This document shows positions 1 through 64,000 of a stretch of 64,000 nt of DNA, piece after piece. The position numbers and the translations under genes were made by a program. Position 1 is the first letter of the stretch. Every line of letters starts with the position of its first letter. Source of the stretch: Candidatus Bathyarchaeota archaeon (GTDB taxonomy: Archaea; Thermoproteota; Bathyarchaeia; Bathyarchaeales; Bathycorpusculaceae). The stretch covers positions 128,001 through 192,000 of the forward strand of contig CAVZKL010000017.1 of assembly GCA_963775895.1 (NCBI GenBank), given 5' to 3'. A model generated the notes under the pieces. That model did not search any database. It saw only the letters and a list, made by a program, of their open reading frames with translations, and was not told the DNA's origin.

Positions 1-98
1 ACCACGCCTATTCCAGCTTCAAGAATTCCTCTCGCGATGGCCTCGTTACCGAGTAGAAGCACCCGTCTCCTGGGAGTGTCTTGAAGCAGCACTCTCAT
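1..98 (-). CDS. iorA: Indolepyruvate:ferredoxin oxidoreductase alpha subunit, N-terminus only (runs off window)
   Basis: Hand translation from ATG at 98 gives MRVLLQDTPRRRVLLLGNEAIARGILEAGIGV; LLGNEAIARG is the IorA N-terminal signature. Confidence 0.8.
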   Translation of the reverse strand, partial: MRVLLQDTPRRRVLLLGNEAIARGILEAGIGV

Positions 99-264
99 GT
101 CTGGCAATAAACTTCTCCTCAGACTGATCAGAAAGTTCTGACAGTCTGTGTCTTTCACATATAGCTTTTGGTGAAGATAAGTTGATACGTTATATCGAAA
201 TGGGCAAACCGAAAGTATTATTAAAATCCAGACAAGATAACTGCAACCTCTCGAGGTTTACATC

Positions 265-1710
265 ATGTCTATAAAATTATCTACTGGTGAAGAGTTCCCA
301 ATAGAAATGCACAAGACACGAATGGTTCAAAAAATCCAGTTAGTGCCCGTTGACGAACGTCTAAAAGCCATGGAGGAAGCAGGCTACAACACGTTTCTAC
401 TCAAGACCAAGGACATCTTTCTCGACATGCTCACGGACAGCGGCGTAAACGCAATGAGCGACAACCAGTTTGCTGCCATGATGCGAGTTGATGACGCTTA
501 CGCGGGAAGCATGACTTTCTACGAGTTCGCCAAAGCAGTGGACGATGTTCTGGGATACAAGCACGTGATGAACGTCCACCAAGGAAGAGCAGCCGAACAC
601 CTTCTCGCAAAAGTCTTCGCCAAACCCGGCGGCGTAGTCCCCACAAACTACCACTTCACCACGACTCGGGCACATATTGAGCTTCAAGGAATGCAAGTTC
701 TGGAAATCTATTATGATGAAGCATTGAAGACTGAGAGCACCAATCTATTCAAAGGATGCATGGACCCGCAGAAACTCAAGAACGTGATCAAAAAGTACGG
801 AAAAGACAAAATCGGCTTCGTTCGAATGGAGGCAACCACTAACCTGATCGGTGGGCAACCCTTCTCCATGAAGAACCTCAAGGAGATAAAGCAGATCTGT
901 ACGGAAAACGGACTGCTTCTGGTACTGGATGGAAGCCTGATTGCAGAAAATTGCTATTTGATAATGAAACGTGAAAAGGGATACGAAAACAAAACGGTTG
1001 CAGAAATAGCCAGGGAAATGTGCAGCATTCCTGACATCTTCTACATGAGCGGAAGAAAGAACACGTGCGTCAGAGGTGGTTGCATTGGAACGAATAATCT
1101 GAAACTCTTCGAACTGATACAACCTTGGCTTCCTGTGTACGAAGGCTTCTTTACGTACGGTGGTATGTCCATGCGCGAGATCGGCGCGATGGCCGTTGGA
1201 ATGAGGGAGATGGTGGATCCTGAAGTTGCTGGATGTTCAGTTGAGCAAATCAAATACTTTGTCAATAAACTTTCTAAAGCTGGAATTCCAGTTGTCACTC
1301 CGCCGGGTGGATTGGCGTGCCATCTCGACGCGATGAGATTCTTGCCTCATGTTCCACAACCGCAGTACCCCGCAGGAGCTCTGGCCGCGGCGCTTTACAT
1401 TTCCTCAGGAATCAGAAGTATGGAAAGAGGAACCATTTCGGTCGACAGAGACAAAGACACTGGAAAGGAAATCATGGCAGACATTGAACTGACTAGACTC
1501 GCATTACCTAGAAGAGTGTACTCGGTGTCGCATATTGAATACGCAATCGATAGAATAAAGTGGTTGTATGCACACCGAAAACTTGTGAAAGGTTTGAAAT
1601 TCGTGTCCGAACCACCAGTGCTCAGGTTCTTCCTCGGAAAACTCCGAGCCCTAGACAACTGGGGAAAAGACCTGTCCGAAACCTACAAGAAAGAAATGGG
1701 CCAGCTTTAA
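265..1710 (+). CDS. tpl: PLP beta-eliminating lyase, tyrosine phenol-lyase-like (tryptophanase family)
   Basis: Motifs DMLTDSG, DDAYAGS, HQGRAAE, MSGRK (PLP Lys) and TYGGM; TPL-type residues in HFTTTR, SMERG and LRFF. Confidence 0.8.
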   Translation: MSIKLSTGEEFPIEMHKTRMVQKIQLVPVDERLKAMEEAGYNTFLLKTKDIFLDMLTDSGVNAMSDNQFAAMMRVDDAYAGSMTFYEFAKAVDDVLGYKHVMNVHQGRAAEHLLAKVFAKPGGVVPTNYHFTTTRAHIELQGMQVLEIYYDEALKTESTNLFKGCMDPQKLKNVIKKYGKDKIGFVRMEATTNLIGGQPFSMKNLKEIKQICTENGLLLVLDGSLIAENCYLIMKREKGYENKTVAEIAREMCSIPDIFYMSGRKNTCVRGGCIGTNNLKLFELIQPWLPVYEGFFTYGGMSMREIGAMAVGMREMVDPEVAGCSVEQIKYFVNKLSKAGIPVVTPPGGLACHLDAMRFLPHVPQPQYPAGALAAALYISSGIRSMERGTISVDRDKDTGKEIMADIELTRLALPRRVYSVSHIEYAIDRIKWLYAHRKLVKGLKFVSEPPVLRFFLGKLRALDNWGKDLSETYKKEMGQL

Positions 1711-1750
1711 AGCCCTCTTCTACCTCTTTTTCGCCGCTCCTATGATTTTT

Positions 1751-2413
1751 TCAAAGCTTCAGCTTCTTCAACTGCTCAAGAATGTCTTCGACAGCCATTT
1801 CAGGAGTTGTTTCAAGGCTCTCGGCCTTGAAATCCACAAAGGGCACTTTTTTCTCCAAGTAGTATTTGAGAATTGGCTCGGTCTGACGTTCATAGACCCC
1901 TATTCGTTCTTTGATAACCTGAGGCGTATCATCGGAACGTTGGTAAAGCGGCCCACCGCATTTATCGCATATTCCTTCGACCTTAGGTTTAAGAAATCTA
2001 GTGTTATACACTTGTCCACAGTTTTTGCATATTCTTCGACTTGACAGTCTCTCAATGATAATCCAGTCTGGAACCGTCAGTTTGATGACGCCATCGATTT
2101 TTGTGAGCTTGTCCAACTCCTTGGCCTGCTCGATCGTTCTAGGAAAGCCGTCAAGTATGAAGCCTTTCTTGTTCGAAAGGCGAGACATGCGCTCCCGAAG
2201 TACTTGAATGACAACCTCGTCTGGAACCAGTTGTCCCTTTTCAACATATCCCTTCACTTTCTTTCCAAGTGAGCTATCCTCTTTCATAATCTCTCGAAGC
2301 ATGTCTCCAGTGGCAAACACGTCAACACCAAGTTCTGCTTGCAAGCGAGATGCGTAAGTTCCCTTGCCCGAGCCTGGCGGACCAAAGATGATGAGCTTCA
2401 TCGTTTTCACCAT
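1751..2413 (-). CDS. adk: Adenylate kinase (bacterial type, Zn-binding LID)
   Basis: GPPGSGKGT, TGDMLR, GFILDGFPRT, CKNC..CDKC LID, QRSDD. Confidence 0.95.
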   Translation of the reverse strand: MVKTMKLIIFGPPGSGKGTYASRLQAELGVDVFATGDMLREIMKEDSSLGKKVKGYVEKGQLVPDEVVIQVLRERMSRLSNKKGFILDGFPRTIEQAKELDKLTKIDGVIKLTVPDWIIIERLSSRRICKNCGQVYNTRFLKPKVEGICDKCGGPLYQRSDDTPQVIKERIGVYERQTEPILKYYLEKKVPFVDFKAESLETTPEMAVEDILEQLKKLKL

Positions 2414-2458
2414 GTTACAGCGTCTGTTTGCTTAGTACCACAGATTTTTCAGTGGAGC

Positions 2459-3241
2459 CTACTTACCCTTGAAAACTGGCTTTCTTTTTTCTGTGAAGGC
2501 TGAGACTCCTTCTTTGAGGTCTTCGCTGGACCCTACAACTCCAAAGCCTTCGCGTTCAAGAGCCAAAGCTGACTCTAGACCTGTGTCACTGCCTCTGTTG
2601 ATCAACGCCTTAGCAACTTTGATTGCCACCGGCGCTTTTGAAGCCAAGTCTTGGGCAAACTGGCGGACGGTTTCCCTGAATTTGTCCGCGGGCACGACCG
2701 CGTTTACGATTCCAATCTGTTCAGCCGTTTTTGCATCTATGATCCTTCCTGTGAAAACCATTTCTTTCGCCTTAGTCATGCCCACAAGTCGGGTCAGTCT
2801 TTGCGTGCCACCCCAGCCAGGGATGAGTCCGAAATTGATTTCTGTCTGCCCCATTTTGGCGTTTTCCGAGGCTATTCGAAGGTCGCATGCCATCGCAACT
2901 TCTAAACCGCCGCCCAAAGCGTAGCCGTTGATTGCGGCCACTATTGGTTTTTCAAGATTTTCTAGGCTCGTGCACAGTCTCTCACCCATGAGCGACAGTT
3001 CTCTCGCCTTGAGGGCCGTCATTCCAGTCATGGCCTTTATGTCGGCGCCTGCCGAGAAGGCTTTTTCGCCTGCTCCAGTCAACACAACGGCTCGGATTGC
3101 TTCGTCGGTTTTGATGTCGCCCAGCGCATCGAGGATTTCTTCTACGACTTCTTTGCTGAAAGCGTTAAGTGCTTCAGGACGGTTCAGTGTTATTGTGGCT
3201 ACGCCGCCGCTCTTTTCATAGATTATGTACTTGAATTCCAT
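2459..3241 (-). CDS. Enoyl-CoA hydratase (crotonase)
   Basis: LNRPEALNA, FSAGADI, GGGLE and PGWGGTQRL motifs. Confidence 0.93.
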   Translation of the reverse strand: MEFKYIIYEKSGGVATITLNRPEALNAFSKEVVEEILDALGDIKTDEAIRAVVLTGAGEKAFSAGADIKAMTGMTALKARELSLMGERLCTSLENLEKPIVAAINGYALGGGLEVAMACDLRIASENAKMGQTEINFGLIPGWGGTQRLTRLVGMTKAKEMVFTGRIIDAKTAEQIGIVNAVVPADKFRETVRQFAQDLASKAPVAIKVAKALINRGSDTGLESALALEREGFGVVGSSEDLKEGVSAFTEKRKPVFKGK

Positions 3242-3258
3242 AGAATCTCACTCCACGT

Positions 3259-4134
3259 CTATTTCTGCGTCCAGTCGTAGAAGCCTTTTCCGGATTTTCT
3301 TCCGAGCATCTGCGCTCTGACCATCTGTTTCAAGCCTACAGTGGCATGGAACTTCGGGTCGAGCTCTTTTGTCAAGACGTCAGCGATGGACAAAGTTGTG
3401 TCCAGACCAATGTAGTCCAGTAGTGTCAAGGGACCCATGGGCCAGTTTAACCCAAGTTTTATCGCCTTGTCAATGTCTTCTTTCTCAGCGACTCCCTCCC
3501 AGTACAGAGCGACGGCCTCATTCAAGGCGGGGATTAAGATACGGTTGACTATGAACCCCGGACTGTCCTTTTTCACGAGAACTGTTTCCTTCTCCATCTT
3601 GTGAGCAACGGCCAAGACTGTTTCGACCGTTTGGTCTGATGTCTTGGCTCCTCTGATGACCTCGACGAGTTTCATCAGTTGCGGCGGGTTGAAAAAGTGC
3701 ATTCCGCACACTTTTTCAGGACGTTTGGTGGCTGACGCCATTTCCGTGATACTCACAGAAGAAGTGTTGGAAGCAATAATCGCATGGGATGGAGCATAAC
3801 CGTCAACTTCTCTAAAGGTGGTTTTCTTCAGTTCGATGTTCTCAGGTATTGCCTCAATCACTAGATCGGCGTTTGAAACCGCTTCCTTCAGACTGAGCAT
3901 AGGATGAACCCTTCCCAGAATCGCCTTCATGTCCGCGTCTGAAAGTTGTCCTTTCTTGACGAATCGTTGAAGACTGTCGTTTATCATGCCCATGCCTCCA
4001 TCGATAAACCTTTGTTCAACGTCACGGATGTTGACCTCGTACCGTCCAACTTGGGCTGCTACTTGAGCTATTCCGTGTCCCATCAGACCTGCGCCCAAAA
4101 CTGCGACTGTTTTGATTTCCGTCAATTTCATCAC
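3259..4134 (-). CDS. hbd: 3-hydroxyacyl(butyryl)-CoA dehydrogenase
   Basis: GAGLMGHGIAQ, EAIPE, SNTSS, GMHFFNP, GFIVNR, PMGPL. Confidence 0.92.
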   Translation of the reverse strand: MMKLTEIKTVAVLGAGLMGHGIAQVAAQVGRYEVNIRDVEQRFIDGGMGMINDSLQRFVKKGQLSDADMKAILGRVHPMLSLKEAVSNADLVIEAIPENIELKKTTFREVDGYAPSHAIIASNTSSVSITEMASATKRPEKVCGMHFFNPPQLMKLVEVIRGAKTSDQTVETVLAVAHKMEKETVLVKKDSPGFIVNRILIPALNEAVALYWEGVAEKEDIDKAIKLGLNWPMGPLTLLDYIGLDTTLSIADVLTKELDPKFHATVGLKQMVRAQMLGRKSGKGFYDWTQK

Positions 4135-4275
4135 CCATCATTTTAGAATTAGTAACTCGACCGTTTTTGCTAAAAAGGTTTTCCAGCTATGTATTGAGAA
4201 AGATATCTCAATCTGAGCAGCAAAAGGAATCTATTCGACTCTGCACTCATTGACTGTCTTCGAAAAGTTGGAATG

Positions 4276-5804
4276 TCAGAAGATGAAGTCTTTGCTGAGC
4301 CACTCTGGGTACCACTTCAATTTTTCCAAAGGTTCAGCTTTTCGCAGTCCGTTGTACGTTGCTTTTGCAAGGACAATTGTTTTCTTCGAGTTACGGTAGA
4401 GCTTGACGAGTTCTTTTGATTCTAGTTTCATCAGAATTTCATCGAGTTTCTCATCATTTGCATCGTTGAGTCTTTCCTTGAGATCCTCCCTGGACATGTA
4501 GAGGCCTGGGTTCACCACGTAGTCTTCGGTGAGAATTTTCAGCAGGTTTTCTTCGGTTGGCTCACGTTTCAGCGGTGATTCAGCCGTTGAGATTGGAACC
4601 TTGATCTTCTTGTTCAATTGCCTGTGGGGCATTTTCAGGTCTTCGGCCATGTCTTTAAGTCCGCCACGGAGTATTACGAGTCTCATGATATCGTTGGTTC
4701 CGGCTCCGATTTGGTTGACTTTTGCATCGCGGAGGTACGTTTCGACAGGATAGAATCTTGTCCAACCGTCTCCTCCCATGACCTGGATCGCGTTGCTGAC
4801 GAGTCTCTCATATGTCTCTGAAGTGAACATTTTTGCGTTTGCAGCTTCGACCATCGCGTCTTCGTGCTCGTCCAGCAGGTGTGCAGCATGATACACCAGT
4901 AGTCTTGAAGTGTACAGTTGTGAGATCATCTCGGCTATCTTCGCTTGGTTTGTCGGGAGATCTGAAGTGGGCTTGTCGAACTGCATTCTTCTCTGCGATA
5001 AGTCACTGCGTGCCGTATGGATTCTCTCATCGGTCCAAGCATTCCGGCGGAATATACGACGCGTTCGAAATTCAAGCCTGCCATCATCACTTTCCAACCT
5101 GCGCCCTCGGGTCCAATGCAATTTTCAGCAGGAACTTTGACGTTGTCAAAGTCTAAGAACCCATTTGGAAGGCCGATCCACCCTGACAGTTCGTTGATTT
5201 TTTCAATCGAAAAGCCAGGTGTCTTCTTTTCGACGAGAAACGCGGTCAAGTGTTGATATTTCGTTCTGTCTTCCGGCTTCTCACTTGATCTCGCGTAAAC
5301 TACGTAGATGTCTGCGAGTCCCGCGTTGGTGATGAAACGTTTTTTTCCGTTCAGAACGTAGTTTTCTCCTTCACGTTTGGCCATCGTTTCGATTCCAGCG
5401 GCGTCGGAGCCCACAAAAGGTTCGGTGATGCATACCGCTCCCACGAGCTCGCCTTTGGCTATTCTTGGAAGCCATTTACTTTTCTGCTCTTCAGTGCCGA
5501 AACTCAATAGTTGTTCAACTCCGCCGAACATTGATACCGAATACGCTTCTGAAAGCGCTGAGCAGACTCTGCTAAGCTCTTCTGCAATTATGCTTGTTCC
5601 AGTGACTTTTGCGTCCATTCCACCATATTTCTCGGGGATGACGGCTCCAAACCATCCTTTATGAGCGACCTGTCTCAACAAATCTGTGGGGAACTCCTTC
5701 GTCCAGAAAACTTCCTCGCCTTGAGGGATGCTCTTATCAGCGAAGGCTTTTGCTTCTTCCATTAAGGCCTTTTGCTTGTCATTCCACCATGAATATGCTT
5801 CCAT
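4276..5804 (-). CDS. Acyl-CoA dehydrogenase (IVD/LCAD-type active site) with C-terminal wHTH-like extension; apparent frameshift near 4998
   Basis: ITEPFVGSD, NGKKRFITN and GLNFER in ORF 4935-5804; RMQF, AIQVMGGDG and RDAKVNQIGAGT in overlapping ORF 4276-5121. Confidence 0.88.
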
Positions 5805-6117
5805 AATCGTGCACCTGAAGTGATATTGACTGGTGGCTCAATGGAATTTTAAACTTTCGCTGTGCGAGAAAACGTGTTCTCGCGCGCGCGAAAAACTATG
5901 CCAAGGAAAACTGTGACCACAAAACCTGTGAATGCTCCAAGCATTACGCTGCCCATGGTCACACCAGAATCGCTAATTGAATGTGGGAACTAAAGAATTT
6001 CGCCTTCTTACGGACAACCCCAGGTCTAGCGTTTATTCGTCGAATGCTCGATCATATCAAATCTTATATGATTGACGCGAGAATAGAAGAATAGCCTAGG
6101 TCTGCCACGTTCGGATT

Positions 6118-7455
6118 GTGTCTTGTATGAGAAAGACCATTTTCAAGAAACTCGAAGCCCAAGGCCTGATTACAAATTATAATCACATGAGAAAAAACTT
6201 GCCTCCGAAACTTCCAGAAAAAGTTTTCATCTGGGATGAGACAATCTATGAAGGTGCTCAGACTCCAGCTGTTTTTCTGACCTACGTTGAAAAGGTCAAA
6301 CTGGCGAAGATGATGGACGAAATGGGCGTTTCGGTGATAGAGGTCGGTTTCCCAGGTCTTTCGGAGCAGGAGAAAACAACCGTCAAGAAAATTGCAAACG
6401 AAGGTTTTCAACAATCAAGCATTGCGGCTTCTTCACGCATAATGAAGAGCGACATCGATGCATGCCTTGACTGCGGCATAAGAGACATATCAATCGTAAC
6501 CGCATTCAACGGGCTTCAGCTTCAGAACAGGCTTAAAATGAAGAAAACCGAAGTGCTGCAGAAGACTGTTGAAAGCGTCGAATACGCAAAGAAGCATGGG
6601 GCAAGAGTCATTCTCGTTCTCGAAGATGGATCGCGCACGCCTCTGGAGAACATGCTGGAGATTTTCGAAGCAACGGTGAGAGTTGGCGCTGACCGACTGG
6701 TTATCGCAGACACCGTTGGGTTTCTGAGACCGCTGTCGATGCGCTACCTCATCTCACACGTCAGAGACGAACTGAACGGACGCGTGAAGAAACAAGTTCC
6801 TCTAGCCGTCCATTGCCACAACGACTTCGGGCTCGCCACTGCAAACACGCTAGCGGCTGTCGAGGAGGGCGTAACTTACCTGCATACATGCGTGGCTGGT
6901 TTTGGCCAGAGAGCAGGCTGTGCGCCTTTGGAGGAAGTCACCACGGCTCTGGAGCTACTTTACGACGTGGACACCGGAGTGGACCTCGGAAAACTGTTCA
7001 GACTCTCGCAGATGGTGGAAAAGGCCTTCGCGATGCCCATTCAATTCCACAAACCTATCATCGGTGAGAACGCTTTCTCCTATGAGATGGACGAAAACAC
7101 TAAGACAATGCTGTCAAACCCGATCGTGGATGAGCCTTTCCCACCCGAAATCATCGGCAGAGAAACAACGTTTCACATGGGCAGACGAACGGGAAAACGT
7201 GTCGTCGAGGACCGATTGAAGATCGCTGAAATAAACGCCACGCCGATTCAGATAGACGACATCGTGAAAAGAATCAGGGGAGCACAAGAGTCTTTGGACA
7301 AGGGTGAGGCCCAAATGACCTTCTACCAGGTCAAGAAACTCATGAAGGAAATGAGGAAAAGCCTTACTGAGGAAGAATTTTGGAGAATTGTCGAACAAGT
7401 TACAAAGCAGAAGCCTAAGCTGCCACAGCCGCCAGGTTCCGCGGCCCCCGCTTAG
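6118..7455 (+). CDS. LeuA/homocitrate synthase family DRE-TIM protein with degenerate active-site motif
   Basis: IEVGFP, IADTVG, HCHNDFGLATAN, KPIIGENAF; DETIYEGAQ where DxTLRDGxQ is expected. Confidence 0.8.
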   Translation: MSCMRKTIFKKLEAQGLITNYNHMRKNLPPKLPEKVFIWDETIYEGAQTPAVFLTYVEKVKLAKMMDEMGVSVIEVGFPGLSEQEKTTVKKIANEGFQQSSIAASSRIMKSDIDACLDCGIRDISIVTAFNGLQLQNRLKMKKTEVLQKTVESVEYAKKHGARVILVLEDGSRTPLENMLEIFEATVRVGADRLVIADTVGFLRPLSMRYLISHVRDELNGRVKKQVPLAVHCHNDFGLATANTLAAVEEGVTYLHTCVAGFGQRAGCAPLEEVTTALELLYDVDTGVDLGKLFRLSQMVEKAFAMPIQFHKPIIGENAFSYEMDENTKTMLSNPIVDEPFPPEIIGRETTFHMGRRTGKRVVEDRLKIAEINATPIQIDDIVKRIRGAQESLDKGEAQMTFYQVKKLMKEMRKSLTEEEFWRIVEQVTKQKPKLPQPPGSAAPA

Positions 7456-7610
7456 TTCTTCTCACGTAGGCATGTTTTTCGAAGAGTTCTTGCGTCCAAT
7501 GAATCCTCAGTCTTTCCCTCTCCTACTGTTGCCCTCTGACTCTGTCGATCTTTCCAGGTTGACGCTACGAAGAGAACCACAGATAACGTGGATTTAATGA
7601 AGCGCGTCGA

Positions 7611-8399
7611 CTACTTCGTTCTCGGTATGTATATTCCGGTGGGGTCAATTGCCCTCAGCAGTTCCAACTCTTCGAGCGTCGGAAGTTCTGTGGTTGGAAC
7701 GTTTTGAGGGGTTTTCAGGTCGAAGCTTGAGTTCTCAACGACTTGTTCAACCGTTACACCCGGGTGCACGGTGGCCAGTCTTATGCGTTTTGTGTGCGGG
7801 TCAAAATCCATCTGACAGAGGTTGGTGACTACTAATGAGGGTCCGCCGCCCACTAAACCTGCCTTTTCTCTGGCTCCAGGTCCGTCGAGGAAACCGGGAC
7901 TTGTCAGGTAATCGAGCTTGTTGACCATTTTCCTCTTTTCGTGGGGCATTATGACGACTATGCGTTTGGCTGAAGAGACCATGTCGTTTCCTCCGCCGCT
8001 TCCTGGCAGTCTGACCGTTGGTTTCTCGAAGCTTCCGATGTACGTGGTGTTGATGTTTCCGTACGCGTCGATCTGGGCTGCACCGACGAACCCCAGGTCC
8101 ACGTGTCCTCCTTGAACCATGAGCCCAAGCGTTTCGAGCAGTCCGATTGCTCCTGACGCTCGCCAGCCAAGTCTTGAATCGGCGATGGACAAGGCCAAAT
8201 CTTTCGCGTTCGAATCTATGAAACCCGATTCAAAAACGATCTTCGCTCGAGGCGCATGAGTTCGTTTGGCCAGGAGTGAAGCAACCATGGGGAGCCCCGT
8301 TCCGACGAACACCACTTCCCCGTTCTTTATCTGTCGCGAGCCGCAAACGGCCATCAGTTCCAGAGTGCTGAACTCGCTTGGTTTTGCAAGTCTTGACAT
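7611..8399 (-). CDS. Family I CoA-transferase beta subunit (glutaconate/3-oxoadipate CoA-transferase B-like)
   Basis: VFVGTGLP, catalytic FESG, GAAQIDAYGNIN, RLPGSGGGND. Confidence 0.88.
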   Translation of the reverse strand: MSRLAKPSEFSTLELMAVCGSRQIKNGEVVFVGTGLPMVASLLAKRTHAPRAKIVFESGFIDSNAKDLALSIADSRLGWRASGAIGLLETLGLMVQGGHVDLGFVGAAQIDAYGNINTTYIGSFEKPTVRLPGSGGGNDMVSSAKRIVVIMPHEKRKMVNKLDYLTSPGFLDGPGAREKAGLVGGGPSLVVTNLCQMDFDPHTKRIRLATVHPGVTVEQVVENSSFDLKTPQNVPTTELPTLEELELLRAIDPTGIYIPRTK

Positions 8400-8414
8400 G
8401 ATTCTTTCTCCCTC

Positions 8415-9353
8415 CTAGTACGGAAAAGGTCTTCTCGCCTTCAGCTTCATGAGCCGCTGTAATCCTATTTTCTGCAAGAATTCGTCGTGGTTCTCGACGC
8501 TCGTTATGAAGTTCTCGCAGTACTTTTGCCATCCTTCTTCGGTTTTGCACTGATCGTAGTACATGCGGACGTGTTCCATGTCGTAGTCGTAATAATTGTA
8601 GACCATCATGGGATAGGAGCCCCATGGGCGTTCCACGACGTGCGTAACGTAAATGTTGGGGATGACGGTCTGGTCTGGTTGGGACCTTATGAATTCCGTG
8701 TCCACGATTTCTTCGGTCAAAACTATGACCTTTTTTCCCGCCCTGGCGCCTTCAACGTCTTCTCCCTTGATTCCGTCTATTTGCACGTTCCCTTCACGGT
8801 CTACTCGTGAAGCGTGGACTATGCTGAAATCGGGGCGGATTGAAGGCACGAGCACAACCTTCTCTCCTGTGAAGGGGCAATGGATCACTTCTGCCTTCTT
8901 CTCCCTGAACTTCTTTTTCGCAAGCATGTCGGTGCCCAGCATGCTCTTCAACGGCATGAAAGGCACGCCAAGGGCACCGCCTAACAGGCGCATGACCATC
9001 GCCAGGTTTGAGTAATCTTCGATTTCAATGGTTCCATCCTTGATTCTTCTCTGAATGTTGGGGACGAGACCTATTCCTTCGATCGCGTAGAAAGCCAGTT
9101 CGTAGCGTGAGGCAACTCTTGCGCCTGAAAGTATGTCAAGGTCCAATTCCGAGCCACAGGTGTAGATTGTTAAGCCTCTTTTCTTCTGTCGGACCAACTC
9201 GTGTGCAAAAGCCATGGGTGGACGTTGGAAGCCGAAACCGCCCCAGAAAAGGTGAGCGCCATCGGGAACGAGTTTCACGGCTTCTTGGAGCGTTATCAAT
9301 TTGTCTTCTACAGGGGATGCCAATTGAATGTCTCCCGCCGTTTGGCTCTGCAT
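8415..9353 (-). CDS. Family I CoA-transferase alpha subunit (GctA-like)
   Basis: EAVKLVPDG, GGF..RPPMA, IEDYSN, GVPFMP, LGTD, CPFTGE; adjacent to the beta subunit. Confidence 0.88.
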   Translation of the reverse strand: MQSQTAGDIQLASPVEDKLITLQEAVKLVPDGAHLFWGGFGFQRPPMAFAHELVRQKKRGLTIYTCGSELDLDILSGARVASRYELAFYAIEGIGLVPNIQRRIKDGTIEIEDYSNLAMVMRLLGGALGVPFMPLKSMLGTDMLAKKKFREKKAEVIHCPFTGEKVVLVPSIRPDFSIVHASRVDREGNVQIDGIKGEDVEGARAGKKVIVLTEEIVDTEFIRSQPDQTVIPNIYVTHVVERPWGSYPMMVYNYYDYDMEHVRMYYDQCKTEEGWQKYCENFITSVENHDEFLQKIGLQRLMKLKARRPFPY

Positions 9354-9452
9354 AGATTAATCCTCAGCATTTAGACTTTTCGACGAACAAAAACAGCGGA
9401 AACCAGCGTTCTTTCAAATGGAAAATGGAGACAGTTTGGTTTTTTTGCGAGT

Positions 9453-10501
9453 CTAGCCATTCCGTGTTTTCTTCACTTCGAGTGCCAGTTCGCTTTGAGT
9501 CCTTGAAACTTCGTTTCGGGTCAATTTCCTCGCGTAGTTGTAGATCGGGACCTCCAGGTCTTTCATTGTAGTAGGGCCTGTTGCAACCCGGGCATCCGGA
9601 CGTGACGAAAGGCTTGCCGGTTCTGATCACGCGTCGAAGCGTCTGCACGATCAACTCCGAAGCCTATGAGGCGGTCTCCATCAAACTCCATTCCTTCGTA
9701 CCTCGCTGTTCCGTGCAGAATCAGGTAACGTGCAACTTGAATCCGCCTGTACAGCGTGACTTCAGGGGGCGTTTTCTTGGCCAATGCTGTCCCTGGAACG
9801 GGCGTGAACGCGAAGAGTCCTGGAAGAACACCCATGTCGACACAGTCCTGAATCGTCTTGATCATCTGCTTCTCGGTTTCTCCGATGCCGACGATCAGGT
9901 GCGTGCTGACCATTTTTTTTCCGAAGACTTCTACAGCGTCCCTGAGGAGTTGCAGTTGTCTTTCCCAGCTGTATGGACCGCCTGCGTCGGGGCCTTTGAT
10001 CTTGTTGAAGACCTCTTTCGTTGCGGCGTCCAACGGTATGCCTATTCGCTGCGTTCCGGCCTTTGCCAACGTGAACGATGTCTTCTCTTCTCATGGGCTG
10101 GCATGACACCGAGATTGGCATTCGGGTCAGCGAATGGGTTGCTCGAACCAGAGCGACGAGATCCTCGAACACTCCGGGATAATTCAATGCTTGAATGCAG
10201 ACTCTCTCGATTTCTCCTCTCTTTCGAGCTCCTTCTATTTCCTCGAGAACTTTTTTCGTTGGATAGGTTGGCCAGGAGACTCTTGAGAGCATGTCCGTTT
10301 TGCTGCTGCTCTCTCTGGCTGCGGGCAGAAACCACAGTTTGCTGTGCACTTCTCCTTTCTGTAGGTCATCAAGTAAGCCGTTGTGGGTGGAGCGTCCAGT
10401 TTGGTCTTCAAGAGGCCCAGCACTGCGGCGGAACCAACGGAAACGCGAATGAATTCGGGCAGGAAATCGTCTTTGATCATGAGTTCTCGCGCGTTCTCCA
10501 T
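9453..10501 (-). CDS. lipS2: Radical SAM protein, archaeal lipoyl synthase subunit LipS2-like; several apparent frameshifts
   Basis: CTANCGFC cluster motif, LSRVSWP, HLIVGIGE, LFAFTP and TSGCPGCNRP (LipS2 signature) spread over consecutive frames; joined stop at 9453. Confidence 0.75.
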
Positions 10502-10683
10502 CCAGACAGCTTCTGAAGGTCTGCAGAGTCGACGCGTTGAATTAAAAAGTTTCTAAATCAGCAGACCACGTGCGTTTGCGGGCTTCAACGAGTGAATTTA
10601 GACTCGTGTTTGCTGATTAAGATCATCGATTCATAATTGATTTATCTGGAACCGGGCAACATGCAAAGAAAGGGTGCGCAGAA

Positions 10684-11016
10684 ATGAGAAGGTCTAAGCT
10701 GGAAACCTACGAGGCGATTCTGGAGGCATTGATGAAGAAGCCTCTGGACGTCGATCGAATCGCGTATGAAACGGGCCTAGATTGCGCCGTGCTGAATCAG
10801 CGTTTGAGCTTCCTGTTGGAGAATGGATTGGTCGAAGAGAGATTTCTGACGAAGAAAACGCTTTACGCCATCACGGAAAGAGGCGTGACTGTTTTCAAGA
10901 CTTTGAACTTCAACAAATATCTTGAGAAAGTGTCACACGCTCTTTCGGCTATCGATGACGCAATGGACACTTTGCCTTTGATTTCAAAGGACCAAGATGA
11001 ACCGCTGGAAGAGTAG
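10684..11016 (+). CDS. Winged helix-turn-helix transcription regulator (archaeal MRRSKLE type)
   Basis: MRRSKLE..IL..L, RIAYETGL, YAITERG; paralog of 55218-55511. Confidence 0.85.
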   Translation: MRRSKLETYEAILEALMKKPLDVDRIAYETGLDCAVLNQRLSFLLENGLVEERFLTKKTLYAITERGVTVFKTLNFNKYLEKVSHALSAIDDAMDTLPLISKDQDEPLEE

Positions 11017-11063
11017 AACGAAAGGTAATAAGCAGGCTGTGGCGCAGTCCTAAGCGAGGAATA

Positions 11064-12053
11064 ATGGTCAGACTCTCGCCCGAAAGTCTATGGCAGTTGA
11101 ACGAAGAGGAACTCGAGGAAATTCTCGATCGAGACTTTTTGCCCAGCCGAAGGAAGGAAATTCGCTTCTACGCGCCGAGCTTCATGTACTATAAAACGGA
11201 TTATTTCTGTTCTTCGTCAGACGATTTTCCAACGATATCCGTCACGGGCAGGAGTTGCGCTCTGAAGTGCAAGCACTGCGGCGGAATAGTGCTGAACACG
11301 ATGCACGAAGCCACCACTCCTGAAGCGCTTTTTAAAACGTGCGCAACTCTGAAGCAAAGGGGGGCAATAGGCTGCTTGATAAGCGGCGGATGTTTGCCCA
11401 ACGGTGCCGTTCCTATCGGCGGCTTTATCGCCACTATAGCGCAGATCAAGAAACAACTCCAATTGACGGTTTTCGTGCACACGGGAATCATCGATTTCGA
11501 GACCGCAAAAGACTTGCGGAAGGCTGGAGTCGACGCAGCACTGATCGATGTTCTGGGCTCAGATGAAACTATACGTGAAATATACAATTTGAGAACGACA
11601 GTGAAGGATTATGCTGATTCGCTACGGGCTCTGACTGAAGCAGGGATTCCGTTCGTGCCCCACGTTATCGTTGGGCTTCACTACGGCAAACTCAAAGGCG
11701 AGCTGAGCGCGTTACAGATGATCTCCGAGTACGTGCCGTCGGCTCTGGTCGTGATTGCGTTCATGCCAATACGCAAGACTGATATGGAAAACGTCAGCCC
11801 CCCAAAACCACAGGACGTTGCAAGGGTCGTGGCGGCCAGCAGACTGATGTTCCCTCAGATTCCAGTGGTGTTGGGCTGTATGCGGGCAAGAGATGACCTC
11901 AGAAGCGAGACTGAAATCTTGGCGATAAAAGCCGGTGCGGATGCAATTGCTTTTCCGACGGAGCAGGCTGTGAAGTTTGCCGAAAGCCGCGGATTGAAAA
12001 CTTCCTTTTCCTCCTATTGTTGCTCGCAGATCTATCTTGACATGAGGACCTAG
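11064..12053 (+). CDS. lipS1: Radical SAM protein, archaeal lipoyl synthase subunit LipS1-like
   Basis: ISVTG..CALKCKHC, GCLISGG, PHVIVGL, LGCMR and C-terminal CC (LipS1 signatures). Confidence 0.8.
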   Translation: MVRLSPESLWQLNEEELEEILDRDFLPSRRKEIRFYAPSFMYYKTDYFCSSSDDFPTISVTGRSCALKCKHCGGIVLNTMHEATTPEALFKTCATLKQRGAIGCLISGGCLPNGAVPIGGFIATIAQIKKQLQLTVFVHTGIIDFETAKDLRKAGVDAALIDVLGSDETIREIYNLRTTVKDYADSLRALTEAGIPFVPHVIVGLHYGKLKGELSALQMISEYVPSALVVIAFMPIRKTDMENVSPPKPQDVARVVAASRLMFPQIPVVLGCMRARDDLRSETEILAIKAGADAIAFPTEQAVKFAESRGLKTSFSSYCCSQIYLDMRT

Positions 12054-13692
12054 CTATTTCTGATACGCAACAATCACTGTCATCAACAGCAAATTCTGTC
12101 ACAGCCGCTGCGGAGAAGACTGGCAAAACGAATGCTGGAAACAAGAAGAAGCTGACGAAGGCCAGAACTATCGGTACGGCAGCGAAGATGTATCCTGGAA
12201 TGAGAATCATGATGTACGTAGTCATTCTTGAGTAGATGTTGCCCACGGCAAAGCCTTCCGTCCAGAATTTCCTGAGCAGAATCGTGATCTCGAGCATCGT
12301 TGCGGCGGCGACGGAGAACGTGTGAATGATTCCGAAGGCGGCAATAGCGAAGTAGTCCTTTCCGATGAAGAACGCGACTGCCGTGAGGATAATGATAGAG
12401 ATGACGTAAATGATCGTTGCCATGAGGGTTTTTGCGGTGATCAACGTCCTCTTTTTCAGGGGCAGATGCCTCGTGTACGCCGAGGCTAAGCCTTCGATCG
12501 ACAGAAGAGTCGGGGGAAGCAGAAGCGTCAGCATTGAAATCCCCGTCAGCATACCGAGAGCGGTGCTGGGTCCGATTTCGTTGAAAGAGGTGAACGTTGC
12601 CGCCAGCACGACGGTCTGCACAACCGGTAGGAGAAACAGGCTTGCGTAAGCCGGCGATCTGGAGGCGACCCTTATGTCCTTGCGGATGATCCCGATCCAC
12701 GGGATCTGAGGTGTGATGATCGTGTCTTTAACAGTCTCTCTGACACTTCGTGCCACGTTGCCCGTTCCGATTTCTCTCACGGTTCGAGTGACCCATCGTA
12801 AACAGTAGTAGGCGAGGAGCGCGTATGCACCCGAGGACACGATCGACAAGCCAAGAGTTGCGTAGTTCACGCCTTTCGTGAAAGTGGTGTAAGAGGCTAG
12901 AAACGCGTACGAAAAAGGATAGACCAGGACGAGTGCCTGTGAAATAGACGCAAGACCCTGCGTCAGGAAGGCAAAGGATTCCACTATTTGTCTTGCGAAA
13001 TTCACCACGAGATACGCTGCGAATGTTGGAAGAATCCACACGAGCATAAACATGAACCTCAAGACTGTCTGCAGCCTTGATCTGCCTCCTGCTCTTGCCA
13101 CCTTTGCATAGAAGAATCTGGCCAACAGAACGGTGAGAGCCAGTGCGAAGATTTCACTAACAACAACGCCCGCGAGAGATATGATTCCGCCCAGAACCGA
13201 GCCGCCGATGAAGAAGAAGACTCCTAGGAAAATCGCGGCCGCCGCGACCAAGGGGATATCGAATATTCTCACGAAGCACAAGAACACGATTCTGGAAATG
13301 TCTTGTTTCGAAAGGGGGAGAGGGCTGAGAACGTCCACGATTTTGGACGACACGAAGGATGTGGACATCTGAAGTCCCATGAAGACTATCAGGAAAAGCA
13401 CGACTGTGAGAAAGGCCGAGATGCCTCCTGGAAGGGCCACTTCTTTCGGAACGGGCTGTCCCATCTCAGGAAGAATTATTGGCAGGAAAACGGTGACTGC
13501 GAAAACTGCCAGAAAGACCGTGGTGACCAGCTTGCTGATCAGCGTGTTGAATTTGGCGTTGGAAACAAGCTGCTTGATGTCCCTTCTTCCGCCCTGAGGG
13601 AGTCCTGACCCGGCTCGAAGCGAAAAGATGGATTGGAACGAGACTTCCCTGTAGACCGTGCTCGACAGTCGCCAAAGTTCCGAGAATTTCAC
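12054..13692 (-). CDS. ABC exporter permease (multi-TM); true stop probably at 12054 after a frameshift near 12090
   Basis: Many hydrophobic segments, LSPLPLS motif, directly downstream of the ATPase; the shifted frame gives LLMTVIVAYQK* abutting the lipS1 stop. Confidence 0.8.
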
Positions 13693-13700
13693 GGCGTCTT

Positions 13701-14474
13701 CTACTCCTCTTCGAGAGCCTTGATGATGTCTTGCATTCCTGCTTCCTGCTCTGTGACTTTCAGGAAAATGTCTTCCAAAGAGCCTTCTGCACTTCGCACG
13801 AGTTTCCGAAGATCATCCACCGTGCCTTCGCCGACTATCTTTCCCTTGTTTATTATCCCCACGCGCGTGCACAGTTTTTCGGCGACTTCCATTATGTGCG
13901 TCGAGAATATGACGGCTCCACCCTTCTTGGCGTGGTAGGTTATGAGTTCCTTGAGGATTTTCGAGGCGCGAGCGTCCAGTCCGATCAGTGGTTCATCCAG
14001 AATCAGAAGCTTCGGGTCATGCAATAGCGCAGCGAGCAGTGCGACTTTCTGTTTGTTACCCATCGAGAGGGCAGCAATGGGCGTGTCAAAGTATTGGTTC
14101 AGTTCAAAGGCAGACACGAATCTTTCGAGCCTGGAGTTGACGGTCTTCTTGTCCAATCGTCTGATCGAGGCCGTGAACTCTAGGAACTCCCTCGGCGTGA
14201 GTGAGTCTAACAACACGACTTCTTCGGGCACGTAGCCGATTTGGCTTTTTGCCGCCACTTCGTCTGAGATCGGTGTGTTGTATATTTCGACCTTGCCGCC
14301 TCGCGGTTGCAGTACTCCTACTAGCACTTTGATCGTGGTGGTCTTGCCCGCGCCGTTGGGACCCAGGAGTCCGTAGATCTCGCCGTTCCTTACTGTGAAC
14401 GACAGGTTTTCGACAGCCACGAACGAACCGTAGCTGACGACCAGTCCTTCAACTCTCACCGCGGTCAATTCCAT
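13701..14474 (-). CDS. ABC transporter ATP-binding protein
   Basis: GPNGAGKTT, LSMGNKQK, LLILDEP, STH. Confidence 0.95.
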   Translation of the reverse strand: MELTAVRVEGLVVSYGSFVAVENLSFTVRNGEIYGLLGPNGAGKTTTIKVLVGVLQPRGGKVEIYNTPISDEVAAKSQIGYVPEEVVLLDSLTPREFLEFTASIRRLDKKTVNSRLERFVSAFELNQYFDTPIAALSMGNKQKVALLAALLHDPKLLILDEPLIGLDARASKILKELITYHAKKGGAVIFSTHIMEVAEKLCTRVGIINKGKIVGEGTVDDLRKLVRSAEGSLEDIFLKVTEQEAGMQDIIKALEEE

Positions 14475-14632
14475 TGATAATCCTTCACCAGTGAATCATA
14501 ACTTCCTTGTTCTGTTGCCTTAATACATTTCCCTCGCCAACAACTAAACAAACGTGAAGGATTCTGACTTTCGAAGTGATTCGAAGTAACTGAAACGCTT
14601 TGCACTTTCACAAAAACACCGCGAAACGTTGA

Positions 14633-15232
14633 CTACTTTCCTGACCGTGAGCCATTGCTTACCATTTTGAAACCGAGAACTACAGCCCACAACGATGCGG
14701 CGAGGGCCGAAAGAGTCTCTGGAATCGCTACGCCGGGCACGTATCTGATTATGAATTCCAAGATCCACACCAAGGCAGCAAACAAGGCCACTGCCAGAGT
14801 GAACACTGCTTTCTTAGGTTTGGCCAGAGAAAAAAGGATATCGTAAACACAAGCATGGAAACAGGGAACAAGGCAAAGAAAGCCACGGACGCGTAGACAT
14901 GCATTGGCGTCATGTTCTCTGTAAAAACTCCTATGCTGGTGAGTGCAACGGCACAGAGCAAGAAGATTATTGCACCAAACCGACCGAGAACGCTTTTCTC
15001 AAAGCTGAGATAGAGCCCGGTCGCAAACAGCATGGTCAATATTCCGCTGATTATCAACCCTGCGTTGAACACGATAGCCGTGGTCCCCTGACATCACGCC
15101 TAAGTCGCTCAGGGCGTTGTCAGTCCAACTGAAACTGGGTGCCAAAGTTGTTGCAGCCAGTATGCATCCGAACGCAATCATGGGAGTGATTATTCCGAAA
15201 AAGCCAGATACCCTAATCCATGTCTTTCTCAT
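14633..15232 (-). CDS. DUF998-like membrane protein; two apparent frameshifts
   Basis: PSFSWTDNALSDLG, FNAGLI, IGVFTE..H, and GVAIPE in the third frame. Confidence 0.7.
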
Positions 15233-15367
15233 TGAGCTCCTCAAGCTCTTCCCTCTGTATGCCAAAGTATCTAGTTTATGCAGTGTAAAAACGTGACGTT
15301 TTGTCTGCAGACCACAAGTAACTCTGGGCGCTAGTGCGTAGCCAGCGCCTTCGGCAACCTTGATGAT

Positions 15368-16489
15368 CTATGGTGGAACGAATCTTCTTAGTCTATCAAG
15401 TGAGCTTATTCTTTCTTTGTTCCCTATCTTTGCTTCTTGAACTGCTTGTCTGAGTATCTGTACGGATTGATCCATCGCTTTTCGGTCAACAGGGTATGGG
15501 ACTCCGTCTTTTCCTCCGTAGGCGAAGGAATATTTCACGGGATCTTTCCAGCTTGGCTTCTCACCGTAGATCAGTTCGGCGATTAAGGCTAGTCCTCTGA
15601 CGGTCGCTGGACCGACGCCTCTGAAGCTGAGGAGCTCTTCATAATTGGCTGGCTGGAACTCGTAAACGTTTTTCAGTGTTTTCCAGTTGATGTTCCATGG
15701 CATGGACAGCATTTGAGGCAGATTTCTCGCCTCCACGTCAATCGTGCTTGGTATCCATTCACTCAACGATTTCTGGAATTCCGGCCTGGCTGACATGACC
15801 AGCCGCATCAGTCGTTTCGGTTGCTCCTTCACCAGATCGACTGAAGCCTTGCGACATCCCTCACTCTCCTTTGCGGTCAGGTCTAGCACCATTGGCTTCT
15901 TTGCTTCTCCAACGATCGCGTTGTGCGGTTCAACAACGAATTCTTTCACTTTGTCGGAGAGCCAGTGGTATCGTCTCGCCGTACGATCCTGCTCGCATAG
16001 ACCCTGCTGCACAACGGCCCATTTTTTGCCTTCTGTTAAGAAGAAAGCATGGTGGTAGAGCTGATAGCCTGCCTGAATCGCGGTGTTGTCGACTTTTGCG
16101 CTCATTCTGCTCGCGTATTTCAGGGATTCAACGTTGCTGTCTGAGAAGCCAAACTTTTCTCCGACTGCTTGAATTTCCTCAGGCGCGAGTCGAGAGGCTC
16201 TGCCCTTGCCTCCGCAGACAGCGATGCCATGCTCTTCCGGAGTTATTGCCTGTTTCAGAACGCCAGTTAGCACCGTCGTGACACCCGAGGAGTGCCAGTC
16301 GTAGCCTAGAACGCAGCCGAGCGCTTGGAACCAGAAAGGGTCAGAGACTCGTTTCAGAAACTCTTCGGAGCCATACTCTTCAAGTATGATTGAAGTGATT
16401 TCTTTTGCAAGTTTTCGCATCCGCACGATGAGGTATCTGGGGGCTTTTCCGTAGTGAAGTGGGAGTTTGGCGAAGCCTGTTCTTTGCAA
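15368..16489 (-). CDS. DUF763 family protein
   Basis: LPLHYGKAP, DPFWFQALGCVLGYDWHSSG, AKVDN, RRYHW, GGKDGVP. Confidence 0.9.
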   Translation of the reverse strand: MQRTGFAKLPLHYGKAPRYLIVRMRKLAKEITSIILEEYGSEEFLKRVSDPFWFQALGCVLGYDWHSSGVTTVLTGVLKQAITPEEHGIAVCGGKGRASRLAPEEIQAVGEKFGFSDSNVESLKYASRMSAKVDNTAIQAGYQLYHHAFFLTEGKKWAVVQQGLCEQDRTARRYHWLSDKVKEFVVEPHNAIVGEAKKPMVLDLTAKESEGCRKASVDLVKEQPKRLMRLVMSARPEFQKSLSEWIPSTIDVEARNLPQMLSMPWNINWKTLKNVYEFQPANYEELLSFRGVGPATVRGLALIAELIYGEKPSWKDPVKYSFAYGGKDGVPYPVDRKAMDQSVQILRQAVQEAKIGNKERISSLDRLRRFVPP

Positions 16490-16526
16490 GCGGTCATCTC
16501 TTCTGTTTCGCTCGTTGGCAATTGGA

Positions 16527-17009
16527 TTAAGGACTCTTTTGCTTTAAAACGTGTCCTTCGCGGTCTATTTCTCCGCTTCTTATCCGGGTTGTGGATATGG
16601 GTGTGTGATTCTCGGACGGGATCATGTCTATTACGAATATCTGAAGTGGCGGCAATTTTTTTTCTTTTCTTTTCTTGTTTATATTAGTCGCTATTGACTC
16701 GGTTTCCTTGCTAACGACGAGGGCATCAACAAGCCCTTTTTCCAATGTGACACCGTAAGGGTCGTTGAGGGGAATGATTTTTGCTCGGACCGACCATCCA
16801 TATTCTTGTAGAAATCTTTCCAGGTCTTTCAGTCGTTCTTCGTATGAGGCAACGATGTGTGGTTTGTTAATCTTCTCGGCGAATTCGTCAGAGGAGAGAC
16901 CGATCAAAACGTTCTCGCCAACGTCAAAAGCCTTTGTAAGCAGGGCCTTGTGTCCTCTGTGGAGCTCGTCGAATGTGCCGCCTACAGCCACGTTCTTCAC
17001 TTTTTTCAT
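16527..17009 (-). CDS. coaD: Phosphopantetheine adenylyltransferase (archaeal)
   Basis: VAVGGTFDELHRGH, DPYG, LVVSKET, ISTTRIR. Confidence 0.92.
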   Translation of the reverse strand: MKKVKNVAVGGTFDELHRGHKALLTKAFDVGENVLIGLSSDEFAEKINKPHIVASYEERLKDLERFLQEYGWSVRAKIIPLNDPYGVTLEKGLVDALVVSKETESIATNINKKRKEKKLPPLQIFVIDMIPSENHTPISTTRIRSGEIDREGHVLKQKSP

Positions 17010-17018
17010 CTTTCTGGT

Positions 17019-17955
17019 TCATCCCAGCAGTCTTGCGCCTTGGAAGTCGATTTTTGCCGTGATGATTTTTTCTTGGGGCAGCACTTGCATAAAAGCTTGA
17101 ACAACCCTTTTTGCGTTTTCCGATGTTGTTAGCGCGTGAATCACTTCGCCTACCATGTTCTGGGCCGCGCCTATTGCTCCTGCTCTTTCGGCAAGATCTG
17201 CTAGTTCTCGTAACTTGGGATTCATGAAGCCTGTTTCTTCCGCAAAATCTCGGCAGGAATGCATGAAGTTTTCAGGTGAAGGATTTGACAGGATTTTTTG
17301 CAGGGTTTTTCTGCCGCTCTTGTTGATCGCATGTCGTTTTTCAGACGAGGATAGGACACTCTTCGTTGGTATGCCCTGCAGCACTCCAGCGACGATGACG
17401 TGATTTGGCGTGAGAGGGATTCGGTCTATAACCGCCTTTCCCGGTGCGCCTGGCTCAACGGTGAGTATGCAACCGCCAATCATCAATGGGCCCACTGTTC
17501 CGAGTCCGGTTTTGCATTTGATCTCCGCAGCGTGGGCAATCTGTCCCAGCTCATTGTAGGTGTGGGTCAGGCCCAAGGCTTTCGACAAAGCCAACGCCGT
17601 GCTCAAGGCGCCCGCGGCGCTGGTTCCAAACCCCGCTCCGATAGGAACTTCGATTTGATGTTTGACTTTGACATCGAAGGTTGAATCAGCCTGTTGCAGA
17701 AGCATTCTCACCACAGTGCTGGTCGTTTCGGCTTCGGATGTGTGTTGCCCATTTATTTCTACTTGTATCTTGCTCTTTTCCAGCAGATGCGACGCTGACT
17801 TCGGTTGTTACTCCTTTTTCGATTACGAAGCCGCCGCCCCTGGCTCCTATCCTTTGAGGATCTGTAATTGGTTTTCCATCTTCCAGCGTGTCACATATCT
17901 CAAAAAAACTTGAAATTCCCGCGGGAGCAAATGCCCTCGCAGTCTTCGCTGACAA
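17019..17955 (-). CDS. Pantoate kinase (GHMP family); apparent frameshift near 17760
   Basis: AFAPAGISSFF, GARGGGF, PIGAGFGTSAAG, AHAAEI..TGLGTV; adjacent to coaD. Confidence 0.85.
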
Positions 17956-18699
17956 TTATTCTCCTCTTTCTTCGGTTTTTTTCTTAAGCCCAAGAGAGGG
18001 AAACGCACGTTGACACGCTTTAATCACAGGTGGACCTACGAGCAAGACGAACGGTATCTCCGTCGCAAAAGTCCAGATAAAAATTGCTGGAATAAAAGAA
18101 GCCTGAATGGGTTGTTTGAAGTACGCCGTCGCTGAATAGAACAATTGACTGTAGCCCCACACTCCAACCGCCACGATTGCTGCTCCAACGCCCTGTCCAA
18201 TTACAGACCCCACACCGTAACTTCTCCATTCACGCCAGCGCCTCGAAGCGATCAGTATCACACTCAAACTTACGATAACGGTCATAATAAATATGGCAAC
18301 GATCTCCCAAGTTGGCAAACCTGTGAGTCCCGCGAATTGATCAGGCAACAATAAGGTTGGGAGCAATAAGCCACCAGCCACGATCACGCCAGCCAACGCC
18401 GTGCCCAAAGCCAGTTTTTTCGAATCTAGGCTTCTCTGCGAAACGTAACCAATGATAAAGAACATGACAAAATTGGACGTGACGCCCGCGGTGAGACTCA
18501 GCAAGGGGTCTCCATGGAAAAGCATATCCCTAACAAAAATGCCTATAGCAGCACCTGTCCCTCCAACCCAGGGTCCATATAGAACGGCGAAAATTGCAGG
18601 TATGACAGCGGCAGGCCAAAAGGCTACACCTATAAAGGTGAGACCGAGGTCCGTCAGCCGCCCAATTACAGCATACATCGCAGCGCATATGCCTAACAC
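17956..18699 (-). CDS. ECF-type transporter substrate-binding (S) component-like membrane protein; true start probably slightly upstream
   Basis: AAMYAV, FWPAAVIPAIFAVLYGPWVGGTGAAIG; multiple TM helices. Confidence 0.7.
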   Translation of the reverse strand: MLGICAAMYAVIGRLTDLGLTFIGVAFWPAAVIPAIFAVLYGPWVGGTGAAIGIFVRDMLFHGDPLLSLTAGVTSNFVMFFIIGYVSQRSLDSKKLALGTALAGVIVAGGLLLPTLLLPDQFAGLTGLPTWEIVAIFIMTVIVSLSVILIASRRWREWRSYGVGSVIGQGVGAAIVAVGVWGYSQLFYSATAYFKQPIQASFIPAIFIWTFATEIPFVLLVGPPVIKACQRAFPSLGLKKKTEERGE

Positions 18700-18914
18700 C
18701 GCAACATCCGAGGTCTTCGTCGCTTACCACTCTCATCGAAGTATGAATGTCTGTTGAAAAATAAGGTTTCCGTATGAATTGTCTATACAAGTCTAAACAC
18801 GCCTAATCTATCCCTCAGCAGGCAAAGACTGGACAGTTTCGTAATCACTTTCTGGTTTCGAGTCTTTTAAATATGGAACATGACATTTTCTACGTGAAAC
18901 GATGAGGGCCGCAG

Positions 18915-19603
18915 ATGTCTGATGAATACGCGTCTCGTTACTTATTCACTCTTCTCAAATTGGCCGAGATGGGGGCACATCGTAGAACGGCCAAGATCTC
19001 AACCGAGTATTTGGCCAGAAGCTTGATACTTCTCAACAGACGGCTTCACGTTATCTTATTGAACTTGACCGCATGGGTTGGATCAAGAGAACGGCAACAC
19101 CTGAGGGTTGTCTGATAAGAATCACGGACGTGGGCACACGAGAGCTCAACAAACTGCATCAGACGCTTCGCTTTGTGATGGAAGCGACTTATCCACCGTC
19201 AATAACCCTGGAAGGCACCGTGTTCACTGGATTGGGGGAGGGAGCGTACTACATTTCCAAGGAGAAATACCGGAAACAGTTCATGGAGAAGCTGGGGTTC
19301 GATCCATATCCAGGCACGCTCAACTTGAAACTCACGACCGAGTATGACTTTAAGGCTCGAAACGAACTTGAAGCTTATCCAGCAGTGGAAATCGAGGGTT
19401 TCATAAACGAAGACCGCACTTTTGGATCCGTGAAGTGCTATCCCGTCATAGTCCAAAACAAGGTCAAAGGCGCGTTAATCACTGCACTGAGAAGCCATTA
19501 TGACGTTTCGGTTTTGGAGATCATTGCACCCGTTCCTCTTCGAAAAGCTCTCAATCTCAAAGACGGCCACAAAGTGAAGATTGAAGTCTTGACTCTCCCG
19601 TAG
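18915..19603 (+). CDS. ribK: CTP-dependent riboflavin kinase with N-terminal HTH (RbkR-type); apparent frameshift near 19025
   Basis: HTH ending SQQTASR in the shifted frame; GTVFTGLGEGAYY, LGFDPYPGTLN, LEIIAP..LR. Confidence 0.9.
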
Positions 19604-19618
19604 TCGTCGCGCGCGCTT

Positions 19619-20248
19619 TCATTGACCATATGAGCTGGGGTAGTTGTATTGATAGGTCACTTGACGCGAAGGTCTACGACTTGCTGCAAACAGGTAACCA
19701 AGTGCCAATCCCACGACGAGTCCTCCCAGGTGTGCCCATATGTTGACGTTGGGAGCAATATTGATCGTGAAAAGGAAGAAAGCATAGACCAGTGCTGTCA
19801 ATATCGATTGTCCAATGGACCGTCTGGAATATATCATGACAGCTCCGAGCACACCGAAGATAGCGCCCGAGGCTCCCAAGGAGATAAAGTCGGTCGACAA
19901 CATCAAAGCGGTCAACAACGTCAAAGCGTTTCCTGCCAGTCCACTTAAAAAGTAGATCGTCATGTATTCTTTTAAGTCGAACATCTTTTCGGCCCTCAAT
20001 CCGTATATGAAGAGGAATAGCATGTTGCCAGCGATGTGTGCGATGTCAGCGTGGACAAACATTGATGTAATCATCCGCCACCATTCGCCTTGGAAAACAT
20101 ACGGGACGTACAATACTGTTGCCTCGTAGAACGCGCTGTCGTTTGTTTGGATGGCGCTCCCTCCATAGTACGATGTTACGATGTAGACGGCTACGTTTGC
20201 TGCGATGAGAATGAAGGTTGGAATGAATCTCTGCGAATTCTTGTACGT
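19619..20248 (-). CDS. Rhomboid intramembrane serine protease
   Basis: WWRMITSMFVH, HIAGNM, GASGAIFG, AHLGG; frame stays open upstream through a TM helix to about 20248. Confidence 0.9.
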   Translation of the reverse strand, partial: TYKNSQRFIPTFILIAANVAVYIVTSYYGGSAIQTNDSAFYEATVLYVPYVFQGEWWRMITSMFVHADIAHIAGNMLFLFIYGLRAEKMFDLKEYMTIYFLSGLAGNALTLLTALMLSTDFISLGASGAIFGVLGAVMIYSRRSIGQSILTALVYAFFLFTINIAPNVNIWAHLGGLVVGLALGYLFAASRRPSRQVTYQYNYPSSYGQ

Positions 20249-20253
20249 ACGGC

Positions 20254-20731
20254 TTACCTCTTGGATTGTTCCATTATTTTCTGCTTGATTTTTGAAGAGC
20301 TATCCAACTCGTCTGAGCTGAATTTTCCAACTTTGACTATTCTGATCCTTAAACCTTTCTTCTTCACTGCTTCTGCCACCGCCTGCTCCAGGCCGCTGGA
20401 GTGACTGTCATGGCCAACCGCAACGATGTCTGGTCTAAGTTTGTCAAGCACCTTATCCCATGTCAAAATCTTCGTATCCCAGCATTGCCTCGTCAACAAC
20501 CTTAAGGGAAGCGACCAACGCACATCTCTGGTTCTCTGGCATTATAGGCTTCCTTCCCTTTCTCTTTTCCACGGTACTATCTCTTGCCACGATCACTATC
20601 AGCTTCGCATGGGGTCCACCTGCTTTCTTGGCTTCCTCCAGAAACCTGACGTGTCCAAGATGGAGCAGATCGAATACGCCCGAGGCAAGAACTATTTTAT
20701 TCTTTTTGCTTTTCTTGCTTTTGAGGGCCAT
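20254..20731 (-). CDS. ribL: FAD synthase (cytidylyltransferase family); apparent frameshift near 20460
   Basis: ASGVFDLLHLGH, VIVARD, KVVD, PDIVAVGHD, SSSKIK. Confidence 0.85.
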
Positions 20732-20982
20732 TCAAAACTCACTGCTCCCAACAGTCTAAGCGCGTCAAGTAAACCTTCACAATAGGCGATCGACGTTAGG
20801 CTGACCTCGAATTTCTTCTTTTCCCTGTAGAACTTGGCGTCCTGTAGATAGTCTTTGGCCCAATCTACCACTTCTTCGACCTTGCCCCGTTCCAGATTTA
20901 TCGGTGTTTTGCTGGCTTGCATCTTGCGAAAAACAGTTTCCGTGGTTTCTATGTATTTTGTTGCAAGTTGTTGCGCATTCAT
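20692..20982 (-). CDS. DUF357 family protein
   Basis: AKDYLQDAKFY..SIAYCEGLLDALRLLG; usual position next to dph5. Confidence 0.85.
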   Translation of the reverse strand: MNAQQLATKYIETTETVFRKMQASKTPINLERGKVEEVVDWAKDYLQDAKFYREKKKFEVSLTSIAYCEGLLDALRLLGAVSFEWPSKARKAKRIK

Positions 20983-21779
20983 TCGACGAGCCTTCTAACG
21001 GTTTCAGGTGCGCCGGCCAGAACTATGAGGGCTTCCGCCTCCATGAAATGGAGGCTGCCTGGAAAGATCAGAGTGTGTGGGGGGTCACCGAAATCATTTT
21101 TCAACAGGGTCTTCACGTATCCCGCTCTTACGGTTGGGTTGCGGCTTCCTGCTCTTGCCACGCCAACAGCAAGCGAGTCATCCGTGACTGCTTTGGCGTT
21201 CCTCCTAGACTCGATTTCCAGAAGTGTCTTCAATGCGTCTCCAATGTTCAGAAAGCGTTTTTCCTCTGTCATGATGTCTAACAGGCACAGCGTGTGAAGC
21301 CCAGACTTCTTATTTTCGGCGATGACAGAGTAGGGCGTAATCGACGGATTTTCGGTAGCAAAAGGAATCGTTACGGTCTTTCCAAACTTGTAACTGTGCA
21401 ATCCAGAAAGCCCGATAGCCGCTGAAAGTATTGAGGAACCGTGAACGACGCGGGTTTCTATACCGCGTTTCTTTGCCTCGATCCGCAAGGCTACGTGAGT
21501 CGTTGCGATCAGGGGGTCGCCTGGCACGAGCAAAACGGTCTTGCCTCTCTTTGCTGATTCAAAGACGATTTTTCCGTTGTCCTCTTCTAGATCCTTCCTG
21601 TTCAGGATGCGAGTTTCTTTGCCTGACAGTTCTCTGAATGATCTTGTTGAGAACTCGGGTAACAGACTCGTGTAAAGTTCGATGAAGACAGTGTTTGCTG
21701 TCTTGGTCTCTTCAAGTCCTTGGAGACTTATCCCCTTGTGATCGTGTAGACCAAGTCCGATGAAGACCAGTTCACCCAA
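20979..21779 (-). CDS. dph5: Diphthine synthase
   Basis: FIGLGL, ELYTS, GDPLIATTH, YKFGKTVT, GLHTLCLLD, PPHTLIFPG.LHFME. Confidence 0.95.
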   Translation of the reverse strand: MGELVFIGLGLHDHKGISLQGLEETKTANTVFIELYTSLLPEFSTRSFRELSGKETRILNRKDLEEDNGKIVFESAKRGKTVLLVPGDPLIATTHVALRIEAKKRGIETRVVHGSSILSAAIGLSGLHSYKFGKTVTIPFATENPSITPYSVIAENKKSGLHTLCLLDIMTEEKRFLNIGDALKTLLEIESRRNAKAVTDDSLAVGVARAGSRNPTVRAGYVKTLLKNDFGDPPHTLIFPGSLHFMEAEALIVLAGAPETVRRLVE

Positions 21780-21963
21780 ATGTTCCAGCCTCTTCTCAAC
21801 GAGATTGAATGTTACAGCTTAAAGCTTTATTCAACGGAAGCGCATGCACGCTGCTTACATGTTTGCACGGCGGAAATCAAAAACATGAATATTCTTGCAA
21901 TCTTAAATAGAGAAAACGAGATAAGTGAAAGGCAGAAGCAGGTGAAATGTCGGAGGTGATACA

Positions 21964-22167
21964 TTGCCAGAGAATAGTTGCCCGGAGTGTCCTGAGTGTG
22001 GAACGAGAATGATAAGCCGGAAGTCGAATGGTTCGTGTAAGTGTCCAAAATGCGGTGCGGTCTTCATCCCGAGCGGATGTACAGGCATTTTCATTCCCGC
22101 AAGCTTTATCGGCATACACTCGAATGTTCCAAAAAGCTTATCGGCATACACTCAAATGAACAAATAA
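21964..22167 (+). CDS. Small Cys-rich zinc-finger protein
   Basis: GGAGGTGA RBS before TTG; CPEC..CPKC pairs. Confidence 0.55.
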   Translation: MPENSCPECPECGTRMISRKSNGSCKCPKCGAVFIPSGCTGIFIPASFIGIHSNVPKSLSAYTQMNK

Positions 22168-22351
22168 CAGATTTGCGGCGGACCTAGACATCGTTTCACA
22201 GATCAATCATGCTTCCGATTGTTATTGGCGTGTGAGCCAACATTGAATATCCATCTCTTTCACAGTGACCGCGCGCGTTAGACAGCGCCTTGCCTTTAAG
22301 CTTCGGACGGAATTTCTAACGCGCCTTATTTTCTTCTCAGAAGCACCATGT

Positions 22352-22609
22352 TCAAGTTGTTCGGATTTTCACTTTCTCAAGAGGCTTGTCGAGGGACCAC
22401 GTACTTTCATTTCCCTCCCACCATCCCAGAAACTCAAACCTGCCGTTGAGTTCCACCAATAGCTTGAACTCCTGTGGAAAAATGAACTTCAAATCCTCGC
22501 TGCTCTCGAGCTTCAATTCCTTCCCATGATCATTGACCTCAAGCGACACCTCCTCAGTGAATATCTGATTAAGCATATCCTTCCAACGCATGTTGTAGAC
22601 AGTTTTCAC
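22352..22609 (-). CDS. Hypothetical protein (possibly a fragment)
   Basis: 85-aa ORF with protein-like composition and an AGAGAGGG purine tract upstream. Confidence 0.4.
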   Translation of the reverse strand: MKTVYNMRWKDMLNQIFTEEVSLEVNDHGKELKLESSEDLKFIFPQEFKLLVELNGRFEFLGWWEGNESTWSLDKPLEKVKIRTT

Positions 22610-22710
22610 TTTGATTCCCTCTCTTTCTATGTCCCAGCTCTGACCTCACGTGCTCGCAATGTTGAAATACTGCAAAGAACGAACCATCATCAGCGAATGA
22701 GGGAGGATGC

Positions 22711-23136
22711 ATGACTTCAAACGAAGACAGCAAACTAGCTGCACCCTGCGGTCTCTACTGTGGCGCTTGCATCGACCACTTGGTCCACAAAAACTGTCAT
22801 GGCTGCGGCTGCAACTGCGACTCATGCGCTGCTTCAACCCATCACAAGCAATGCGACATCTACAAGTGTTGCGTTGAACAACGAGGTCTTGAAGCCTGCA
22901 GCGAGTGCGAAGAGTTTCCCTGCTCTCAGCTCATACAGTTCTGCTACAACCCCGTGTGGCAGCATCATTTGACAGCCATCGAAAACCTGCGAAGACGTAA
23001 AGCCGTCGGAACAGGAAGATGGCTAGAAGAACAAAAGAATGCATGGAGCAACGACTGGTACCGGAAGAAATGGCTCTGGCTCCAGAGAGAATGCGAAGAC
23101 AGGCTGAAAAAGTCTAAAGAAGAATCAGAGCCGTAA
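22711..23136 (+). CDS. DUF3795-like Cys-rich protein
   Basis: APCGLYCGAC, CHGC, CDIYKCC, CSECEEFPC; GGAGG RBS. Confidence 0.8.
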   Translation: MTSNEDSKLAAPCGLYCGACIDHLVHKNCHGCGCNCDSCAASTHHKQCDIYKCCVEQRGLEACSECEEFPCSQLIQFCYNPVWQHHLTAIENLRRRKAVGTGRWLEEQKNAWSNDWYRKKWLWLQRECEDRLKKSKEESEP

Positions 23137-23267
23137 TGGGAAGAGAATCTAGAAATACCTCTGGATTGCCAAGTAAACAACGCGCGCACTAGCAATTAGT
23201 ATGCGCTCAAAAACTGATTAAAAGCTTTAATCTGAAGTACACTCTAAAGTCAACTGAAGGGATTAGC

Positions 23268-23582
23268 GTGAACAAAGACGCCCGACTGCTTCTCGTGTTC
23301 GTGCTAAACCTCCTGTTGCCGGGACTTGGGTTTCACTATTCTGGAACGAAGCACAACCTCCGATGGTTGCGTCGGCTGGGTCTCGCAACAATGGTTGCGT
23401 TCTTGTTTGCTTTCCCTTTGGGCCTGGTCTTGTTTCTACCATATGCGACGACGAACTACCACTTCAGTTTGCTGGAACTTGCTGCCTACCTTGCCGTGAT
23501 ACTCTGCTCGGCTACGGTGGGAGCGAGCATCGAAGGAAGATTAGCAGAGAAGACGGGAAATTGCAACTCAAATGCAAGATAG
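23268..23582 (+). CDS. Small membrane protein
   Basis: Three hydrophobic helices and NLLLPGLG..Y motif. Confidence 0.6.
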   Translation: MNKDARLLLVFVLNLLLPGLGFHYSGTKHNLRWLRRLGLATMVAFLFAFPLGLVLFLPYATTNYHFSLLELAAYLAVILCSATVGASIEGRLAEKTGNCNSNAR

Positions 23583-23651
23583 CAAGTGCCTCCCGAGTGA
23601 CAAAATGCAGGGCATTAGCCTGTGCGACAACAATGGGGGAACCGTAAGCTC

Positions 23652-23660
23652 TATATTTAT
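23652..23660 (+). promoter_or_regulatory. TATA-box-like element of the tRNA-Lys promoter
   Basis: TATATTTAT about 33-40 nt upstream of the tRNA 5' end. Confidence 0.45.
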
Positions 23661-23692
23661 TGATGAACGTTGTCTTCGAACAGTGTTTCCGT

Positions 23693-23770
23693 GGGCCCGT
23701 AGCTCAGTCAGGCTAGAGCGGCGGACTCTTAATCCGTAGGCCGCGGGTTCAATTCCCGTCGGGCCCGCCA
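23693..23770 (+). tRNA. tRNA-Lys (anticodon CTT), intronless, CCA encoded
   Basis: Acceptor stem GGGCCCG/CGGGCCC, G discriminator and CCA; D arm GCTC/GAGC; anticodon stem GCGGA/TCCGT with loop CT-CTT-AA; T loop TTCAATT. Confidence 0.95.
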
Positions 23771-24116
23771 ACCACAGTGCAAATTTCCCCGGTTGACTAC
23801 TTCTTTTTCCCTCTCTTTTTTCTTCCATAAACGAGAATTGGGCGTTATTGACGTCAATGTTGCTTTTCAAGCGTTTCAACCTGTAAACAGGTTTGATTTA
23901 TCATGCTTTCGAGTGAAAAAAAATAGCACCAAAAACTTTTAGGCTGTCGAATCCTATTGGGACTTAAAGATCATCCAGTTTAGTATCGTGGCCATTATGT
24001 TGAACACAAACCAGAAATCAAGCGCGCGCGAGAACTGATTCGACAAGAATGCCCAAAGGCTTTAATGAAAGGCTTCAGCGAATTGATCCTATCATCGTAA
24101 CCAATGTGTCTTTCAT

Positions 24117-24296
24117 TCATGTTTTCATTTTTTCCCTGTCATAAAGCTCTACGTAACCACACTTACCGCAGACATAAGCAACAAGTTCTGCCCCCGGTAT
24201 TCGCCAACTTGGGACTCCTGAATCTGAAGTTTCTATCTCCATGGGCCTTCTGACCATTCTTCCACGGCATCTGGGACACCTCTTGGTCTCACTCAT
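24117..24296 (-). CDS. Zn-ribbon microprotein (59 aa, absent from the ORF track)
   Basis: Hand translation MSETKRCPRCRGRM...AYVCGKCGYVELYDREKMKT; ATGA overlap with the upstream paralog and GGAGGTG RBS. Confidence 0.75.
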   Translation of the reverse strand: MSETKRCPRCRGRMVRRPMEIETSDSGVPSWRIPGAELVAYVCGKCGYVELYDREKMKT

Positions 24297-24481
24297 GTCT
24301 TAACACCTCCTTTTTCCAGATAGAATTCCACGTAGCTGCAACTCTTGCAAGCGTACCCCCAGATACGAGGACCATGTCTTAATCGATAGTAGTTCGTTCC
24401 TTGATTCCAGTAGTAGGTTCCGTCAAGATGGCCTATATCCATTTCCCCACCGCATTTTGGACAATTCTTGACCTCACTCAT
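24293..24481 (-). CDS. Zn-ribbon microprotein
   Basis: MSEVKNCPKCGGEM...GYACKSCSYVEFY. Confidence 0.75.
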   Translation of the reverse strand: MSEVKNCPKCGGEMDIGHLDGTYYWNQGTNYYRLRHGPRIWGYACKSCSYVEFYLEKGGVKT

Positions 24482-24725
24482 GTTTGACCATTTTCCTTTT
24501 TCAACCACTCAAGTTAATTGGCGATCTTCAGTATTATTTCTTCCCATTTTTGGTGCATTGCTTGGAAGAGGAGACCAAACTAAAGTGTTTTTTCAAGGCC
24601 AAAGATTTTTTGAACGAATCTCCTTTCTACGTGACTCTCACCGTGCGTGTGCAAGTTGTGTTTATCCGAAAGTCATATTAGTCATGATCCACAAATCTGA
24701 CAAATGCTTATTTGCAAATTGAGTT

Positions 24726-25622
24726 GTGAAAAAAATGAATAAGACTACGGTCGTTTTTGTAGTTCTGTGCGCCACGATTCTCGTCTCCGTTTCAAACATG
24801 CCCACTTCGAAAGCTTCTATAGGCAACTACAACTGGATTGGCACGATAGTGCGAAATGGTTATGATGACTTCTACGGAGCCTCTGTCACCGGATATGAAG
24901 AAGGAACAAATGCGAATCTTGTCGTAGGCGTTTCCAATGACTACAATTTTGTTAGTCAAATCAACGTCTCAGCAGTAAAGGTCGGCTTCGATTGGGGCAT
25001 TAACTACAGCTCAAGCGAATGCAGTATTGATAACCCGTTCGTTATCTCTAGCTTCGGATTTCACATCTTCAACCTGAATTTCACGGTTCCGTCAGTATTG
25101 CTAGCGTCGAATCTAGTCACACACAGCTACACAGTCTACGTAGAGCACGTGAACAGTACTACCGGGAACAAAAGAGTAGTGAGCAGCTGGACACTGAGCG
25201 GCACCGGTTTTGCCGTGTTCTCTTCAGACCAGGCAGACGCTTACAACTACAAACAAGAGATCAATGCCTATCCTTCTTCTCTAGTCGACAACATTCCTCT
25301 TCTTACGGCAAAGGCAAGGCAATTAATGCTAGAATCGAACGTTGCTAAATCTTTGGCGAGCACCGCCTATACACGAGGAGATTTCAGCACCGCCAAAGCG
25401 CAGTATAACAATTCTCTGAACTTCATACAACAAGCTTGGTCCAACGAGACGGATAAGTGGTCAACGTTTGAAGATTCCTTTGCAGGCCTATTGAACGGTG
25501 GCGGTACTTTGCTCGCGTTCCAAGGATACGCTTGGATCCTCTTTGGCGTAGGCTTCATACTGATGAGCATCGGGGCTCTCGTCTACTTGACAAGAAAGAA
25601 ACCACAACCGATGACAAACTGA
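24726..25622 (+). CDS. Secreted, C-terminally membrane-anchored surface protein
   Basis: Signal peptide, beta-rich domain with many N-x-S/T sequons, helical linker, C-terminal TM followed by RKK. Confidence 0.75.
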   Translation: MKKMNKTTVVFVVLCATILVSVSNMPTSKASIGNYNWIGTIVRNGYDDFYGASVTGYEEGTNANLVVGVSNDYNFVSQINVSAVKVGFDWGINYSSSECSIDNPFVISSFGFHIFNLNFTVPSVLLASNLVTHSYTVYVEHVNSTTGNKRVVSSWTLSGTGFAVFSSDQADAYNYKQEINAYPSSLVDNIPLLTAKARQLMLESNVAKSLASTAYTRGDFSTAKAQYNNSLNFIQQAWSNETDKWSTFEDSFAGLLNGGGTLLAFQGYAWILFGVGFILMSIGALVYLTRKKPQPMTN

Positions 25623-25720
25623 CGAAGGTTGTGGCAAACCCTTTTTTCTCAATTTTCTACGGTTCTACGATATTCTTTGATCGTGCTTTTCAGTAGATCA
25701 GCGTTGGGCAACGAGACACA

Positions 25721-26683
25721 CTAAGAGTACAGCTCTGCAAAGGCTCCGATTCCAACCGAGCTAATGAGAAGAGTCACTCCCAGAGTGGTGAACGGATCGC
25801 CTTGGACCAGGATAAACCCAGACATCCATGCCAAAGCCAGGGTTATGAATCCGAAGTTGCCGACTGTTCTACGTGCACAGAGAACCGTGGATGCAAGCCA
25901 GATGAACGCGCCTAGTGTCAACAGAAACTGTATGGGTTGTTCCTGTGGAGCTAGCGAGAAGATCGTAAACTCGACTCCGAAATGAATGAACAAACCGCCG
26001 AGGAAGCCGAAGATAAGGATGAGCTGCTGGCGCATAACTTTCTCTTTGATAGATAGCGGCATCTTATCGTGGTGGGCAGATTGGTGTTCGTGCAATTTTC
26101 TTTTCAACCAGTTTCCTCTTAACCTTCGTTCAACGTCGTCTGATGGGGCGGCATCTTGTTTCTGATGAGGAGCTTCAATGTCCTCTGACAGCTTGACTCC
26201 CTTTCCTGCAAGAACGTAGTAAGACGCGTTTCTGACTTGAAGTTCGGTGACTAAGCCATTCTTGACAAATGACTTCAATGCCTGCGCCACGTTGACATTG
26301 GACAAGCCTGATTCGTGGACTATTTCCTTCCGGTTCATTGGCTTCTTCGCTTTAGCCATGGCTTCTATTGTTTTGATTCCAGTTGTCGAATCGGCCAGAC
26401 CGATTTCCGAGCATTTCCTCGCAAAATCCTTTTGCGAAATGAATCTGCTTAACGGATTAATCGAATCCCTATCCATGAGAAAGTGAATAACACCAGCCAC
26501 TATCAAGAGTAGTCCCAGAGCTAGGACAACTGTTCCCATCAAAGAAAACAGCCACATTTCCCCAAACACTTCGATCGGAGAAACGAAGCGCAGCAGAAAG
26601 CCCATCATCATAACGACTATACCTAAGCCAAGAGACGTGTCCTTATCAAGCGTCTTCATCAAGGATGCGAATCTGTTGCTCAT
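25721..26683 (-). CDS. Membrane protein with central winged-helix domain
   Basis: Two N-terminal TMs, MNRKEIVHESGLSNVNVAQALKSFVKNGLV..YYVLAGKG (wHTH), four C-terminal TMs. Confidence 0.7.
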   Translation of the reverse strand: MSNRFASLMKTLDKDTSLGLGIVVMMMGFLLRFVSPIEVFGEMWLFSLMGTVVLALGLLLIVAGVIHFLMDRDSINPLSRFISQKDFARKCSEIGLADSTTGIKTIEAMAKAKKPMNRKEIVHESGLSNVNVAQALKSFVKNGLVTELQVRNASYYVLAGKGVKLSEDIEAPHQKQDAAPSDDVERRLRGNWLKRKLHEHQSAHHDKMPLSIKEKVMRQQLILIFGFLGGLFIHFGVEFTIFSLAPQEQPIQFLLTLGAFIWLASTVLCARRTVGNFGFITLALAWMSGFILVQGDPFTTLGVTLLISSVGIGAFAELYS

Positions 26684-27042
26684 TCAAACCCCTTAGAAAT
26701 AGTTGAGAGTAGAATCTAGTTATATAGAATTACTCTATAGGTAGAATTACTCCACAAGCGGATACAATCCAGATTCCAGATATTCCGATTTTTGATATAT
26801 CTGCGGATTTACGGGCTTGACCACAAATCATATCCGCTAGACACTTGGTTTGTTGTTCGAGACAATTCCATATAATCCCACGTGAATGTAAGCTCCAACT
26901 CAATCGCGCGGCAACGTATTTTTTTGAGAAGTAGACCAGAGTGTTCGGGTCGTCTTGAACAAATCCCGTCGTGGCATAAAGCAATAAATAGAAATCCTTG
27001 GAACAATCATTAGGTGCACTGGCGCACGATCGAGGAAAAACA

Positions 27043-27429
27043 ATGATCAAAACGGTTTGGAGCATAACCTTCAGCGTGTCAAATCTGAAAAGAGCCACGA
27101 GATTCTATGAGGACACATTGGGGTTGGAGAAGAAGTACGAATTTCCAAGCTATGTCGGCTTTGAGTGTGGAGGCGTCGAAATAGGTCTGACACCGAAGCC
27201 GAAAAAGAAAGTTCCACATGATCCCTCTGTCTCAGTACAACTCCTCGTGAGTAACGTTGAGGATTTCTGCAGAAGGTTGAAGGCGAAAGGAGTCTGCTTA
27301 ACTAACGAGCTTCACCAAGAAACTTGGGGAGGGAAGCAAGCAACCTTCAATGATCCAGACGGAAACGTTCTTGAAGTTACGCAAATTGACTGGAAGAAAT
27401 ATTACAAAGTCTCCGCGAAAGGCGCTTGA
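27043..27429 (+). CDS. VOC/glyoxalase family protein
   Basis: VSNLKRATRFYEDTLGL, WGGKQATFNDPDGNVLE. Confidence 0.9.
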   Translation: MIKTVWSITFSVSNLKRATRFYEDTLGLEKKYEFPSYVGFECGGVEIGLTPKPKKKVPHDPSVSVQLLVSNVEDFCRRLKAKGVCLTNELHQETWGGKQATFNDPDGNVLEVTQIDWKKYYKVSAKGA

Positions 27430-27602
27430 CTGACCATACGATTCACGGCATATCAGAATTCAAGACGAGTAGCTCTGATGCCTGTGATGTAAAAAACACG
27501 GTGTTTTCTGATTGAAACAATGAATATCATAAGCGCAAGATCTTGAGAGCAACAAATATAAGCGTGAAGGGGTCATGGAGAAAGATACTTGGTGAACAAG
27601 AG

Positions 27603-28562
27603 ATGGATGTTTGGAAGCTACGGGCATCCATGGCCGGAACGATGGCCCTGATAATCGGAATATCTACGCTGTTCTTCACAGTAGTATTGAGCTTAACGGG
27701 CTATTTTGACTTCCTGACGCTGGGCGTGCTGGTAGTTGGAATGAGCGTCGTTCAATGGTTGATCTCGCCTTATCTTATCGATGCAATGTATCACACAAAA
27801 GAGATCTCGCAGACTGAGCAACCTAAACTGCACGAGATAGTCGACAACATAAGTCAAAAGAGCGGAATCAAGAAGCCGAGACTGATGCTGGCTCAAATAC
27901 CTCTGCCAAACGCTTTTGCGTACGGATCACCGATCGCGGGAACTCGCGTAGCAGTGACGTCAGGATTAATGAACACCTTGAATGACGGTGAAGTTGAAGC
28001 CGTTCTGGGACACGAACTCGGGCACCTAAAGCACCGTGACGTGCAGGTGATGATGTTCGTTTCATTGCTGCCTGCAGTGGCTTATTACATTGGTTTTTCC
28101 CTCATGCTTTCAGGCGCTTTTGGCGGAAACCAGAAAAACCAAGGCAGTGCAGCAGCGATGGGAATGGTTTTCATGGCGTTTTCATGGATAATGAACCTGT
28201 TCATACTCTCCCTCAGCAGACAAAGAGAGTATTACGCTGACAGGCACAGTGCAACCACGGTAGAAAACGGTTCACAGAAACTTTCAACAGGACTCGCAAA
28301 AATCGTCAGCGCCACAAAGAACATGCGAGGAAACAGAAAACAGACAAAGAACATGGGCGCTTTTAAGGCGCTTTTCATAGCCGATCCCGACCGCGCCGAG
28401 ATAGATTCAGCACAACTGTCATCGGTCAGAGGTGTGGACAGCCAAAAGCTGGTTGACGAAATCCTTTCAAAGAAACTGACGACCGGGGATAGAATTCTAG
28501 AGATCTTGTCAACGCATCCGAACATAATCAAGAGACTCAGAGCCCTCAAACAATTAAACTAG
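27603..28562 (+). CDS. htpX: Zinc metalloprotease HtpX
   Basis: PNAFAYG, VAVTSGL, HELGH, SRQREYYAD, STHP. Confidence 0.93.
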   Translation: MDVWKLRASMAGTMALIIGISTLFFTVVLSLTGYFDFLTLGVLVVGMSVVQWLISPYLIDAMYHTKEISQTEQPKLHEIVDNISQKSGIKKPRLMLAQIPLPNAFAYGSPIAGTRVAVTSGLMNTLNDGEVEAVLGHELGHLKHRDVQVMMFVSLLPAVAYYIGFSLMLSGAFGGNQKNQGSAAAMGMVFMAFSWIMNLFILSLSRQREYYADRHSATTVENGSQKLSTGLAKIVSATKNMRGNRKQTKNMGAFKALFIADPDRAEIDSAQLSSVRGVDSQKLVDEILSKKLTTGDRILEILSTHPNIIKRLRALKQLN

Positions 28563-28656
28563 AAGATCACCACCTAGGTTCGCTTTCTTTGACGCAGGGC
28601 AAAACCATTAAAGACTACAAGTTAGACTAAAGCCTAACTTACAGGAAGCAGCATCG

Positions 28657-29880
28657 ATGAAGACAGACCTCGTTTTCAAAGAAATAGAAAAGATGCAGAA
28701 CGAAATGACTCAAACTCTAATGGAGCTCATTCGCATTCCTGCAATAGCTCCTGAAAGCGGTGGAGACGGTGAAACCAAGAAAGCCGAAAAACTCGAACAC
28801 GTCCTAGGGAAGATGGGCTTCTCTAACATACGACATTTTGACGCAGATGACGATAGAGTTTCTTCCAAGAAAAGACCCAACATCATCGTTACGATTGACG
28901 GTGAAACGAAGGAGAGGCTGTGGATTGTCACGCACGTCGACGTAGTTCCGCCGGGCGAAGAAGCTCTGTGGACCGTTACGAAACCTTTTGATCCGAAAGT
29001 CAAAGACGGAAAGGTCTACGGAAGAGGTGTCGAAGACAACATGCAGTCAATGATATCATCCTTATGGGCTGCAAAGGCTTTGATGAACTTGAGAATCACG
29101 CCAAAGCGGACCATCGTCCTGTGCTTCGTCGCGGACGAGGAGCAAGGAAGCAAATTCGGAATACAACACCTAATACGGCAAAACCTTTTCAGGAAAGATG
29201 ATCTGGTGTTGGTGCCGGACGGTGGGAAGAGCGACGGCAGTTTCATCGAGATCGCTGAAAAGAGTTCGCTCTGGTTGAGAATCACCACCATAGGAAAACA
29301 GACGCATGCAAGTATGCCAAGCGACGGATTGAACGCCAATCGCGTGGGCATGGAATTCTCAATCGCTCTCGATCAGATGCTGCACGAAAAATACCCAGCA
29401 AGAGATGAGTACTTCGACCCGCCAGAGAGCACGTTTGAGCCTACGAAGAAGGAAAAGAACGTAGACGCCATAAACATCGTTCCTGGAGAAGACATAGTTT
29501 ATGTTGATTCCAGAATTCTGCCTCGCTATGACGTTGACGAGGTCCTGAAGGAAATAAAGTCGCTTGCAGCCGATTTTGAGAAGAAAACAGGAGCGAAGAT
29601 AACGATCGATGTCGTCTACAAGACCATTGCTCCTAAGCCCACGGACGCCAATGCGAAAATCGTGACTTTGCTGAGAGAAGCAGTGCAATCAGTAAGAGGG
29701 GTCAAATCGACGGTCGGTGGAATCGGCGGAGGAACATGCGCGGCGTACTTTAGGAAAATCGGAATTCCCGCCGCTGTTTGGTCCACCGTTGACGAGATGG
29801 CCCATCAACCCAACGAGTACGCAAAAATCGAAAACATGATCAACGACGCCAAGGTTTTTGCCCTATTGGCTATGGAATGA
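28657..29880 (+). CDS. M20 family metallohydrolase (DapE/ArgE-like)
   Basis: THVDVVP, YGRGVEDN, ADEE, GKQTHAS, AHQPNE. Confidence 0.9.
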   Translation: MKTDLVFKEIEKMQNEMTQTLMELIRIPAIAPESGGDGETKKAEKLEHVLGKMGFSNIRHFDADDDRVSSKKRPNIIVTIDGETKERLWIVTHVDVVPPGEEALWTVTKPFDPKVKDGKVYGRGVEDNMQSMISSLWAAKALMNLRITPKRTIVLCFVADEEQGSKFGIQHLIRQNLFRKDDLVLVPDGGKSDGSFIEIAEKSSLWLRITTIGKQTHASMPSDGLNANRVGMEFSIALDQMLHEKYPARDEYFDPPESTFEPTKKEKNVDAINIVPGEDIVYVDSRILPRYDVDEVLKEIKSLAADFEKKTGAKITIDVVYKTIAPKPTDANAKIVTLLREAVQSVRGVKSTVGGIGGGTCAAYFRKIGIPAAVWSTVDEMAHQPNEYAKIENMINDAKVFALLAME

Positions 29881-29951
29881 GCCTTTGCTTCTGCAAACTA
29901 GTAAGGAAAATCATATATTCGCTGAAATCAATCTTCAAGTCAGGTATTGCT

Positions 29952-30363
29952 ATGAGTGAAAAACCGACTACTGCTTACCTACTCTCTCTGATTGGCGGAA
30001 TATTCGTATTCCTAGGTGGGCTTCTGTGGGCAGCTGTGGGCGCGCTCATCGCGTTCTTGACCGGTTTTGGCTTTCTTCTATGGGCTTTTCTGATCTTTGG
30101 AATCGTAATCATCATCGGTGCAGTGCAGCATGAACAGTAATCCAAATTCGACGCACACTTGGGGTATCGTTATCCTTGTTCTCGGAGTCATTTCACTCTT
30201 CGGCGTGGTAACAGCGCTCGGTGGATTACTGGCGATAATTGGCGGAGCAATGGCATTATCCTGGAAGCCCTCAACCCCCACACCCACGCCAATAAGCATC
30301 CTAGACTCAGCAACCCTTTCTTTTTTTGGTTGCAACCGGACTAATCGCGCGAGCCGCCTGTAG
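29952..30363 (+). CDS. Small multi-TM membrane protein; apparent frameshift near 30125
   Basis: MSEKPTTAYLLSLIGGI.. continues as HTWGIVILVLG..GGLLAIIGGAMALSWKP in the next frame. Confidence 0.65.
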
Positions 30364-30412
30364 GGCTGTAAGAAAAGCTTATAGCCTTGGTTGGATAATC
30401 CATCCAACAACC

Positions 30413-30703
30413 ATGGACTCCAACAAGATAGCCGTTATTGCAGTTCTTGTCGCGTTGGAAACAGCAACAAACTATGCGATGATTCCGCTTTACAACGTAA
30501 AACTGATGGACATAATAGTTTTCATTGGCGGTTTCTTGTTCGGGCCACTGGTTGGGGCGTCGATTGGCGTCTTCTCCTGGACAGTTTATGGAACGTTGAA
30601 CCCGTTGGGTTTCTCGGTTAACATATGGGTGGCTACAATGCTTTCTGAGACAGTCTTCGGGGTTGTCGGAGGCTTGGTTGGCAAGACCACGATTTTAAGC
30701 TGA
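30413..30703 (+). CDS. ECF transporter S-component-like protein, apparently truncated
   Basis: PLYNVKLMDIIVFIGGFLFGPLVG, LNPLG; only about 96 aa. Confidence 0.6.
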   Translation: MDSNKIAVIAVLVALETATNYAMIPLYNVKLMDIIVFIGGFLFGPLVGASIGVFSWTVYGTLNPLGFSVNIWVATMLSETVFGVVGGLVGKTTILS

Positions 30704-30725
30704 TAACCTGTGATAGATAAACTGC

Positions 30726-31439
30726 TTGCACAGGGAAGGGAAGAATCTGAAAGCTTCAAACATTTTCTCCCAAGCTGAGAAGGAAGGAAGAAAAGCCTTA
30801 CTCGAAACCGAAGCGAAGACCGTCTGCATGGAATACGGCATCCCAGTTACGAAGTTTGAACTCGCAAAGAACAAAGCAGACGCCGTAAGATTCGCGGAAT
30901 CAATCGGCTTTCCAGTAGTTTTGAAAATAGTCTCACCTGAAGTGATCCACAAGTCTGACGTCGGAGGCGTTGTCATCGGGATAAAAAACGCCAAAGAAGT
31001 GACAGACGCCTACGAGAAAATCATGGAAAACGTTAAGAGAAACGTTCCAAAAGCAAGAATTGAAGGCATGTTGATTCAGGAAATGGCTCCGTCAGGAACA
31101 GAGGTTATAGTGGGATCTGTAAAAGACCTTCAGTTTGGGCCAGCCATAATGTTTGGGCTCGGTGGCATCTTTGTCGAGGTACTGAAAGACGTGACTTTCA
31201 GAATCGCGCCGATAACGGAAGACGAGGCAATGGAGATGATAGGTGAAGTCAAAGCTTATCCTTTGCTCAAAGGTTACCGGAACACCCCGCCTGTCGACCT
31301 TGAAGCTATAACCAAAATTCTGCTTGACACGTCAAAACTAGTTATGGAACATATGGAGATCAAGGAATTAGACCTTAATCCAATCATAGTTTATGAAAAA
31401 GGAGCAAAAACCGTCGACGCACGCATAATTCTAGAATAG
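30726..31439 (+). CDS. Acetate-CoA ligase (ADP-forming) beta subunit, ATP-grasp
   Basis: GFPVVLKIVS..HKSDVGGV, FGPAIMFGLGG, ELDLNP, VDAR. Confidence 0.92.
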   Translation: MHREGKNLKASNIFSQAEKEGRKALLETEAKTVCMEYGIPVTKFELAKNKADAVRFAESIGFPVVLKIVSPEVIHKSDVGGVVIGIKNAKEVTDAYEKIMENVKRNVPKARIEGMLIQEMAPSGTEVIVGSVKDLQFGPAIMFGLGGIFVEVLKDVTFRIAPITEDEAMEMIGEVKAYPLLKGYRNTPPVDLEAITKILLDTSKLVMEHMEIKELDLNPIIVYEKGAKTVDARIILE

Positions 31440-31557
31440 GTTTTCACCCTCTCTTTTTCACCTTTCGCGTCAAGAAGACAATCTGGGCGCGAACTCCTCA
31501 GAAGGGCAAAAGTAATAAAACAGATTCTGGAATGCACAAGACTGAAGGAAAGCTGAC

Positions 31558-32433
31558 TTGTCAGCACAGCAAAAGAACCGCACGATCGAAGAACTTGAAG
31601 AGAAACTTAGGCTGCTGAAAGAGAAGAGGGCAACCTCGTACGATCATGCGACAGAATTTGCTGAAAATCGTGACAAGCTCAACGACAGGGTCAAAAATGT
31701 CCGCGGGGAGATCGAACAGCTGCGCGAACAGAGAGACGAAATAAACTGCAGGGTCAAAACGCTGAAACAGCAAAGAAACGACCTGACTTCAAAAATCAGC
31801 GAGAAAATCGAAGAAATCAAGAACCTGCGAGAAAAAGTCATAGACACGGCTCGGAAAAGGTCTTCCAAGAGCCACCAGACACTGCAGGAAGAAGTCGAAA
31901 GAATAGACTGGCAGATACAGACCACCCCACATACTCTGCAAGAAGACAAGGATCTCGTGGAGAAGGTAAAGGAACTTGAAGGTCAATTAAACGTTCATAA
32001 AAAGTATGAACGCATGAACAAGAGAATACGCGATCTGCGCGTAGAAGTTGAGAACTTAAAGACCGAAAGCAGAGAATGCCACGAATCTCTCACTAACAAT
32101 GCAAAGAAAAGCCAAGAACTTCATGAGAAAATGCTCGGAAAAGTCGAGGAGTTCAGAAGACTGCGAGCAGAAGCCGATAACGTGCACAAACAGTTTGTGG
32201 CATCGAGAGAGAGTGCCCAGCCCGTGCAAGACGAAATTGCAGCTATCCTCACCGAAATTAAGAAACTAAAGGATGAGATGCGAGAAGAAGAGAAAAAGGA
32301 AAAGAAGCAGAGTGAAGCTGAGTTGAGACAGACAATTGAAAGCAAGGCTAAAGAAAAGCTGAAGCGCGGCGAGAAACTGAGCTGGGAAGAATTCCAAGTT
32401 CTTGCAGAAAAGGGAATTTCGACGCAAGATTAA
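31558..32433 (+). CDS. Archaeal coiled-coil protein (COG1340-like)
   Basis: Long E/K-rich heptads, IDWQIQT, C-terminal KRGEKLSWEEF; upstream of DUF373. Confidence 0.8.
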   Translation: MSAQQKNRTIEELEEKLRLLKEKRATSYDHATEFAENRDKLNDRVKNVRGEIEQLREQRDEINCRVKTLKQQRNDLTSKISEKIEEIKNLREKVIDTARKRSSKSHQTLQEEVERIDWQIQTTPHTLQEDKDLVEKVKELEGQLNVHKKYERMNKRIRDLRVEVENLKTESRECHESLTNNAKKSQELHEKMLGKVEEFRRLRAEADNVHKQFVASRESAQPVQDEIAAILTEIKKLKDEMREEEKKEKKQSEAELRQTIESKAKEKLKRGEKLSWEEFQVLAEKGISTQD

Positions 32434-32448
32434 AGTGATCACGCAACA

Positions 32449-33651
32449 GTGTACTACATGAATGAGATAAACATGAAAGCCGCTCCTGGAAACGAGCAAA
32501 AACGTGTTCTTGTTCTTTGTGTTGACAGAGATGGTGATCTGGGAGCCAAGGCCGGCGTCAAGACCCCCGTGGTTGGAAGAGAAGAGAACCTGAACGCCGC
32601 CGTATCCCTAGCCCTCAAAGATCCCGAGGAACCTGACGCAAACGCCATTTTCGAGGCGGTTCGTATATACGACCGCTTGAAGGCTGAAAACCGTCCTGAA
32701 GAGACCGTTGAGGTGGCCAGTCTTTCTGGTTCTGAACTGGGCGGCATCAGCGCAGACAGGAAAGTCGTTGCCGAATTGAATGACCTATTGGGCTCGTTTC
32801 AGGCGACCGAAGTAATACTGGTGTCCGACGGATACTCCGATGAAGCAGTGTTGCCCGTTATCCAATCTAGGGTGCCCGTGTCGTCGGTAAGGCGGATCGT
32901 GGTTAAACACAGCGAGTCCATAGAAGAGACAGCTGCGCTGTTTACGCGATACCTGAGAGTTCTCGTGGATAGCCCGCGCTATTCTCGAATTGCATTAGGG
33001 GTGCCGGGTGTACTTATTCTCCTGCTGGGAATATTCTCCATTTTTGGATGGGTGCAGTATTATTTGATCGCGTTCGCCATTGTCTTGAGCGTGGTGCTTG
33101 TCGTTAGAGGTTTCGGCGTAGACAAGATGGCCAAGGATTTCTACAAATGGGCGAAAGAATACTCTCCGCCTCCATTGCGCGTTCAGATCTCGAACTTTTC
33201 CGCAATCGCCGGGGTGTTGCTATTTGTGCTCGGCGTGTATTTGGGAGGAGCCAAGGCTGCGTTAGAATTCACTGCACAACCCGACATAACATCCTATTTG
33301 ACAATACTTCCCAGACTTACGGGCTTCTTCATCGGGGATGCAATAACGCTCATCGTCATTGGCATATGCGTCGCCTTGCTTGGCAGAGCCATTCGATGGT
33401 ATCTTGAACACGACGCGCGTTTGTTGCGTAACGGCGCGTTGATCGTGACAATTGCATGGTCCAGACAGATTTTCCTGTCTGCTTCGGATTTGTTAAAAGG
33501 AGTCGAAGGCATCGAGAGAGTTGTCTTGGCTACAGTGATAGGCATCCTGATCGGAATAGCCTCAGTGCTCATAGTGTTTGTTCTGCACCGGAGAGCGAAG
33601 AAGTTCTTCCGTGAAGATGAACATCGGATGGAAGAATTCGGAGAAGAGTGA
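32449..33651 (+). CDS. DUF373 family membrane protein
   Basis: LVLCVDRDGDLG, DPEEPDAN, VSDGYSDE, RIVVKHS. Confidence 0.9.
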   Translation: MYYMNEINMKAAPGNEQKRVLVLCVDRDGDLGAKAGVKTPVVGREENLNAAVSLALKDPEEPDANAIFEAVRIYDRLKAENRPEETVEVASLSGSELGGISADRKVVAELNDLLGSFQATEVILVSDGYSDEAVLPVIQSRVPVSSVRRIVVKHSESIEETAALFTRYLRVLVDSPRYSRIALGVPGVLILLLGIFSIFGWVQYYLIAFAIVLSVVLVVRGFGVDKMAKDFYKWAKEYSPPPLRVQISNFSAIAGVLLFVLGVYLGGAKAALEFTAQPDITSYLTILPRLTGFFIGDAITLIVIGICVALLGRAIRWYLEHDARLLRNGALIVTIAWSRQIFLSASDLLKGVEGIERVVLATVIGILIGIASVLIVFVLHRRAKKFFREDEHRMEEFGEE

Positions 33652-33869
33652 TGCCACGCGGATGAACGGGACCGAGGAACGGCGCGCGACCGTCAACTGG
33701 CGTTGCAAGCCATCTTTTGAGCATTTGCATCCGATGACCGAGTGGAAAGTACCTCCAAGAGAATGGCAAGAACTAGGGAAACTCTTAATTGAGAGGATCA
33801 GGGTTTTTTGACATGAAACGCAAGGAAATCTCAGTGCGCCGAAGCACTTGAGAGTGCGGGGTTCGACTA

Positions 33870-34652
33870 GTGTTTAAGACGTTGCTTTCCGCCGTTGGGG
33901 CCTACAGGATTTACGAGGGATGGTTATGGCGTCAAGTTAAGGCTGGCGCCAAACCGGAACACATAGCCATTATTTTGGACGGTAACAGAAGGTGGGCTTC
34001 TGACAAGATTATGAACCCTTGGCTTGGACACGAAAAGGGCGCTGAGAAGGTTGAGGAGCTCCTTGATTGGTGCTTGAAACTGAACGTTAAATCAATGACG
34101 CTCTACGCGTTTTCAACAGAAAACTTCCGACGTCAACAGCTCGAGGTGGCCGAGATCATGCGGATCGCCGAGCAAAGTCTCAGGAAACTTCTGACGGACG
34201 AGCGCATACGAAAGAACAGGATAAGGGTGAAAGTCATCGGCAGAGTGAACTTGCTGCCAAAGAGCCTTCAGCGACTCATCGCAGACGTTGAAAAAGCCAC
34301 GCAGGACTACGATCAGCACTTCTTGAATTTCGCATTTGCCTACGGTGGAAGGGCCGAGATCGTGGATGCGGCAAGAAAGATCGCTGAGGAAGTTCATGAG
34401 GGCAAACTCGACCCTGAAAAAGTGGATGAAAAAACCTTTGAACAGTACCTTTACACTTCTCACATGCCCCAGCAAGATCCCGACCTCATTATCAGGACTT
34501 CGGGTGAGGCACGACTAAGTGGTTTTCTGCTCTGGCAGTCAGCCTACAGTGAACTGTGTTTTCTGGACGTCTATTGGCCAGATTTTCGCAAGATCGACCT
34601 GCTACGGTCCGTGAGGACTTTCCAGAAACGAAAGAGACGTTTCGGAGAATAA
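33870..34652 (+). CDS. uppS: Undecaprenyl/polyprenyl diphosphate synthase
   Basis: HIAIILDGNRRW, YAFSTENF, YGGR.EI, DLIIRTSGE.RLSGFLLWQ. Confidence 0.95.
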   Translation: MFKTLLSAVGAYRIYEGWLWRQVKAGAKPEHIAIILDGNRRWASDKIMNPWLGHEKGAEKVEELLDWCLKLNVKSMTLYAFSTENFRRQQLEVAEIMRIAEQSLRKLLTDERIRKNRIRVKVIGRVNLLPKSLQRLIADVEKATQDYDQHFLNFAFAYGGRAEIVDAARKIAEEVHEGKLDPEKVDEKTFEQYLYTSHMPQQDPDLIIRTSGEARLSGFLLWQSAYSELCFLDVYWPDFRKIDLLRSVRTFQKRKRRFGE

Positions 34653-34658
34653 CCAGGA

Positions 34659-35891
34659 TCAGGCTCTTTTGCGCGCGCTGACGATCGAGACCACGTCTCT
34701 GTCTTTCAGAATGTAGTCTTCACCAATGCGCTTCTTCTCACGAGCTTCAACTGCATAGATGAAGCCTTCACCGAGCTCCGTGTGAATTATGTACGCAAGC
34801 TGACGAGCCGTCGTTCCGTAGGGGACGAGGTAGGCGTCAGGCAGCACTCTTCCAGCGTGATCGCTCAAATGTTCAACGTCTTCAACGGGATAGACCGTTA
34901 TCATGCTCAACAATTTGAAGTAGGCGGTGTTGATCGCTTCCTGCACACCCGTTGAGCCGAAGTCCAGAAGGATTTTTTGTCTTATCGTCTCCAACGCCCT
35001 GATCTGGACCTCGTTGAGTCTTTCGGGTGCGCTGATCCCGAAGTTGCAGTCCCCAGGTCTGTAATCGATCAACTTTTTCTCCGCCGCTCTCCTCAGCGCG
35101 AGCTCCGCCTCCGAGCAGGCTGGAATCACGAGTTTATTGGCTTTCTTCAACCGTTCCAAGTTGGCTTCGGACGTGGGCAAGTCCATCTTGTTAGCAACGA
35201 TGAGTATAGGTTTAGAAACTTGCCTGAGCACATCCACGAACCTTAGGAAATCATCATCGCTCCAAAACGTCGGCTTGTCGGCGCTGAGGCCCGCTTTTCT
35301 TATCGCCTCAAGAAAGTGTGCGCGCTTTATTCCCAGTCCGCTTAACCGCTCTTCAAGCATCCCAACGAGGTCTTTCGACTCGGCTTCGGCTGTTCGTGCA
35401 ATTTTCAGCCAATCCTTCCTAAGAATCGAGGCCATCCACATCGTTATCTCGTGCTCAAGGAACTTCACGTCTTCCAAAGGATCATTCTCGCCAAGTTTGC
35501 AGAGTCTGCCTTCACAGTCCGTTCCACCCGAAGCGTCAACGATGTGTATCAGCGCGTCGGCCTTTCGAATCTCATCCAAGAACTGGTTGCCAAGCCCCTT
35601 TCCCTCCCAAGCTCCGGGCACGAGCCCCGCACAGTCGATGAAGTCGATGGGTATGAGTCTCACACCGTTCATACATATGGAGTTGGCAGGATTGTCAGTG
35701 ACATCGAATTCTTCGTGGACGCACGGCGTTCGAACGTAGCCTATTCCCCTGTTGGGTTTTATCGTCGTGAACGGATAGTTTGCGATCTCCGCGGGAGCCA
35801 GCGTTGCCGCACAGAAGAAAGTCGATTTCCCAGTGTTAGGTTTTCCAACGATTCCCAACAATTTCGAATAGGACTTCTGCATTTCCCTCAC
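34659..35891 (-). CDS. ychF: Obg-family ATPase/GTPase YchF (archaeal)
   Basis: GKPNTGKST, ANYPFTTI, DCAGLVPGA..GLGN, NKMD, C-terminal TGS domain. Confidence 0.92.
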   Translation of the reverse strand: MREMQKSYSKLLGIVGKPNTGKSTFFCAATLAPAEIANYPFTTIKPNRGIGYVRTPCVHEEFDVTDNPANSICMNGVRLIPIDFIDCAGLVPGAWEGKGLGNQFLDEIRKADALIHIVDASGGTDCEGRLCKLGENDPLEDVKFLEHEITMWMASILRKDWLKIARTAEAESKDLVGMLEERLSGLGIKRAHFLEAIRKAGLSADKPTFWSDDDFLRFVDVLRQVSKPILIVANKMDLPTSEANLERLKKANKLVIPACSEAELALRRAAEKKLIDYRPGDCNFGISAPERLNEVQIRALETIRQKILLDFGSTGVQEAINTAYFKLLSMITVYPVEDVEHLSDHAGRVLPDAYLVPYGTTARQLAYIIHTELGEGFIYAVEAREKKRIGEDYILKDRDVVSIVSARKRA

Positions 35892-36015
35892 TCCCTGCCG
35901 TCAGTCCTCAGGTCAAATCTGCTTTTGCAGTTGTTAGATACCTTGGTGCGAGACTCTATATGGTTTGTGCTGGCAAGACTGACCTGAACAAATCAAAAGG
36001 AAAACACTCTCACGC

Positions 36016-36099
36016 CGTGCATATTTGGATCCTAATATTCATGATACATTGAAACCGAGGAGGGTAGGGTACACAATAAGCTTTTTTTCAGCGAATAAA
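36016..36099 (+). repeat. Copy 1 of a conserved intergenic element (49-bp exact core 36016-36064)
   Basis: CGTGCATATTTGGATCCTAATATTCATGATACATTGAAACCGAGGAGGG is identical to the reverse complement of 54530-54578; similarity continues through GGTACACAAT and CAGCGAATAAA. Confidence 0.92.
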
Positions 36100-36152
36100 T
36101 CCCCGCACACTTCACCGTGCAACTAAGCCCATATGTCGAGCATCCTCACTTT

Positions 36153-37521
36153 CTAAGCTTCTCGGTCAACGATCTTCTTGATCTTTCTCAACGCAGGACT
36201 CAGCCTGACAGGATATCGACGAACACGCGTAAGCCTCTTGTAATCGTCAGGGAGTCGCGATAGGTTCTCAATAGTTGCTTCTCTGATCTCTTCCAGACTA
36301 GGCGCCTCACGCGAGGATCGTCCTCTTTCCATGACTCTAGTCAACAAAGATTCCCCAGCCACCTTCTCATTCTCCAACCCGATCACGTCCTGAACGTACC
36401 TTCCGTCCTCGTCGCTCTGCCTGAAAACCTGTTTCCTCCCCGGCAACGTGATCTTGCCCTCGCTCAATTTCATCGCCGGAACAAAAACCCCACGCTCAAA
36501 CATGCCCGACAGTTTATAGACAACGTCAACATAAGGCCTGTCAAAAGAAGTACTCATTCGCGTGCCAACTCCAAACGCATCGATCATCGGCGCCCTTTCT
36601 CAACAAATCCGCGATCACAAACTCGTCCAAATCTCCGGTCGCGAAGATCTTAACGTACTCAAGACCATGAGAATCCAGTATCCTCCTCACTTTCCTACTC
36701 AAACCCAGCAAATCACCGCTGTCGAGCCGAACGGCGTTCAACCTACGCCCCTCCTTCTCAAGCTCTTTAGCGACGACGGCAGCGTTCTCGGCGCCCTTCA
36801 ACGAATCGTAAGTGTCTATGAGCAGAGTTGAACTGTCCGGAAACGTCCTTGAAAAAGCTCTGAAAGCATCTATCTCATGGTCGAAGGACATGACGTAAGA
36901 ATGCGCCATAGTTCCAAACACAGGAATATTGTACTTCATGCCTGCAAGAACGTTGGAAGTACCGTCAGCTCCGACGAGATAGCTACACCTCGCCGCCTTC
37001 ATTCCAGCATCGGTTCCCTGACTTCTCCTCAGACCGAACTCCACCACAGACCTGCCCCGCGCCGCACAGACCACTCTGGAAGCTTTCGTAGCTAACATGG
37101 TCTGCAAGTTGACCGTGTTAAGAATGAACGTCTCAATCAACTGAGCTTCAATCATGGGCGCAGTGACCCTAATCAGGGGCTCGTGCGGAAAGACCACAGT
37201 TCCCTCACGAACGGCCCACACTTCACCCGTGAACCTGAAGTCTTCAAGATAATCAAGAAACTCCTCACTCAGCTTCCGTTTCCTCAAATACCCGATCTGC
37301 TCTTCACCGAACCTCACGTTTTCCAGATAAAGCAACACCTGCTCCAGCCCGGCGAAAATGAAGTACGACCTGTTGGGAGGCAGTTTTCGAATGAAAAGAT
37401 CAAACGTCGCGACTTCATTCCTCTCGTTTTCAAAATAACTTGCACACATTGTCAACTCATAAAAATCGGTCAAAAGATCCATGTTCGTTTCACTAACAAA
37501 GTCAAAGCCAGCTTTCTTCAT
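36153..37521 (-). CDS. pncB: Nicotinate phosphoribosyltransferase; apparent frameshift near 36590
   Basis: LLTDFYELTM, EFGLRR, GTMAHS, LIDTYD, VRLDSGD, FGVGT, VYKL. Confidence 0.92.
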
Positions 37522-37650
37522 TCCGCACCCTCAGAAGCAATATTTTTGGCTGTTCACTTTAACCTATCTCTCCAAGCACTACAAAGTGTTTTTCCAGTGA
37601 ACGTTTATCTGGCTTCTTCACAGCCTTCCATCTGAGCTGGGGAGCTACGC

Positions 37651-38364
37651 ATGTCTATTTTGTCAACCAAAAAACTCAGACGTCTTTCCCTCGGTTTCCC
37701 CACTTTAGACGATGTTTTTACAGGATTTGAGCTCGGCGATTTTGCCGTCACACAAGGCAATGCAGCGCCATTCATGTCCTCGGTTCTTTCTGTCCGTGCT
37801 CAGTTACCAAGCGAGCGCGGAGGTTTAGAATCATCTGCCGTTTTCATCGATGGCGGCAACTCGTTTAGCCCCTATGAAGTTGCGGAAACCGCACGCGATT
37901 ACGGCTTGGATTGCAAGGCAACCTTGGAAAAAGTGTACGTTTCAAGGGCTTTCACCGCCTACCAGCTTTCATCACTAGTTCTTGACAAGGTTTGTTCCGT
38001 TCTGCGAAAGACTAGGACTAGACTACTGATCATCTCAGACATCACCTCTCTGTTTCTTGATCGCGACATGCCCAAACTTGAAGGAAGAGAACTCTTCATG
38101 AAACTCTGTTCAAAACTTTCTGCAATTGCATCCGAAAAGCAGACGATCGTTGTCGTCAGCTATTTTCCGCAAAGTCGATCCAGACAGAGTTTGTTCTTTG
38201 AAGCTGCTTTGTTCGGAAAATCCAACGTACTAATCACGTTAAAGAGGCGCGGACAAGCAGTAAGTGTCTTTTTGGAAGACCATCCTCACATCAAACCTTT
38301 CTGCATGGATTTTACCCCTGATAAACAGCACGGTCACATTTATGGAGGCACGAGTTTTGGGTAG
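37651..38364 (+). CDS. RadA/RecA-fold protein lacking Walker A (PolB2-associated)
   Basis: LSLGFPTLDD, RAQLP..GGL, FIDGGNSFSPY, VSRAFTAYQL; no GKT motif. Confidence 0.8.
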   Translation: MSILSTKKLRRLSLGFPTLDDVFTGFELGDFAVTQGNAAPFMSSVLSVRAQLPSERGGLESSAVFIDGGNSFSPYEVAETARDYGLDCKATLEKVYVSRAFTAYQLSSLVLDKVCSVLRKTRTRLLIISDITSLFLDRDMPKLEGRELFMKLCSKLSAIASEKQTIVVVSYFPQSRSRQSLFFEAALFGKSNVLITLKRRGQAVSVFLEDHPHIKPFCMDFTPDKQHGHIYGGTSFG

Positions 38365-38626
38365 AACCGTTCCGTCTTACAGACAAGCTTTAGAAGAGGA
38401 GATCATACGTTGGGAAGGCTTCAAGAGAGCTCTGCGAGACAAAGACGAAGAAGCGTTTGACAGAATGATGAACGCGTGCAGGATCTACGCGTCAGCGGGC
38501 GGCATGGCGACAAGACCTATACTCACCGAGGCGATGTTCATGTCCATCTTGCTGAGCCATCGGAAAGAACTAATGGAGATCCGGGAAAGTCTTGAGCGAC
38601 TTGAAAAAAGGCTTCGTCAAACTTAA
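38357..38626 (+). CDS. Small PolB2-associated helical protein (arCOG07300-like)
   Basis: TTG start after GGAGG; MGRTVPSYR..E..W..F.RAL...D; lies between the RadA-like gene and PolB2. Confidence 0.8.
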   Translation: MGRTVPSYRQALEEEIIRWEGFKRALRDKDEEAFDRMMNACRIYASAGGMATRPILTEAMFMSILLSHRKELMEIRESLERLEKRLRQT

Positions 38627-40892
38627 TCCCGTTCGAGGATGGCTGTTTGACGTTTACCCTTCAGGCCCGGACGAGATTACTATCTGGCTTATTACAGAAA
38701 ATGGCGAACGCGTTCGATTCATTGATAGGTTTATCTTTAGAATTTATGTTTCTGGAAATCTTTCTGACCTCAACCGCTTAGCGGAAAAGACCAAGAGCAA
38801 CAATCTGATAACAGATTGTCGTCTCGTTGAAAAGAACGCCGATTTCATGGAAGGCCACAAGCACAAAGTCTTGGAAGTGAGCATCAAAGATCACACGAAA
38901 GTTTCATATTTAGCCACAGATCTGTTCAGGTTTGGCAATAACGGAAGCCTTCGTTTCTACAATGTTGATGTCACAGTTCCACAAGCCTATTTGTACGACA
39001 AAGATGTTTTCCCATTCGCACATGTTATGGTCGTCGCCTCTGGAAAACGACTTTGTTACGACTTGCTTGATTCGGTTGAAAGCGTCGATTATTCTCTCCC
39101 CAAACTGCGCTCGCTATGGCTCAAGGTGAGTGTCAAGAAAGAAGGAGTTTCACAAAAACCGACTGACAAGATAGATCGCCTTTCTTTGGAACATGATGGA
39201 AAGACAACGGTTATCGATGACGCCAATGAAGAAACGAAGATCCTTGAGCTTGTTAAAGCTTTCAAGAATTTAGATCCTGACGTGGTTTTCACGGAAGGTG
39301 GAGACTCCTTCTCGCTGCCCTATCTCGCTCATCGCGCCTTCGTCAACGGCGTACTGGATCGTTTTGTACTAAGCAGAGAAGACATTCCTTTGAAATTGAT
39401 CAAAGGCAAAGGAACAACCTTCTTCTCTTATGGTCGAGTTTACCACAAAGCTCCGATGCAGAGACTTTTCGGCAGAGTGCACATCGACGTTAACAACACG
39501 TTCATCTATTCCGCATGCGGTTTAGAAGGACTCATTGAGGTTTCAAGAACCTGCAGAGTTCCCATCCATCGCTCTTCAAGAGCTTCTATCGGAACAATAA
39601 TGTCTTCTCTACAGCTTTACACCGCGTGGAAAGATAGCACTCTGATTCCGTGGAAAAAGAACGAGCCAGAATCTTTCAAAACAGCGTGGGAATTGTTTGT
39701 TGCTGATCGCGGCGGTTTCATTTTTGAGCCCAAGATCGGCTTTCACACAGATATTTTCGAAGTTGACTTCACCTCTATGTTTCCTACACTAATGCTAACG
39801 CGGAACATTTCAGCTGAGACTGTCCTCTGCAAGTGCTGCCCAGACTCCAACAACCGAGTTCCAGAACTAGGCTACAACATTTGTGAAAAGAGGGAAGGGA
39901 TCGTTCCTAAAACTCTGAAGTTGCTCTTAAGGAAACGTTCGAGGTACAAGAGTCTGATGAGGGAAATTGAAGACCCGAACTTAAGGCACGTTTACAGCAT
40001 GCGGCAGGCTGCTCTTAAATGGATTTTAGTGACATGCTTCGGCTATTTAGGGTACAGAAACGCGCGTTTCGGAAAGGTTGACGCTCATATCGCCGTATGC
40101 GCTTTTGCCCGCGACGCATTATTGAAGACAGCTAGACTGGCCGAAGAGCATGGTTTTGAAGTTATTCACGGCATTGTAGATTCGCTGTGGCTGAAGAAAA
40201 TAAACGCCCACCCTGGAGAGATCGTTGATTTTTGTCATGAAACTTCAAAAGCCATTAACGTTAACTTGGGTCTTGAAGGGAAGTATCGGTGGATCGTTTT
40301 TCTACCCTCGAAAGTCTTGGAAGACGTTCCAGTTTTAAACAGGTATTACGGCGTGTTTGAGAACGGCGATATTAAGCTCAGAGGTGTTGAGGCCAGACGA
40401 GGAGACACGCCCATTCTAATTGTCAAAGCTCAGATGGAAATGATCAGGAAACTCGCAGGCGCAAACAGTCTGGCAAGTTTCAAAGAAAAAATCCCTGAAG
40501 CTTTGCACGTATTGAGAGCTTATGCAGATAAAGTGGTAGAAGGTGAAGTGGATTTACAGGAATTGCTAATTACCAAAAGAATCTCAAAAACGCCTACGAA
40601 CTATAGCCATGACGTTCTTCAGGCAATCGCGTCAAAACAGTTGGAGAAGGCAGGTTTTGAGGTGCACGCAGGACAAACCGTCCAGTATGTGATGACGAAT
40701 GTCGCATCTAAATGGGTCAATGAAAGGGTCACTGCAGAGCAACTCCTGAAGTCCAGCACCCATTACGACGTTAAGGAGTATATTAAACTCCTAATTTCAG
40801 CAGGAGAAACTCTATTCAACCTGTTCGGATACAACAAACGCTTTATTGAAACCGAAGCTCTATTCAATGAACGCCAGCAGATGCTTTCATAA
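38592..40892 (+). CDS. Family B DNA polymerase, PolB2 (Dpo2) group
   Basis: GWLFDVY, DRGG, EVDFTSMFP, N(I)SAET, KWILVTCFGY, HGIVDSLW (YGDTDS variant), N(R)YYG, RGVE.RR.D. Confidence 0.9.
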   Translation: MSDLKKGFVKLNPVRGWLFDVYPSGPDEITIWLITENGERVRFIDRFIFRIYVSGNLSDLNRLAEKTKSNNLITDCRLVEKNADFMEGHKHKVLEVSIKDHTKVSYLATDLFRFGNNGSLRFYNVDVTVPQAYLYDKDVFPFAHVMVVASGKRLCYDLLDSVESVDYSLPKLRSLWLKVSVKKEGVSQKPTDKIDRLSLEHDGKTTVIDDANEETKILELVKAFKNLDPDVVFTEGGDSFSLPYLAHRAFVNGVLDRFVLSREDIPLKLIKGKGTTFFSYGRVYHKAPMQRLFGRVHIDVNNTFIYSACGLEGLIEVSRTCRVPIHRSSRASIGTIMSSLQLYTAWKDSTLIPWKKNEPESFKTAWELFVADRGGFIFEPKIGFHTDIFEVDFTSMFPTLMLTRNISAETVLCKCCPDSNNRVPELGYNICEKREGIVPKTLKLLLRKRSRYKSLMREIEDPNLRHVYSMRQAALKWILVTCFGYLGYRNARFGKVDAHIAVCAFARDALLKTARLAEEHGFEVIHGIVDSLWLKKINAHPGEIVDFCHETSKAINVNLGLEGKYRWIVFLPSKVLEDVPVLNRYYGVFENGDIKLRGVEARRGDTPILIVKAQMEMIRKLAGANSLASFKEKIPEALHVLRAYADKVVEGEVDLQELLITKRISKTPTNYSHDVLQAIASKQLEKAGFEVHAGQTVQYVMTNVASKWVNERVTAEQLLKSSTHYDVKEYIKLLISAGETLFNLFGYNKRFIETEALFNERQQMLS

Positions 40893-40969
40893 CAATGGAT
40901 TCTATCGAAAAATCGCTAGTCTTAATAGTTTGGTGCGTCATTGTAATTTTTTCTAATCTGGTGTAACAA

Positions 40970-41932
40970 GTGGCACCTGTAATTCGCATGCAAAACCTGA
41001 CAAAAAAATACGAAAAAGTAACAGCAGTCGATCATCTGACCATGGATGTGGAAGAAGGCGAAATACTTGGGTTGCTGGGGCCTAACGGTGCAGGGAAAAC
41101 CACTGCGATCCTAATGCTTGCCACTGTAATTAGACCTACAGAAGGTACGGCCTTTGTAGGGGGATATGATATACGCAAGCAGCCTGAAAAAGTGCGAGGC
41201 ATGCTAGGCATCGCGTTTCAGGAACCGAAGATGCTGTGGGTTTCTACTCCATGGGACCTGGTCAACTGGCACGCGAAAGTCTGCGGTCTTTCAACTGAAG
41301 AAAGGAAACGGCGGGTCAAAGAGGTGTTAAATGCCGTGGAGATGTGGGACGCGCGACGAAAGAACGTCAGCGAACTTTCGGGTGGCATGCGAAAACGAGT
41401 TGAAATGGCCAAGGTATTGGTTCAAAGACCGAAGATCGCGATAGTGGATGAGCCCACTGCGCAGATCGATATCGTTGGCAAGCACAGAATCTGGAACATG
41501 CTCCTAGAACTTCGAGACGAAGGCTCGACGATCATTTTGGCGACAAATGAGCTTTACGAAGCTGACCAGCTCTCAGATCGCGTTGGAATATTACACAGGG
41601 GAAGACTATTGGTATGTGACACTCCGAAAGAGCTGAAAGACAGTATCGTGGGCGGCGACATAATGGACCTGCAGTTTGAGAAGGACGCACCTCCGGGGAT
41701 AGTTGTTGAACTCAAGACACTCCGAGAGGTCGCTGATATAACACAGCTTAAACCGACTAGCATGCGCATCTACCTGAACAAGGTCGAGGAGATTGTTCCG
41801 CGAATAATGAACCTTTTCGCCAAGAAGAACGTTCAGATCACGTCTGTGAGAATGAGTGAACCTAGTTTGGATGACGTTTTCGCACACTATACAGGTCTCA
41901 CGATTGAAGAGGCACAGAAGGATGAGGAGTGA
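40970..41932 (+). CDS. ABC-2 (DrrA-like) exporter ATP-binding protein
   Basis: GPNGAGKTT, LSGGMRKR, VDEPT, C-terminal EPSLDDVF. Confidence 0.92.
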   Translation: MAPVIRMQNLTKKYEKVTAVDHLTMDVEEGEILGLLGPNGAGKTTAILMLATVIRPTEGTAFVGGYDIRKQPEKVRGMLGIAFQEPKMLWVSTPWDLVNWHAKVCGLSTEERKRRVKEVLNAVEMWDARRKNVSELSGGMRKRVEMAKVLVQRPKIAIVDEPTAQIDIVGKHRIWNMLLELRDEGSTIILATNELYEADQLSDRVGILHRGRLLVCDTPKELKDSIVGGDIMDLQFEKDAPPGIVVELKTLREVADITQLKPTSMRIYLNKVEEIVPRIMNLFAKKNVQITSVRMSEPSLDDVFAHYTGLTIEEAQKDEE

Positions 41933-41948
41933 GAAATAGACGAACAAG

Positions 41949-42716
41949 TTGCTCCTTGTCATTGAAAGGGACGTTCGTCTTTTCTTTCAGTACAAGTTCA
42001 TAATTATTCTGAGAGCTATCTGGTTCGTTGCACAGATTGTCTTGTTCGGATTGATTGCGTCCAACATGATGAACGTGAACGTCGTCAAAGACTACTTCCG
42101 TTACTATGTTGCGGGACTTTCGGTAATGACATTGTATTCCGCAGCAATATTCATCGGCTTCGACATCTATGAAGAAGCTGAACACGGCGTTTTTGAGTAC
42201 TTACTCAGTCTGCCGGTTTCTAGAAGACAGCTCGTTCTCGGCAGGTCGATAGGTGGAGGATTGAGGTCATTCATATACGTAGGACCGCTAATCGCCATTT
42301 CACTTTACGTCATAGGATCACTTAATCCACTTCAGTTCCTCGTTTCATTACTTGCGTTGTTTCTGTTTTCATTTGGCGTCTCCGGATTTAGCATAACGTT
42401 GGCAGTCATGATAAAATCAAGTGACAGATTCGACATACTAATGGGAGTATTAGACGCGTTGATCGTTCGTCTTAGCACAGCTATGTATCCTTTGGTAATT
42501 GTAATGAAAGCCAACCCTGCTTACGGTGAATTGGCCACGTTTAATCCCGTGACCTTCGCAGCAGACCTATTCCGTTGGGGAACAGGCCTAGAAAGCATAA
42601 TAACGATCAGCAACCCGCTGTTATCCTTGTTGGGCGTTGTTATTTTCTTCGGTCTATTCACCTATTTCGGCGTCGTGATCTATGAGAGACGTATTGAAGG
42701 CGGTGGATGGCGATGA
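41949..42716 (+). CDS. ABC-2 type permease
   Basis: About six TMs, LLSLPVSR, NPVTFA. Confidence 0.88.
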   Translation: MLLVIERDVRLFFQYKFIIILRAIWFVAQIVLFGLIASNMMNVNVVKDYFRYYVAGLSVMTLYSAAIFIGFDIYEEAEHGVFEYLLSLPVSRRQLVLGRSIGGGLRSFIYVGPLIAISLYVIGSLNPLQFLVSLLALFLFSFGVSGFSITLAVMIKSSDRFDILMGVLDALIVRLSTAMYPLVIVMKANPAYGELATFNPVTFAADLFRWGTGLESIITISNPLLSLLGVVIFFGLFTYFGVVIYERRIEGGGWR

Positions 42717-43495
42717 AGAAAGGAATCCTCCACATCGTTGAGCATGATCTGACGAACTTTTTCCGCTACAAGTGGTGGCTGGCAGGATTAATCGCCATGA
42801 ACCTTGCTGACTTATTCATAATGGCAATAGTTTACAACAATATGCTCAAACCAGACATAACAACGGAAATCAAGAGCTACTTCGACTTCTTTGCTCCAGG
42901 CTTAGCAGTGACAGGTTTGTTTGCATCGGCGTTTATGATTGGACGTGAAGTCAATGTTGAGAGACGAAGAGAAATTCACCATTACATGTTGAGCCTGCCG
43001 ATGTCACGAATAGAACTGGCGGTCGGACGAGTGATCTCGGGAGGCGTACGAGGATTGATCTACATGACCCCCTTGCTTCTGACTTGTTTTGTGTTTCTGG
43101 GGTTTCCATCATTGCCTCAGTTGCTTCTTATTTTGGCAATGCTCTTCCTTTTGGCGATGGGAATTTCGGGATTGAGTATATCAATCGCGGTGTCAACAGG
43201 AAGCTTTGAGAAATTCGTTACGGCGAGAGGCTTGGTATACTATACACTTTTCTTTTGTAGTAGCGTTTTCTACCCTCTGTCGGTCATTCAAAACCTAGGC
43301 CAGACTGGACAGTTTCCAAGTATTCTCGTGAGCTTTGCTGAAGTGAATCCTCTGAGCAGCGGTTCCGACATGATCCGCAATTTCTTGCTCGGCTATCCAG
43401 ATTTCTCGCAATACTGGATGGTCTCAGCTCTGATTTTTGCTGCAATATTCACCGGCTGTGCCATAGTCGCTTATATAAAAATCCTTGCGAGATAG
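42707..43495 (+). CDS. ABC-2 type permease
   Basis: FFAPG, LSLPMSR, SSVFYP, NPLS. Confidence 0.88.
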   Translation: MAMKKGILHIVEHDLTNFFRYKWWLAGLIAMNLADLFIMAIVYNNMLKPDITTEIKSYFDFFAPGLAVTGLFASAFMIGREVNVERRREIHHYMLSLPMSRIELAVGRVISGGVRGLIYMTPLLLTCFVFLGFPSLPQLLLILAMLFLLAMGISGLSISIAVSTGSFEKFVTARGLVYYTLFFCSSVFYPLSVIQNLGQTGQFPSILVSFAEVNPLSSGSDMIRNFLLGYPDFSQYWMVSALIFAAIFTGCAIVAYIKILAR

Positions 43496-43624
43496 AGTGT
43501 CGACTTTGACTTAGTCAAGTTAACGTGCACTTGATCCCGTGTTTTGACGACCACGTTGGCAAGCATCAACTATATCTGCATAAACCACAGAATCTATTGT
43601 TTGTCGTTATTGCCAGGTGAAAGA

Positions 43625-45327
43625 TTGAGGACGGGCGTCGAACCTCGAGAGGCAGGATTAATTCGTGAAGTCATGAGTTTCTGCAGTCATGCTGCCAAAC
43701 CCTGCCAGATCGTTGCTGCTTTGATCAGAAGTGACTATGCATCGATATACCCGACGGCTCGAACGGTCATGCAAGTTCTAGCCGTGATCCGAGATTTTCA
43801 ACCAAGACTAATGAACTACGTGAAGGTCATTGGAGGAGTGAACGTTTCAGTCTTGGGAGTAGACCAATGGGTCTTTGAAAGAGACATTGACAGGGGATTC
43901 CTAGGAGAAGCCTTGGCTGGCGCTCTAGTTTTTCCTTATTCCACATTGATGAATGAAGGCTATTTTCGCCTGGAGGAGAAAAAACTAAAGAAACGGCTGA
44001 TAACGGAACTTCTCGAGAGTCTTATTCTTGATTTCCCTGAACTATCATATGATCTGCGCATCAAGCCCGAGTACTTCATGTACGAAACGATGCTTACGAG
44101 AGGGCGACTATTTCCTCCAACGTTGTACGCGCTTGCGGACTTGATGACTGACAGGCCGAGAAGATATCGAGTGTTCCCTGCGTGGTTTTCTTGAAGCCGA
44201 CGAAAGAACTCGAACAGAATGGAATACTCTACAAAACCGATGGTTATTTGAGAATCTCTAAAGAGTTTGTTGACCGTGTCCGTGCGCGAAAAATGCGATT
44301 CATGGACCTCTTCAGAACAGGACAAAGAGCTTTGTTTACGGCTGCGCTGGGGCTTTTCCCGCAGATCTTTGATGCTATGTCCCGTAATCGCAACGAGTTT
44401 CTGAAACTCCAGAAGGCTTTCTTGGACGAATCTAAGATCATGCAGAGCATCGAGGATCCAGAGAACTATGTGTATGTTCCCACATCGAGCGGGCTCGTCT
44501 CCCTTGCAAATAGAATGGACATTGAAGCATATGCAAGAAAAGAATTATCCACTGACAAAGATGCTCAGATCAAAATCAAGAGCATCGGAGGCATTCTGAA
44601 CGACGTTTATTCGGTCGAGTTGCTAACGAAGGATCGCCATAGAAAGGTGATAGTGAAGAGATTTAGGGAGTGGGCAAATTTCAAGTGGTTCCCGCTTACA
44701 CTATGGTCAGCTGGAACAAGAACATTCGCCATGGCGGGAATATCGAGATTGGAGAAAGAATGGGCTATTAACCGTCTGCTCGATTCTCACGGTTTTGCCG
44801 TTCCGAAATTGCTGCATATCAGCCCTGCAGAACGTCTTGTGGTCATGGAGTATGTCGAGGGCGAAAACCTGAGCAAAGTTGTCAGACGCGTTATGAGTGC
44901 AAGAAATGACGAGGATCTTAAGGTTGACTTCGAGATTATAAGGAGAGTCGGTGGAACGTTTGCTCGTGTTCATTCTTTGAACGTTGCTCTGGGAGACACA
45001 AAACCAGAGAATGTGCTGGTGGGAAAGAACGGTGAAATTTGCCTGATGGATTTCGAACAGTCTAGCCGAAACGGTGATTTGGTATGGGATATCGCAGAGT
45101 TCATGTACTACTCTGGGCATTATGTGTCTCCGCTTCTTGACACAACGAAGATTCAAATGTTCGGTGAGACTTTCGTGAGAGGCTATTTGGAATCGGGTGG
45201 AAAAGCCAACATCGTCAGAAGTGCGGGTAGCCCCAAGTACACGAAGGTTTTCAGTGTTTTTACGTTTCCACACGTCATGTTCGTTCTTTCCAATATTTGC
45301 AGAAAAGCGAAGGAGTTGAAGGCGTAG
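43625..45327 (+). CDS. Atypical protein kinase (Bud32/RIO/KDO-like) with N-terminal nucleotidyltransferase-like domain; apparent frameshift near 44170
   Basis: VIVKRF, VPKLL, VMEYVEG, H..NVALGDTKPEN, MDFEQ, WDIAE; the upstream ORF (AGGTGA RBS, TTG at 43625) joins by frameshift. Confidence 0.75.
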
Positions 45328-45329
45328 CG

Positions 45330-46668
45330 ATGGTACAGCTTGAGACACGTCTGACTTTCTACGGTGGCGTGAATGAAATTGGTGGAAACAAAATACTCCT
45401 GAAAGACGGCGATACCAAGATCTTCTTCGATTTTGGCATGTCATTCGGAATGAAAAGACTGTTCTACTCGCCTCCCTTTCTTTCGCCGAAGAGCGAAAAA
45501 AGTCTTCAGGAATTCGGCATTCTACCAAGACTGGACGGGGTTTACAGATTTGATGAGAAACAACCAGATGTTGATGCGATCTTCATCTCTCACGGGCATT
45601 TGGACCATTGTGCCTACCTCTCCTTTGTAAAACGCGAAATTCCAATATATTGCGGCCAAACTACCAACATCATTCTCCAGTCATTGGGAGACATAAGACG
45701 GACGGACCTAGAATTCGACGTGCGAGGGCTGAATTTCAACACATTCAGAACTGGAGAAAAAATACGCTGCGGCAATTTGGAAATCGAGCCAATTCACGTA
45801 GACCACTCAGTTCCCGGCGCGTATGGTTTTGTCGTCCATACTTCGAATGGATCGCTGGCTTACACGGGCGACTTCAGGCATCACGGCGCAAAAAGCGAAA
45901 TGACTGATGATTTCACTGAGAAAGCATGTGAATCCGAGGTCAGGACGATTATTACTGAAGCTACGAACATGACAGGCGCTTCAGTGTCTACTGAACGCGA
46001 GGTAGAAAGCAAACTGGACGCCGTCGTTAGTAATTCAAAAGGGATTGTGCTTGCGGAGTTTGCTTACGCAGATGTTGATCGCTTCAACAGTTTCCTCCAC
46101 GTAGCCAAAAAAAACAACCGATGTCTCGCGATTTCCCTCAGGCAAGCCTATCTGCTGGAAGCACTTCGTGCTGACAAGGGCCTGCGGCTTCCGAACATTA
46201 ATGATGAGAGCATCTTGATTTTTCGAAAGTCGAAGACCAGCAGTTACAAATGGGAAAAACAGTTGGCTGATCGATACGCTGACAAGGTAAAAGGGGCGTT
46301 CGAACTCTCGAAGCAACAGGGCAATGTCATCTTGGCAATGTCTTTCTATGATCTTGAAGAGCTTGTTGAGATCCGACCGAACGCCGGGAAGCTGTTATGT
46401 ACTGTCCGCGTCCGAACCGTTCAATGAGGAAATGGAGATAGACTTCGAAAGATTGGTGAACTGGCTCGACCATTATGGACTTCCGCAGTATCACGTGCAC
46501 GTTTCAGGACACATAATGCCCCTGCAGTTAAGGTCGGCTATTGAAAAAATCAATGCAAAAACTGTTTTTCCTGTTCACACTGAGAACGCGCAATTGTTCA
46601 ATAGGTTCATGCAGGATTCAAAGAGGAAAGTGATCTTGACTGAGAAAGAAAAGGAATACAGGCTCTAG
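45330..46668 (+). CDS. Metallo-beta-lactamase fold hydrolase, RNase J-like; apparent frameshift near 46385
   Basis: GGVNEIGGN, DFG, SHGHLDH, VDHSVPG, YTGDFR, HVSGH, PVHTE. Confidence 0.88.
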
Positions 46669-46755
46669 CCTATCAGAAGTGATTGCTCCGAGAGTCGAGT
46701 TGATGGACAAAGGGTTTTATGGCTAGAAGAGCACAATATAACAAGAGTTGATAGA

Positions 46756-46995
46756 ATGCCGATGGCGTTTGTTCTCATCAACACTGAACTAGGAACTGAA
46801 ATGGACGTTCTGAAAAACGTGAGAAAAGTGAAGGGGGTCGAAGAAGCTTTCGCTGTCTATGGAACTTATGACATAGTCGTTCGTGTCAAGGCGGACACGA
46901 TGGAACGCCTCAAAGAAACCGTGTCAGCTCAAGTTAGAAAGGTTAACAATGTTAGAGCCACTTTGACGCTGATGTCTTCAGAGGATTCAAAGTAG
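46756..46995 (+). CDS. Stand-alone Lrp/AsnC ligand-binding domain protein
   Basis: AFVLIN, VYGTYDIVVRV, VRATLTL. Confidence 0.9.
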   Translation: MPMAFVLINTELGTEMDVLKNVRKVKGVEEAFAVYGTYDIVVRVKADTMERLKETVSAQVRKVNNVRATLTLMSSEDSK

Positions 46996-47049
46996 CATCC
47001 AAATCCCATTTTTTGTCCTTTTGAAGGAAATATCTGTTAGAAGCGTCAT

Positions 47050-48241
47050 TCAATTTGAATAGACTCCGAAACGCCACGATTCTTCTTTCTCGTAAAGGCT
47101 CCTGAGCACATCAGTGGCTATTTGTCTATCGACTGTGAGAAGCAGTTTTGCGATGTGCTTGCACAGCCTTTTCGTTGAATTGATCTTCTTCCAATCAGCG
47201 CAGTCGTGAAGCATGAGATTTGTCTCCCATGTCTATTGTTATATGGTATTCTTTCAACGTCGCTTCGATCAGGTCCTGGGTTTGTTTCGTCACTCGTAAC
47301 TCGATGTCTTCGATTTGTTCCGCTCGTTTCAACCGTTCTGGCGAAACAAAGTGGGCAATCAGGCTAGTGAAATCCATGTTTCTCGGAGGAACAAAAGCTT
47401 CGAGCGTGGAGCATGTCTGTTCCTCTTGCTTTTTGCGATAGTCTTCCAATCTCCTCTTTGCGTCCACTTGCTTCGGTTCGATCACTCCGAGAATCTCCAT
47501 TATTTGCAGGCAGTTTTCAACGGCGTAACCGTGATAATGGTTGTTGAAGTAGCCATAGACCTTGTCAACTTTGTTTGCAACTTCGTTGACTTTTGGGGCC
47601 CACGGCTGTAATTCCTCTACACTGTACAGGTAGTTGTACCATGGTCCATTGCCGTGTCCGTGCCATCTAAAATAGGCAATGTTGGACGTGACGTGAATTT
47701 CTGGGGGAAGCAGTGGTTCGTCGACTATCGCGTAGGCCACCCTGTATTTTTCAAGAAGCGCCCACGTCTCGTTCTTCAGCCACGAAGGGTGACGAAACTC
47801 AACCGCAAATCTGATGTGGGTTGGGAGGAGCTTGAAGAAGTCTTCCATTTGTTTGGGTCTGTAGTCGAATCTTGGAGGAAGCTGGATCAGTATACAGCCT
47901 AGTTTCCCGCTTAGAAAGAGAGGCTCCATCAGTTCCGTGAACTTCTCCAAATCCTTTTCTATTCCCTCTGCTAGATTCAGCTTTTTTTCATGAGTGATCA
48001 GCCCAGGCAGTTTTGCCGTGTACACGAAACTCTCAGGTGAGTACCGGGCCCAACCCATGACTGTACCCTTGTTTGGATAGCGGTAGAAAGTGGAGTCTAT
48101 CTCAACGCTTTTGAAAACGTTTGAATACGCTCTGAGCATACTTTTGTCCGACTTTGAATAGAATGGACCTATCCACTCTTTGTAGCTCCAGCCAGAAGTT
48201 CCCAGAAGTACCTTGTCGGAAGCTTTAATCACTTTAATCAC
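47050..48241 (-). CDS. DUF72 protein with C-terminal SWIM-like zinc finger; apparent frameshift near 47222
   Basis: LGTSGWSY.EW, VEIDSTFY, QLPP, EFRHPSW, YFRWHG, YFNNH; the shifted frame gives LMLHDCADW..RLCKHIAKLL...YSN*. Confidence 0.8.
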
Positions 48242-49174
48242 TCTATTATTGATTTCATTTTTTCTGCGACTTCTGATAGAGCTATCGTAGGTTCCTTCGG
48301 GGATTTTCCTCAAACATTCCGCCACATGAATTCTCTCAGTCTTGCTCAGATCGAATAGTTTCCATCCTTGACTGTGTATTAGCTGCTGTTTCGTCGCAGG
48401 GAAGCATGCGTCTTCTCTTAGCACCTCTTCTAATGAGGCGATTCCAGTTGAATTTGTTATCGATGGGAACTTGCCAGTTTGTTTGTAGGACTTCAACCTG
48501 ACAGCGTCTTTGTACATTCTTACAAAGTGAAAGCTCATGACTATCTTCTTGGATCTGCTACTGGTCGCCTTTCTATCTATTTCTACTAATTCCCCGTCAG
48601 TTGGTTGGTAAACGTTGTGTTCACCCTTGCCGAACAGCCTTGTGTACAGTACGTCTGAATCGTAAGCTGGGGTCTCGCCTTTCGAAAGGTCAACCGAGTG
48701 AATGATGTTAAAGTCCTGCATCACCTTGAGAAGTCCGCTAGGCAGATCGGCGCTTGGAGTTCTTCTGATTTCGAGCGCCAGTCTCAGACTTCCCAGATTC
48801 AGCGAACGCAGGGTTTGGCGAACGTTTTCAATCGTTGTTTCATTTAGTTCAAATGCTGGAGGTGCTTGAAGATGAAGGATTTCAGCGTTCAGCACATTGC
48901 AAATCCGTTTCATCTTCTCAAAGGATTCGAAAACCTCCTTTTCAGGCTTGAGTCTGTGCTTATGCGTAATCGATCTGTGTGCTCTGACCGAAAATTGAAA
49001 GTCGGTGAGTACCATTTTTCGCCAGCTCTCTGCTTCAGCAAGAGGAGGGATTTGATAGAAGGTCGAGTTGACCTCCACAAAATTGAAAACTTTCGAATAC
49101 GCTACTAACGACTTTAATTTCGGAACTTGAAAGTACGCCCACCCGCCAGCTCCAATGAGGTATTCTGTCAACAA
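48238..49174 (-). CDS. DUF72 protein with C-terminal DUF2795-like domain; joined to the next gene in the ORF track by a probable one-base indel near 48280
   Basis: IGAGGWAY, VEVNSTFY, LEIR, YTRLFGKG; C-terminal FPATKQQLI..IPEGTY; the shifted frame ends LSEVAEKMKSIIE* with a GTGA overlap. Confidence 0.75.
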
Positions 49175-49322
49175 ACGTCTCCTTGTAATTATAGTTCATT
49201 GACAGTCTCAAAAACCTTGGGATTGGGCGATCGCGGTGAGTGTTTAGCCTTGATACTGATCTCGGATTATTATGCGATGTAGAGTGCGATGATTCAGAAT
49301 GTATAATTGGTAGTATGGACTC

Positions 49323-49580
49323 ATGCTACTCACGATAGCGATGACGACGACTACGCGACAGGATCGCCGAACGCAGGTGCTTTTTCACACTCTTGGTCTC
49401 AGTTGTATAGGCGGCGCAATATTTCTGCAGATTTTGGTTTTCACTGACATACTCACTAATGGCTATTTTATGGCGGTGGAACACAACTTCGTAATTTTGA
49501 CTTTTGAAGTGCTTCTGACGGTCTTCTCGTTCATCTATTTTATTTATATGTATCAGCGCTTCATTCGGTCCATAAGATAA
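49323..49580 (+). CDS. Small two-TM membrane protein
   Basis: Two hydrophobic helices and a basic C-terminus. Confidence 0.6.
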   Translation: MLLTIAMTTTTRQDRRTQVLFHTLGLSCIGGAIFLQILVFTDILTNGYFMAVEHNFVILTFEVLLTVFSFIYFIYMYQRFIRSIR

Positions 49581-49695
49581 ATCAAAGTGTTGATTCTTTT
49601 TGATGACTGTTTTCAGATTTTGTTACGATCGATGGAAAATGTTAAATAACGTTTCCGCAGAACACGGTCAGTAGTCGCTCTCTGATGGTGAAGTA

Positions 49696-50433
49696 ATGAG
49701 GGCTTTCCGCTTGATTAGACTATTGCTGCTCGTATTGCCTCTGACTTTAGTTTTGCTCAACTCCGCGAGTGTACTTGCCGCGGAGGAGAAAATGAAGAGT
49801 TTTTTCAATTCTGAGATGACTGGAGTCACGATTGGGGTCAAGGCAACGCAACTCGTCGAACCGGGGCAAAGCGTGACTGTAGTTATGACTGTGAATACAA
49901 CTTTCCACGTACATATTGAGCGAATCGGTCTGGAGATATTCGGCTTTGTAAACGGCACGGACCAGCTTTCAATAGGAAACATGTCCGATGGCGACTTTGA
50001 CCTGAACGACACTCTGAAAGAGTACGTTATCACAACCACTGTTCCAAACAATGTGTGGGGTTCCACCTACGGAGAGATAAGATTAACCTACTCAGTCAAC
50101 ATGGGTGGGGCTATACTCCAATTTCCGAATATCATCAACGGTTTTCCATTAACCCCCGTGGAAAACACATTAGTCAAGAGCCTTGAAGAACAGATCAAGA
50201 GCTTGAATGAGAGCTATAGCCAATTGTCCCAAATGTATGCGAACTTGACCAACGCGTTCGTCAACCTGAACCAAAGCTACTGGAATCTACAAGGAAATTA
50301 TACTTCTGCACAAAACAGCCTAGGGGAACTGGACAACACCCGGCGTCTATCGACGATCTTGGCGATAACTACAGTTTTCTTCTTAGCTACAACGGTCTAT
50401 ATCGTAGTGAGAAGACCAAGAGATTACTGGTAA
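49696..50433 (+). CDS. Secreted, C-terminally anchored protein with coiled-coil stalk
   Basis: Signal peptide, beta-rich domain, N-glycosylation sequons in heptads, TM followed by RRP. Confidence 0.75.
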   Translation: MRAFRLIRLLLLVLPLTLVLLNSASVLAAEEKMKSFFNSEMTGVTIGVKATQLVEPGQSVTVVMTVNTTFHVHIERIGLEIFGFVNGTDQLSIGNMSDGDFDLNDTLKEYVITTTVPNNVWGSTYGEIRLTYSVNMGGAILQFPNIINGFPLTPVENTLVKSLEEQIKSLNESYSQLSQMYANLTNAFVNLNQSYWNLQGNYTSAQNSLGELDNTRRLSTILAITTVFFLATTVYIVVRRPRDYW

Positions 50434-50498
50434 ATCGTGCTTTGCAGCAGAACAGTCTAGCACGTTTCAATATTGAAAAATTCGCTTGAATCCGTTCC

Positions 50499-51792
50499 CT
50501 ACTTCTCGTGAAGTTTCTGAGCTGCGACGAAGGCTAGTCCATTTTTCGTGAGAGCTTCCGCGGTTCTGTTCACAGCATCGTGTTTGTCAAGGTAGTTCAA
50601 TAGCAGCTGCGGCATCAGTCCTTCCATCGAGAATATCTTTTTTGGGCCTGAAGTAGTCGAGGATATCCGATGCATGCTTTCTCTTGACTTCGGTTGCTGG
50701 AAGCCCACCTTCATGTTTTGCGCCGATGTTTCTGACATGGTCTGCAAGTTCGAGAAGTTCGCTAGTTCGGTCGTAAGGCTCTCGGACTATGCTCTTGTAC
50801 GCTTCCGTTATGTGATGCTCGATGCGAACTACGTTTTCAAAGTCAAAGAAGTCTCTCACGTAAGCAGCAAGTTCTATCGTCTGATTATTAACGGAGTTGG
50901 AAAGGTTGAAGCCGATAAGGGGCGTCGACCCATCTTCCCTGCTGAAGAGTTTCGCCGTCAATAACGTCCAGAGTATAGAGTACGGGTTGTCAATTCCCAG
51001 AAACACCGATATCTTGAATTCAATGTCGATGCCTAGCTTACGTAGCCAATATCCGAGCAAAACGGTTCCAGCGTTCGTGTTTAGTACTTGCGTGACCCCG
51101 TACTCAGTGTAGTAGTGCAGGAACTCGTCGACCCATTTCAACGAATACTCGTTCGGTGCTCCTACACCTCCGAAGTAGCCTGTTATCGTTTCGGGTCCAC
51201 CCAGGTGAACATTTATTGGTTTGCCATCCGGCCCCGATAGGGTTCCCTTCGTGTCCAAAGTCTGCACGTAAGAAGCTCCGATGATCTGCATTGACGCGGC
51301 GAAAGCAAGAATGTCGCCGTCTTCCACCTGTTCCTTCATTGAGCGTACGCGAATGTACCGACCGGGCATCAGTTCCTGTTTTTTGATGGCTTGCTTCGCT
51401 TCCTCGATGAGCCATGGGAAAAAGTTGAGGGCGCTGATTTCCAGGGTGACGGGAAAAGATTCGTCAAACTTCATCGATTCCGCTTTTTTTCCGAGGATCT
51501 TCTTTCTGTAATCGTGTATACTAATAAAAGCTTCTTTGTCGCGTTGATTGCTGAGCCATTCAAGATCCTTTGTGAATGATGATTTCTTTTTCTTGAGCCT
51601 GTTCATCAGGTTGTCAATCTTGCGAGCGTCTTCGGCTTTCTTGTTAATCTCTTTGACGCCGCCATACTTGTCGATGATTTCGAGCAGTCCGTTAACGAGG
51701 GGATTGTCCTTTTTCAGCAAGAACTTGTTAATTTCATCGAGATTTTGGTGGTCTATGCGTAGTTTGTCCCTAAGGTTAATCAAGATATTCAT
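50499..51792 (-). CDS. Conserved-looking hypothetical protein (about 430 aa); apparent frameshift near 50625
   Basis: Long ORF with enzyme-like Gly/Pro motifs (LMPGRYIRVR, DTKG, HLGGPETITGYFGG, AKHEGG); continues as EGLMPQLLLNYLDKHDAVNRTA in the next frame. Confidence 0.8.
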
Positions 51793-51922
51793 CCTCTCTG
51801 TTGCGATAACCTGTTCACAGCTTATTGTTTATAGTATTTTCGGAAAGAACGAATTCGATTGTTTTTTCGACAAAAATGAACTTAAATAATATAAGACCGA
51901 TGAACGTCTAAGAGGTCGTGGA

Positions 51923-53407
51923 TTGCTTATGTTCAAGCCTGAAGGAATTTTCCCCGCTTTGGTGACACCGTTTACCGATGATGGAAGTGGCGTTGATGAA
52001 CAAAGGCTGCGAGCGCTAGTTGACCATTGCATCGAGATGGGGGTTCACGGAGTCGTTCCATGTGGAACGACCGGCGAGTCTGTTAATTTGACGGTCGAAG
52101 AGAAGAAACGGGTCATCAGGATCGTGGTTGATGAGGTCAACGGAAAGGTTCCGGTCATAGCTGGGACAGGTTCCAGCGGGACGGACCAGACTGTTGAAAT
52201 GACGAAGTATGCCAAGGACGCTGGAGTGACGGCTGCTTTGATCGTCACGCCTTATTACTTGAAGCCTGCGGACCGCGGAATTTACGAACACTACAGCACC
52301 ATAGCGAGTGAAGTTGACTTGCCGATAATATTGTACAACATTCCGCAGTGCACGGGGTTGGATTTGCCTTGGCAGATGGTGGAAGACCTTGCCCAGATAC
52401 CGAACATCGTTGGTGTCAAAGACAGCAGTGGACAGTTGAAGTTCATACTGGCCGTTCTGGAAAAGGTCAGAGACAAGATAAATGTGCTTTGTGGACACGA
52501 TGAAGTTGTGATGGCTGGTCTAGCTGCGGGTTGTTCTGGCGCCATACTTGCCAGTGCTAATGTGATCCCTGACGTTTGGGTTCAAATGTACAACCATGTC
52601 AAAATGGGTGAGCTTCAGCAAGCTCGCGAGCTTCAGTACAAGATCCAAAAAATAGCCAGGATAATCGCCGGAAGCGGAGCGGTTGGAACAAAAGAGGCTT
52701 TGAACATGATGAAAATCAAGGTGGGGCCCGTCAGAAAACCTCTCAGTGTGGGTGGAGAGTTGACGTATGAATCAAGAGAGGAACTGCGTCTTGACCTGGA
52801 AAAGATCGGAAAGATAAAGCCTAGGGTAATATCCTTCGAGATGCCAGAGAAGCCGATCGAAGAACGGTTCGCGGCAGTCGAGATAACACCCGAGATCATC
52901 AAGGACTGGAATTTGCGAGTCGGGGAAGCTTTGGCGGGACAGGGTGCAGAAGTGGCACACATCGATCTTCTGATCGGCAGAAAAGATGGTCCTGTTGCTG
53001 CGGCTCTTGCGACTGCGAAAGCGACGCCGGAATCGGGACACGAGCCTTTGCTTGCAATTCTGGAGCCTAATCTTTCCGTCAAGCCTGTGACTCTGATCGT
53101 GCCAACTGTTACTATAACGAGTATGCGGCAGGCAAGTATGGTTTATGGTCCGGCGCAGACTGCGGTGGCAAAAGCCGTTGTTGACAGCGTTGCAGATGGG
53201 ACAATTCCCAAAGCCGCAGTAGACGAATTGGTGATAATCGCGAACGTGTTCGTTCATCCGACTGCGGTCGATAGACAGAGAGTCTACATCAACAATTACA
53301 AGGCGATGCGACATGCTATTCGCAAAACTGTGGAAGGCAGACCGAGTATTGACGAGCTCATAGAGAACAAGGATCGTTCGAAGCATCCGTTTAAGTATGG
53401 TCCGTAG
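51923..53407 (+). CDS. DapA/NAL-family class I aldolase fused to formaldehyde-activating enzyme (Fae) domain
   Basis: N-terminal PALVTPF, GTTGES, TPYY, LYNIP, GVKDSSG; C-terminal (from about 52910) VGEAL..EVAHIDLLIG, PNL.VKP, GPAQ.AVAKAV, VFVHP, NNY, HPF. Confidence 0.9.
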   Translation: MLMFKPEGIFPALVTPFTDDGSGVDEQRLRALVDHCIEMGVHGVVPCGTTGESVNLTVEEKKRVIRIVVDEVNGKVPVIAGTGSSGTDQTVEMTKYAKDAGVTAALIVTPYYLKPADRGIYEHYSTIASEVDLPIILYNIPQCTGLDLPWQMVEDLAQIPNIVGVKDSSGQLKFILAVLEKVRDKINVLCGHDEVVMAGLAAGCSGAILASANVIPDVWVQMYNHVKMGELQQARELQYKIQKIARIIAGSGAVGTKEALNMMKIKVGPVRKPLSVGGELTYESREELRLDLEKIGKIKPRVISFEMPEKPIEERFAAVEITPEIIKDWNLRVGEALAGQGAEVAHIDLLIGRKDGPVAAALATAKATPESGHEPLLAILEPNLSVKPVTLIVPTVTITSMRQASMVYGPAQTAVAKAVVDSVADGTIPKAAVDELVIIANVFVHPTAVDRQRVYINNYKAMRHAIRKTVEGRPSIDELIENKDRSKHPFKYGP

Positions 53408-54216
53408 TGAGCGCAGTGATAGACGACCTGATTGTCGAGGGGCAGTACGTACTTCTCGAATTGAGTCAGCGCAAGACCTACTTGGTCAAGGTTGAAAAGG
53501 GCAAGAGTTTTCACACGCACAAAGGGTTTGTGACGTTGGACAACTTGATTGGAAAAGCGTATGGCTCAACCATATCGAGTAGTCTGGGTTTCGAGTTTGT
53601 TGCTCTGAAACCCATGCTTCGTGATTACATTTTGAAGTGTGCGAGGCAGACGCAGATCATGTATCCCAAGGACATTGCTCTGATAGTTATGTTCAGTGGA
53701 ATTGGACCTGGGAGTCGTGTGGTTGAAGCAGGAACTGGTACGGCAGCGATGACTACGGCCTTGGCGCATTATGTTAAGCCGAGTGGCAAGGTTTACAGTT
53801 ACGAGATCAGGGAAGAATTTCGGGTAACGGCTGAGAAGAATCTTGTCAGGGCTGGGTTGATTGATTTTGTGGAATTGAAGAACAAGGACGTAACGGCAGG
53901 AATAGATGAGGAAAAAGTGGACGCTGTGATTCTTGACCTCGCTGTTCCATGGCTGGTGGTTCCACGTGCATACGATGCTCTGAAAGCCAGCGGGACGATA
54001 GTCTCGTTCAGTCCAACGATAGATCAGGTTGTGAGAACCGTTGACGCGCTCAGGGAGAATAGCTTCACTGACATCGAGACCGTTGAATGTTTGATGCGGG
54101 GTATGCAGGTGGAAATCGGAAGAACTCGTCCCCAGACACTGATGACCGGTCACTCAGGTTACATCACGAACGCGCGCAAGAAAGTCAGGACCGGTGCATC
54201 AGACGAGCCAGCGTAA
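53407..54216 (+). CDS. trmI: tRNA (adenine-N1)-methyltransferase
   Basis: FHTHKG, QIMYPKD, VVEAGTG, YEIREE, LDLAVPW, SFSP, GHSGY. Confidence 0.93.
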   Translation: MSAVIDDLIVEGQYVLLELSQRKTYLVKVEKGKSFHTHKGFVTLDNLIGKAYGSTISSSLGFEFVALKPMLRDYILKCARQTQIMYPKDIALIVMFSGIGPGSRVVEAGTGTAAMTTALAHYVKPSGKVYSYEIREEFRVTAEKNLVRAGLIDFVELKNKDVTAGIDEEKVDAVILDLAVPWLVVPRAYDALKASGTIVSFSPTIDQVVRTVDALRENSFTDIETVECLMRGMQVEIGRTRPQTLMTGHSGYITNARKKVRTGASDEPA

Positions 54217-54495
54217 CTGGGTTCTAAATGTGAGTATTTGCATAGAGGATTCTTCTAGAAGCTTGTTTCAGAAACGATAAATCATCTGGTTCTGCGTATC
54301 ATGATTCTGTAGAGAGAAATTCAGGAGTTGAAAGGAGAGGGGAGACGTGGATTGCGCATCCATTTAGGGGTGCGCGGTCCAATAAAGCCGAGGACTTTCT
54401 AGTTGCGTGCGCGTCACTCGAGTTTGGATTATTGAACTGAGAAATCGTTTGTCTCATGCGGGTTTTGAAATTCAAAATGGTCGTCAAGGTTTAGG

Positions 54496-54578
54496 TTTAT
54501 TCGCTGTTTTTTCAGCCATTGTGTACCTCCCCTCCTCGGTTTCAATGTATCATGAATATTAGGATCCAAATATGCACG
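54496..54578 (-). repeat. Copy 2 of the conserved intergenic element (49-bp exact core 54530-54578), inverted relative to copy 1
   Basis: Reverse complement matches 36016-36064 exactly. Confidence 0.92.
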
Positions 54579-54947
54579 AGTGCTCTCGGTTTTTTCGCCC
54601 GTGAATGTGAGGGTACTTTCTGCTTGGGCTGGGTGAGTCGGCTGAGATGAGGTGCAAAATTGGCTGTCAAGTGCCGTCCGTGTAACTCTGAGCTTTCATC
54701 TTTCTCTTCAATCTAATGCCTTTTCATCATCCGGCATGAGAAAGTTATCTGCGTCAGGGATAAAAACGTTCGCAAACTCCTCTGCAAAAATCTTCTGCAC
54801 GAATCGGTGGGTCCGAGCTTGCTAGCCGTGATACCGCGTTTTCACTTCTGGGATGACGTATACTGTTCTGGAATACACATTTTTGATTCATAAATGAGTT
54901 AAGTAGCCTTAGCCTATTCTCAGCGTAAACAATGGGGGAAAAATACG

Positions 54948-55130
54948 TTGAAAAAAACGTTCACCATTAAGGAAAGAAAAGAACTGCAATCCAAAATGTC
55001 CAAGGTTTTACACGGTAACATCGATGGACTTTCGACAGAATTGCAAAGAATATTGCTAGACGACCTAGTGACAGCCTTTCAAAATAGAATGAACGTGCTA
55101 ATCCGTGCACAGGCGAAGGGTAGCTGCTAA
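54948..55130 (+). CDS. Small hypothetical protein
   Basis: 60-aa helical ORF (LSTELQRILLDDLVTAFQNR) with GGGGG upstream and a TATA-like TTAAGTA. Confidence 0.6.
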   Translation: MKKTFTIKERKELQSKMSKVLHGNIDGLSTELQRILLDDLVTAFQNRMNVLIRAQAKGSC

Positions 55131-55217
55131 CGAGGATCAAGGAGAAAAAACACTTACTACCGATACATAAAAGCTTTATATGGAGAGGTTTGAAATAAGG
55201 CAAAAGGTGTTTGGAAG

Positions 55218-55511
55218 ATGAGACGCTCCAAACTTGAAATGTATATCGACATACTCAAGGTATTGGCTCAACGTGGTCCACTGAAGCTAACTCACATCAT
55301 GTACAAGGCTAACGTCAACTGCAGCGTTTTGAAGGAATACTTGGACTTTTTGATTCAGCAAAACCTGGTTGAGGAACGTGCTGTAGGCAAACAACGCACA
55401 GTTTATGCTGTGACCCAAAGAGGCATAACGGTACTAAAGTACTTCAGAGAACTGAAACTAGTTCTTCCGATCGTCGAAGAAGCCAGAAACCGAGTTCCAG
55501 TACCGTTTTAA
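55218..55511 (+). CDS. Winged helix-turn-helix transcription regulator (MRRSKLE type)
   Basis: MRRSKLEMYIDIL, KLTHIMYKANVN, YAVTQRG. Confidence 0.9.
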   Translation: MRRSKLEMYIDILKVLAQRGPLKLTHIMYKANVNCSVLKEYLDFLIQQNLVEERAVGKQRTVYAVTQRGITVLKYFRELKLVLPIVEEARNRVPVPF

Positions 55512-55762
55512 GCTGCCTCCCCAACTTTTTTAGCCAGATTCATCTTTTCATCAAACCATTCTACATCCTAGAATCAGATCTGTCTCAGAATTTCCGGCTT
55601 TGCTACGTTGTCTTGCACGGCGACGCCAAGCATGCGCGGCTGGATGGTCATCCTGTTGTGCTGGTTTATCTTGGAAATCAGTATGCGTGTTTCGTAAGAC
55701 TTAATAAATGCGCACCGCATAACGCTATTGTACACGTGTAAAACACTAAGAGGAAGACGCAT

Positions 55763-56140
55763 TTGTCCAAAGAACAGGTTCTTGGAAATAAGCCGCTATC
55801 GGTCCTAGAAAAGATACGCGAAAACCTCGAAAAGCTGAACGAAAAAGTGGAGATCATGATTGAGCTTCAGAAGCACGACCGAAAAGATGTTCAACAACCT
55901 CTCTCGGATGCACCATTAGACGTCATGACGTTGCTTTCGATGCCCGACCATCTGAGAAAGACCGCCATGACAGTTTGCCGACTAGGACGGGCGACTGCTG
56001 ACGAAACAGCGGACCAGACAAAAAGGGCAAGAGCCGTGGAAAGTGCGTACCTAAATCAACTCGTAATCATGGGACACCTTAAGAAGGAGAGAAACGGCAG
56101 AAAGGCCTACTTCTTCGTCGAGAGGGAGAACCAGAAGTGA
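55763..56140 (+). CDS. Coiled-coil plus winged-helix DNA-binding protein
   Basis: N-terminal heptads, then LLSMPDHLRKT..ATADE...RARAVESAYLNQLV.MG..KKERNGRKAYF. Confidence 0.8.
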   Translation: MSKEQVLGNKPLSVLEKIRENLEKLNEKVEIMIELQKHDRKDVQQPLSDAPLDVMTLLSMPDHLRKTAMTVCRLGRATADETADQTKRARAVESAYLNQLVIMGHLKKERNGRKAYFFVERENQK

Positions 56141-56919
56141 TGAAAGTGGGCAAAATAATCGCTGTACACTCGTACAAGGGCGGCACGGGCAAAACACTTC
56201 TGTCAATAAACCTCGCCGCGACTTTCGCGAAACATGGAAAAAAAGTCTGCCTATTCGATCTTGACTTTCGCGCTCCAAGCCTTGCGACGCTGTTCAAGAT
56301 TGACAAAGCCGAGTTCTGGCTCAACGATTACCTAAACGGACTCTGTGAAATCAACAAGGTTCTCATAGATTTGAGCCACAGAATCGACAATGGCGGCCAA
56401 CTCGTCGTGGGCTTAGCCAACCCCTCAACCGAAGCCATCAGAGATATGTCAGCCAAGGACAGAAAATGGGAGATGCATGCTCTCGGAAGGCTACTCGCAC
56501 TCAAAACTTCATTACTCGGCGAAAACGGCTTTGACTACTTGATCTGCGACACGAGTCCGGGTCTTCAATACTCTTCCATAAACGCGATCGTAAGCGCAGA
56601 TCTAGTGCTCGTGGCGACAACGTTCGACAGATCAGACGTGGATGGAACGAGACGCATGTTAAGAGAGCTGTATGATCTGTTCGAAAAGAAAACAGAAATC
56701 GTGCTGAACAAGGTCCTCGATGGATCTGCCAAGACGGACAAAGAGGAAGCAAAAGCAAAGCTCAAAGAGGTGTATCAAGTCCCACTCTTAGGGATCATAC
56801 CGTGTTTCTGTGACGTCCTCAAAGCCGAAGGCAGCATCGTTTTCGCACAGGACAAGCCTGACCACCCATTTACACGAATCTTGAACGAAATGAGTATCAA
56901 AATAGACGGATTAGGCTGA
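56137..56919 (+). CDS. MinD/ParA family ATPase
   Basis: Deviant Walker A SYKGGTGKT, DLDFRAPSL, DTSPG, VLNKV; GTGA overlap with the upstream gene. Confidence 0.92.
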   Translation: MMKVGKIIAVHSYKGGTGKTLLSINLAATFAKHGKKVCLFDLDFRAPSLATLFKIDKAEFWLNDYLNGLCEINKVLIDLSHRIDNGGQLVVGLANPSTEAIRDMSAKDRKWEMHALGRLLALKTSLLGENGFDYLICDTSPGLQYSSINAIVSADLVLVATTFDRSDVDGTRRMLRELYDLFEKKTEIVLNKVLDGSAKTDKEEAKAKLKEVYQVPLLGIIPCFCDVLKAEGSIVFAQDKPDHPFTRILNEMSIKIDGLG

Positions 56920-57074
56920 TCTCAAGTCTTTTCCGCATCAGATTTTTTTCTTCTATGATGCAGATAGTGCCCAAAATCAAGTCTACGCCCATTTATTCTG
57001 CGCAAGTCTACAGATCAAAACTCTTATACAACTGAAAGCTACTGTAACCATTCCTCAGGATTAATGGAGACAAT

Positions 57075-57698
57075 TTGCTATTGCAAAATTCGGCAATCGT
57101 GCTTGCTGGTGGGATCTCGAGCAGAATAGGCGAAGACAAAGGACTAGTCGAGCTTGCGAGAAAACCATTAATAAAACACGTACTTGACAGAACAGAGAAC
57201 CTAGTTGATGAAAAGATCGTCGTAGTAAAATCGAAAAACCAGGCTGAAAAATACAAATGCGTTCTGGGCTCAGACGTCAAGCTTACTGTCGACAAAGTTG
57301 GCCTGCGCAGTCCACTCGTGGGCGCAGTCGCTGGTTTTGAAAGCGCACGGGGAGTTTATTCGATTCTTCTCTCCTGTGATGCACCTTTTGTTTCGAAAGA
57401 AATTCTTCAACTCTTACTCGAATTGTGCGTAAACAAGAACGCTGCAATCCCCCGATGGCCAAACTGCTTCACAGAACCATTGCAGGCTGTTTATTGCACC
57501 AAACCCGCGCTCGAGGCTGCAAGCGATAGTCTATGTTCCGGCAACCTAAGACTTCAGGGCATGGTAGATCGGTTGAAGAACGTGCGCTACGTTTCAACGC
57601 TCGTGCTCGAGCAGCTTGATCCTAGGTTGGACACGTTCTTCAACGTGAACACAACACTCGACCTGAAGAGAGCAGAGTCCATTCTGAAAATTCACTGA
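57075..57698 (+). CDS. mobA: Molybdenum cofactor guanylyltransferase
   Basis: IVLAGG.SSR.G.DKG, SCDAPF, EPLQAVY, FFNVNT. Confidence 0.9.
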   Translation: MLLQNSAIVLAGGISSRIGEDKGLVELARKPLIKHVLDRTENLVDEKIVVVKSKNQAEKYKCVLGSDVKLTVDKVGLRSPLVGAVAGFESARGVYSILLSCDAPFVSKEILQLLLELCVNKNAAIPRWPNCFTEPLQAVYCTKPALEAASDSLCSGNLRLQGMVDRLKNVRYVSTLVLEQLDPRLDTFFNVNTTLDLKRAESILKIH

Positions 57699-57778
57699 GC
57701 TACTTGCATGAACGATTCCGTTAAGAAGCATATAAACGAGAGAACGTCTCACTTCAATACCCAAGGCAAGGCGTCAAA

Positions 57779-58509
57779 TTGTCGACAAAGAACGGCGGGC
57801 AGTTATCGGATTTGAACTTTCACCCTTTGACTCCTGAGCTTTGGACGGATCTTGAAACTCTCTTTGGTCCTCGAGGAGCTTGTGGAGGCTGCTGGTGCAT
57901 GTGGTGGCGACTTCCAACATCCAAGTTCATGAAGAACAGAGGCGAGTCAAACAGAACTGCATTGAAAGAAATAGTCAATCTGGGCCGTTGTCCTGGAATC
58001 CTTGCCTATATAAGGAAGCAACCAATCGGATGGTGCGCTCTTGCTCCCAGGGAGGAATACCCGAAACTCGAGCGATCTCGCATTCTTAAAAGGGTTGATG
58101 AAAGTCGGTATGGTCCGTGGTCTGTTTTTTCGTTGACAAGAAGTTCAGGCGAAGCGGGCTCACAGTCAAATTACTGGAAGCGGCCAAGGTCTATGTCGAA
58201 AATAAAGGCGGTGCGGTCATGGAAGGCTACCCGCTGGATCTTAAGGCAAAGAAAACACCCGACGCATTTGCTTATACAGGGCTTTTGCCGACGTTTCTTA
58301 AAGCAGGTTTTGTGGAGGTGGCACGAAGGAGCCAGAACCGGCCGATAATGAGATTTCGTGTCGGAACAGATTGCGAAGAAGGCGGGTCAACAAAATCGTT
58401 TCAAAAACCGCATCTCTCAGGCCACGTACGCAAAGCTTTTATAGGGGAATCCACAAAATCAGACATTTTCGACATGCCAATGTATAAGTCACGGTGCAGC
58501 TTCAAATGA
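57779..58509 (+). CDS. GNAT family acetyltransferase; apparent frameshift near 58105
   Basis: LFG.RGACGGCWCMWWR, PIGWC..APR, then VCFFV..FRR.G, EGYP, YTG..F.KAGF. Confidence 0.82.
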
Positions 58510-59258
58510 ATATTGAAACAAACCTGCTAATCACACTACTAAAACTGACCAAAGACGGACCTGTTTCACAAGAAATGATAAATAAAGATGCAAGAATCCC
58601 CAAGCAGGTGAGCACCAAATTGCTTCAAACACTACAAAATAGTCATCTGGTTTATGTGCACGACAAGATCGTTGAAGTCGGCGATCTGGAACGCTTGGAA
58701 ATTGCCGTAAAGGCGATCAAGTCAGGTGCCGACCTTGAAAGGGTGAGTGATCTTCTTCAATGGAAGGAGTTCGAGGCAATGGCGGCCGTTGCCTATGAGA
58801 ACAATGGCTATGCCGTGCAAAGAAACGTGCGCTTCAAACAGGGAGGACGCAGATGGGAAATCGACGTCGTCGGATACAGAAAACCGCTAGTGGTCTGTAC
58901 AGATTGTAAACACTGGCACCACAGACTTTGCAGCTCTACGATAGATAGAATCGTGAGCGACCAAGTAACGCGTGTGCGCGCACTAATACGATCTCTACCT
59001 GATCCGAAAATAAAGATACCGACTGAATCGTTGAACACTCTGGAGTTTGTGCCTGTTGTCCTTTCTCTTATTGCCGACGAGCCGAAGTTTCACGAGAGAG
59101 TTCCTATTGTTTCGATTCTGCAGTTGCAGGACTTCTTGAATCATCTGCCTACACACATCAATTCTCTGCTTTGCATCAGGGTGGACGACCTCGGTACGTC
59201 TATCGGTCGCCAAAAGAAAATCACAGACAAGGGTTTTTCACAGTCTGAGCCATCCTAG
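58506..59258 (+). CDS. PD-(D/E)XK nuclease (Mrr/restriction endonuclease-like) with N-terminal HTH-like region
   Basis: WKEFE..A...NGY, EIDVVG, DCKHW. Confidence 0.75.
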   Translation: MNIETNLLITLLKLTKDGPVSQEMINKDARIPKQVSTKLLQTLQNSHLVYVHDKIVEVGDLERLEIAVKAIKSGADLERVSDLLQWKEFEAMAAVAYENNGYAVQRNVRFKQGGRRWEIDVVGYRKPLVVCTDCKHWHHRLCSSTIDRIVSDQVTRVRALIRSLPDPKIKIPTESLNTLEFVPVVLSLIADEPKFHERVPIVSILQLQDFLNHLPTHINSLLCIRVDDLGTSIGRQKKITDKGFSQSEPS

Positions 59259-59265
59259 ATCGAAT

Positions 59266-61135
59266 TTAGTCTCTGCCTAGAACTTCGATGAGTGGCTTAC
59301 GTGCAAACCTTAGGGCCGGATAGAGGCTTGACAGCAATGTTATCATGAGCGCGATCGCCTGCAATCCCGCAATCTGGAGAATGGTGAAATTCGTGATGAC
59401 AGGGTCGGGAATCAAAATCAAGAGAGTTACGATCGTTCCAATCGAGATTCCGATGCCATAGCTTGAAAATAGGATGAGCAGGCTCTGTTCGGAGATCATA
59501 CTAAACACATTTTTAGATTGCGCTCCCACCGCCCTCATGACGCCAAATTCGTGACGTTGTTCATCTATAGCCAATATGACGTAACATATGAGGCAAAGAG
59601 ACGCTGAAACAAGAGAGAACAACGGAATGACCATCACCGTCGACCAAGTATAACCCAAGAACCCCAGACTTCCAGTTAGGAAATCGTCAAGGTCCAAGAC
59701 GCTAAAATCCTTGGCGAAGGTTTTAACGGTGGCGTTTATCTGCTGCAGCATTTCAGATTTGTTGAATGATGGATCCATACTCAGCAAAACGAAATTTGGT
59801 CCTAGGATGCCAGTTGCAGTTCGCAAAACGTCATAATTGACGTACGTGACATTGCCGTTGTTCAATGGATCAATGCACACGCCAACGATGTCAAAATCAG
59901 AACCAAAAACCCTTAGCTTCTGAACCAGTGGCTCAGAAAGCAGTGTTCCTGAAAGTGTGTCGCCCACGACAACCTCATGACTTTGGCTGGAGCCAAGTTG
60001 CCTACCGTCTATATACCATTTCCCCAACGTTTCTTGCGGGTCAATTCCGATGATTAATGATTTACCCTCACGACTGTCTCCAACGGTCTGGATGTTTTGA
60101 CTGGTTTCCCCCAGTACGTATCCCTGCACTTCTTGCACGGTTGCTTCGGTAACTAATCGTTTTTCAACCTTCGTGACGCCGTTGAGAGACATCAACCCCG
60201 CGATTAGATCCTGAGGAACTATATACCTCGTATCCGTATAGTTGAACCCTGCAAGAGACGTGTGCGCGTAGAACTGCTTCAAAAGGAGCGAATAACGATC
60301 ACACATCTCCGTCTGTGCAACCAGAACAATGTTGGTGCCCGTCGCCTTCTCAACCCAGCTTTGCGTTGTTTGATTAGCGATGAGCCCTCCTGCTATTCCA
60401 ACTGTAACGAGCGTGAAGACTATGCTCATACAAAGAACGATCTTGACAGTTGCGGATCGCCTACGAATCACTCCTCGCAGAGCGACCGCGAATGTCATAC
60501 GTCGGCTTGAAAGAGTTCTGAATTCTGTCTTTGCCATCGTACCGAATCGATATTCAGGAGACATGGCGTTCACTGGTGTCATTCTTGACGCCCTAAAGAC
60601 GGATGTGGTTCCAACGGCTAGGCCGATTGCAAGGAACAGCACGAACACGACCACGATGGATCCCAGATTCAATTCGAAAGGGTCCCATTTGAAACCCGAG
60701 AAGGCTCAAAAAATTCGATGATGCATAGCCTGCAAGGACTCCCAAGATTATCCCGAGAAAGCAACCTAGAAAGACTATGATGAGCAATTCTGTGAGAAAG
60801 TATCCGAATACAAGGTCACATGGACAACCTACCGCTTTGATCAATCCAATGTCTCTGACTCGCTGGGACATCATCAAAGAAATCATGAAAAAGACCATGA
60901 CCACTCCTGCGCATACTATCAAGACCGTCAAGAGTAGGATGAAAGGAGAAAAGATGCGTGAAAACCCCAGAGTTAACTTGTCTTCAACAGTGAGAGAAAG
61001 GCCAGAACCAATGTTCTCGGCGAAGAGAAGCAGAAAAAGCGTTGATCCGACGGAGAGTGCCAAGCTCACGACGACCAAGGTTGTCTGCAGTTTTCTCCTG
61101 AGCAGATCGTTGACAGGAAATGATGTTTCACTCAT
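59266..61135 (-). CDS. FtsX/MacB-like ABC permease; apparent frameshift near 60680
   Basis: QRVRDIGLIKAVG and EQRHEFGVMRAVGA FtsX motifs, large extracellular loop, C-terminal YPA. Confidence 0.82.
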
Positions 61136-61817
61136 GCCGATTCATCAGCTTGCCAGCTTCTAACCACAGACTCTGATGGGCTCTCTCGAATATTCGCTCG
61201 TCATGAGTGGCGACCACGATGGTTTTTCCATCTTTGTTTAACGAACCAAGGATCTCCACAATTCTTGCACTGATTTCTTCGTCAAGGTTGCCGGTGGGCT
61301 CGTCAACCAGAAGCAACGGAGGATCGTTTGCCAACGCTCGGGCAAATGCCACTCGCTGCTGTTCGCCTCCACTCAACTGAAATGGGAAGTGCTGAGACCT
61401 TTCCTGCAACCCCATCGATTCAAGGAGCTGTTCAACCCTATCTTTGACGTGTTCCTCGGGCTTTCGAAGCCACTCCATCGGAAACGCTATGTTTTCGGCG
61501 ACAGTCAGAGTTGAGACCAGGTTGTAAGATTGAAAGACAAAACCAATCTTGTTACATCTGAAATCTGACAGGAAATCCTCATTTCTCGAGTTCAAATCCT
61601 CTCCAAAAACCAGAATCTGGCCGCTTGTGGGTCTGTCGATGCCTCCGATTATGTTGAGAAGTGTCGTTTTTCCTGAGCCTGATGGTCCGCCAATAACCAC
61701 CAGATTGCCCATATGTACCTCGAGGTCAACATCCTTCAGGACTTCGAGTTCTGACTCTTTCGTCCCGTAGACCTTGCGCAAGGCAGACGCAGCAACAACA
61801 ATTTCATCATTGCTCAT
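61128..61817 (-). CDS. ABC transporter ATP-binding protein (LolD/MacB type)
   Basis: [40 protein letters not shown]. Confidence 0.95.
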
Positions 61818-61821
61818 TTTT

Positions 61822-62253
61822 TCATCTTCTTTCTGTCAAGATTATGTTTCCGCGGTCTCTTTTGAGTATTCTTAGCTTATCTGGTAGCTTTGCCTTTTCA
61901 TAGTCTTTCCAAGGTACTTCTTTGAAAATCCATCTTTTGCCAAGATGAGCTGCGAGAACCGCGTGCTTGTGGTCGTTGGCCAAGGGAATCAATTCGTCGA
62001 GAAACCTGAAAAGTTTGTCAACTTGCTGCTTTGGAAAATACGCGTAGTACGTAGCGTTCTTAACTTCGAAAGCGTAGACGTCCGCATCTTTTCGAGCCAT
62101 TATGTCAGGCAGAGGGTTGAGGCTTGGATTGCTGACGGGAACACGAACGGAATGGTACCCGTTCTTCTGAAGTAGCTTGACCAATGCATTTTCGCTATAG
62201 AAGCCGCGCTTGCGCCACCGGCGAATAGCGTCTTTGTCGATCTCTCTGACCAT
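61822..62253 (-). CDS. hjc: Archaeal Holliday junction resolvase Hjc-like nuclease
   Basis: G..SE..LV..L...GY..VRVP.S, LPDIMA, AFEVK. Confidence 0.75.
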   Translation of the reverse strand: MVREIDKDAIRRWRKRGFYSENALVKLLQKNGYHSVRVPVSNPSLNPLPDIMARKDADVYAFEVKNATYYAYFPKQQVDKLFRFLDELIPLANDHKHAVLAAHLGKRWIFKEVPWKDYEKAKLPDKLRILKRDRGNIILTERR

Positions 62254-62325
62254 TCGGAGTTGCCTCTGATAGAACCAGAACTATTGTTGATGGAACTTCG
62301 GATAAAAGAGTATTGAATCTCCCTA

Positions 62326-63999
62326 TTAGGACGTTCTGCGTTTCCAAGCTTGAATTGGTATGCTGAGCACAGGCCTTTCGATAAGGCATTCCCTCAAGTA
62401 GTCTTCGAGAGTGGCGGCCGGCACGACTCTGATCTTGTAGTCTTTGACATCGACCGAGTTTTCATAGTTTTTCTGCGGAATCACTACTTTCGTGAACCCC
62501 CAAGCTTCGGCAGCCTTTATCTTCTCGTAGACTCCGCCCACAGCAGTGATCTGAATAGAATCTCCGACGCCCAGGTTAATCTCTCCAGTTACGGCCACGT
62601 CCTGTTTTATTGGTTTCCCTTCGATGAGGGAGCATAGCAGTATCGTCATAGTGACGCCTGCTGACGGTCCATCTACCCCGTATGATTGAGCAAAATCAAT
62701 GTGGGTGAGATAATCTTGTGCTATGTCAAGGCCGTATTTTCGAAGAATTACACTCCTAACCTTTGCTATACTGTCTGAGATGAAGCTTTGACCCTTTGCA
62801 ACTCCCGTGACGTGGTAGTAGCCTCTAATGGAATAGTCTCTGGGAAGTGCATTTCTTCGGACCATTTGAGCTTTCACGTTCAGCACGCTGCCCGTCATCT
62901 CGCCACTGTACGGATCAGTGACCACCGCCAGTCCGTGAATCTGACCCAGTTTCTGCCCCTTGGGCTCAATCTCCAGCAGCTTGCCCCTTTCCTGCATGTT
63001 GTGTTCGAGGATCTGTCTTTGGATTGTCTTGCAGTGCTGTTCAACGGCTTCTATGACATGACGTTTTTGCACTATACTCCCGTCTTCGTTCATCGCCAAA
63101 GTTGAAGCTGTTTTGATTATGGCGATTAATGGTCTGAACCTAGTCGTGAGAGCGTCTTTCTTGTCGCTCCTTCGTCTCCCTTCCTCAACGATTTCCTCAC
63201 ATGCTTCTCTGCTGAACGGAATTAGGTTGAAGCGTTTGACTTCCTGCGCGACAAACTGCACGTATTTGCGCCTATTTTCAACGGTGCTCGGCATGTCATT
63301 GTTCATCCGCACAACTTTGCCGTAACCATATATTCTGTCCATCAAGGCAGGATGCATTTGTGCTATACTGTCAAAATTGCCCGCACCCACTAGGAAGGTT
63401 ATTGCTGGAACTGGCTCTGTCGAAACTGCCATTGCAGCAGTGTCTCCCCCGTTAAGCTTTCCTCTCAGGGTTATGGGCAGTCGCCCGTCCTCCAACACGG
63501 TCAGCAAAGTAACGGCTTCTTCGGGGTCAAGGTTTTTTACTTCATCTATGAAAAGTATCCCCAAAGAAGCGACATGGACATCTCCCGCACTCACTCTCTG
63601 GTGCTCGGGAGTGCCTAAGCCCCCTGTCTGATACGGATCCCAAGCTATTGAACCAAAGAGTTGAGCGCTTCTATGTCCCGTCGCGTCTATGAAGGGAGCG
63701 TGCCCTGAGCTGTTATCTATGAGCAGTTTGGGCACGTCGGATTGTTGGGCTCCACCAATGCCCTTTAGATTTCCGCTTCCACCGAGTTTCGTAAACCACC
63801 AAGTGAAAATTCCGAAGAATATTAGACTTCCGCCAGGGATGAACGTCAAGGGGACGACTCCGACGAACTTGTCGACCAAGTAGTCTACGAAATTGGGGTA
63901 GATATCATGCAACGGTTGACCTGCGTACATGGGATTTGCTATCCAAGTCGTCCATCCTTGGTACATAAAGTAGAATCCTAGGGCTATTAAGAAGAGACC
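62326..63999 (-). CDS. lonB: Membrane-bound archaeal Lon protease (LonB); N-terminus outside the window
   Basis: TM insert, PFIDATG, DPYQTGGLGTP.H.RV, LFIDE, HPAL, DGPSAG (catalytic Ser), TGEI, GGVYEK (catalytic Lys); frame open to the window end. Confidence 0.92.
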   Translation of the reverse strand, partial: GLFLIALGFYFMYQGWTTWIANPMYAGQPLHDIYPNFVDYLVDKFVGVVPLTFIPGGSLIFFGIFTWWFTKLGGSGNLKGIGGAQQSDVPKLLIDNSSGHAPFIDATGHRSAQLFGSIAWDPYQTGGLGTPEHQRVSAGDVHVASLGILFIDEVKNLDPEEAVTLLTVLEDGRLPITLRGKLNGGDTAAMAVSTEPVPAITFLVGAGNFDSIAQMHPALMDRIYGYGKVVRMNNDMPSTVENRRKYVQFVAQEVKRFNLIPFSREACEEIVEEGRRRSDKKDALTTRFRPLIAIIKTASTLAMNEDGSIVQKRHVIEAVEQHCKTIQRQILEHNMQERGKLLEIEPKGQKLGQIHGLAVVTDPYSGEMTGSVLNVKAQMVRRNALPRDYSIRGYYHVTGVAKGQSFISDSIAKVRSVILRKYGLDIAQDYLTHIDFAQSYGVDGPSAGVTMTILLCSLIEGKPIKQDVAVTGEINLGVGDSIQITAVGGVYEKIKAAEAWGFTKVVIPQKNYENSVDVKDYKIRVVPAATLEDYLRECLIERPVLSIPIQAWKRRTS

Positions 64000-64000
64000 T

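What the first reader, a model, noticed from the sequence alone, without database searches (positions are those of the whole stretch)
36016..54578. 49-bp perfectly conserved intergenic element in two inverted copies 18.5 kb apart
Seen: 36016-36064 equals the reverse complement of 54530-54578, with looser similarity over about 35 more bp (GGTACACAAT..CAGCGAATAAA). It contains imperfect dyads (ATATT-N8-AATAT; TTCA-N8-TGAA) followed by ATTGAAAC and a G-rich string. Both copies are non-coding and have the same polarity relative to the transcription of their flanking genes. If the ends are extended to the nearby CAC (36011 and 54582), a 4-bp CTCT direct repeat flanks the block, which may be chance. 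No transposase, integrase or Cas gene lies inside, and core trmI does. Inference, competing options: an Orc1/Cdc6 ORB-like box (GAAAC plus G-string); a centromere-like site for the nearby wHTH-ParA pair; recombination sites of an invertible segment; or a dispersed ncRNA or repeat family.
Basis: partly seen in the sequence, partly recalled or inferred. Interest (0 to 1): 0.8.

Follow-up and report, generated by a model that had tools for sequence, protein, structure and literature searches.

The report
Viral packaging-signal repeats across archaeal chromosome
The two inverted copies belong to a 36-copy repeat made of the first 84 bases of the gene that sits directly before the large terminase in viruses of Bathyarchaeia, so it is likely a viral DNA-packaging signal scattered over the chromosome, which would let viruses carry the neighbouring host genes between cells.

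Summary
The 49-bp match is exact, but the pair is two of 36 copies of an 84-bp repeat in this Bathyarchaeia genome. Earlier agents of this scan found the family and its strand skew on other contigs; none named its source. The repeat is the 5' end of a ~120-aa helical-hairpin gene that lies directly before terL in 24 of 30 genomic and 10 of 10 IMG/VR loci: a likely small terminase. One intact copy of that gene remains in the genome. Other genera amplify their own allele (up to 45 matches). Copies form convergent pairs (10 of 13 within 30 kb), sit at synteny breaks (18 of 24), and head a 3-4 kb one-sided tract of G>A/T>C change that also starts at this gene in terS-terL loci. Best reading: dispersed pac sites that direct helper-virus packaging of host DNA (inferred, 0.55). 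Against: no structural proof of TerS, no terL found in this genome, and one relative shows a different, two-sided skew. ORB, parS, CRISPR, MITE and invertible-segment readings fail their tests.

The parts
36016..36099 (+). Copy 1 of the 84-bp repeat; 5' end of the terS-like gene; likely pac site pointing right
   Evidence: left flank and element shared with G005 and G009, right flank not, so a synteny break
36021..36038 (+). 18-bp palindrome (perfect in most relatives); holds the predicted TTG start at 36025-36027; in G004 an island is inserted into it with a 9-bp direct repeat
36050..36069 (+). GAAAC plus G-string; the part kept most widely at the start of terS-like genes, coding or not
   Evidence: G-string at 18 of 22 terL-linked genomic loci with room upstream
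36070..36099 (+). 3' tail (28 copies with a T-run form, 7 with an A-run form, 1 other); similarity to the intact gene ends within a few bases of it in all truncated copies
54493..54578 (-). Copy 2, convergent with copy 1; A-run tail as in the intact terS-like gene on contig C22; absent at the orthologous site in G001 and G005
36106..37521 (+). A/C-rich tract downstream of copy 1 (keto skew -0.16 over +85..1500; G>A 15 vs C>T 1, T>C 21 vs A>G 2 in this lineage), over the NAPRTase gene
51572..54487 (-). A/C-rich tract downstream of copy 2 (-0.09 and -0.08; G>A 26 vs C>T 15, T>C 28 vs A>G 5), over trmI and dapA-fae
38500..46000 (.). 7.5-kb tract 92-96% identical to G005 against a 70-80% background: recent exchange between species inside the convergent pair

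Best explanation
The element is the first 84 bases of a gene that lies directly before the large terminase in Bathyarchaeia viruses, likely the small terminase (TerS), and its 36 chromosomal copies likely act as pac sites from which a helper virus would package host DNA in one direction. SHOWN: the copy on contig C22 opens an intact ~122-codon ORF; homologues overlap terL or, in satellite-like elements, a tyrosine integrase; each lineage amplifies its own allele; copies pair up convergently, sit at rearrangement breaks and head a 3-4 kb tract where the lower strand carries a single-strand damage pattern whatever way the genes point; the same tract starts at this gene in several terS-terL loci. 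INFERRED: (1) the protein is TerS; (2) the terminase recognises palindrome plus G-string and cuts within about 450 bp upstream; (3) in the recipient the fixed pac end is resected 5' to 3', leaving the lower strand single-stranded for some kb, where C and A deaminate before it recombines in; (4) pac ends that join at new places seed new copies and cause breaks; (5) convergent pairs persist because each lies inside the headful started by the other and so is passed on intact.
For: Gene slot: terL within 450 bp downstream in 24 of 30 genomic loci and 10 of 10 distinct IMG/VR loci; terL identity by Pfam Terminase_6N E=1.9e-18 and PHROG 2; G001 holds terS-like, terL, portal, scaffold, major head and tape-measure genes in a row. 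Model: helical hairpin plus C-terminal helix, pLDDT 77, the build described for GTA-type TerS (PMC6854486, passages). pac lies inside terS in P22 (PMC9611059, passages). DNA-level constraint: synonymous diversity 0.16 in the core against 0.34 in the rest of 44 intact genes, with the bases before the start codon invariant (genes were picked by core match). Allele-matched amplification: G245 45, G182 20, G260 7, G274 3, G070 1 matches; palindrome in 21 of 61 family genomes, reversed control 0. Skew: 32 of 35 copies negative, mean -0.18 against 0 +/- 0.014; four-fold sites follow the strand, not the gene; G>A 94 vs C>T 30, T>C 83 vs A>G 29, G>C 30 vs C>G 10, T>A 24 vs A>T 5 at +85..3000 for 4 of 36 copies polarised on three relatives; same bias at all alignable copies against G005; starts at the gene in terL-linked loci. 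Convergence: 10 of 13 pairs within 30 kb, 0 of 20000 shuffles; 15 of 35 in six other genomes, P=0.004. Breaks: 18 of 24 against 129 of 406 controls, P=3e-5. Precedent: convergent pac-like sites direct P22 transduction, and ES18 cuts up to 500 bp from pac (PMC11260489, abstract and passages).
Against: TerS is not shown by fold or family: no Pfam or PHROG name, only generic hairpin matches (Z at most 8.1), and no helix-turn-helix in the 97 residues modelled, which in GTAs goes with loss of sequence specificity (PMC6854486). No terL, portal or major head gene was found in this genome (88.8% complete), so a helper is assumed. G260 shows a different pattern: a sharp A/C to G/T switch at the element, -0.46 to -0.80 just upstream and up to +0.60 downstream, in 7 weaker copies; one-ended resection does not give this. 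Skew is weak or absent at most copies in congeners (pooled -0.05 to -0.10; G005) and at some viral loci (L238, L255). Total substitution rate is barely raised (0.066 against 0.057). G245 alone has no convergent excess (4 of 17). Recent-exchange tracts are not clearly tied to copies: the two longest lie 2.5-16 kb downstream of one, but at most 3 of 8 lie within 30 kb downstream, where 43% of aligned sequence lies. Other skewed tracts in the genome lack the element; some are integrase-Rep elements.
Confidence: 0.55

Rival explanations
1. The palindrome is mainly a recombination (att) site for tyrosine integrases of small satellite elements; the copies are scars of integration, excision and exchange, and the link to terS is passive.
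For: G004 has a 5305-bp island inserted into the orthologue of copy 1 with a 9-bp direct repeat in the palindrome; the island's right end also lies before the copy on G000 C13. In 11 of 59 informative metagenome loci the gene is followed directly by an integrase. Copies are enriched at breaks.
Against: The island ORF has no Pfam match. Integration does not explain the kb-long one-sided skew, its start at this gene in terS-terL loci without an adjacent integrase, or the convergent pairs. The window block is not inverted against its right flank.
Confidence: 0.18
2. The 5' end of the gene carries a viral replication origin or priming site; chromosomal copies fire locally and imprint strand bias.
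For: G260 shows an origin-like switch from A/C-rich to G/T-rich at the element. The GAAAC plus G-string resembles ORB boxes (recalled). Integrase-Rep elements in this genome are skewed too.
Against: In G000 the downstream strand is A/C-rich, the opposite of a leading strand leaving an origin or of a strand displaced from a nick. The true ORB-like boxes differ. Skew at four-fold sites around the orc1 origin is about 0.1 or less away from copies, against 0.5-0.8 beside them. No initiator gene is tied to the copies.
Confidence: 0.13
3. A protein bound to the element is a polar fork barrier; forks arriving from downstream stall and expose the lagging template, and convergent pairs are fork traps.
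For: Polarity of the skew, convergent pairs and breaks all fit.
Against: The only orc1-linked origin (C18, about 25.6 kb) lies between convergent copies at 3.0 and 29.0 kb, so both forks would be stopped within 26 kb. It does not explain origin from a viral gene, allele matching or the G260 pattern.
Confidence: 0.05
4. The copies are neutral remnants of terS-bearing proviruses and satellites (or an operator or translation signal of that gene), spread by ordinary recombination, with the skew inherited from the viral DNA.
For: Solo intact genes are common (38 of 59 informative metagenome loci) and carry skew inside the gene only. Many congener copies show no tract.
Against: In G000 the skew lies on host core genes such as orc1, trmI and NAPRTase and arose in this lineage. 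All 35 truncated copies keep the same 84 bp and lose the rest. Convergence is not random.
Confidence: 0.09

Closest known systems
P22 pac site in terS and the pac-like sites of the Salmonella chromosome (PMC11260489, abstract and passages; PMC9611059, passages)
   Same: Signal inside the small-terminase gene; chromosomal look-alikes that would direct packaging downstream; a convergent pair flanking a highly transduced region; cut sites spread up to 500 bp from pac in ES18.
   Different: P22 look-alikes are nine short motifs inside host genes, 561 kb apart for the main pair. Here there are 20-45 near-exact, intergenic copies of the gene's own 5' end, pairs are 4-26 kb apart, the host is an archaeon, and there is a mutational footprint. 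Packaging is not shown here.
SaPI/PICI TerS and island-mediated generalized transduction from SaPI pseudo-pac sites (PMC6687093, passages)
   Same: Small integrase-bearing elements carry their own TerS-like gene (L205, L208); scattered sites would give unidirectional packaging of unlinked host genes.
   Different: Unrelated sequence; TerS-like gene overlaps the integrase; solo genes and bare 5' ends far outnumber whole elements.
Gene transfer agents and GTA-type TerS (RcGTA gp1; PMC6854486, passages)
   Same: Short all-helical protein without a helix-turn-helix directly before terL; G001 has a 24-kb morphogenesis module with no integrase or replicase seen.
   Different: GTAs package nearly at random; here a specific site is amplified. 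terL modules are patchy (5 of 10 congeners; 35 of 61 family genomes) and not at one fixed locus.
Strand-asymmetric damage of vertebrate mitochondrial DNA and of resected break ends (recalled, no call)
   Same: One strand gains G and T by C>T and A>G, with C>G and A>T as minor classes, in a gradient.
   Different: Local, 3-4 kb, repeated at many sites of a prokaryotic chromosome.
MITEs, REP sequences and DNA uptake sequences (recalled, no call)
   Same: Short dispersed intergenic repeat; self-spread by being the entry signal of a transfer route would parallel uptake-sequence drive.
   Different: No terminal inverted repeats or target duplications, no transposase; derived from a viral gene start.

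Membership tests
Small terminase (TerS) | Gene directly upstream of terL in a head-packaging module | tested here: met
   24 of 30 genomic and 10 of 10 distinct IMG/VR loci; full module in G001
Small terminase (TerS) | Helical-hairpin oligomerisation core | tested here: inconclusive
   Hairpin predicted; fold searches return generic hairpins only
Small terminase (TerS) | [quoted passage not shown] | tested here: inconclusive
   None in the 97 residues modelled; the basic first ~25 residues were not modelled. GTA-type TerS lack it (PMC6854486)
Small terminase (TerS) | Binds and stimulates TerL; needed for packaging | not tested
   No complex prediction was obtained; needs bench work
pac site of a headful packager | Lies in or beside terS and is conserved as DNA | tested here: met
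pac site of a headful packager | Directs cleavage and one-way packaging | not testable with these tools
   Only indirect signs: one-sided skew, convergence, breaks
Orc1/Cdc6 ORB | Matches the boxes at the orc1-linked origin and clusters around an AT-rich unwinding element | tested here: not met
   Origin boxes read TTCCAGAGGAAA; copies are single and dispersed
parS-like centromere | Few sites clustered near the partition genes or origin | tested here: not met
   36 copies on 19 contigs
Invertible segment | Block flips between two inverted sites, both present in relatives, with a recombinase nearby | tested here: not met
   Copy 2 absent and right flank colinear in G001 and G005; no recombinase in the window ORFs scanned
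MITE / IS end | Terminal inverted repeats, target-site duplication, sharp ends, cognate transposase | tested here: not met
   No consistent flanking repeat; left ends fuzzy; the long form encodes the terS-like protein
CRISPR repeat | Arrays of repeats with spacers, cas genes | tested here: not met
   Closest copies 1322 bp apart and no array-like repeats on any contig; only a weak 55-position Cas1 fragment hit
Gene transfer agent | Fixed, host-controlled morphogenesis cluster that packages host DNA without site preference | tested here: inconclusive
   Modules patchy; none found in G000; particles not testable
Known ncRNA family | Rfam match | tested here: not met

The most novel reading that the evidence does not exclude
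A selfish packaging-signal drive in archaea: the 5' end of a viral small-terminase gene spreads through the chromosome as its own repeat family, re-seeded in each lineage from the current allele, organises itself into convergent pairs one headful apart, turns the host chromosome into a directed transduction substrate, and leaves a readable single-strand mutation scar that maps past packaging starts from sequence alone.
Probability: 0.42. Interest if true: 0.92.

Novelty: new variant of a known kind. Interest (0 to 1): 0.8.

Why it matters
Whether pac-like sites in host chromosomes are accidents or are selected is posed as an open question for P22 (PMC11260489, discussion passage). Here tens of near-exact copies, matched to each lineage's own allele and arranged non-randomly, make that question testable at scale in an abundant uncultured archaeal class with no known gene-transfer route in the papers I searched. 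If right, it also gives a sequence-only marker of packaging starts (the strand skew), names TerS candidates and satellites for Bathyarchaeia viruses, and explains local compositional bias and rearrangement hot spots in these genomes.

Tried and rejected
Rfam: no match at the element. Exact 34-nt pattern in IMG/VR: 0; single-protein search there: 0 confirmed; the alignment search found 11 loci. Fold searches: no specific match, which excludes nothing. ESM Atlas: unnamed archaeal and viral clusters, one with DUF8136 on 16% of members; not informative. TerS-TerL complex prediction: no verdict, job not run. No RNA holder listed among public runs, which says nothing on expression. Reads on 30-50 kb were contigs only and listed no strand-changing joint among the 15 of 21 shown; whether copy 2 is polymorphic in the population stays open. 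An ATG after the G-string in 7 copies looked like a transposase start but is out of frame with the real ORF. Genome-wide test of recent-exchange tracts against copies: weak, see evidence against (1.92 of about 2.3 Mb of G005 held). A generic A-tract/G-string motif does not predict skew in G000 (1 of 29). The pattern for the second G005 repeat found nothing in IMG/VR or in 201 genomes of the order (G005 was not in the sample, so no positive control). One search's skew table lost loci through a faulty pattern and was redone; one search's family rows were mis-oriented and redone. Rolling-circle or oriT displacement was rejected for G000 on polarity.
Full report
OBSERVATION. The 49-bp inverted match is exact and is the longest inverted repeat in the window. 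It is two of 36 copies of an 84-bp repeat on 19 of 28 contigs of the genome G000, with no intermediate matches between 2 and 10 mismatches. Nine of ten congeners carry a 46-bp core. An exact degenerate pattern over 185,579 species genomes gave 50 stretches, 48 titled Bathyarchaeia and 2 titled as Acidobacteria, which I take as mislabelled. Contig depth on the element is some 50-100 times the flank in runs of two studies, so the repeat is real.

ORIGIN. Several congener copies continue into a shared ORF. In G000 the copy on C22 reads through an intact ORF that begins at the TTG inside the palindrome; all 35 other copies lose similarity within 6 bases after the tail. The protein has 113 homologues among 116 candidates, without Pfam names, and matches in 44 of 251 class genomes. 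Of the 30 loci returned there, 24 have terL within 450 bp downstream, often overlapping by 4 bp; so do 10 of 10 distinct IMG/VR loci; of 80 metagenome loci, 10 have terL, 11 an integrase, 38 neither, 15 are too short and 6 are duplicates. terL is certain, and G001 has the gene in front of terL, portal, scaffold, major head and tape-measure genes. The model is a helical hairpin plus a C-terminal helix with no specific structural match. That is the build given for GTA-type TerS, which lie directly before terL and lack the helix-turn-helix (PMC6854486, passages). So TerS rests on gene slot and build, not on a family hit.

A DNA SIGNAL. In 44 intact genes synonymous diversity is 0.16 in the core and 0.34 in the rest, and the bases before the start codon are nearly invariant (genes were chosen by core match, but one search shows the core at the same offset in nearly all close loci found by protein). 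Other genera amplify the start of their own allele: 45 matches in G245 (40 of 68 candidates scored), 20 in G182, 7 weaker in G260, 3 in G274, 1 in G070. The palindrome occurs in 21 of 61 family genomes, the reversed control in none. G005 has a second family of 24 loci that shares the G-string and tail; its source gene is not established.

ARRANGEMENT. Of 13 neighbouring pairs within 30 kb, 10 are convergent and none divergent; 0 of 20000 strand shuffles reach this, while spacing itself is random. Six other genomes pooled give 15 of 35 against 8.7 expected (P=0.004), but G245 alone gives 4 of 17. Against G005, 18 of 24 informative copies lie at synteny breaks (12 gave no information) against 129 of 406 control gaps (P=3e-5). 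In the window, copy 1 is such a break and copy 2 is an insertion into a colinear site, so the block is not an invertible segment. In G004 a 5305-bp island sits inside the orthologue of copy 1 with a 9-bp direct repeat.

STRAND SKEW. On the element strand, G+T minus A+C is near 0 beyond -500, ramps to -0.31 at -50, holds near -0.2 to +1000 and fades by +4 kb. It is negative at 32 of 35 copies and follows the DNA strand, not the gene (four-fold sites A+C 67% on co-oriented and 32% on opposed genes, 52% in background). Polarised on three relatives at 4 of 36 copies, G>A, T>C, G>C and T>A exceed their mirror classes three- to five-fold within 3 kb and are even upstream; all alignable copies show the same against G005. 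This is the pattern of damage on a single-stranded lower strand (established knowledge). The tract also starts at this gene in terS-terL loci (4 of 4; pooled) and is seen at 21 of 27 sampled family copies. Against generality: it is weak in congeners, absent in some viral loci, total divergence is barely raised, and G260 shows a two-sided A/C to G/T switch within 500 bp, which I cannot explain by one-ended resection. The upstream ramp and the dip at +100 to +250 in G000 may be the same short component under a long one-sided one (inference).

MECHANISM (inferred). pac lies in terS in P22 (PMC9611059, passages); convergent pac-like sites drive transduction of the region between them, and ES18 cuts up to 500 bp from pac (PMC11260489, abstract and passages); SaPI TerS packages host genes one way from scattered sites (PMC6687093, passages). 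I propose that a helper terminase cuts just upstream of each copy and packages downstream; the fixed end is resected in the recipient, damaged and recombined in; mis-joined ends seed copies; convergent copies carry each other. terL is common in the family (35 of 61; 5 of 10 congeners) but was not found in G000 (88.8% complete). A 7.5-kb tract inside the window pair is 92-96% identical to G005, but the genome-wide link between such tracts and copies is weak.

RIVALS. An att role is real at one locus but does not cover skew or convergence. An origin role fits G260 but not G000, and the true ORB-like boxes lie before the single orc1. A fork barrier would trap that origin between two copies.

NOVELTY. 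Seven full-text searches (listings and abstract starts seen) gave no description of amplified terS starts, of such repeats in Bathyarchaeia, or of skew downstream of pac. The Bathyarchaeia virus preprint 10.1101/2023.08.24.554615 has no occurrence of pac site, packaging or transduction in its main text (passages only, supplements not seen). Subscription papers are not covered. Earlier agents of this scan reported the 36 copies, the skew and the breaks on other contigs; a word search and a sequence search of those notes found no terminase reading for this family. Verdict: new variant of a known kind, interest 0.8.

Noticed in passing
window 36153-37521: The NAPRTase gene is split over two frames near 36541-36587, while the G005 orthologue is in one frame. 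Several one-base differences against public contigs suggest assembly errors in the window.
   Followed up: partly
window 37651-40892: RadA-like gene followed by a family B polymerase, likely the PolB2 cassette (name recalled); it starts the tract recently exchanged with G005.
   Followed up: no
window 55218-56919: wHTH, a 125-aa ORF without Pfam match and a ParA-type ATPase, conserved in order in congeners; not tied to the element.
   Followed up: partly
G000 C18:99659-104709 (L111) and C23:15689-21922: Small elements with a tyrosine integrase and a Cys-rich Rep-like ORF on opposite strands, strongly strand-skewed, with the integrase frame starting in what looks like a tRNA-Pro half; no copy of the repeat. 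Similar ones in G005.
   Followed up: partly
L205:8282-11466 and L208:4894-9669: Satellite-like elements in which the terS-like gene overlaps a zinc-ribbon tyrosine integrase by 4 bp; L208 ends at tRNA-Ser beside a restriction-modification gene, and the related locus L216 lies beside a GmrSD gene.
   Followed up: partly
G005, 24 loci: Second dispersed repeat sharing the G-string and hairpin tail but not the palindrome; weak polar skew (-0.06 to -0.09); three copies have the hairpin loop inverted.
   Followed up: partly
G260 loci L366, L370, L374, L377, L380, L383, L386: Very sharp two-sided strand switch centred on the element; unexplained.
   Followed up: partly
G001 C1:2054500-2077000 (L151, L152): 24-kb tailed-virus morphogenesis module in a one-contig chromosome with no integrase or replication gene seen; two similar modules in G008; GTA-like candidate.
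   Followed up: partly
L049: A copy inserted at a gene junction with about 35 bp of imperfect target duplication relative to the empty site on G000 C6; the only such case seen.
   Followed up: partly
G000 C15:23-44 kb, C18:48-63 kb, C28:10-25 kb, C9:24-36 kb: Long skewed tracts without the repeat or an integrase hit; cause unknown.
   Followed up: no
G000 C13, C14, C17, C18, C19, C20, C22, C2: A ~320-bp repeat in about eight copies encodes a dockerin-like C-terminal domain of secreted proteins (by inspection).
   Followed up: no

What the first reader, a model, noticed from the sequence alone, without database searches (positions are those of the whole stretch)
51923..53407. Class I aldolase fused to formaldehyde-activating enzyme: candidate new formaldehyde/C1 route
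Seen: one uninterrupted 494-aa ORF containing a full DapA/NAL barrel (GTTGES, PYY, YNIP, Schiff-base K in GVKDS) followed by a complete Fae domain with the catalytic His (AHID). The DHDPS Arg138 position reads YNIPQC, and the GDD motif reads GHD. Established: Arg138 binds aspartate semialdehyde in true DHDPS; NAL-family enzymes condense pyruvate with aldehydes; Fae joins formaldehyde to H4MPT; the known archaeal fusion is Fae-Hps, in which an aldolase releases or fixes formaldehyde. Inference: by analogy, a pyruvate-formaldehyde aldolase (4-hydroxy-2-oxobutanoate, the keto acid of homoserine) channelling formaldehyde to or from methylene-H4MPT. This would link amino acid carbon to the archaeal Wood-Ljungdahl methyl branch. 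Automatic annotation would probably call it dapA.
Basis: partly seen in the sequence, partly recalled or inferred. Interest (0 to 1): 0.85.

Follow-up and report, generated by a model that had tools for sequence, protein, structure and literature searches.

The report
Aldolase fused to formaldehyde-activating enzyme
A gene that databases call the lysine-pathway enzyme DapA is really a changed aldolase welded to a formaldehyde-handling enzyme, common in two groups of sediment archaea, and it may join one-carbon units to pyruvate.

Summary
Window 51923-53407 (+) is one open frame, probably starting at the ATG at 51929 (492 aa). It has a complete DHDPS-family class I aldolase domain, a conserved linker and a complete Fae domain.

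It is not an assembly artefact. The two-domain frame occurs in 83 of 301 sampled Bathyarchaeia genomes, in 173 species-level genomes, and at 45% identity in Thorarchaeota/Promethearchaeota. Databases name it 4-hydroxy-tetrahydrodipicolinate synthase.

It is very unlikely to be DapA:
- The arginine that binds aspartate semialdehyde in DHDPS is Cys, Val, Leu, Ala or Thr across most of the fusion clade, and never Arg.
- This genome shows no dapB, lysA or asd.
- 0 of 25 fusion-bearing genomes checked have dapB, whereas relatives without the fusion carry a canonical dapA-dapB-asd cluster.

Gene neighbourhoods in different lineages (thrB-thrC, a homocysteine-synthesis operon, glyA) point to homoserine and C1 metabolism. 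So does an unknown protein that sits beside either the fusion or asd.

The best reading is pyruvate + formaldehyde (via methylene-H4MPT) to or from 4-hydroxy-2-oxobutanoate. No result here shows the substrate, the direction or the physiological role. The fusion does not simply replace asd.

I found no paper describing it. It is a good target for a bench test.

The parts
51929..53407 (+). Fusion gene: DHDPS-family aldolase + Fae. 492 aa from the ATG at 51929; the ORF also opens at a TTG at 51923. Stop codon included.
51938..52801 (+). Class I aldolase (DHDPS-family) domain. Schiff-base Lys codon at 52418-52420; Cys in place of the DHDPS Arg138-equivalent at 52349-52351; GTTGES at 52064-52081; GHD inside CGHDE at 52490-52504.
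52802..52918 (+). Inter-domain linker of about 39 residues. It is conserved among orthologues: F314 and I324 are invariant, and K299, F303, K308, E311, T320, P321, F327 and L329 are at least 90% conserved in 25 sequences (492-aa numbering).
52919..53392 (+). Formaldehyde-activating enzyme (Fae) domain. The His of AHID is at 52958-52960.
50499..51792 (-). 'F2': a conserved protein of unknown family, about 427 aa in relatives, transcribed divergently from the fusion. In this window its last ~40 residues lie in another frame (ORF 50587-51792 plus ORF 50499-50747), so there is a frameshift or an assembly error.
53407..54216 (+). TrmI/GCD14-type SAM methyltransferase. Its GTG start overlaps the fusion's stop codon. 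It lies downstream in 74 of 75 related loci that have enough flank. A functional link is not evident.
49696..50433 (+). 245-aa protein with a hydrophobic N-terminus and no family match. It is the conserved third member of the local gene order, found in 10 of 13 loci within the order.

Best explanation
The gene encodes a two-domain enzyme that is not dihydrodipicolinate synthase.

Shown by sequence: the N-terminal domain is a DHDPS-family class I aldolase. It keeps the Schiff-base lysine and the pyruvate-side motifs. It has lost the arginine that holds the carboxylate of aspartate semialdehyde.

Inferred: it still forms the pyruvate enamine but takes a small, uncharged aldehyde.

Shown by sequence: the C-terminal domain is a complete Fae, the enzyme that interconverts formaldehyde + H4MPT and methylene-H4MPT. 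A conserved linker joins the two domains.

Most likely net reaction (inferred): methylene-H4MPT + pyruvate + H2O <-> 4-hydroxy-2-oxobutanoate + H4MPT, with free formaldehyde passed between the two active sites. This parallels Fae-Hps, and it is a class I, H4MPT-linked counterpart of the PanB type of hydroxymethyl transfer to a 2-oxo acid.

The product is the keto acid of homoserine. Gene neighbourhoods place the enzyme at the homoserine / aspartate-semialdehyde / C1 node. Direction and physiological role are open: C1 assimilation into C4 compounds, or release of a C1 unit to H4MPT.
For: Not DapA:
- The Arg of the DHDPS YNVP(S/G)RT motif is Cys here. It is Cys in 24 and Val in 1 of 25 orthologues.
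- It is Cys, Val, Leu, Ala or Thr in 27 of the 30 tips of the fusion clade (Val in P0256, whose next two residues depart from TG), and Arg in none; the three odd tips (P0248, P0253, P0286) are listed in the Against line.
- Canonical DapA genes of relatives, which sit beside dapB and asd, read RTG and GDDD.
- Own genome (88.8% complete): the fusion is the only DHDPS-family gene. dapB is not over its cut-off. No asd. No lysA.
- 41 relatives: dapB in 0 of 20 fusion genomes against 14 of 21 others. asd in 1 of 20 against 15 of 21.
- Five asd-positive fusion genomes, 94-100% complete: dapB over cut-off in 0 of 5.

Fae domain looks competent:
- It scores over the equivalog cut-off.
- It aligns end to end with M. 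extorquens Fae 1y5y, with 'evahidl' conserved.
- The genome holds Mch, at 409 bits.

The fusion is old, single and constrained:
- The aldolase domains of 26 fused proteins form one clade, support 0.975.
- The linker is conserved.
- The fusion is present in Bathyarchaeia and in Thorarchaeota/Promethearchaeota.

Gene context:
- In G069 the fusion is followed by thrB (298 bits, cut-off 194) and thrC (376 bits), and no asd was found in that genome.
- In family f26 (4 loci) the fusion is divergent from an operon that includes HcyBio+CBS.
- In G305 the order is fusion, F2 (4-nt overlap), serine hydrolase, GlyA.
- F2 lies beside the fusion in 70 of 77 species loci. In another genus it lies beside asd (G183) or in the order asd | aldo-keto reductase - F2 (G272).
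- Of 47 F2-bearing genomes, 39 have the fusion and 7 of the other 8 have asd.

Chemistry precedent: pyruvate + formaldehyde -> HOB -> homoserine works in E. coli through a promiscuous aldolase. I saw this in passages of the review PMC8879981.
Against: - Nothing here shows the substrate. A small residue at one position does not specify formaldehyde.
- The model of the fusion was poor (mean pLDDT 62.2), so no pocket or tunnel could be examined.
- 49 of the 92 fusion genomes lack both asd and a canonical thrC. In the window's order, 0 of 20 fusion genomes have canonical thrC or HcyBio. In most carriers there is therefore no known consumer of homoserine.
- The thrB-thrC adjacency is in one lineage only, and thrB is lost or reduced to a remnant in 3 of 4 close metagenome contigs.
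- 28 of 92 fusion genomes keep asd, so the fusion is not a simple replacement for it.
- A sister subclade of the fusion (P0243, P0246, P0247, P0248, P0250, P0254, P0256) has lost the Fae His. P0248 and P0253 have lost the Schiff-base Lys. Coupled catalysis is therefore not universal in the family.
- Three tips of the fusion clade depart at the motif itself: P0248, P0253 and the unfused P0286.
- F420-dependent Mtd was not found in the genome.
- NCBIfam's dapA equivalog model scores the protein above its cut-off.
- Related genomes are not independent samples, so the co-occurrence counts overstate the evidence.
Confidence: 0.45

Rival explanations
1. Two independent activities on one chain. The aldolase domain makes or cleaves some other 4-hydroxy-2-oxo acid (partner aldehyde such as glyoxylate, acetaldehyde or glycolaldehyde). 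The Fae domain works separately, or serves as an oligomerisation or pterin-binding module, with no formaldehyde passing between them.
For: - Subclade B of the fusion family lost the Fae His but keeps the aldolase motifs, and sits in tandem with an intact copy in G054, G089 and G095. The Fae fold can therefore persist without its catalytic residue.
- Many stand-alone DHDPS-family aldolases also lack the Arg.
- No pocket information could be obtained.
Against: - In the window's subclade the Fae domain scores above the equivalog cut-off and keeps AHID.
- The linker is conserved.
- The fusion has been kept as a single clade across two archaeal phyla.
- The only known partner of Fae in fusions, Hps, is a formaldehyde-releasing aldolase-type enzyme. 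The genome's own copy is; the Hps chemistry is recalled.
Confidence: 0.3
2. It is the organism's true dihydrodipicolinate synthase (DapA), merely fused to Fae.
For: - TIGR00674 dapA equivalog at 260.3 bits, over the 206.15 cut-off.
- All 60 listed PDB relatives are DHDPS; the best is M. jannaschii 2yxg at E 2.2e-57.
- The Lys, GTTGE, PYY and YNIP motifs are kept.
- It is the only DHDPS-family gene in the genome.
Against: - The Arg138-equivalent is absent in 25 of 25 orthologues and in all 30 clade tips.
- No dapB over cut-off, no lysA and no asd in the genome.
- dapB in 0 of 25 fusion genomes checked.
- Relatives with a DAP pathway use a different DapA, which BLASTP puts at 29-30% identity (genome search gave 32-33%), clustered with dapB and asd.
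Confidence: 0.04
3. A hydroxymethyltransferase for a different 2-oxo acid, for example 2-oxoisovalerate to ketopantoate. That would make it an H4MPT-dependent stand-in for PanB.
For: The domain logic (a C1 carrier module plus an enzyme that activates C3 of a 2-oxo acid) matches the PanB reaction type. The PanB chemistry is recalled.
Against: - PanB co-occurs with the fusion rather than being replaced by it: 10 of 20 fusion genomes against 3 of 21 others among the relatives.
- DHDPS-family enzymes are pyruvate-specific as a rule (recalled).
Confidence: 0.06

Closest known systems
Bifunctional Fae-Hps (5,6,7,8-tetrahydromethanopterin hydro-lyase / 3-hexulose-6-phosphate synthase) of archaea
   Same: An Fae domain is fused to a carbon-carbon lyase that handles formaldehyde. 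It occurs in H4MPT-using archaea. This genome has its own copy: a 473-aa ORF with Fae plus an OMPdecase/HUMPS-family domain.
   Different: The partner domain here is a DHDPS-family Schiff-base aldolase rather than Hps. The domain order is reversed, with Fae at the C-terminus. The co-substrate would be pyruvate, not ribulose 5-phosphate.
Dihydrodipicolinate (4-hydroxy-tetrahydrodipicolinate) synthase, DapA
   Same: Same fold and family. It is the nearest sequence relative (PDB 2yxg, E 2.2e-57). The Lys and the pyruvate-side motifs are kept, and the protein scores above the TIGR00674 cut-off.
   Different: - The Arg138-equivalent is Cys.
- PYYNKP reads PYYLKP.
- KEA(S/T)G reads KDSSG.
- GDD reads GHD.
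- There is no dapB, lysA or asd partner.
- It carries an extra Fae domain.
Non-DapA members of the DHDPS family (N-acetylneuraminate lyase, KDG aldolases, 4-hydroxy-2-oxoglutarate aldolase, HpaI-type aldolases)
   Same: These are pyruvate-dependent class I aldolases that lack the DapA arginine and take other aldehydes. The KDSSG-type lysine motif is common among them.
   Different: The window's protein scores below every curated cut-off for them: HpaI-NOT-DapA 219.6 against 396.7, NanA 172 against 382, archaeal KDG aldolase 136.5 against 390. None of these is known (recalled) to be fused to Fae.
HOB aldolase step of the synthetic homoserine cycle (E. coli RhmA acting promiscuously)
   Same: The proposed reaction is the same: pyruvate + formaldehyde -> 4-hydroxy-2-oxobutanoate, then transamination to homoserine. 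I saw this in passages of the review PMC8879981.
   Different: RhmA is a metal-dependent class II aldolase acting promiscuously in an engineered pathway on free formaldehyde. The review calls HOB a non-native metabolite. Here the enzyme would be natural, class I and linked to H4MPT.
Ketopantoate hydroxymethyltransferase PanB
   Same: A net transfer of a hydroxymethyl group from a methylene-pterin to C3 of a 2-oxo acid (recalled chemistry).
   Different: The fold and mechanism are unrelated. PanB is present alongside the fusion in 10 of 20 fusion-bearing relatives.

Membership tests
DapA / DHDPS (EC 4.3.3.7) | DHDPS-family TIM barrel with a Schiff-base lysine | tested here: met
   PF00701, residues 6-293, E 1.8e-82. 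The Lys lies in GVKDS and aligns with the Lys of DHDPS structures.
DapA / DHDPS (EC 4.3.3.7) | Arginine of the YNVP(S/G)RT motif (Arg138 in E. coli numbering; numbering and role recalled), which binds aspartate semialdehyde | tested here: not met
   Cys in the window. Cys in 24 and Val in 1 of 25 orthologues. No Arg at that column in 30 of 30 clade tips. Canonical DapA of relatives has the Arg.
DapA / DHDPS (EC 4.3.3.7) | The rest of the diaminopimelate pathway in the same genome (asd, dapB, lysA) | tested here: not met
   - Own genome: dapB's best match is 37.8 bits against a cut-off of 122; asd has no match; lysA has no match. The genome is 88.8% complete.
- dapB over cut-off in 0 of 20 fusion-bearing relatives and 0 of 5 further fusion genomes.
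DapA / DHDPS (EC 4.3.3.7) | Score above the curated equivalog cut-off (TIGR00674) | tested here: met
   260.3 bits against 206.15. This is why pipelines name it DapA. It conflicts with the two rows above.
Fae (formaldehyde-activating enzyme, EC 4.2.1.147) | Full-length Fae domain above curated cut-offs | tested here: met
   PF08714, profile positions 1-158 of 159, 207 bits. TIGR03126, 216.5 bits against 118.05. Aligned over residues 5-166 of 1y5y.
Fae (formaldehyde-activating enzyme, EC 4.2.1.147) | Conserved His/Asp of the AHID motif (catalytic role recalled, not checked in a paper) | tested here: met
   AHID at residues 345-348 aligns with 'ahid' of M. extorquens Fae. It is kept in subclade A and lost in subclade B.
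Fae (formaldehyde-activating enzyme, EC 4.2.1.147) | An H4MPT-dependent C1 pathway in the same genome | tested here: inconclusive
   Mch is present at 409 bits and Fae-Hps is present. F420-dependent Mtd was not found.
Fae-Hps bifunctional enzyme | An Hps (OMPdecase/HUMPS-family) domain fused to Fae | tested here: not met
   This protein has no such domain. NF009833 matches only through its Fae part, at 178.6 bits against a cut-off of 274.
Pyruvate:formaldehyde (4-hydroxy-2-oxobutanoate) aldolase activity | Catalysis of pyruvate + formaldehyde <-> HOB | not testable with these tools
   Inference only, from the loss of the Arg, the fused Fae domain and the gene context.

The most novel reading that the evidence does not exclude
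Bathyarchaeia and Thorarchaeota possess a natural route that builds C4 units from pyruvate plus a Wood-Ljungdahl C1 unit: methylene-H4MPT -> enzyme-bound formaldehyde -> 4-hydroxy-2-oxobutanoate -> homoserine-type products. It would work beside or instead of the aspartate-semialdehyde route. The uncharacterised TIM-barrel-like protein F2 would be the next enzyme, since it neighbours either this fusion or asd. This would be a natural counterpart of the engineered 'homoserine cycle' step and a previously unrecognised exit from the archaeal methyl branch.
Probability: 0.18. Interest if true: 0.9.

Novelty: new variant of a known kind. Interest (0 to 1): 0.68.

Why it matters
1. Annotation. NCBI and JGI name this protein 4-hydroxy-tetrahydrodipicolinate synthase in hundreds of Bathyarchaeia and Thorarchaeota records. 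Metabolic reconstructions that count it as DapA will wrongly credit these abundant sediment and soil archaea with a step of lysine synthesis.

2. Biochemistry. If the proposed reaction is right, it is a natural enzyme that joins a tetrahydromethanopterin-bound C1 unit to pyruvate. Until now that chemistry has been obtained only from promiscuous enzymes in engineered methanol and formaldehyde assimilation pathways (passages of PMC8879981).

3. Ecology. It would give uncultured archaea that demethylate lignin-type compounds or run the H4MPT Wood-Ljungdahl pathway a direct link between C1 carbon and C4 and amino-acid carbon. The link between Bathyarchaeia, H4MPT and formaldehyde is discussed in passages of PMC10321748.

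4. It is directly testable with one recombinant protein.

Tried and rejected
- **'The fusion replaces asd.'** Among 41 relatives the two are almost exclusive: asd is in 1 of 20 fusion genomes. In the class sample 28 of 92 fusion genomes have asd, and family f26 has both. Rejected as a rule; a negative association remains (15% of asd+ genomes carry the fusion against 54% of asd- genomes).
- **'The fusion feeds ThrB/ThrC in general.'** Only 28 of 92 fusion genomes have a thrC at E<=1e-80, and the fusion is commonest (49 of 76) where both asd and thrC are missing. Not supported as a general role.
- **'An orphan homoserine dehydrogenase marks the pathway.'** A divergent Hom (146-160 bits) occurs with the fusion only in genus g1. 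The other fusion-bearing families of the order lack Hom.
- **PanB substitute.** Rejected.
- **Structure of the fusion.** AlphaFold2 on 25 orthologues gave mean pLDDT 62.2. That is too poor for pocket or interface analysis, so I did not use it.
- **Structure of F2.** Mean pLDDT 58.5, pTM 0.64, with an alternating beta/alpha pattern. Foldseek against the PDB gave 0 matches at E<=0.001. The best were TIM barrels (MetF 5ume_B at E 0.027, TMq 0.30; KDO8PS; DAHP synthase). I treat this only as 'probably a TIM-barrel-like fold'.
- **Other searches with F2.** The PDB profile search found nothing (best E 0.99). Pfam and NCBIfam found no family. The ESM Atlas best score was 0.86, below the tool's own bar.
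- **Expression.** No RNA holder was listed for window 50500-54300.
- **Literature.** Searches for the fusion found no paper describing it. One search found only a biocatalysis review. I read passages only of PMC10321748 and PMC8879981. The papers listed I saw as listings only. Supplementary tables, for example the gene tables of PMC10321748, were closed and might list this gene under dapA or fae.
- **Not attempted.** Complex prediction, and phylogenetically independent contrasts for the co-occurrence counts.
- **Limit of the co-occurrence counts.** Genomes are sampled and related to one another. Absence means 'not found in those searched'.
Full report
**What is there.** Window 51923-53407 (+) is a single open frame of 494 codons from a TTG. 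Homologues are almost all 492 aa and begin MFKPEG, so the ATG at 51929 is the probable start.

- Pfam finds a complete DHDPS-family domain (residues 6-293, E 1.8e-82) and a complete Fae domain (333-490, E 2.1e-61).
- NCBIfam scores the protein above the curated cut-offs of both dapA (TIGR00674, 260.3 against 206.15 bits) and the Fae domain model (TIGR03126, 216.5 against 118.05).
- The closest solved structures are true DHDPS enzymes for the N-terminal part (M. jannaschii 2yxg, E 2.2e-57) and M. extorquens Fae (1y5y, E 1.2e-35) for the C-terminal part.
- In the 2yxg alignment the window's 'ynipqCt' lies opposite 'ynvpsRt'. The arginine known as Arg138 in E. coli DHDPS (numbering and role recalled) is therefore a cysteine here.

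**It is a real and widespread gene.**
- All 120 best clusters in the 5.8-billion-protein collection carry both Pfam domains at 84-96% identity. NCBI and JGI name them 4-hydroxy-tetrahydrodipicolinate synthase of Bathyarchaeia.
- In species-representative genomes, 173 stretches encode a relative. The best 80 are near-full-length: 76 span residues 1-492 or 1-490, and four stop at 457-481 where the contig ends. They are 75-90% identical and are labelled Bathyarchaeia/Bathyarchaeota apart from two bins with bacterial labels.
- In an even sample of the class, 92 of 301 genomes (43 of 107 genera) match at E<=1e-80. 83 of these span both domains in one frame. The other 9 are partial matches, at contig ends or covering one domain only.
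- The all-against-all representative search found 13 further 50%-identity clusters with the fused architecture, at 35-55% identity.
- One of these, P0245 (45% identical), heads a large family named Thorarchaeota/Promethearchaeota by NCBI. The fusion therefore spans at least two archaeal phyla.
- A tree of the aldolase domains puts all 26 fused sequences in one clade with only four unfused or fragmentary tips (support 0.975). This points to a single origin.
- The ~39-residue linker is conserved among 25 orthologues.

**It is not DapA.** Canonical DHDPS sequences share GTTGES, PYYNKP, YNVP(G/S)RTG, KEA(S/T)G and SGDD. This holds in the representative library and in this organism's own relatives. 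The fusion clade reads GTTGEF, P(Y/F)YLKP, YNIPQ(C/V/L/A/T)TG, KDSSG and GHDE.

- The Arg position is Cys in 24 and Val in 1 of 25 orthologues.
- It is Cys, Val, Leu, Ala or Thr in 27 of the 30 clade tips, and Arg in none of them. P0248, P0253 and the unfused P0286 depart from the motif altogether.
- The window's genome (1.77 Mb, 28 contigs, 88.8% complete) has no other DHDPS-family gene. It has no dapB over cut-off (best 37.8 bits, a Rossmann-only match), no asd and no lysA.
- Among 41 relatives, 20 carry the fusion: 18 in one frame, and two (G001, G005) split into adjacent pieces.
- dapB is over its cut-off in 0 of these 20 against 14 of the other 21.
- asd is in 1 of 20 against 15 of 21.
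- HcyBio is in 0 of 20 against 14 of 21.
- Canonical thrC (about 300 bits or more) is in 0 of 20 against 12 of 21.
- In the genomes with a DAP pathway, a different DapA sits beside dapB and asd, for example at G012:C3:26171-30202. BLASTP puts it at 29-30% identity to the fusion's aldolase domain; the genome search gave 32-33%. It has the Arg and GDDD.
- Five fusion-bearing genomes from the class sample that do have asd were checked: dapB is over cut-off in none. In three of them the fusion is the only DHDPS-family gene.
- The other DHDPS-family paralogue found in several fusion genomes reads YNVPKFTG, again without the Arg.

**What it probably does.** The aldolase domain keeps the Schiff-base lysine and the pyruvate-side motifs, so pyruvate activation is expected. 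The carboxylate-binding arginine is replaced by a small residue, so the aldehyde partner is not aspartate semialdehyde.

The fused domain is a high-scoring Fae with the AHID motif. The genome also has Mch and a normal Fae-Hps (473-aa ORF, Fae + OMPdecase/HUMPS domains). H4MPT-bound C1 chemistry is therefore present, although F420-dependent Mtd was not found.

By analogy with Fae-Hps, the simplest reading is that the aldehyde is formaldehyde. The net reaction would be methylene-H4MPT + pyruvate + H2O <-> 4-hydroxy-2-oxobutanoate (HOB) + H4MPT. It is an inference and nothing here shows it.

**Context evidence.** Different lineages have placed different neighbours next to the fusion, and several belong to the homoserine/aspartate-semialdehyde/C1 node.
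1. In G069 (family f28) the fusion is followed on the same strand by homoserine kinase (NF002288, 298 bits against 194) and threonine synthase (TIGR00260, 376 bits), then asnS. No asd was found in that 96%-complete genome.
2. In four loci of family f26 the fusion is divergent from an operon that holds an unknown 328-aa protein, HcyBio+CBS (PF01837, E 9e-145) and a PRK04334-family protein.
3. In family f24 a methylthioadenosine-phosphorylase-like gene, scoring below the family cut-off, lies downstream.
4. In G305 (f24) the order is fusion, F2 (4-nt overlap), a serine hydrolase, then serine hydroxymethyltransferase.
5. In the window's own order the arrangement 'F2 divergent, fusion, TrmI' is nearly fixed. 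F2 is upstream in 70 of 77 loci and TrmI is downstream in 74 of 75 loci with enough flank.

F2 is a ~427-aa protein with no Pfam, NCBIfam or PDB relative. Its low-confidence model has a beta/alpha, TIM-barrel-like pattern. In the class sample it is found in 47 of 301 genomes. 39 of these have the fusion, 7 of the other 8 have asd, and the last one has F2 at a contig end. In genus g113, which lacks the fusion, F2 lies divergent from asd (G183) or in the order asd | aldo-keto reductase - F2 (G272). A protein that neighbours either asd or the fusion suggests that the two supply related C4 intermediates.

**Evidence against, and limits.**
- The co-occurrence picture does not support a simple 'new homoserine route'. 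Over 301 genomes the fusion is found in:
  - 13 of 132 asd+ thrC+ genomes
  - 15 of 50 asd+ thrC- genomes
  - 15 of 43 asd- thrC+ genomes
  - 49 of 76 asd- thrC- genomes
  It is commonest where the whole aspartate-family pathway is missing, and it coexists with asd in family f26.
- The thrB-thrC neighbourhood is limited to one narrow lineage. Of four closely related metagenome contigs, one keeps thrB and three have lost it or retain a 47-residue remnant.
- A sister subclade of the family (P0243, P0246, P0247, P0248, P0250, P0254, P0256), found in tandem with intact copies in G054, G089 and G095, has lost the Fae histidine and the C-terminal tail. Two clusters (P0248, P0253) have lost the Schiff-base lysine. 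The fold is therefore also kept for non-catalytic or other purposes.
- PanB is not replaced by the fusion: 10 of 20 fusion genomes have it against 3 of 21 others.
- The structure model of the fusion was too poor to examine a pocket or tunnel.
- No RNA data set holding the region was listed.
- Related genomes are not independent, and absences are 'not found in those searched'.

**Comparison with what is known, and novelty.** The nearest known system in logic is Fae-Hps. The nearest in sequence is DapA. The nearest in proposed chemistry are the promiscuous HOB aldolase step of the engineered homoserine cycle and PanB-type hydroxymethyl transfer. For the homoserine cycle I read passages of the review PMC8879981, which calls HOB a non-native metabolite.

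Five full-text searches for the fusion found no description of it. A large Bathyarchaeia genomics paper notes only that fae is widespread (passages of PMC10321748). Its supplements could not be opened.

I therefore class it as a new variant of a known kind: a new, ancient domain architecture built from two known families, systematically misnamed DapA. The function is plausible and testable but unproven.

**Verdict.**
- Observation: confirmed.
- Interpretation: partly supported. 'Not DapA' is strong, about 0.9. 'Pyruvate-formaldehyde aldolase coupled to H4MPT' is the best single reading, at about 0.45. The physiological role is open.

Noticed in passing
window 50499-51792 (-): The conserved unknown gene F2 is broken near its 3' end in this assembly. 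ORF 50587-51792 ends in an unrelated 12-residue tail. The conserved last ~40 residues (…GLMPQLLLNYLDKHDAV…) are in another frame, in ORF 50499-50747. This is either a frameshift or a sequencing error.
   Followed up: partly
L138 (G272:C124) 1436-5075; L139 (G183:C160); L142 (G305:C115) 4983-10643: F2 has no family and a TIM-barrel-like low-confidence model. It neighbours asd (with an aldo-keto reductase between them in G272) in a genus that lacks the fusion. In G305 it directly follows the fusion, ahead of a serine hydrolase and glyA. It is a candidate new enzyme of C4 amino-acid or C1 metabolism.
   Followed up: partly
P0243, P0246, P0247, P0248, P0250, P0253, P0254, P0256; L132 (G054) 6998-9936; L133 (G089) 1197-4121: There is a second subclade of the fusion family that has lost the Fae His and the C-terminal tail. 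It lies in tandem with an intact copy in three genomes. P0248 and P0253 have also lost the Schiff-base Lys, so they look like pseudo-enzymes or proteins with another function.
   Followed up: partly
G001:C1:332959-334435 and G005:C20:181310-182786: In two genomes of the same genus the fusion is split into two overlapping frames (residues 1-368/363-492 and 1-229/224-492). These are likely frameshift errors or recent pseudogenes. In G005 the adjacent F2 gene also contains stop codons.
   Followed up: no
G000:C20:6083-6613 and genus g1 genomes: A divergent homoserine-dehydrogenase-family gene (146-160 bits, against 187-210 bits in the relatives that carry asd) is kept in genus g1 although asd was not found there. 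Its substrate supply is unexplained.
   Followed up: no
G000:C25:18-958 (-) and G000:C27:62972-63906 (+): A thrC-like remnant with 3 in-frame stops lies at a contig end. A second Mch copy is interrupted by a TAG. These are possible pseudogenes or assembly errors.
   Followed up: no
41 relatives: PanB is found mostly in fusion-bearing genomes: 10 of 20 against 3 of 21. This positive association has no explanation so far.
   Followed up: no
window 47195-49174 (-): A 659-aa ORF holds two DUF72 matches (PF01904, E 1.3e-95, 2 stretches), which looks like an internal duplication or a fusion of two DUF72 units.
   Followed up: no
L149-L151 (metagenome contigs), about 6485-6849: In close relatives of the G069 lineage the thrB gene between the fusion and thrC is deleted or reduced to a 47-residue remnant, while thrC is kept.
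   Followed up: partly
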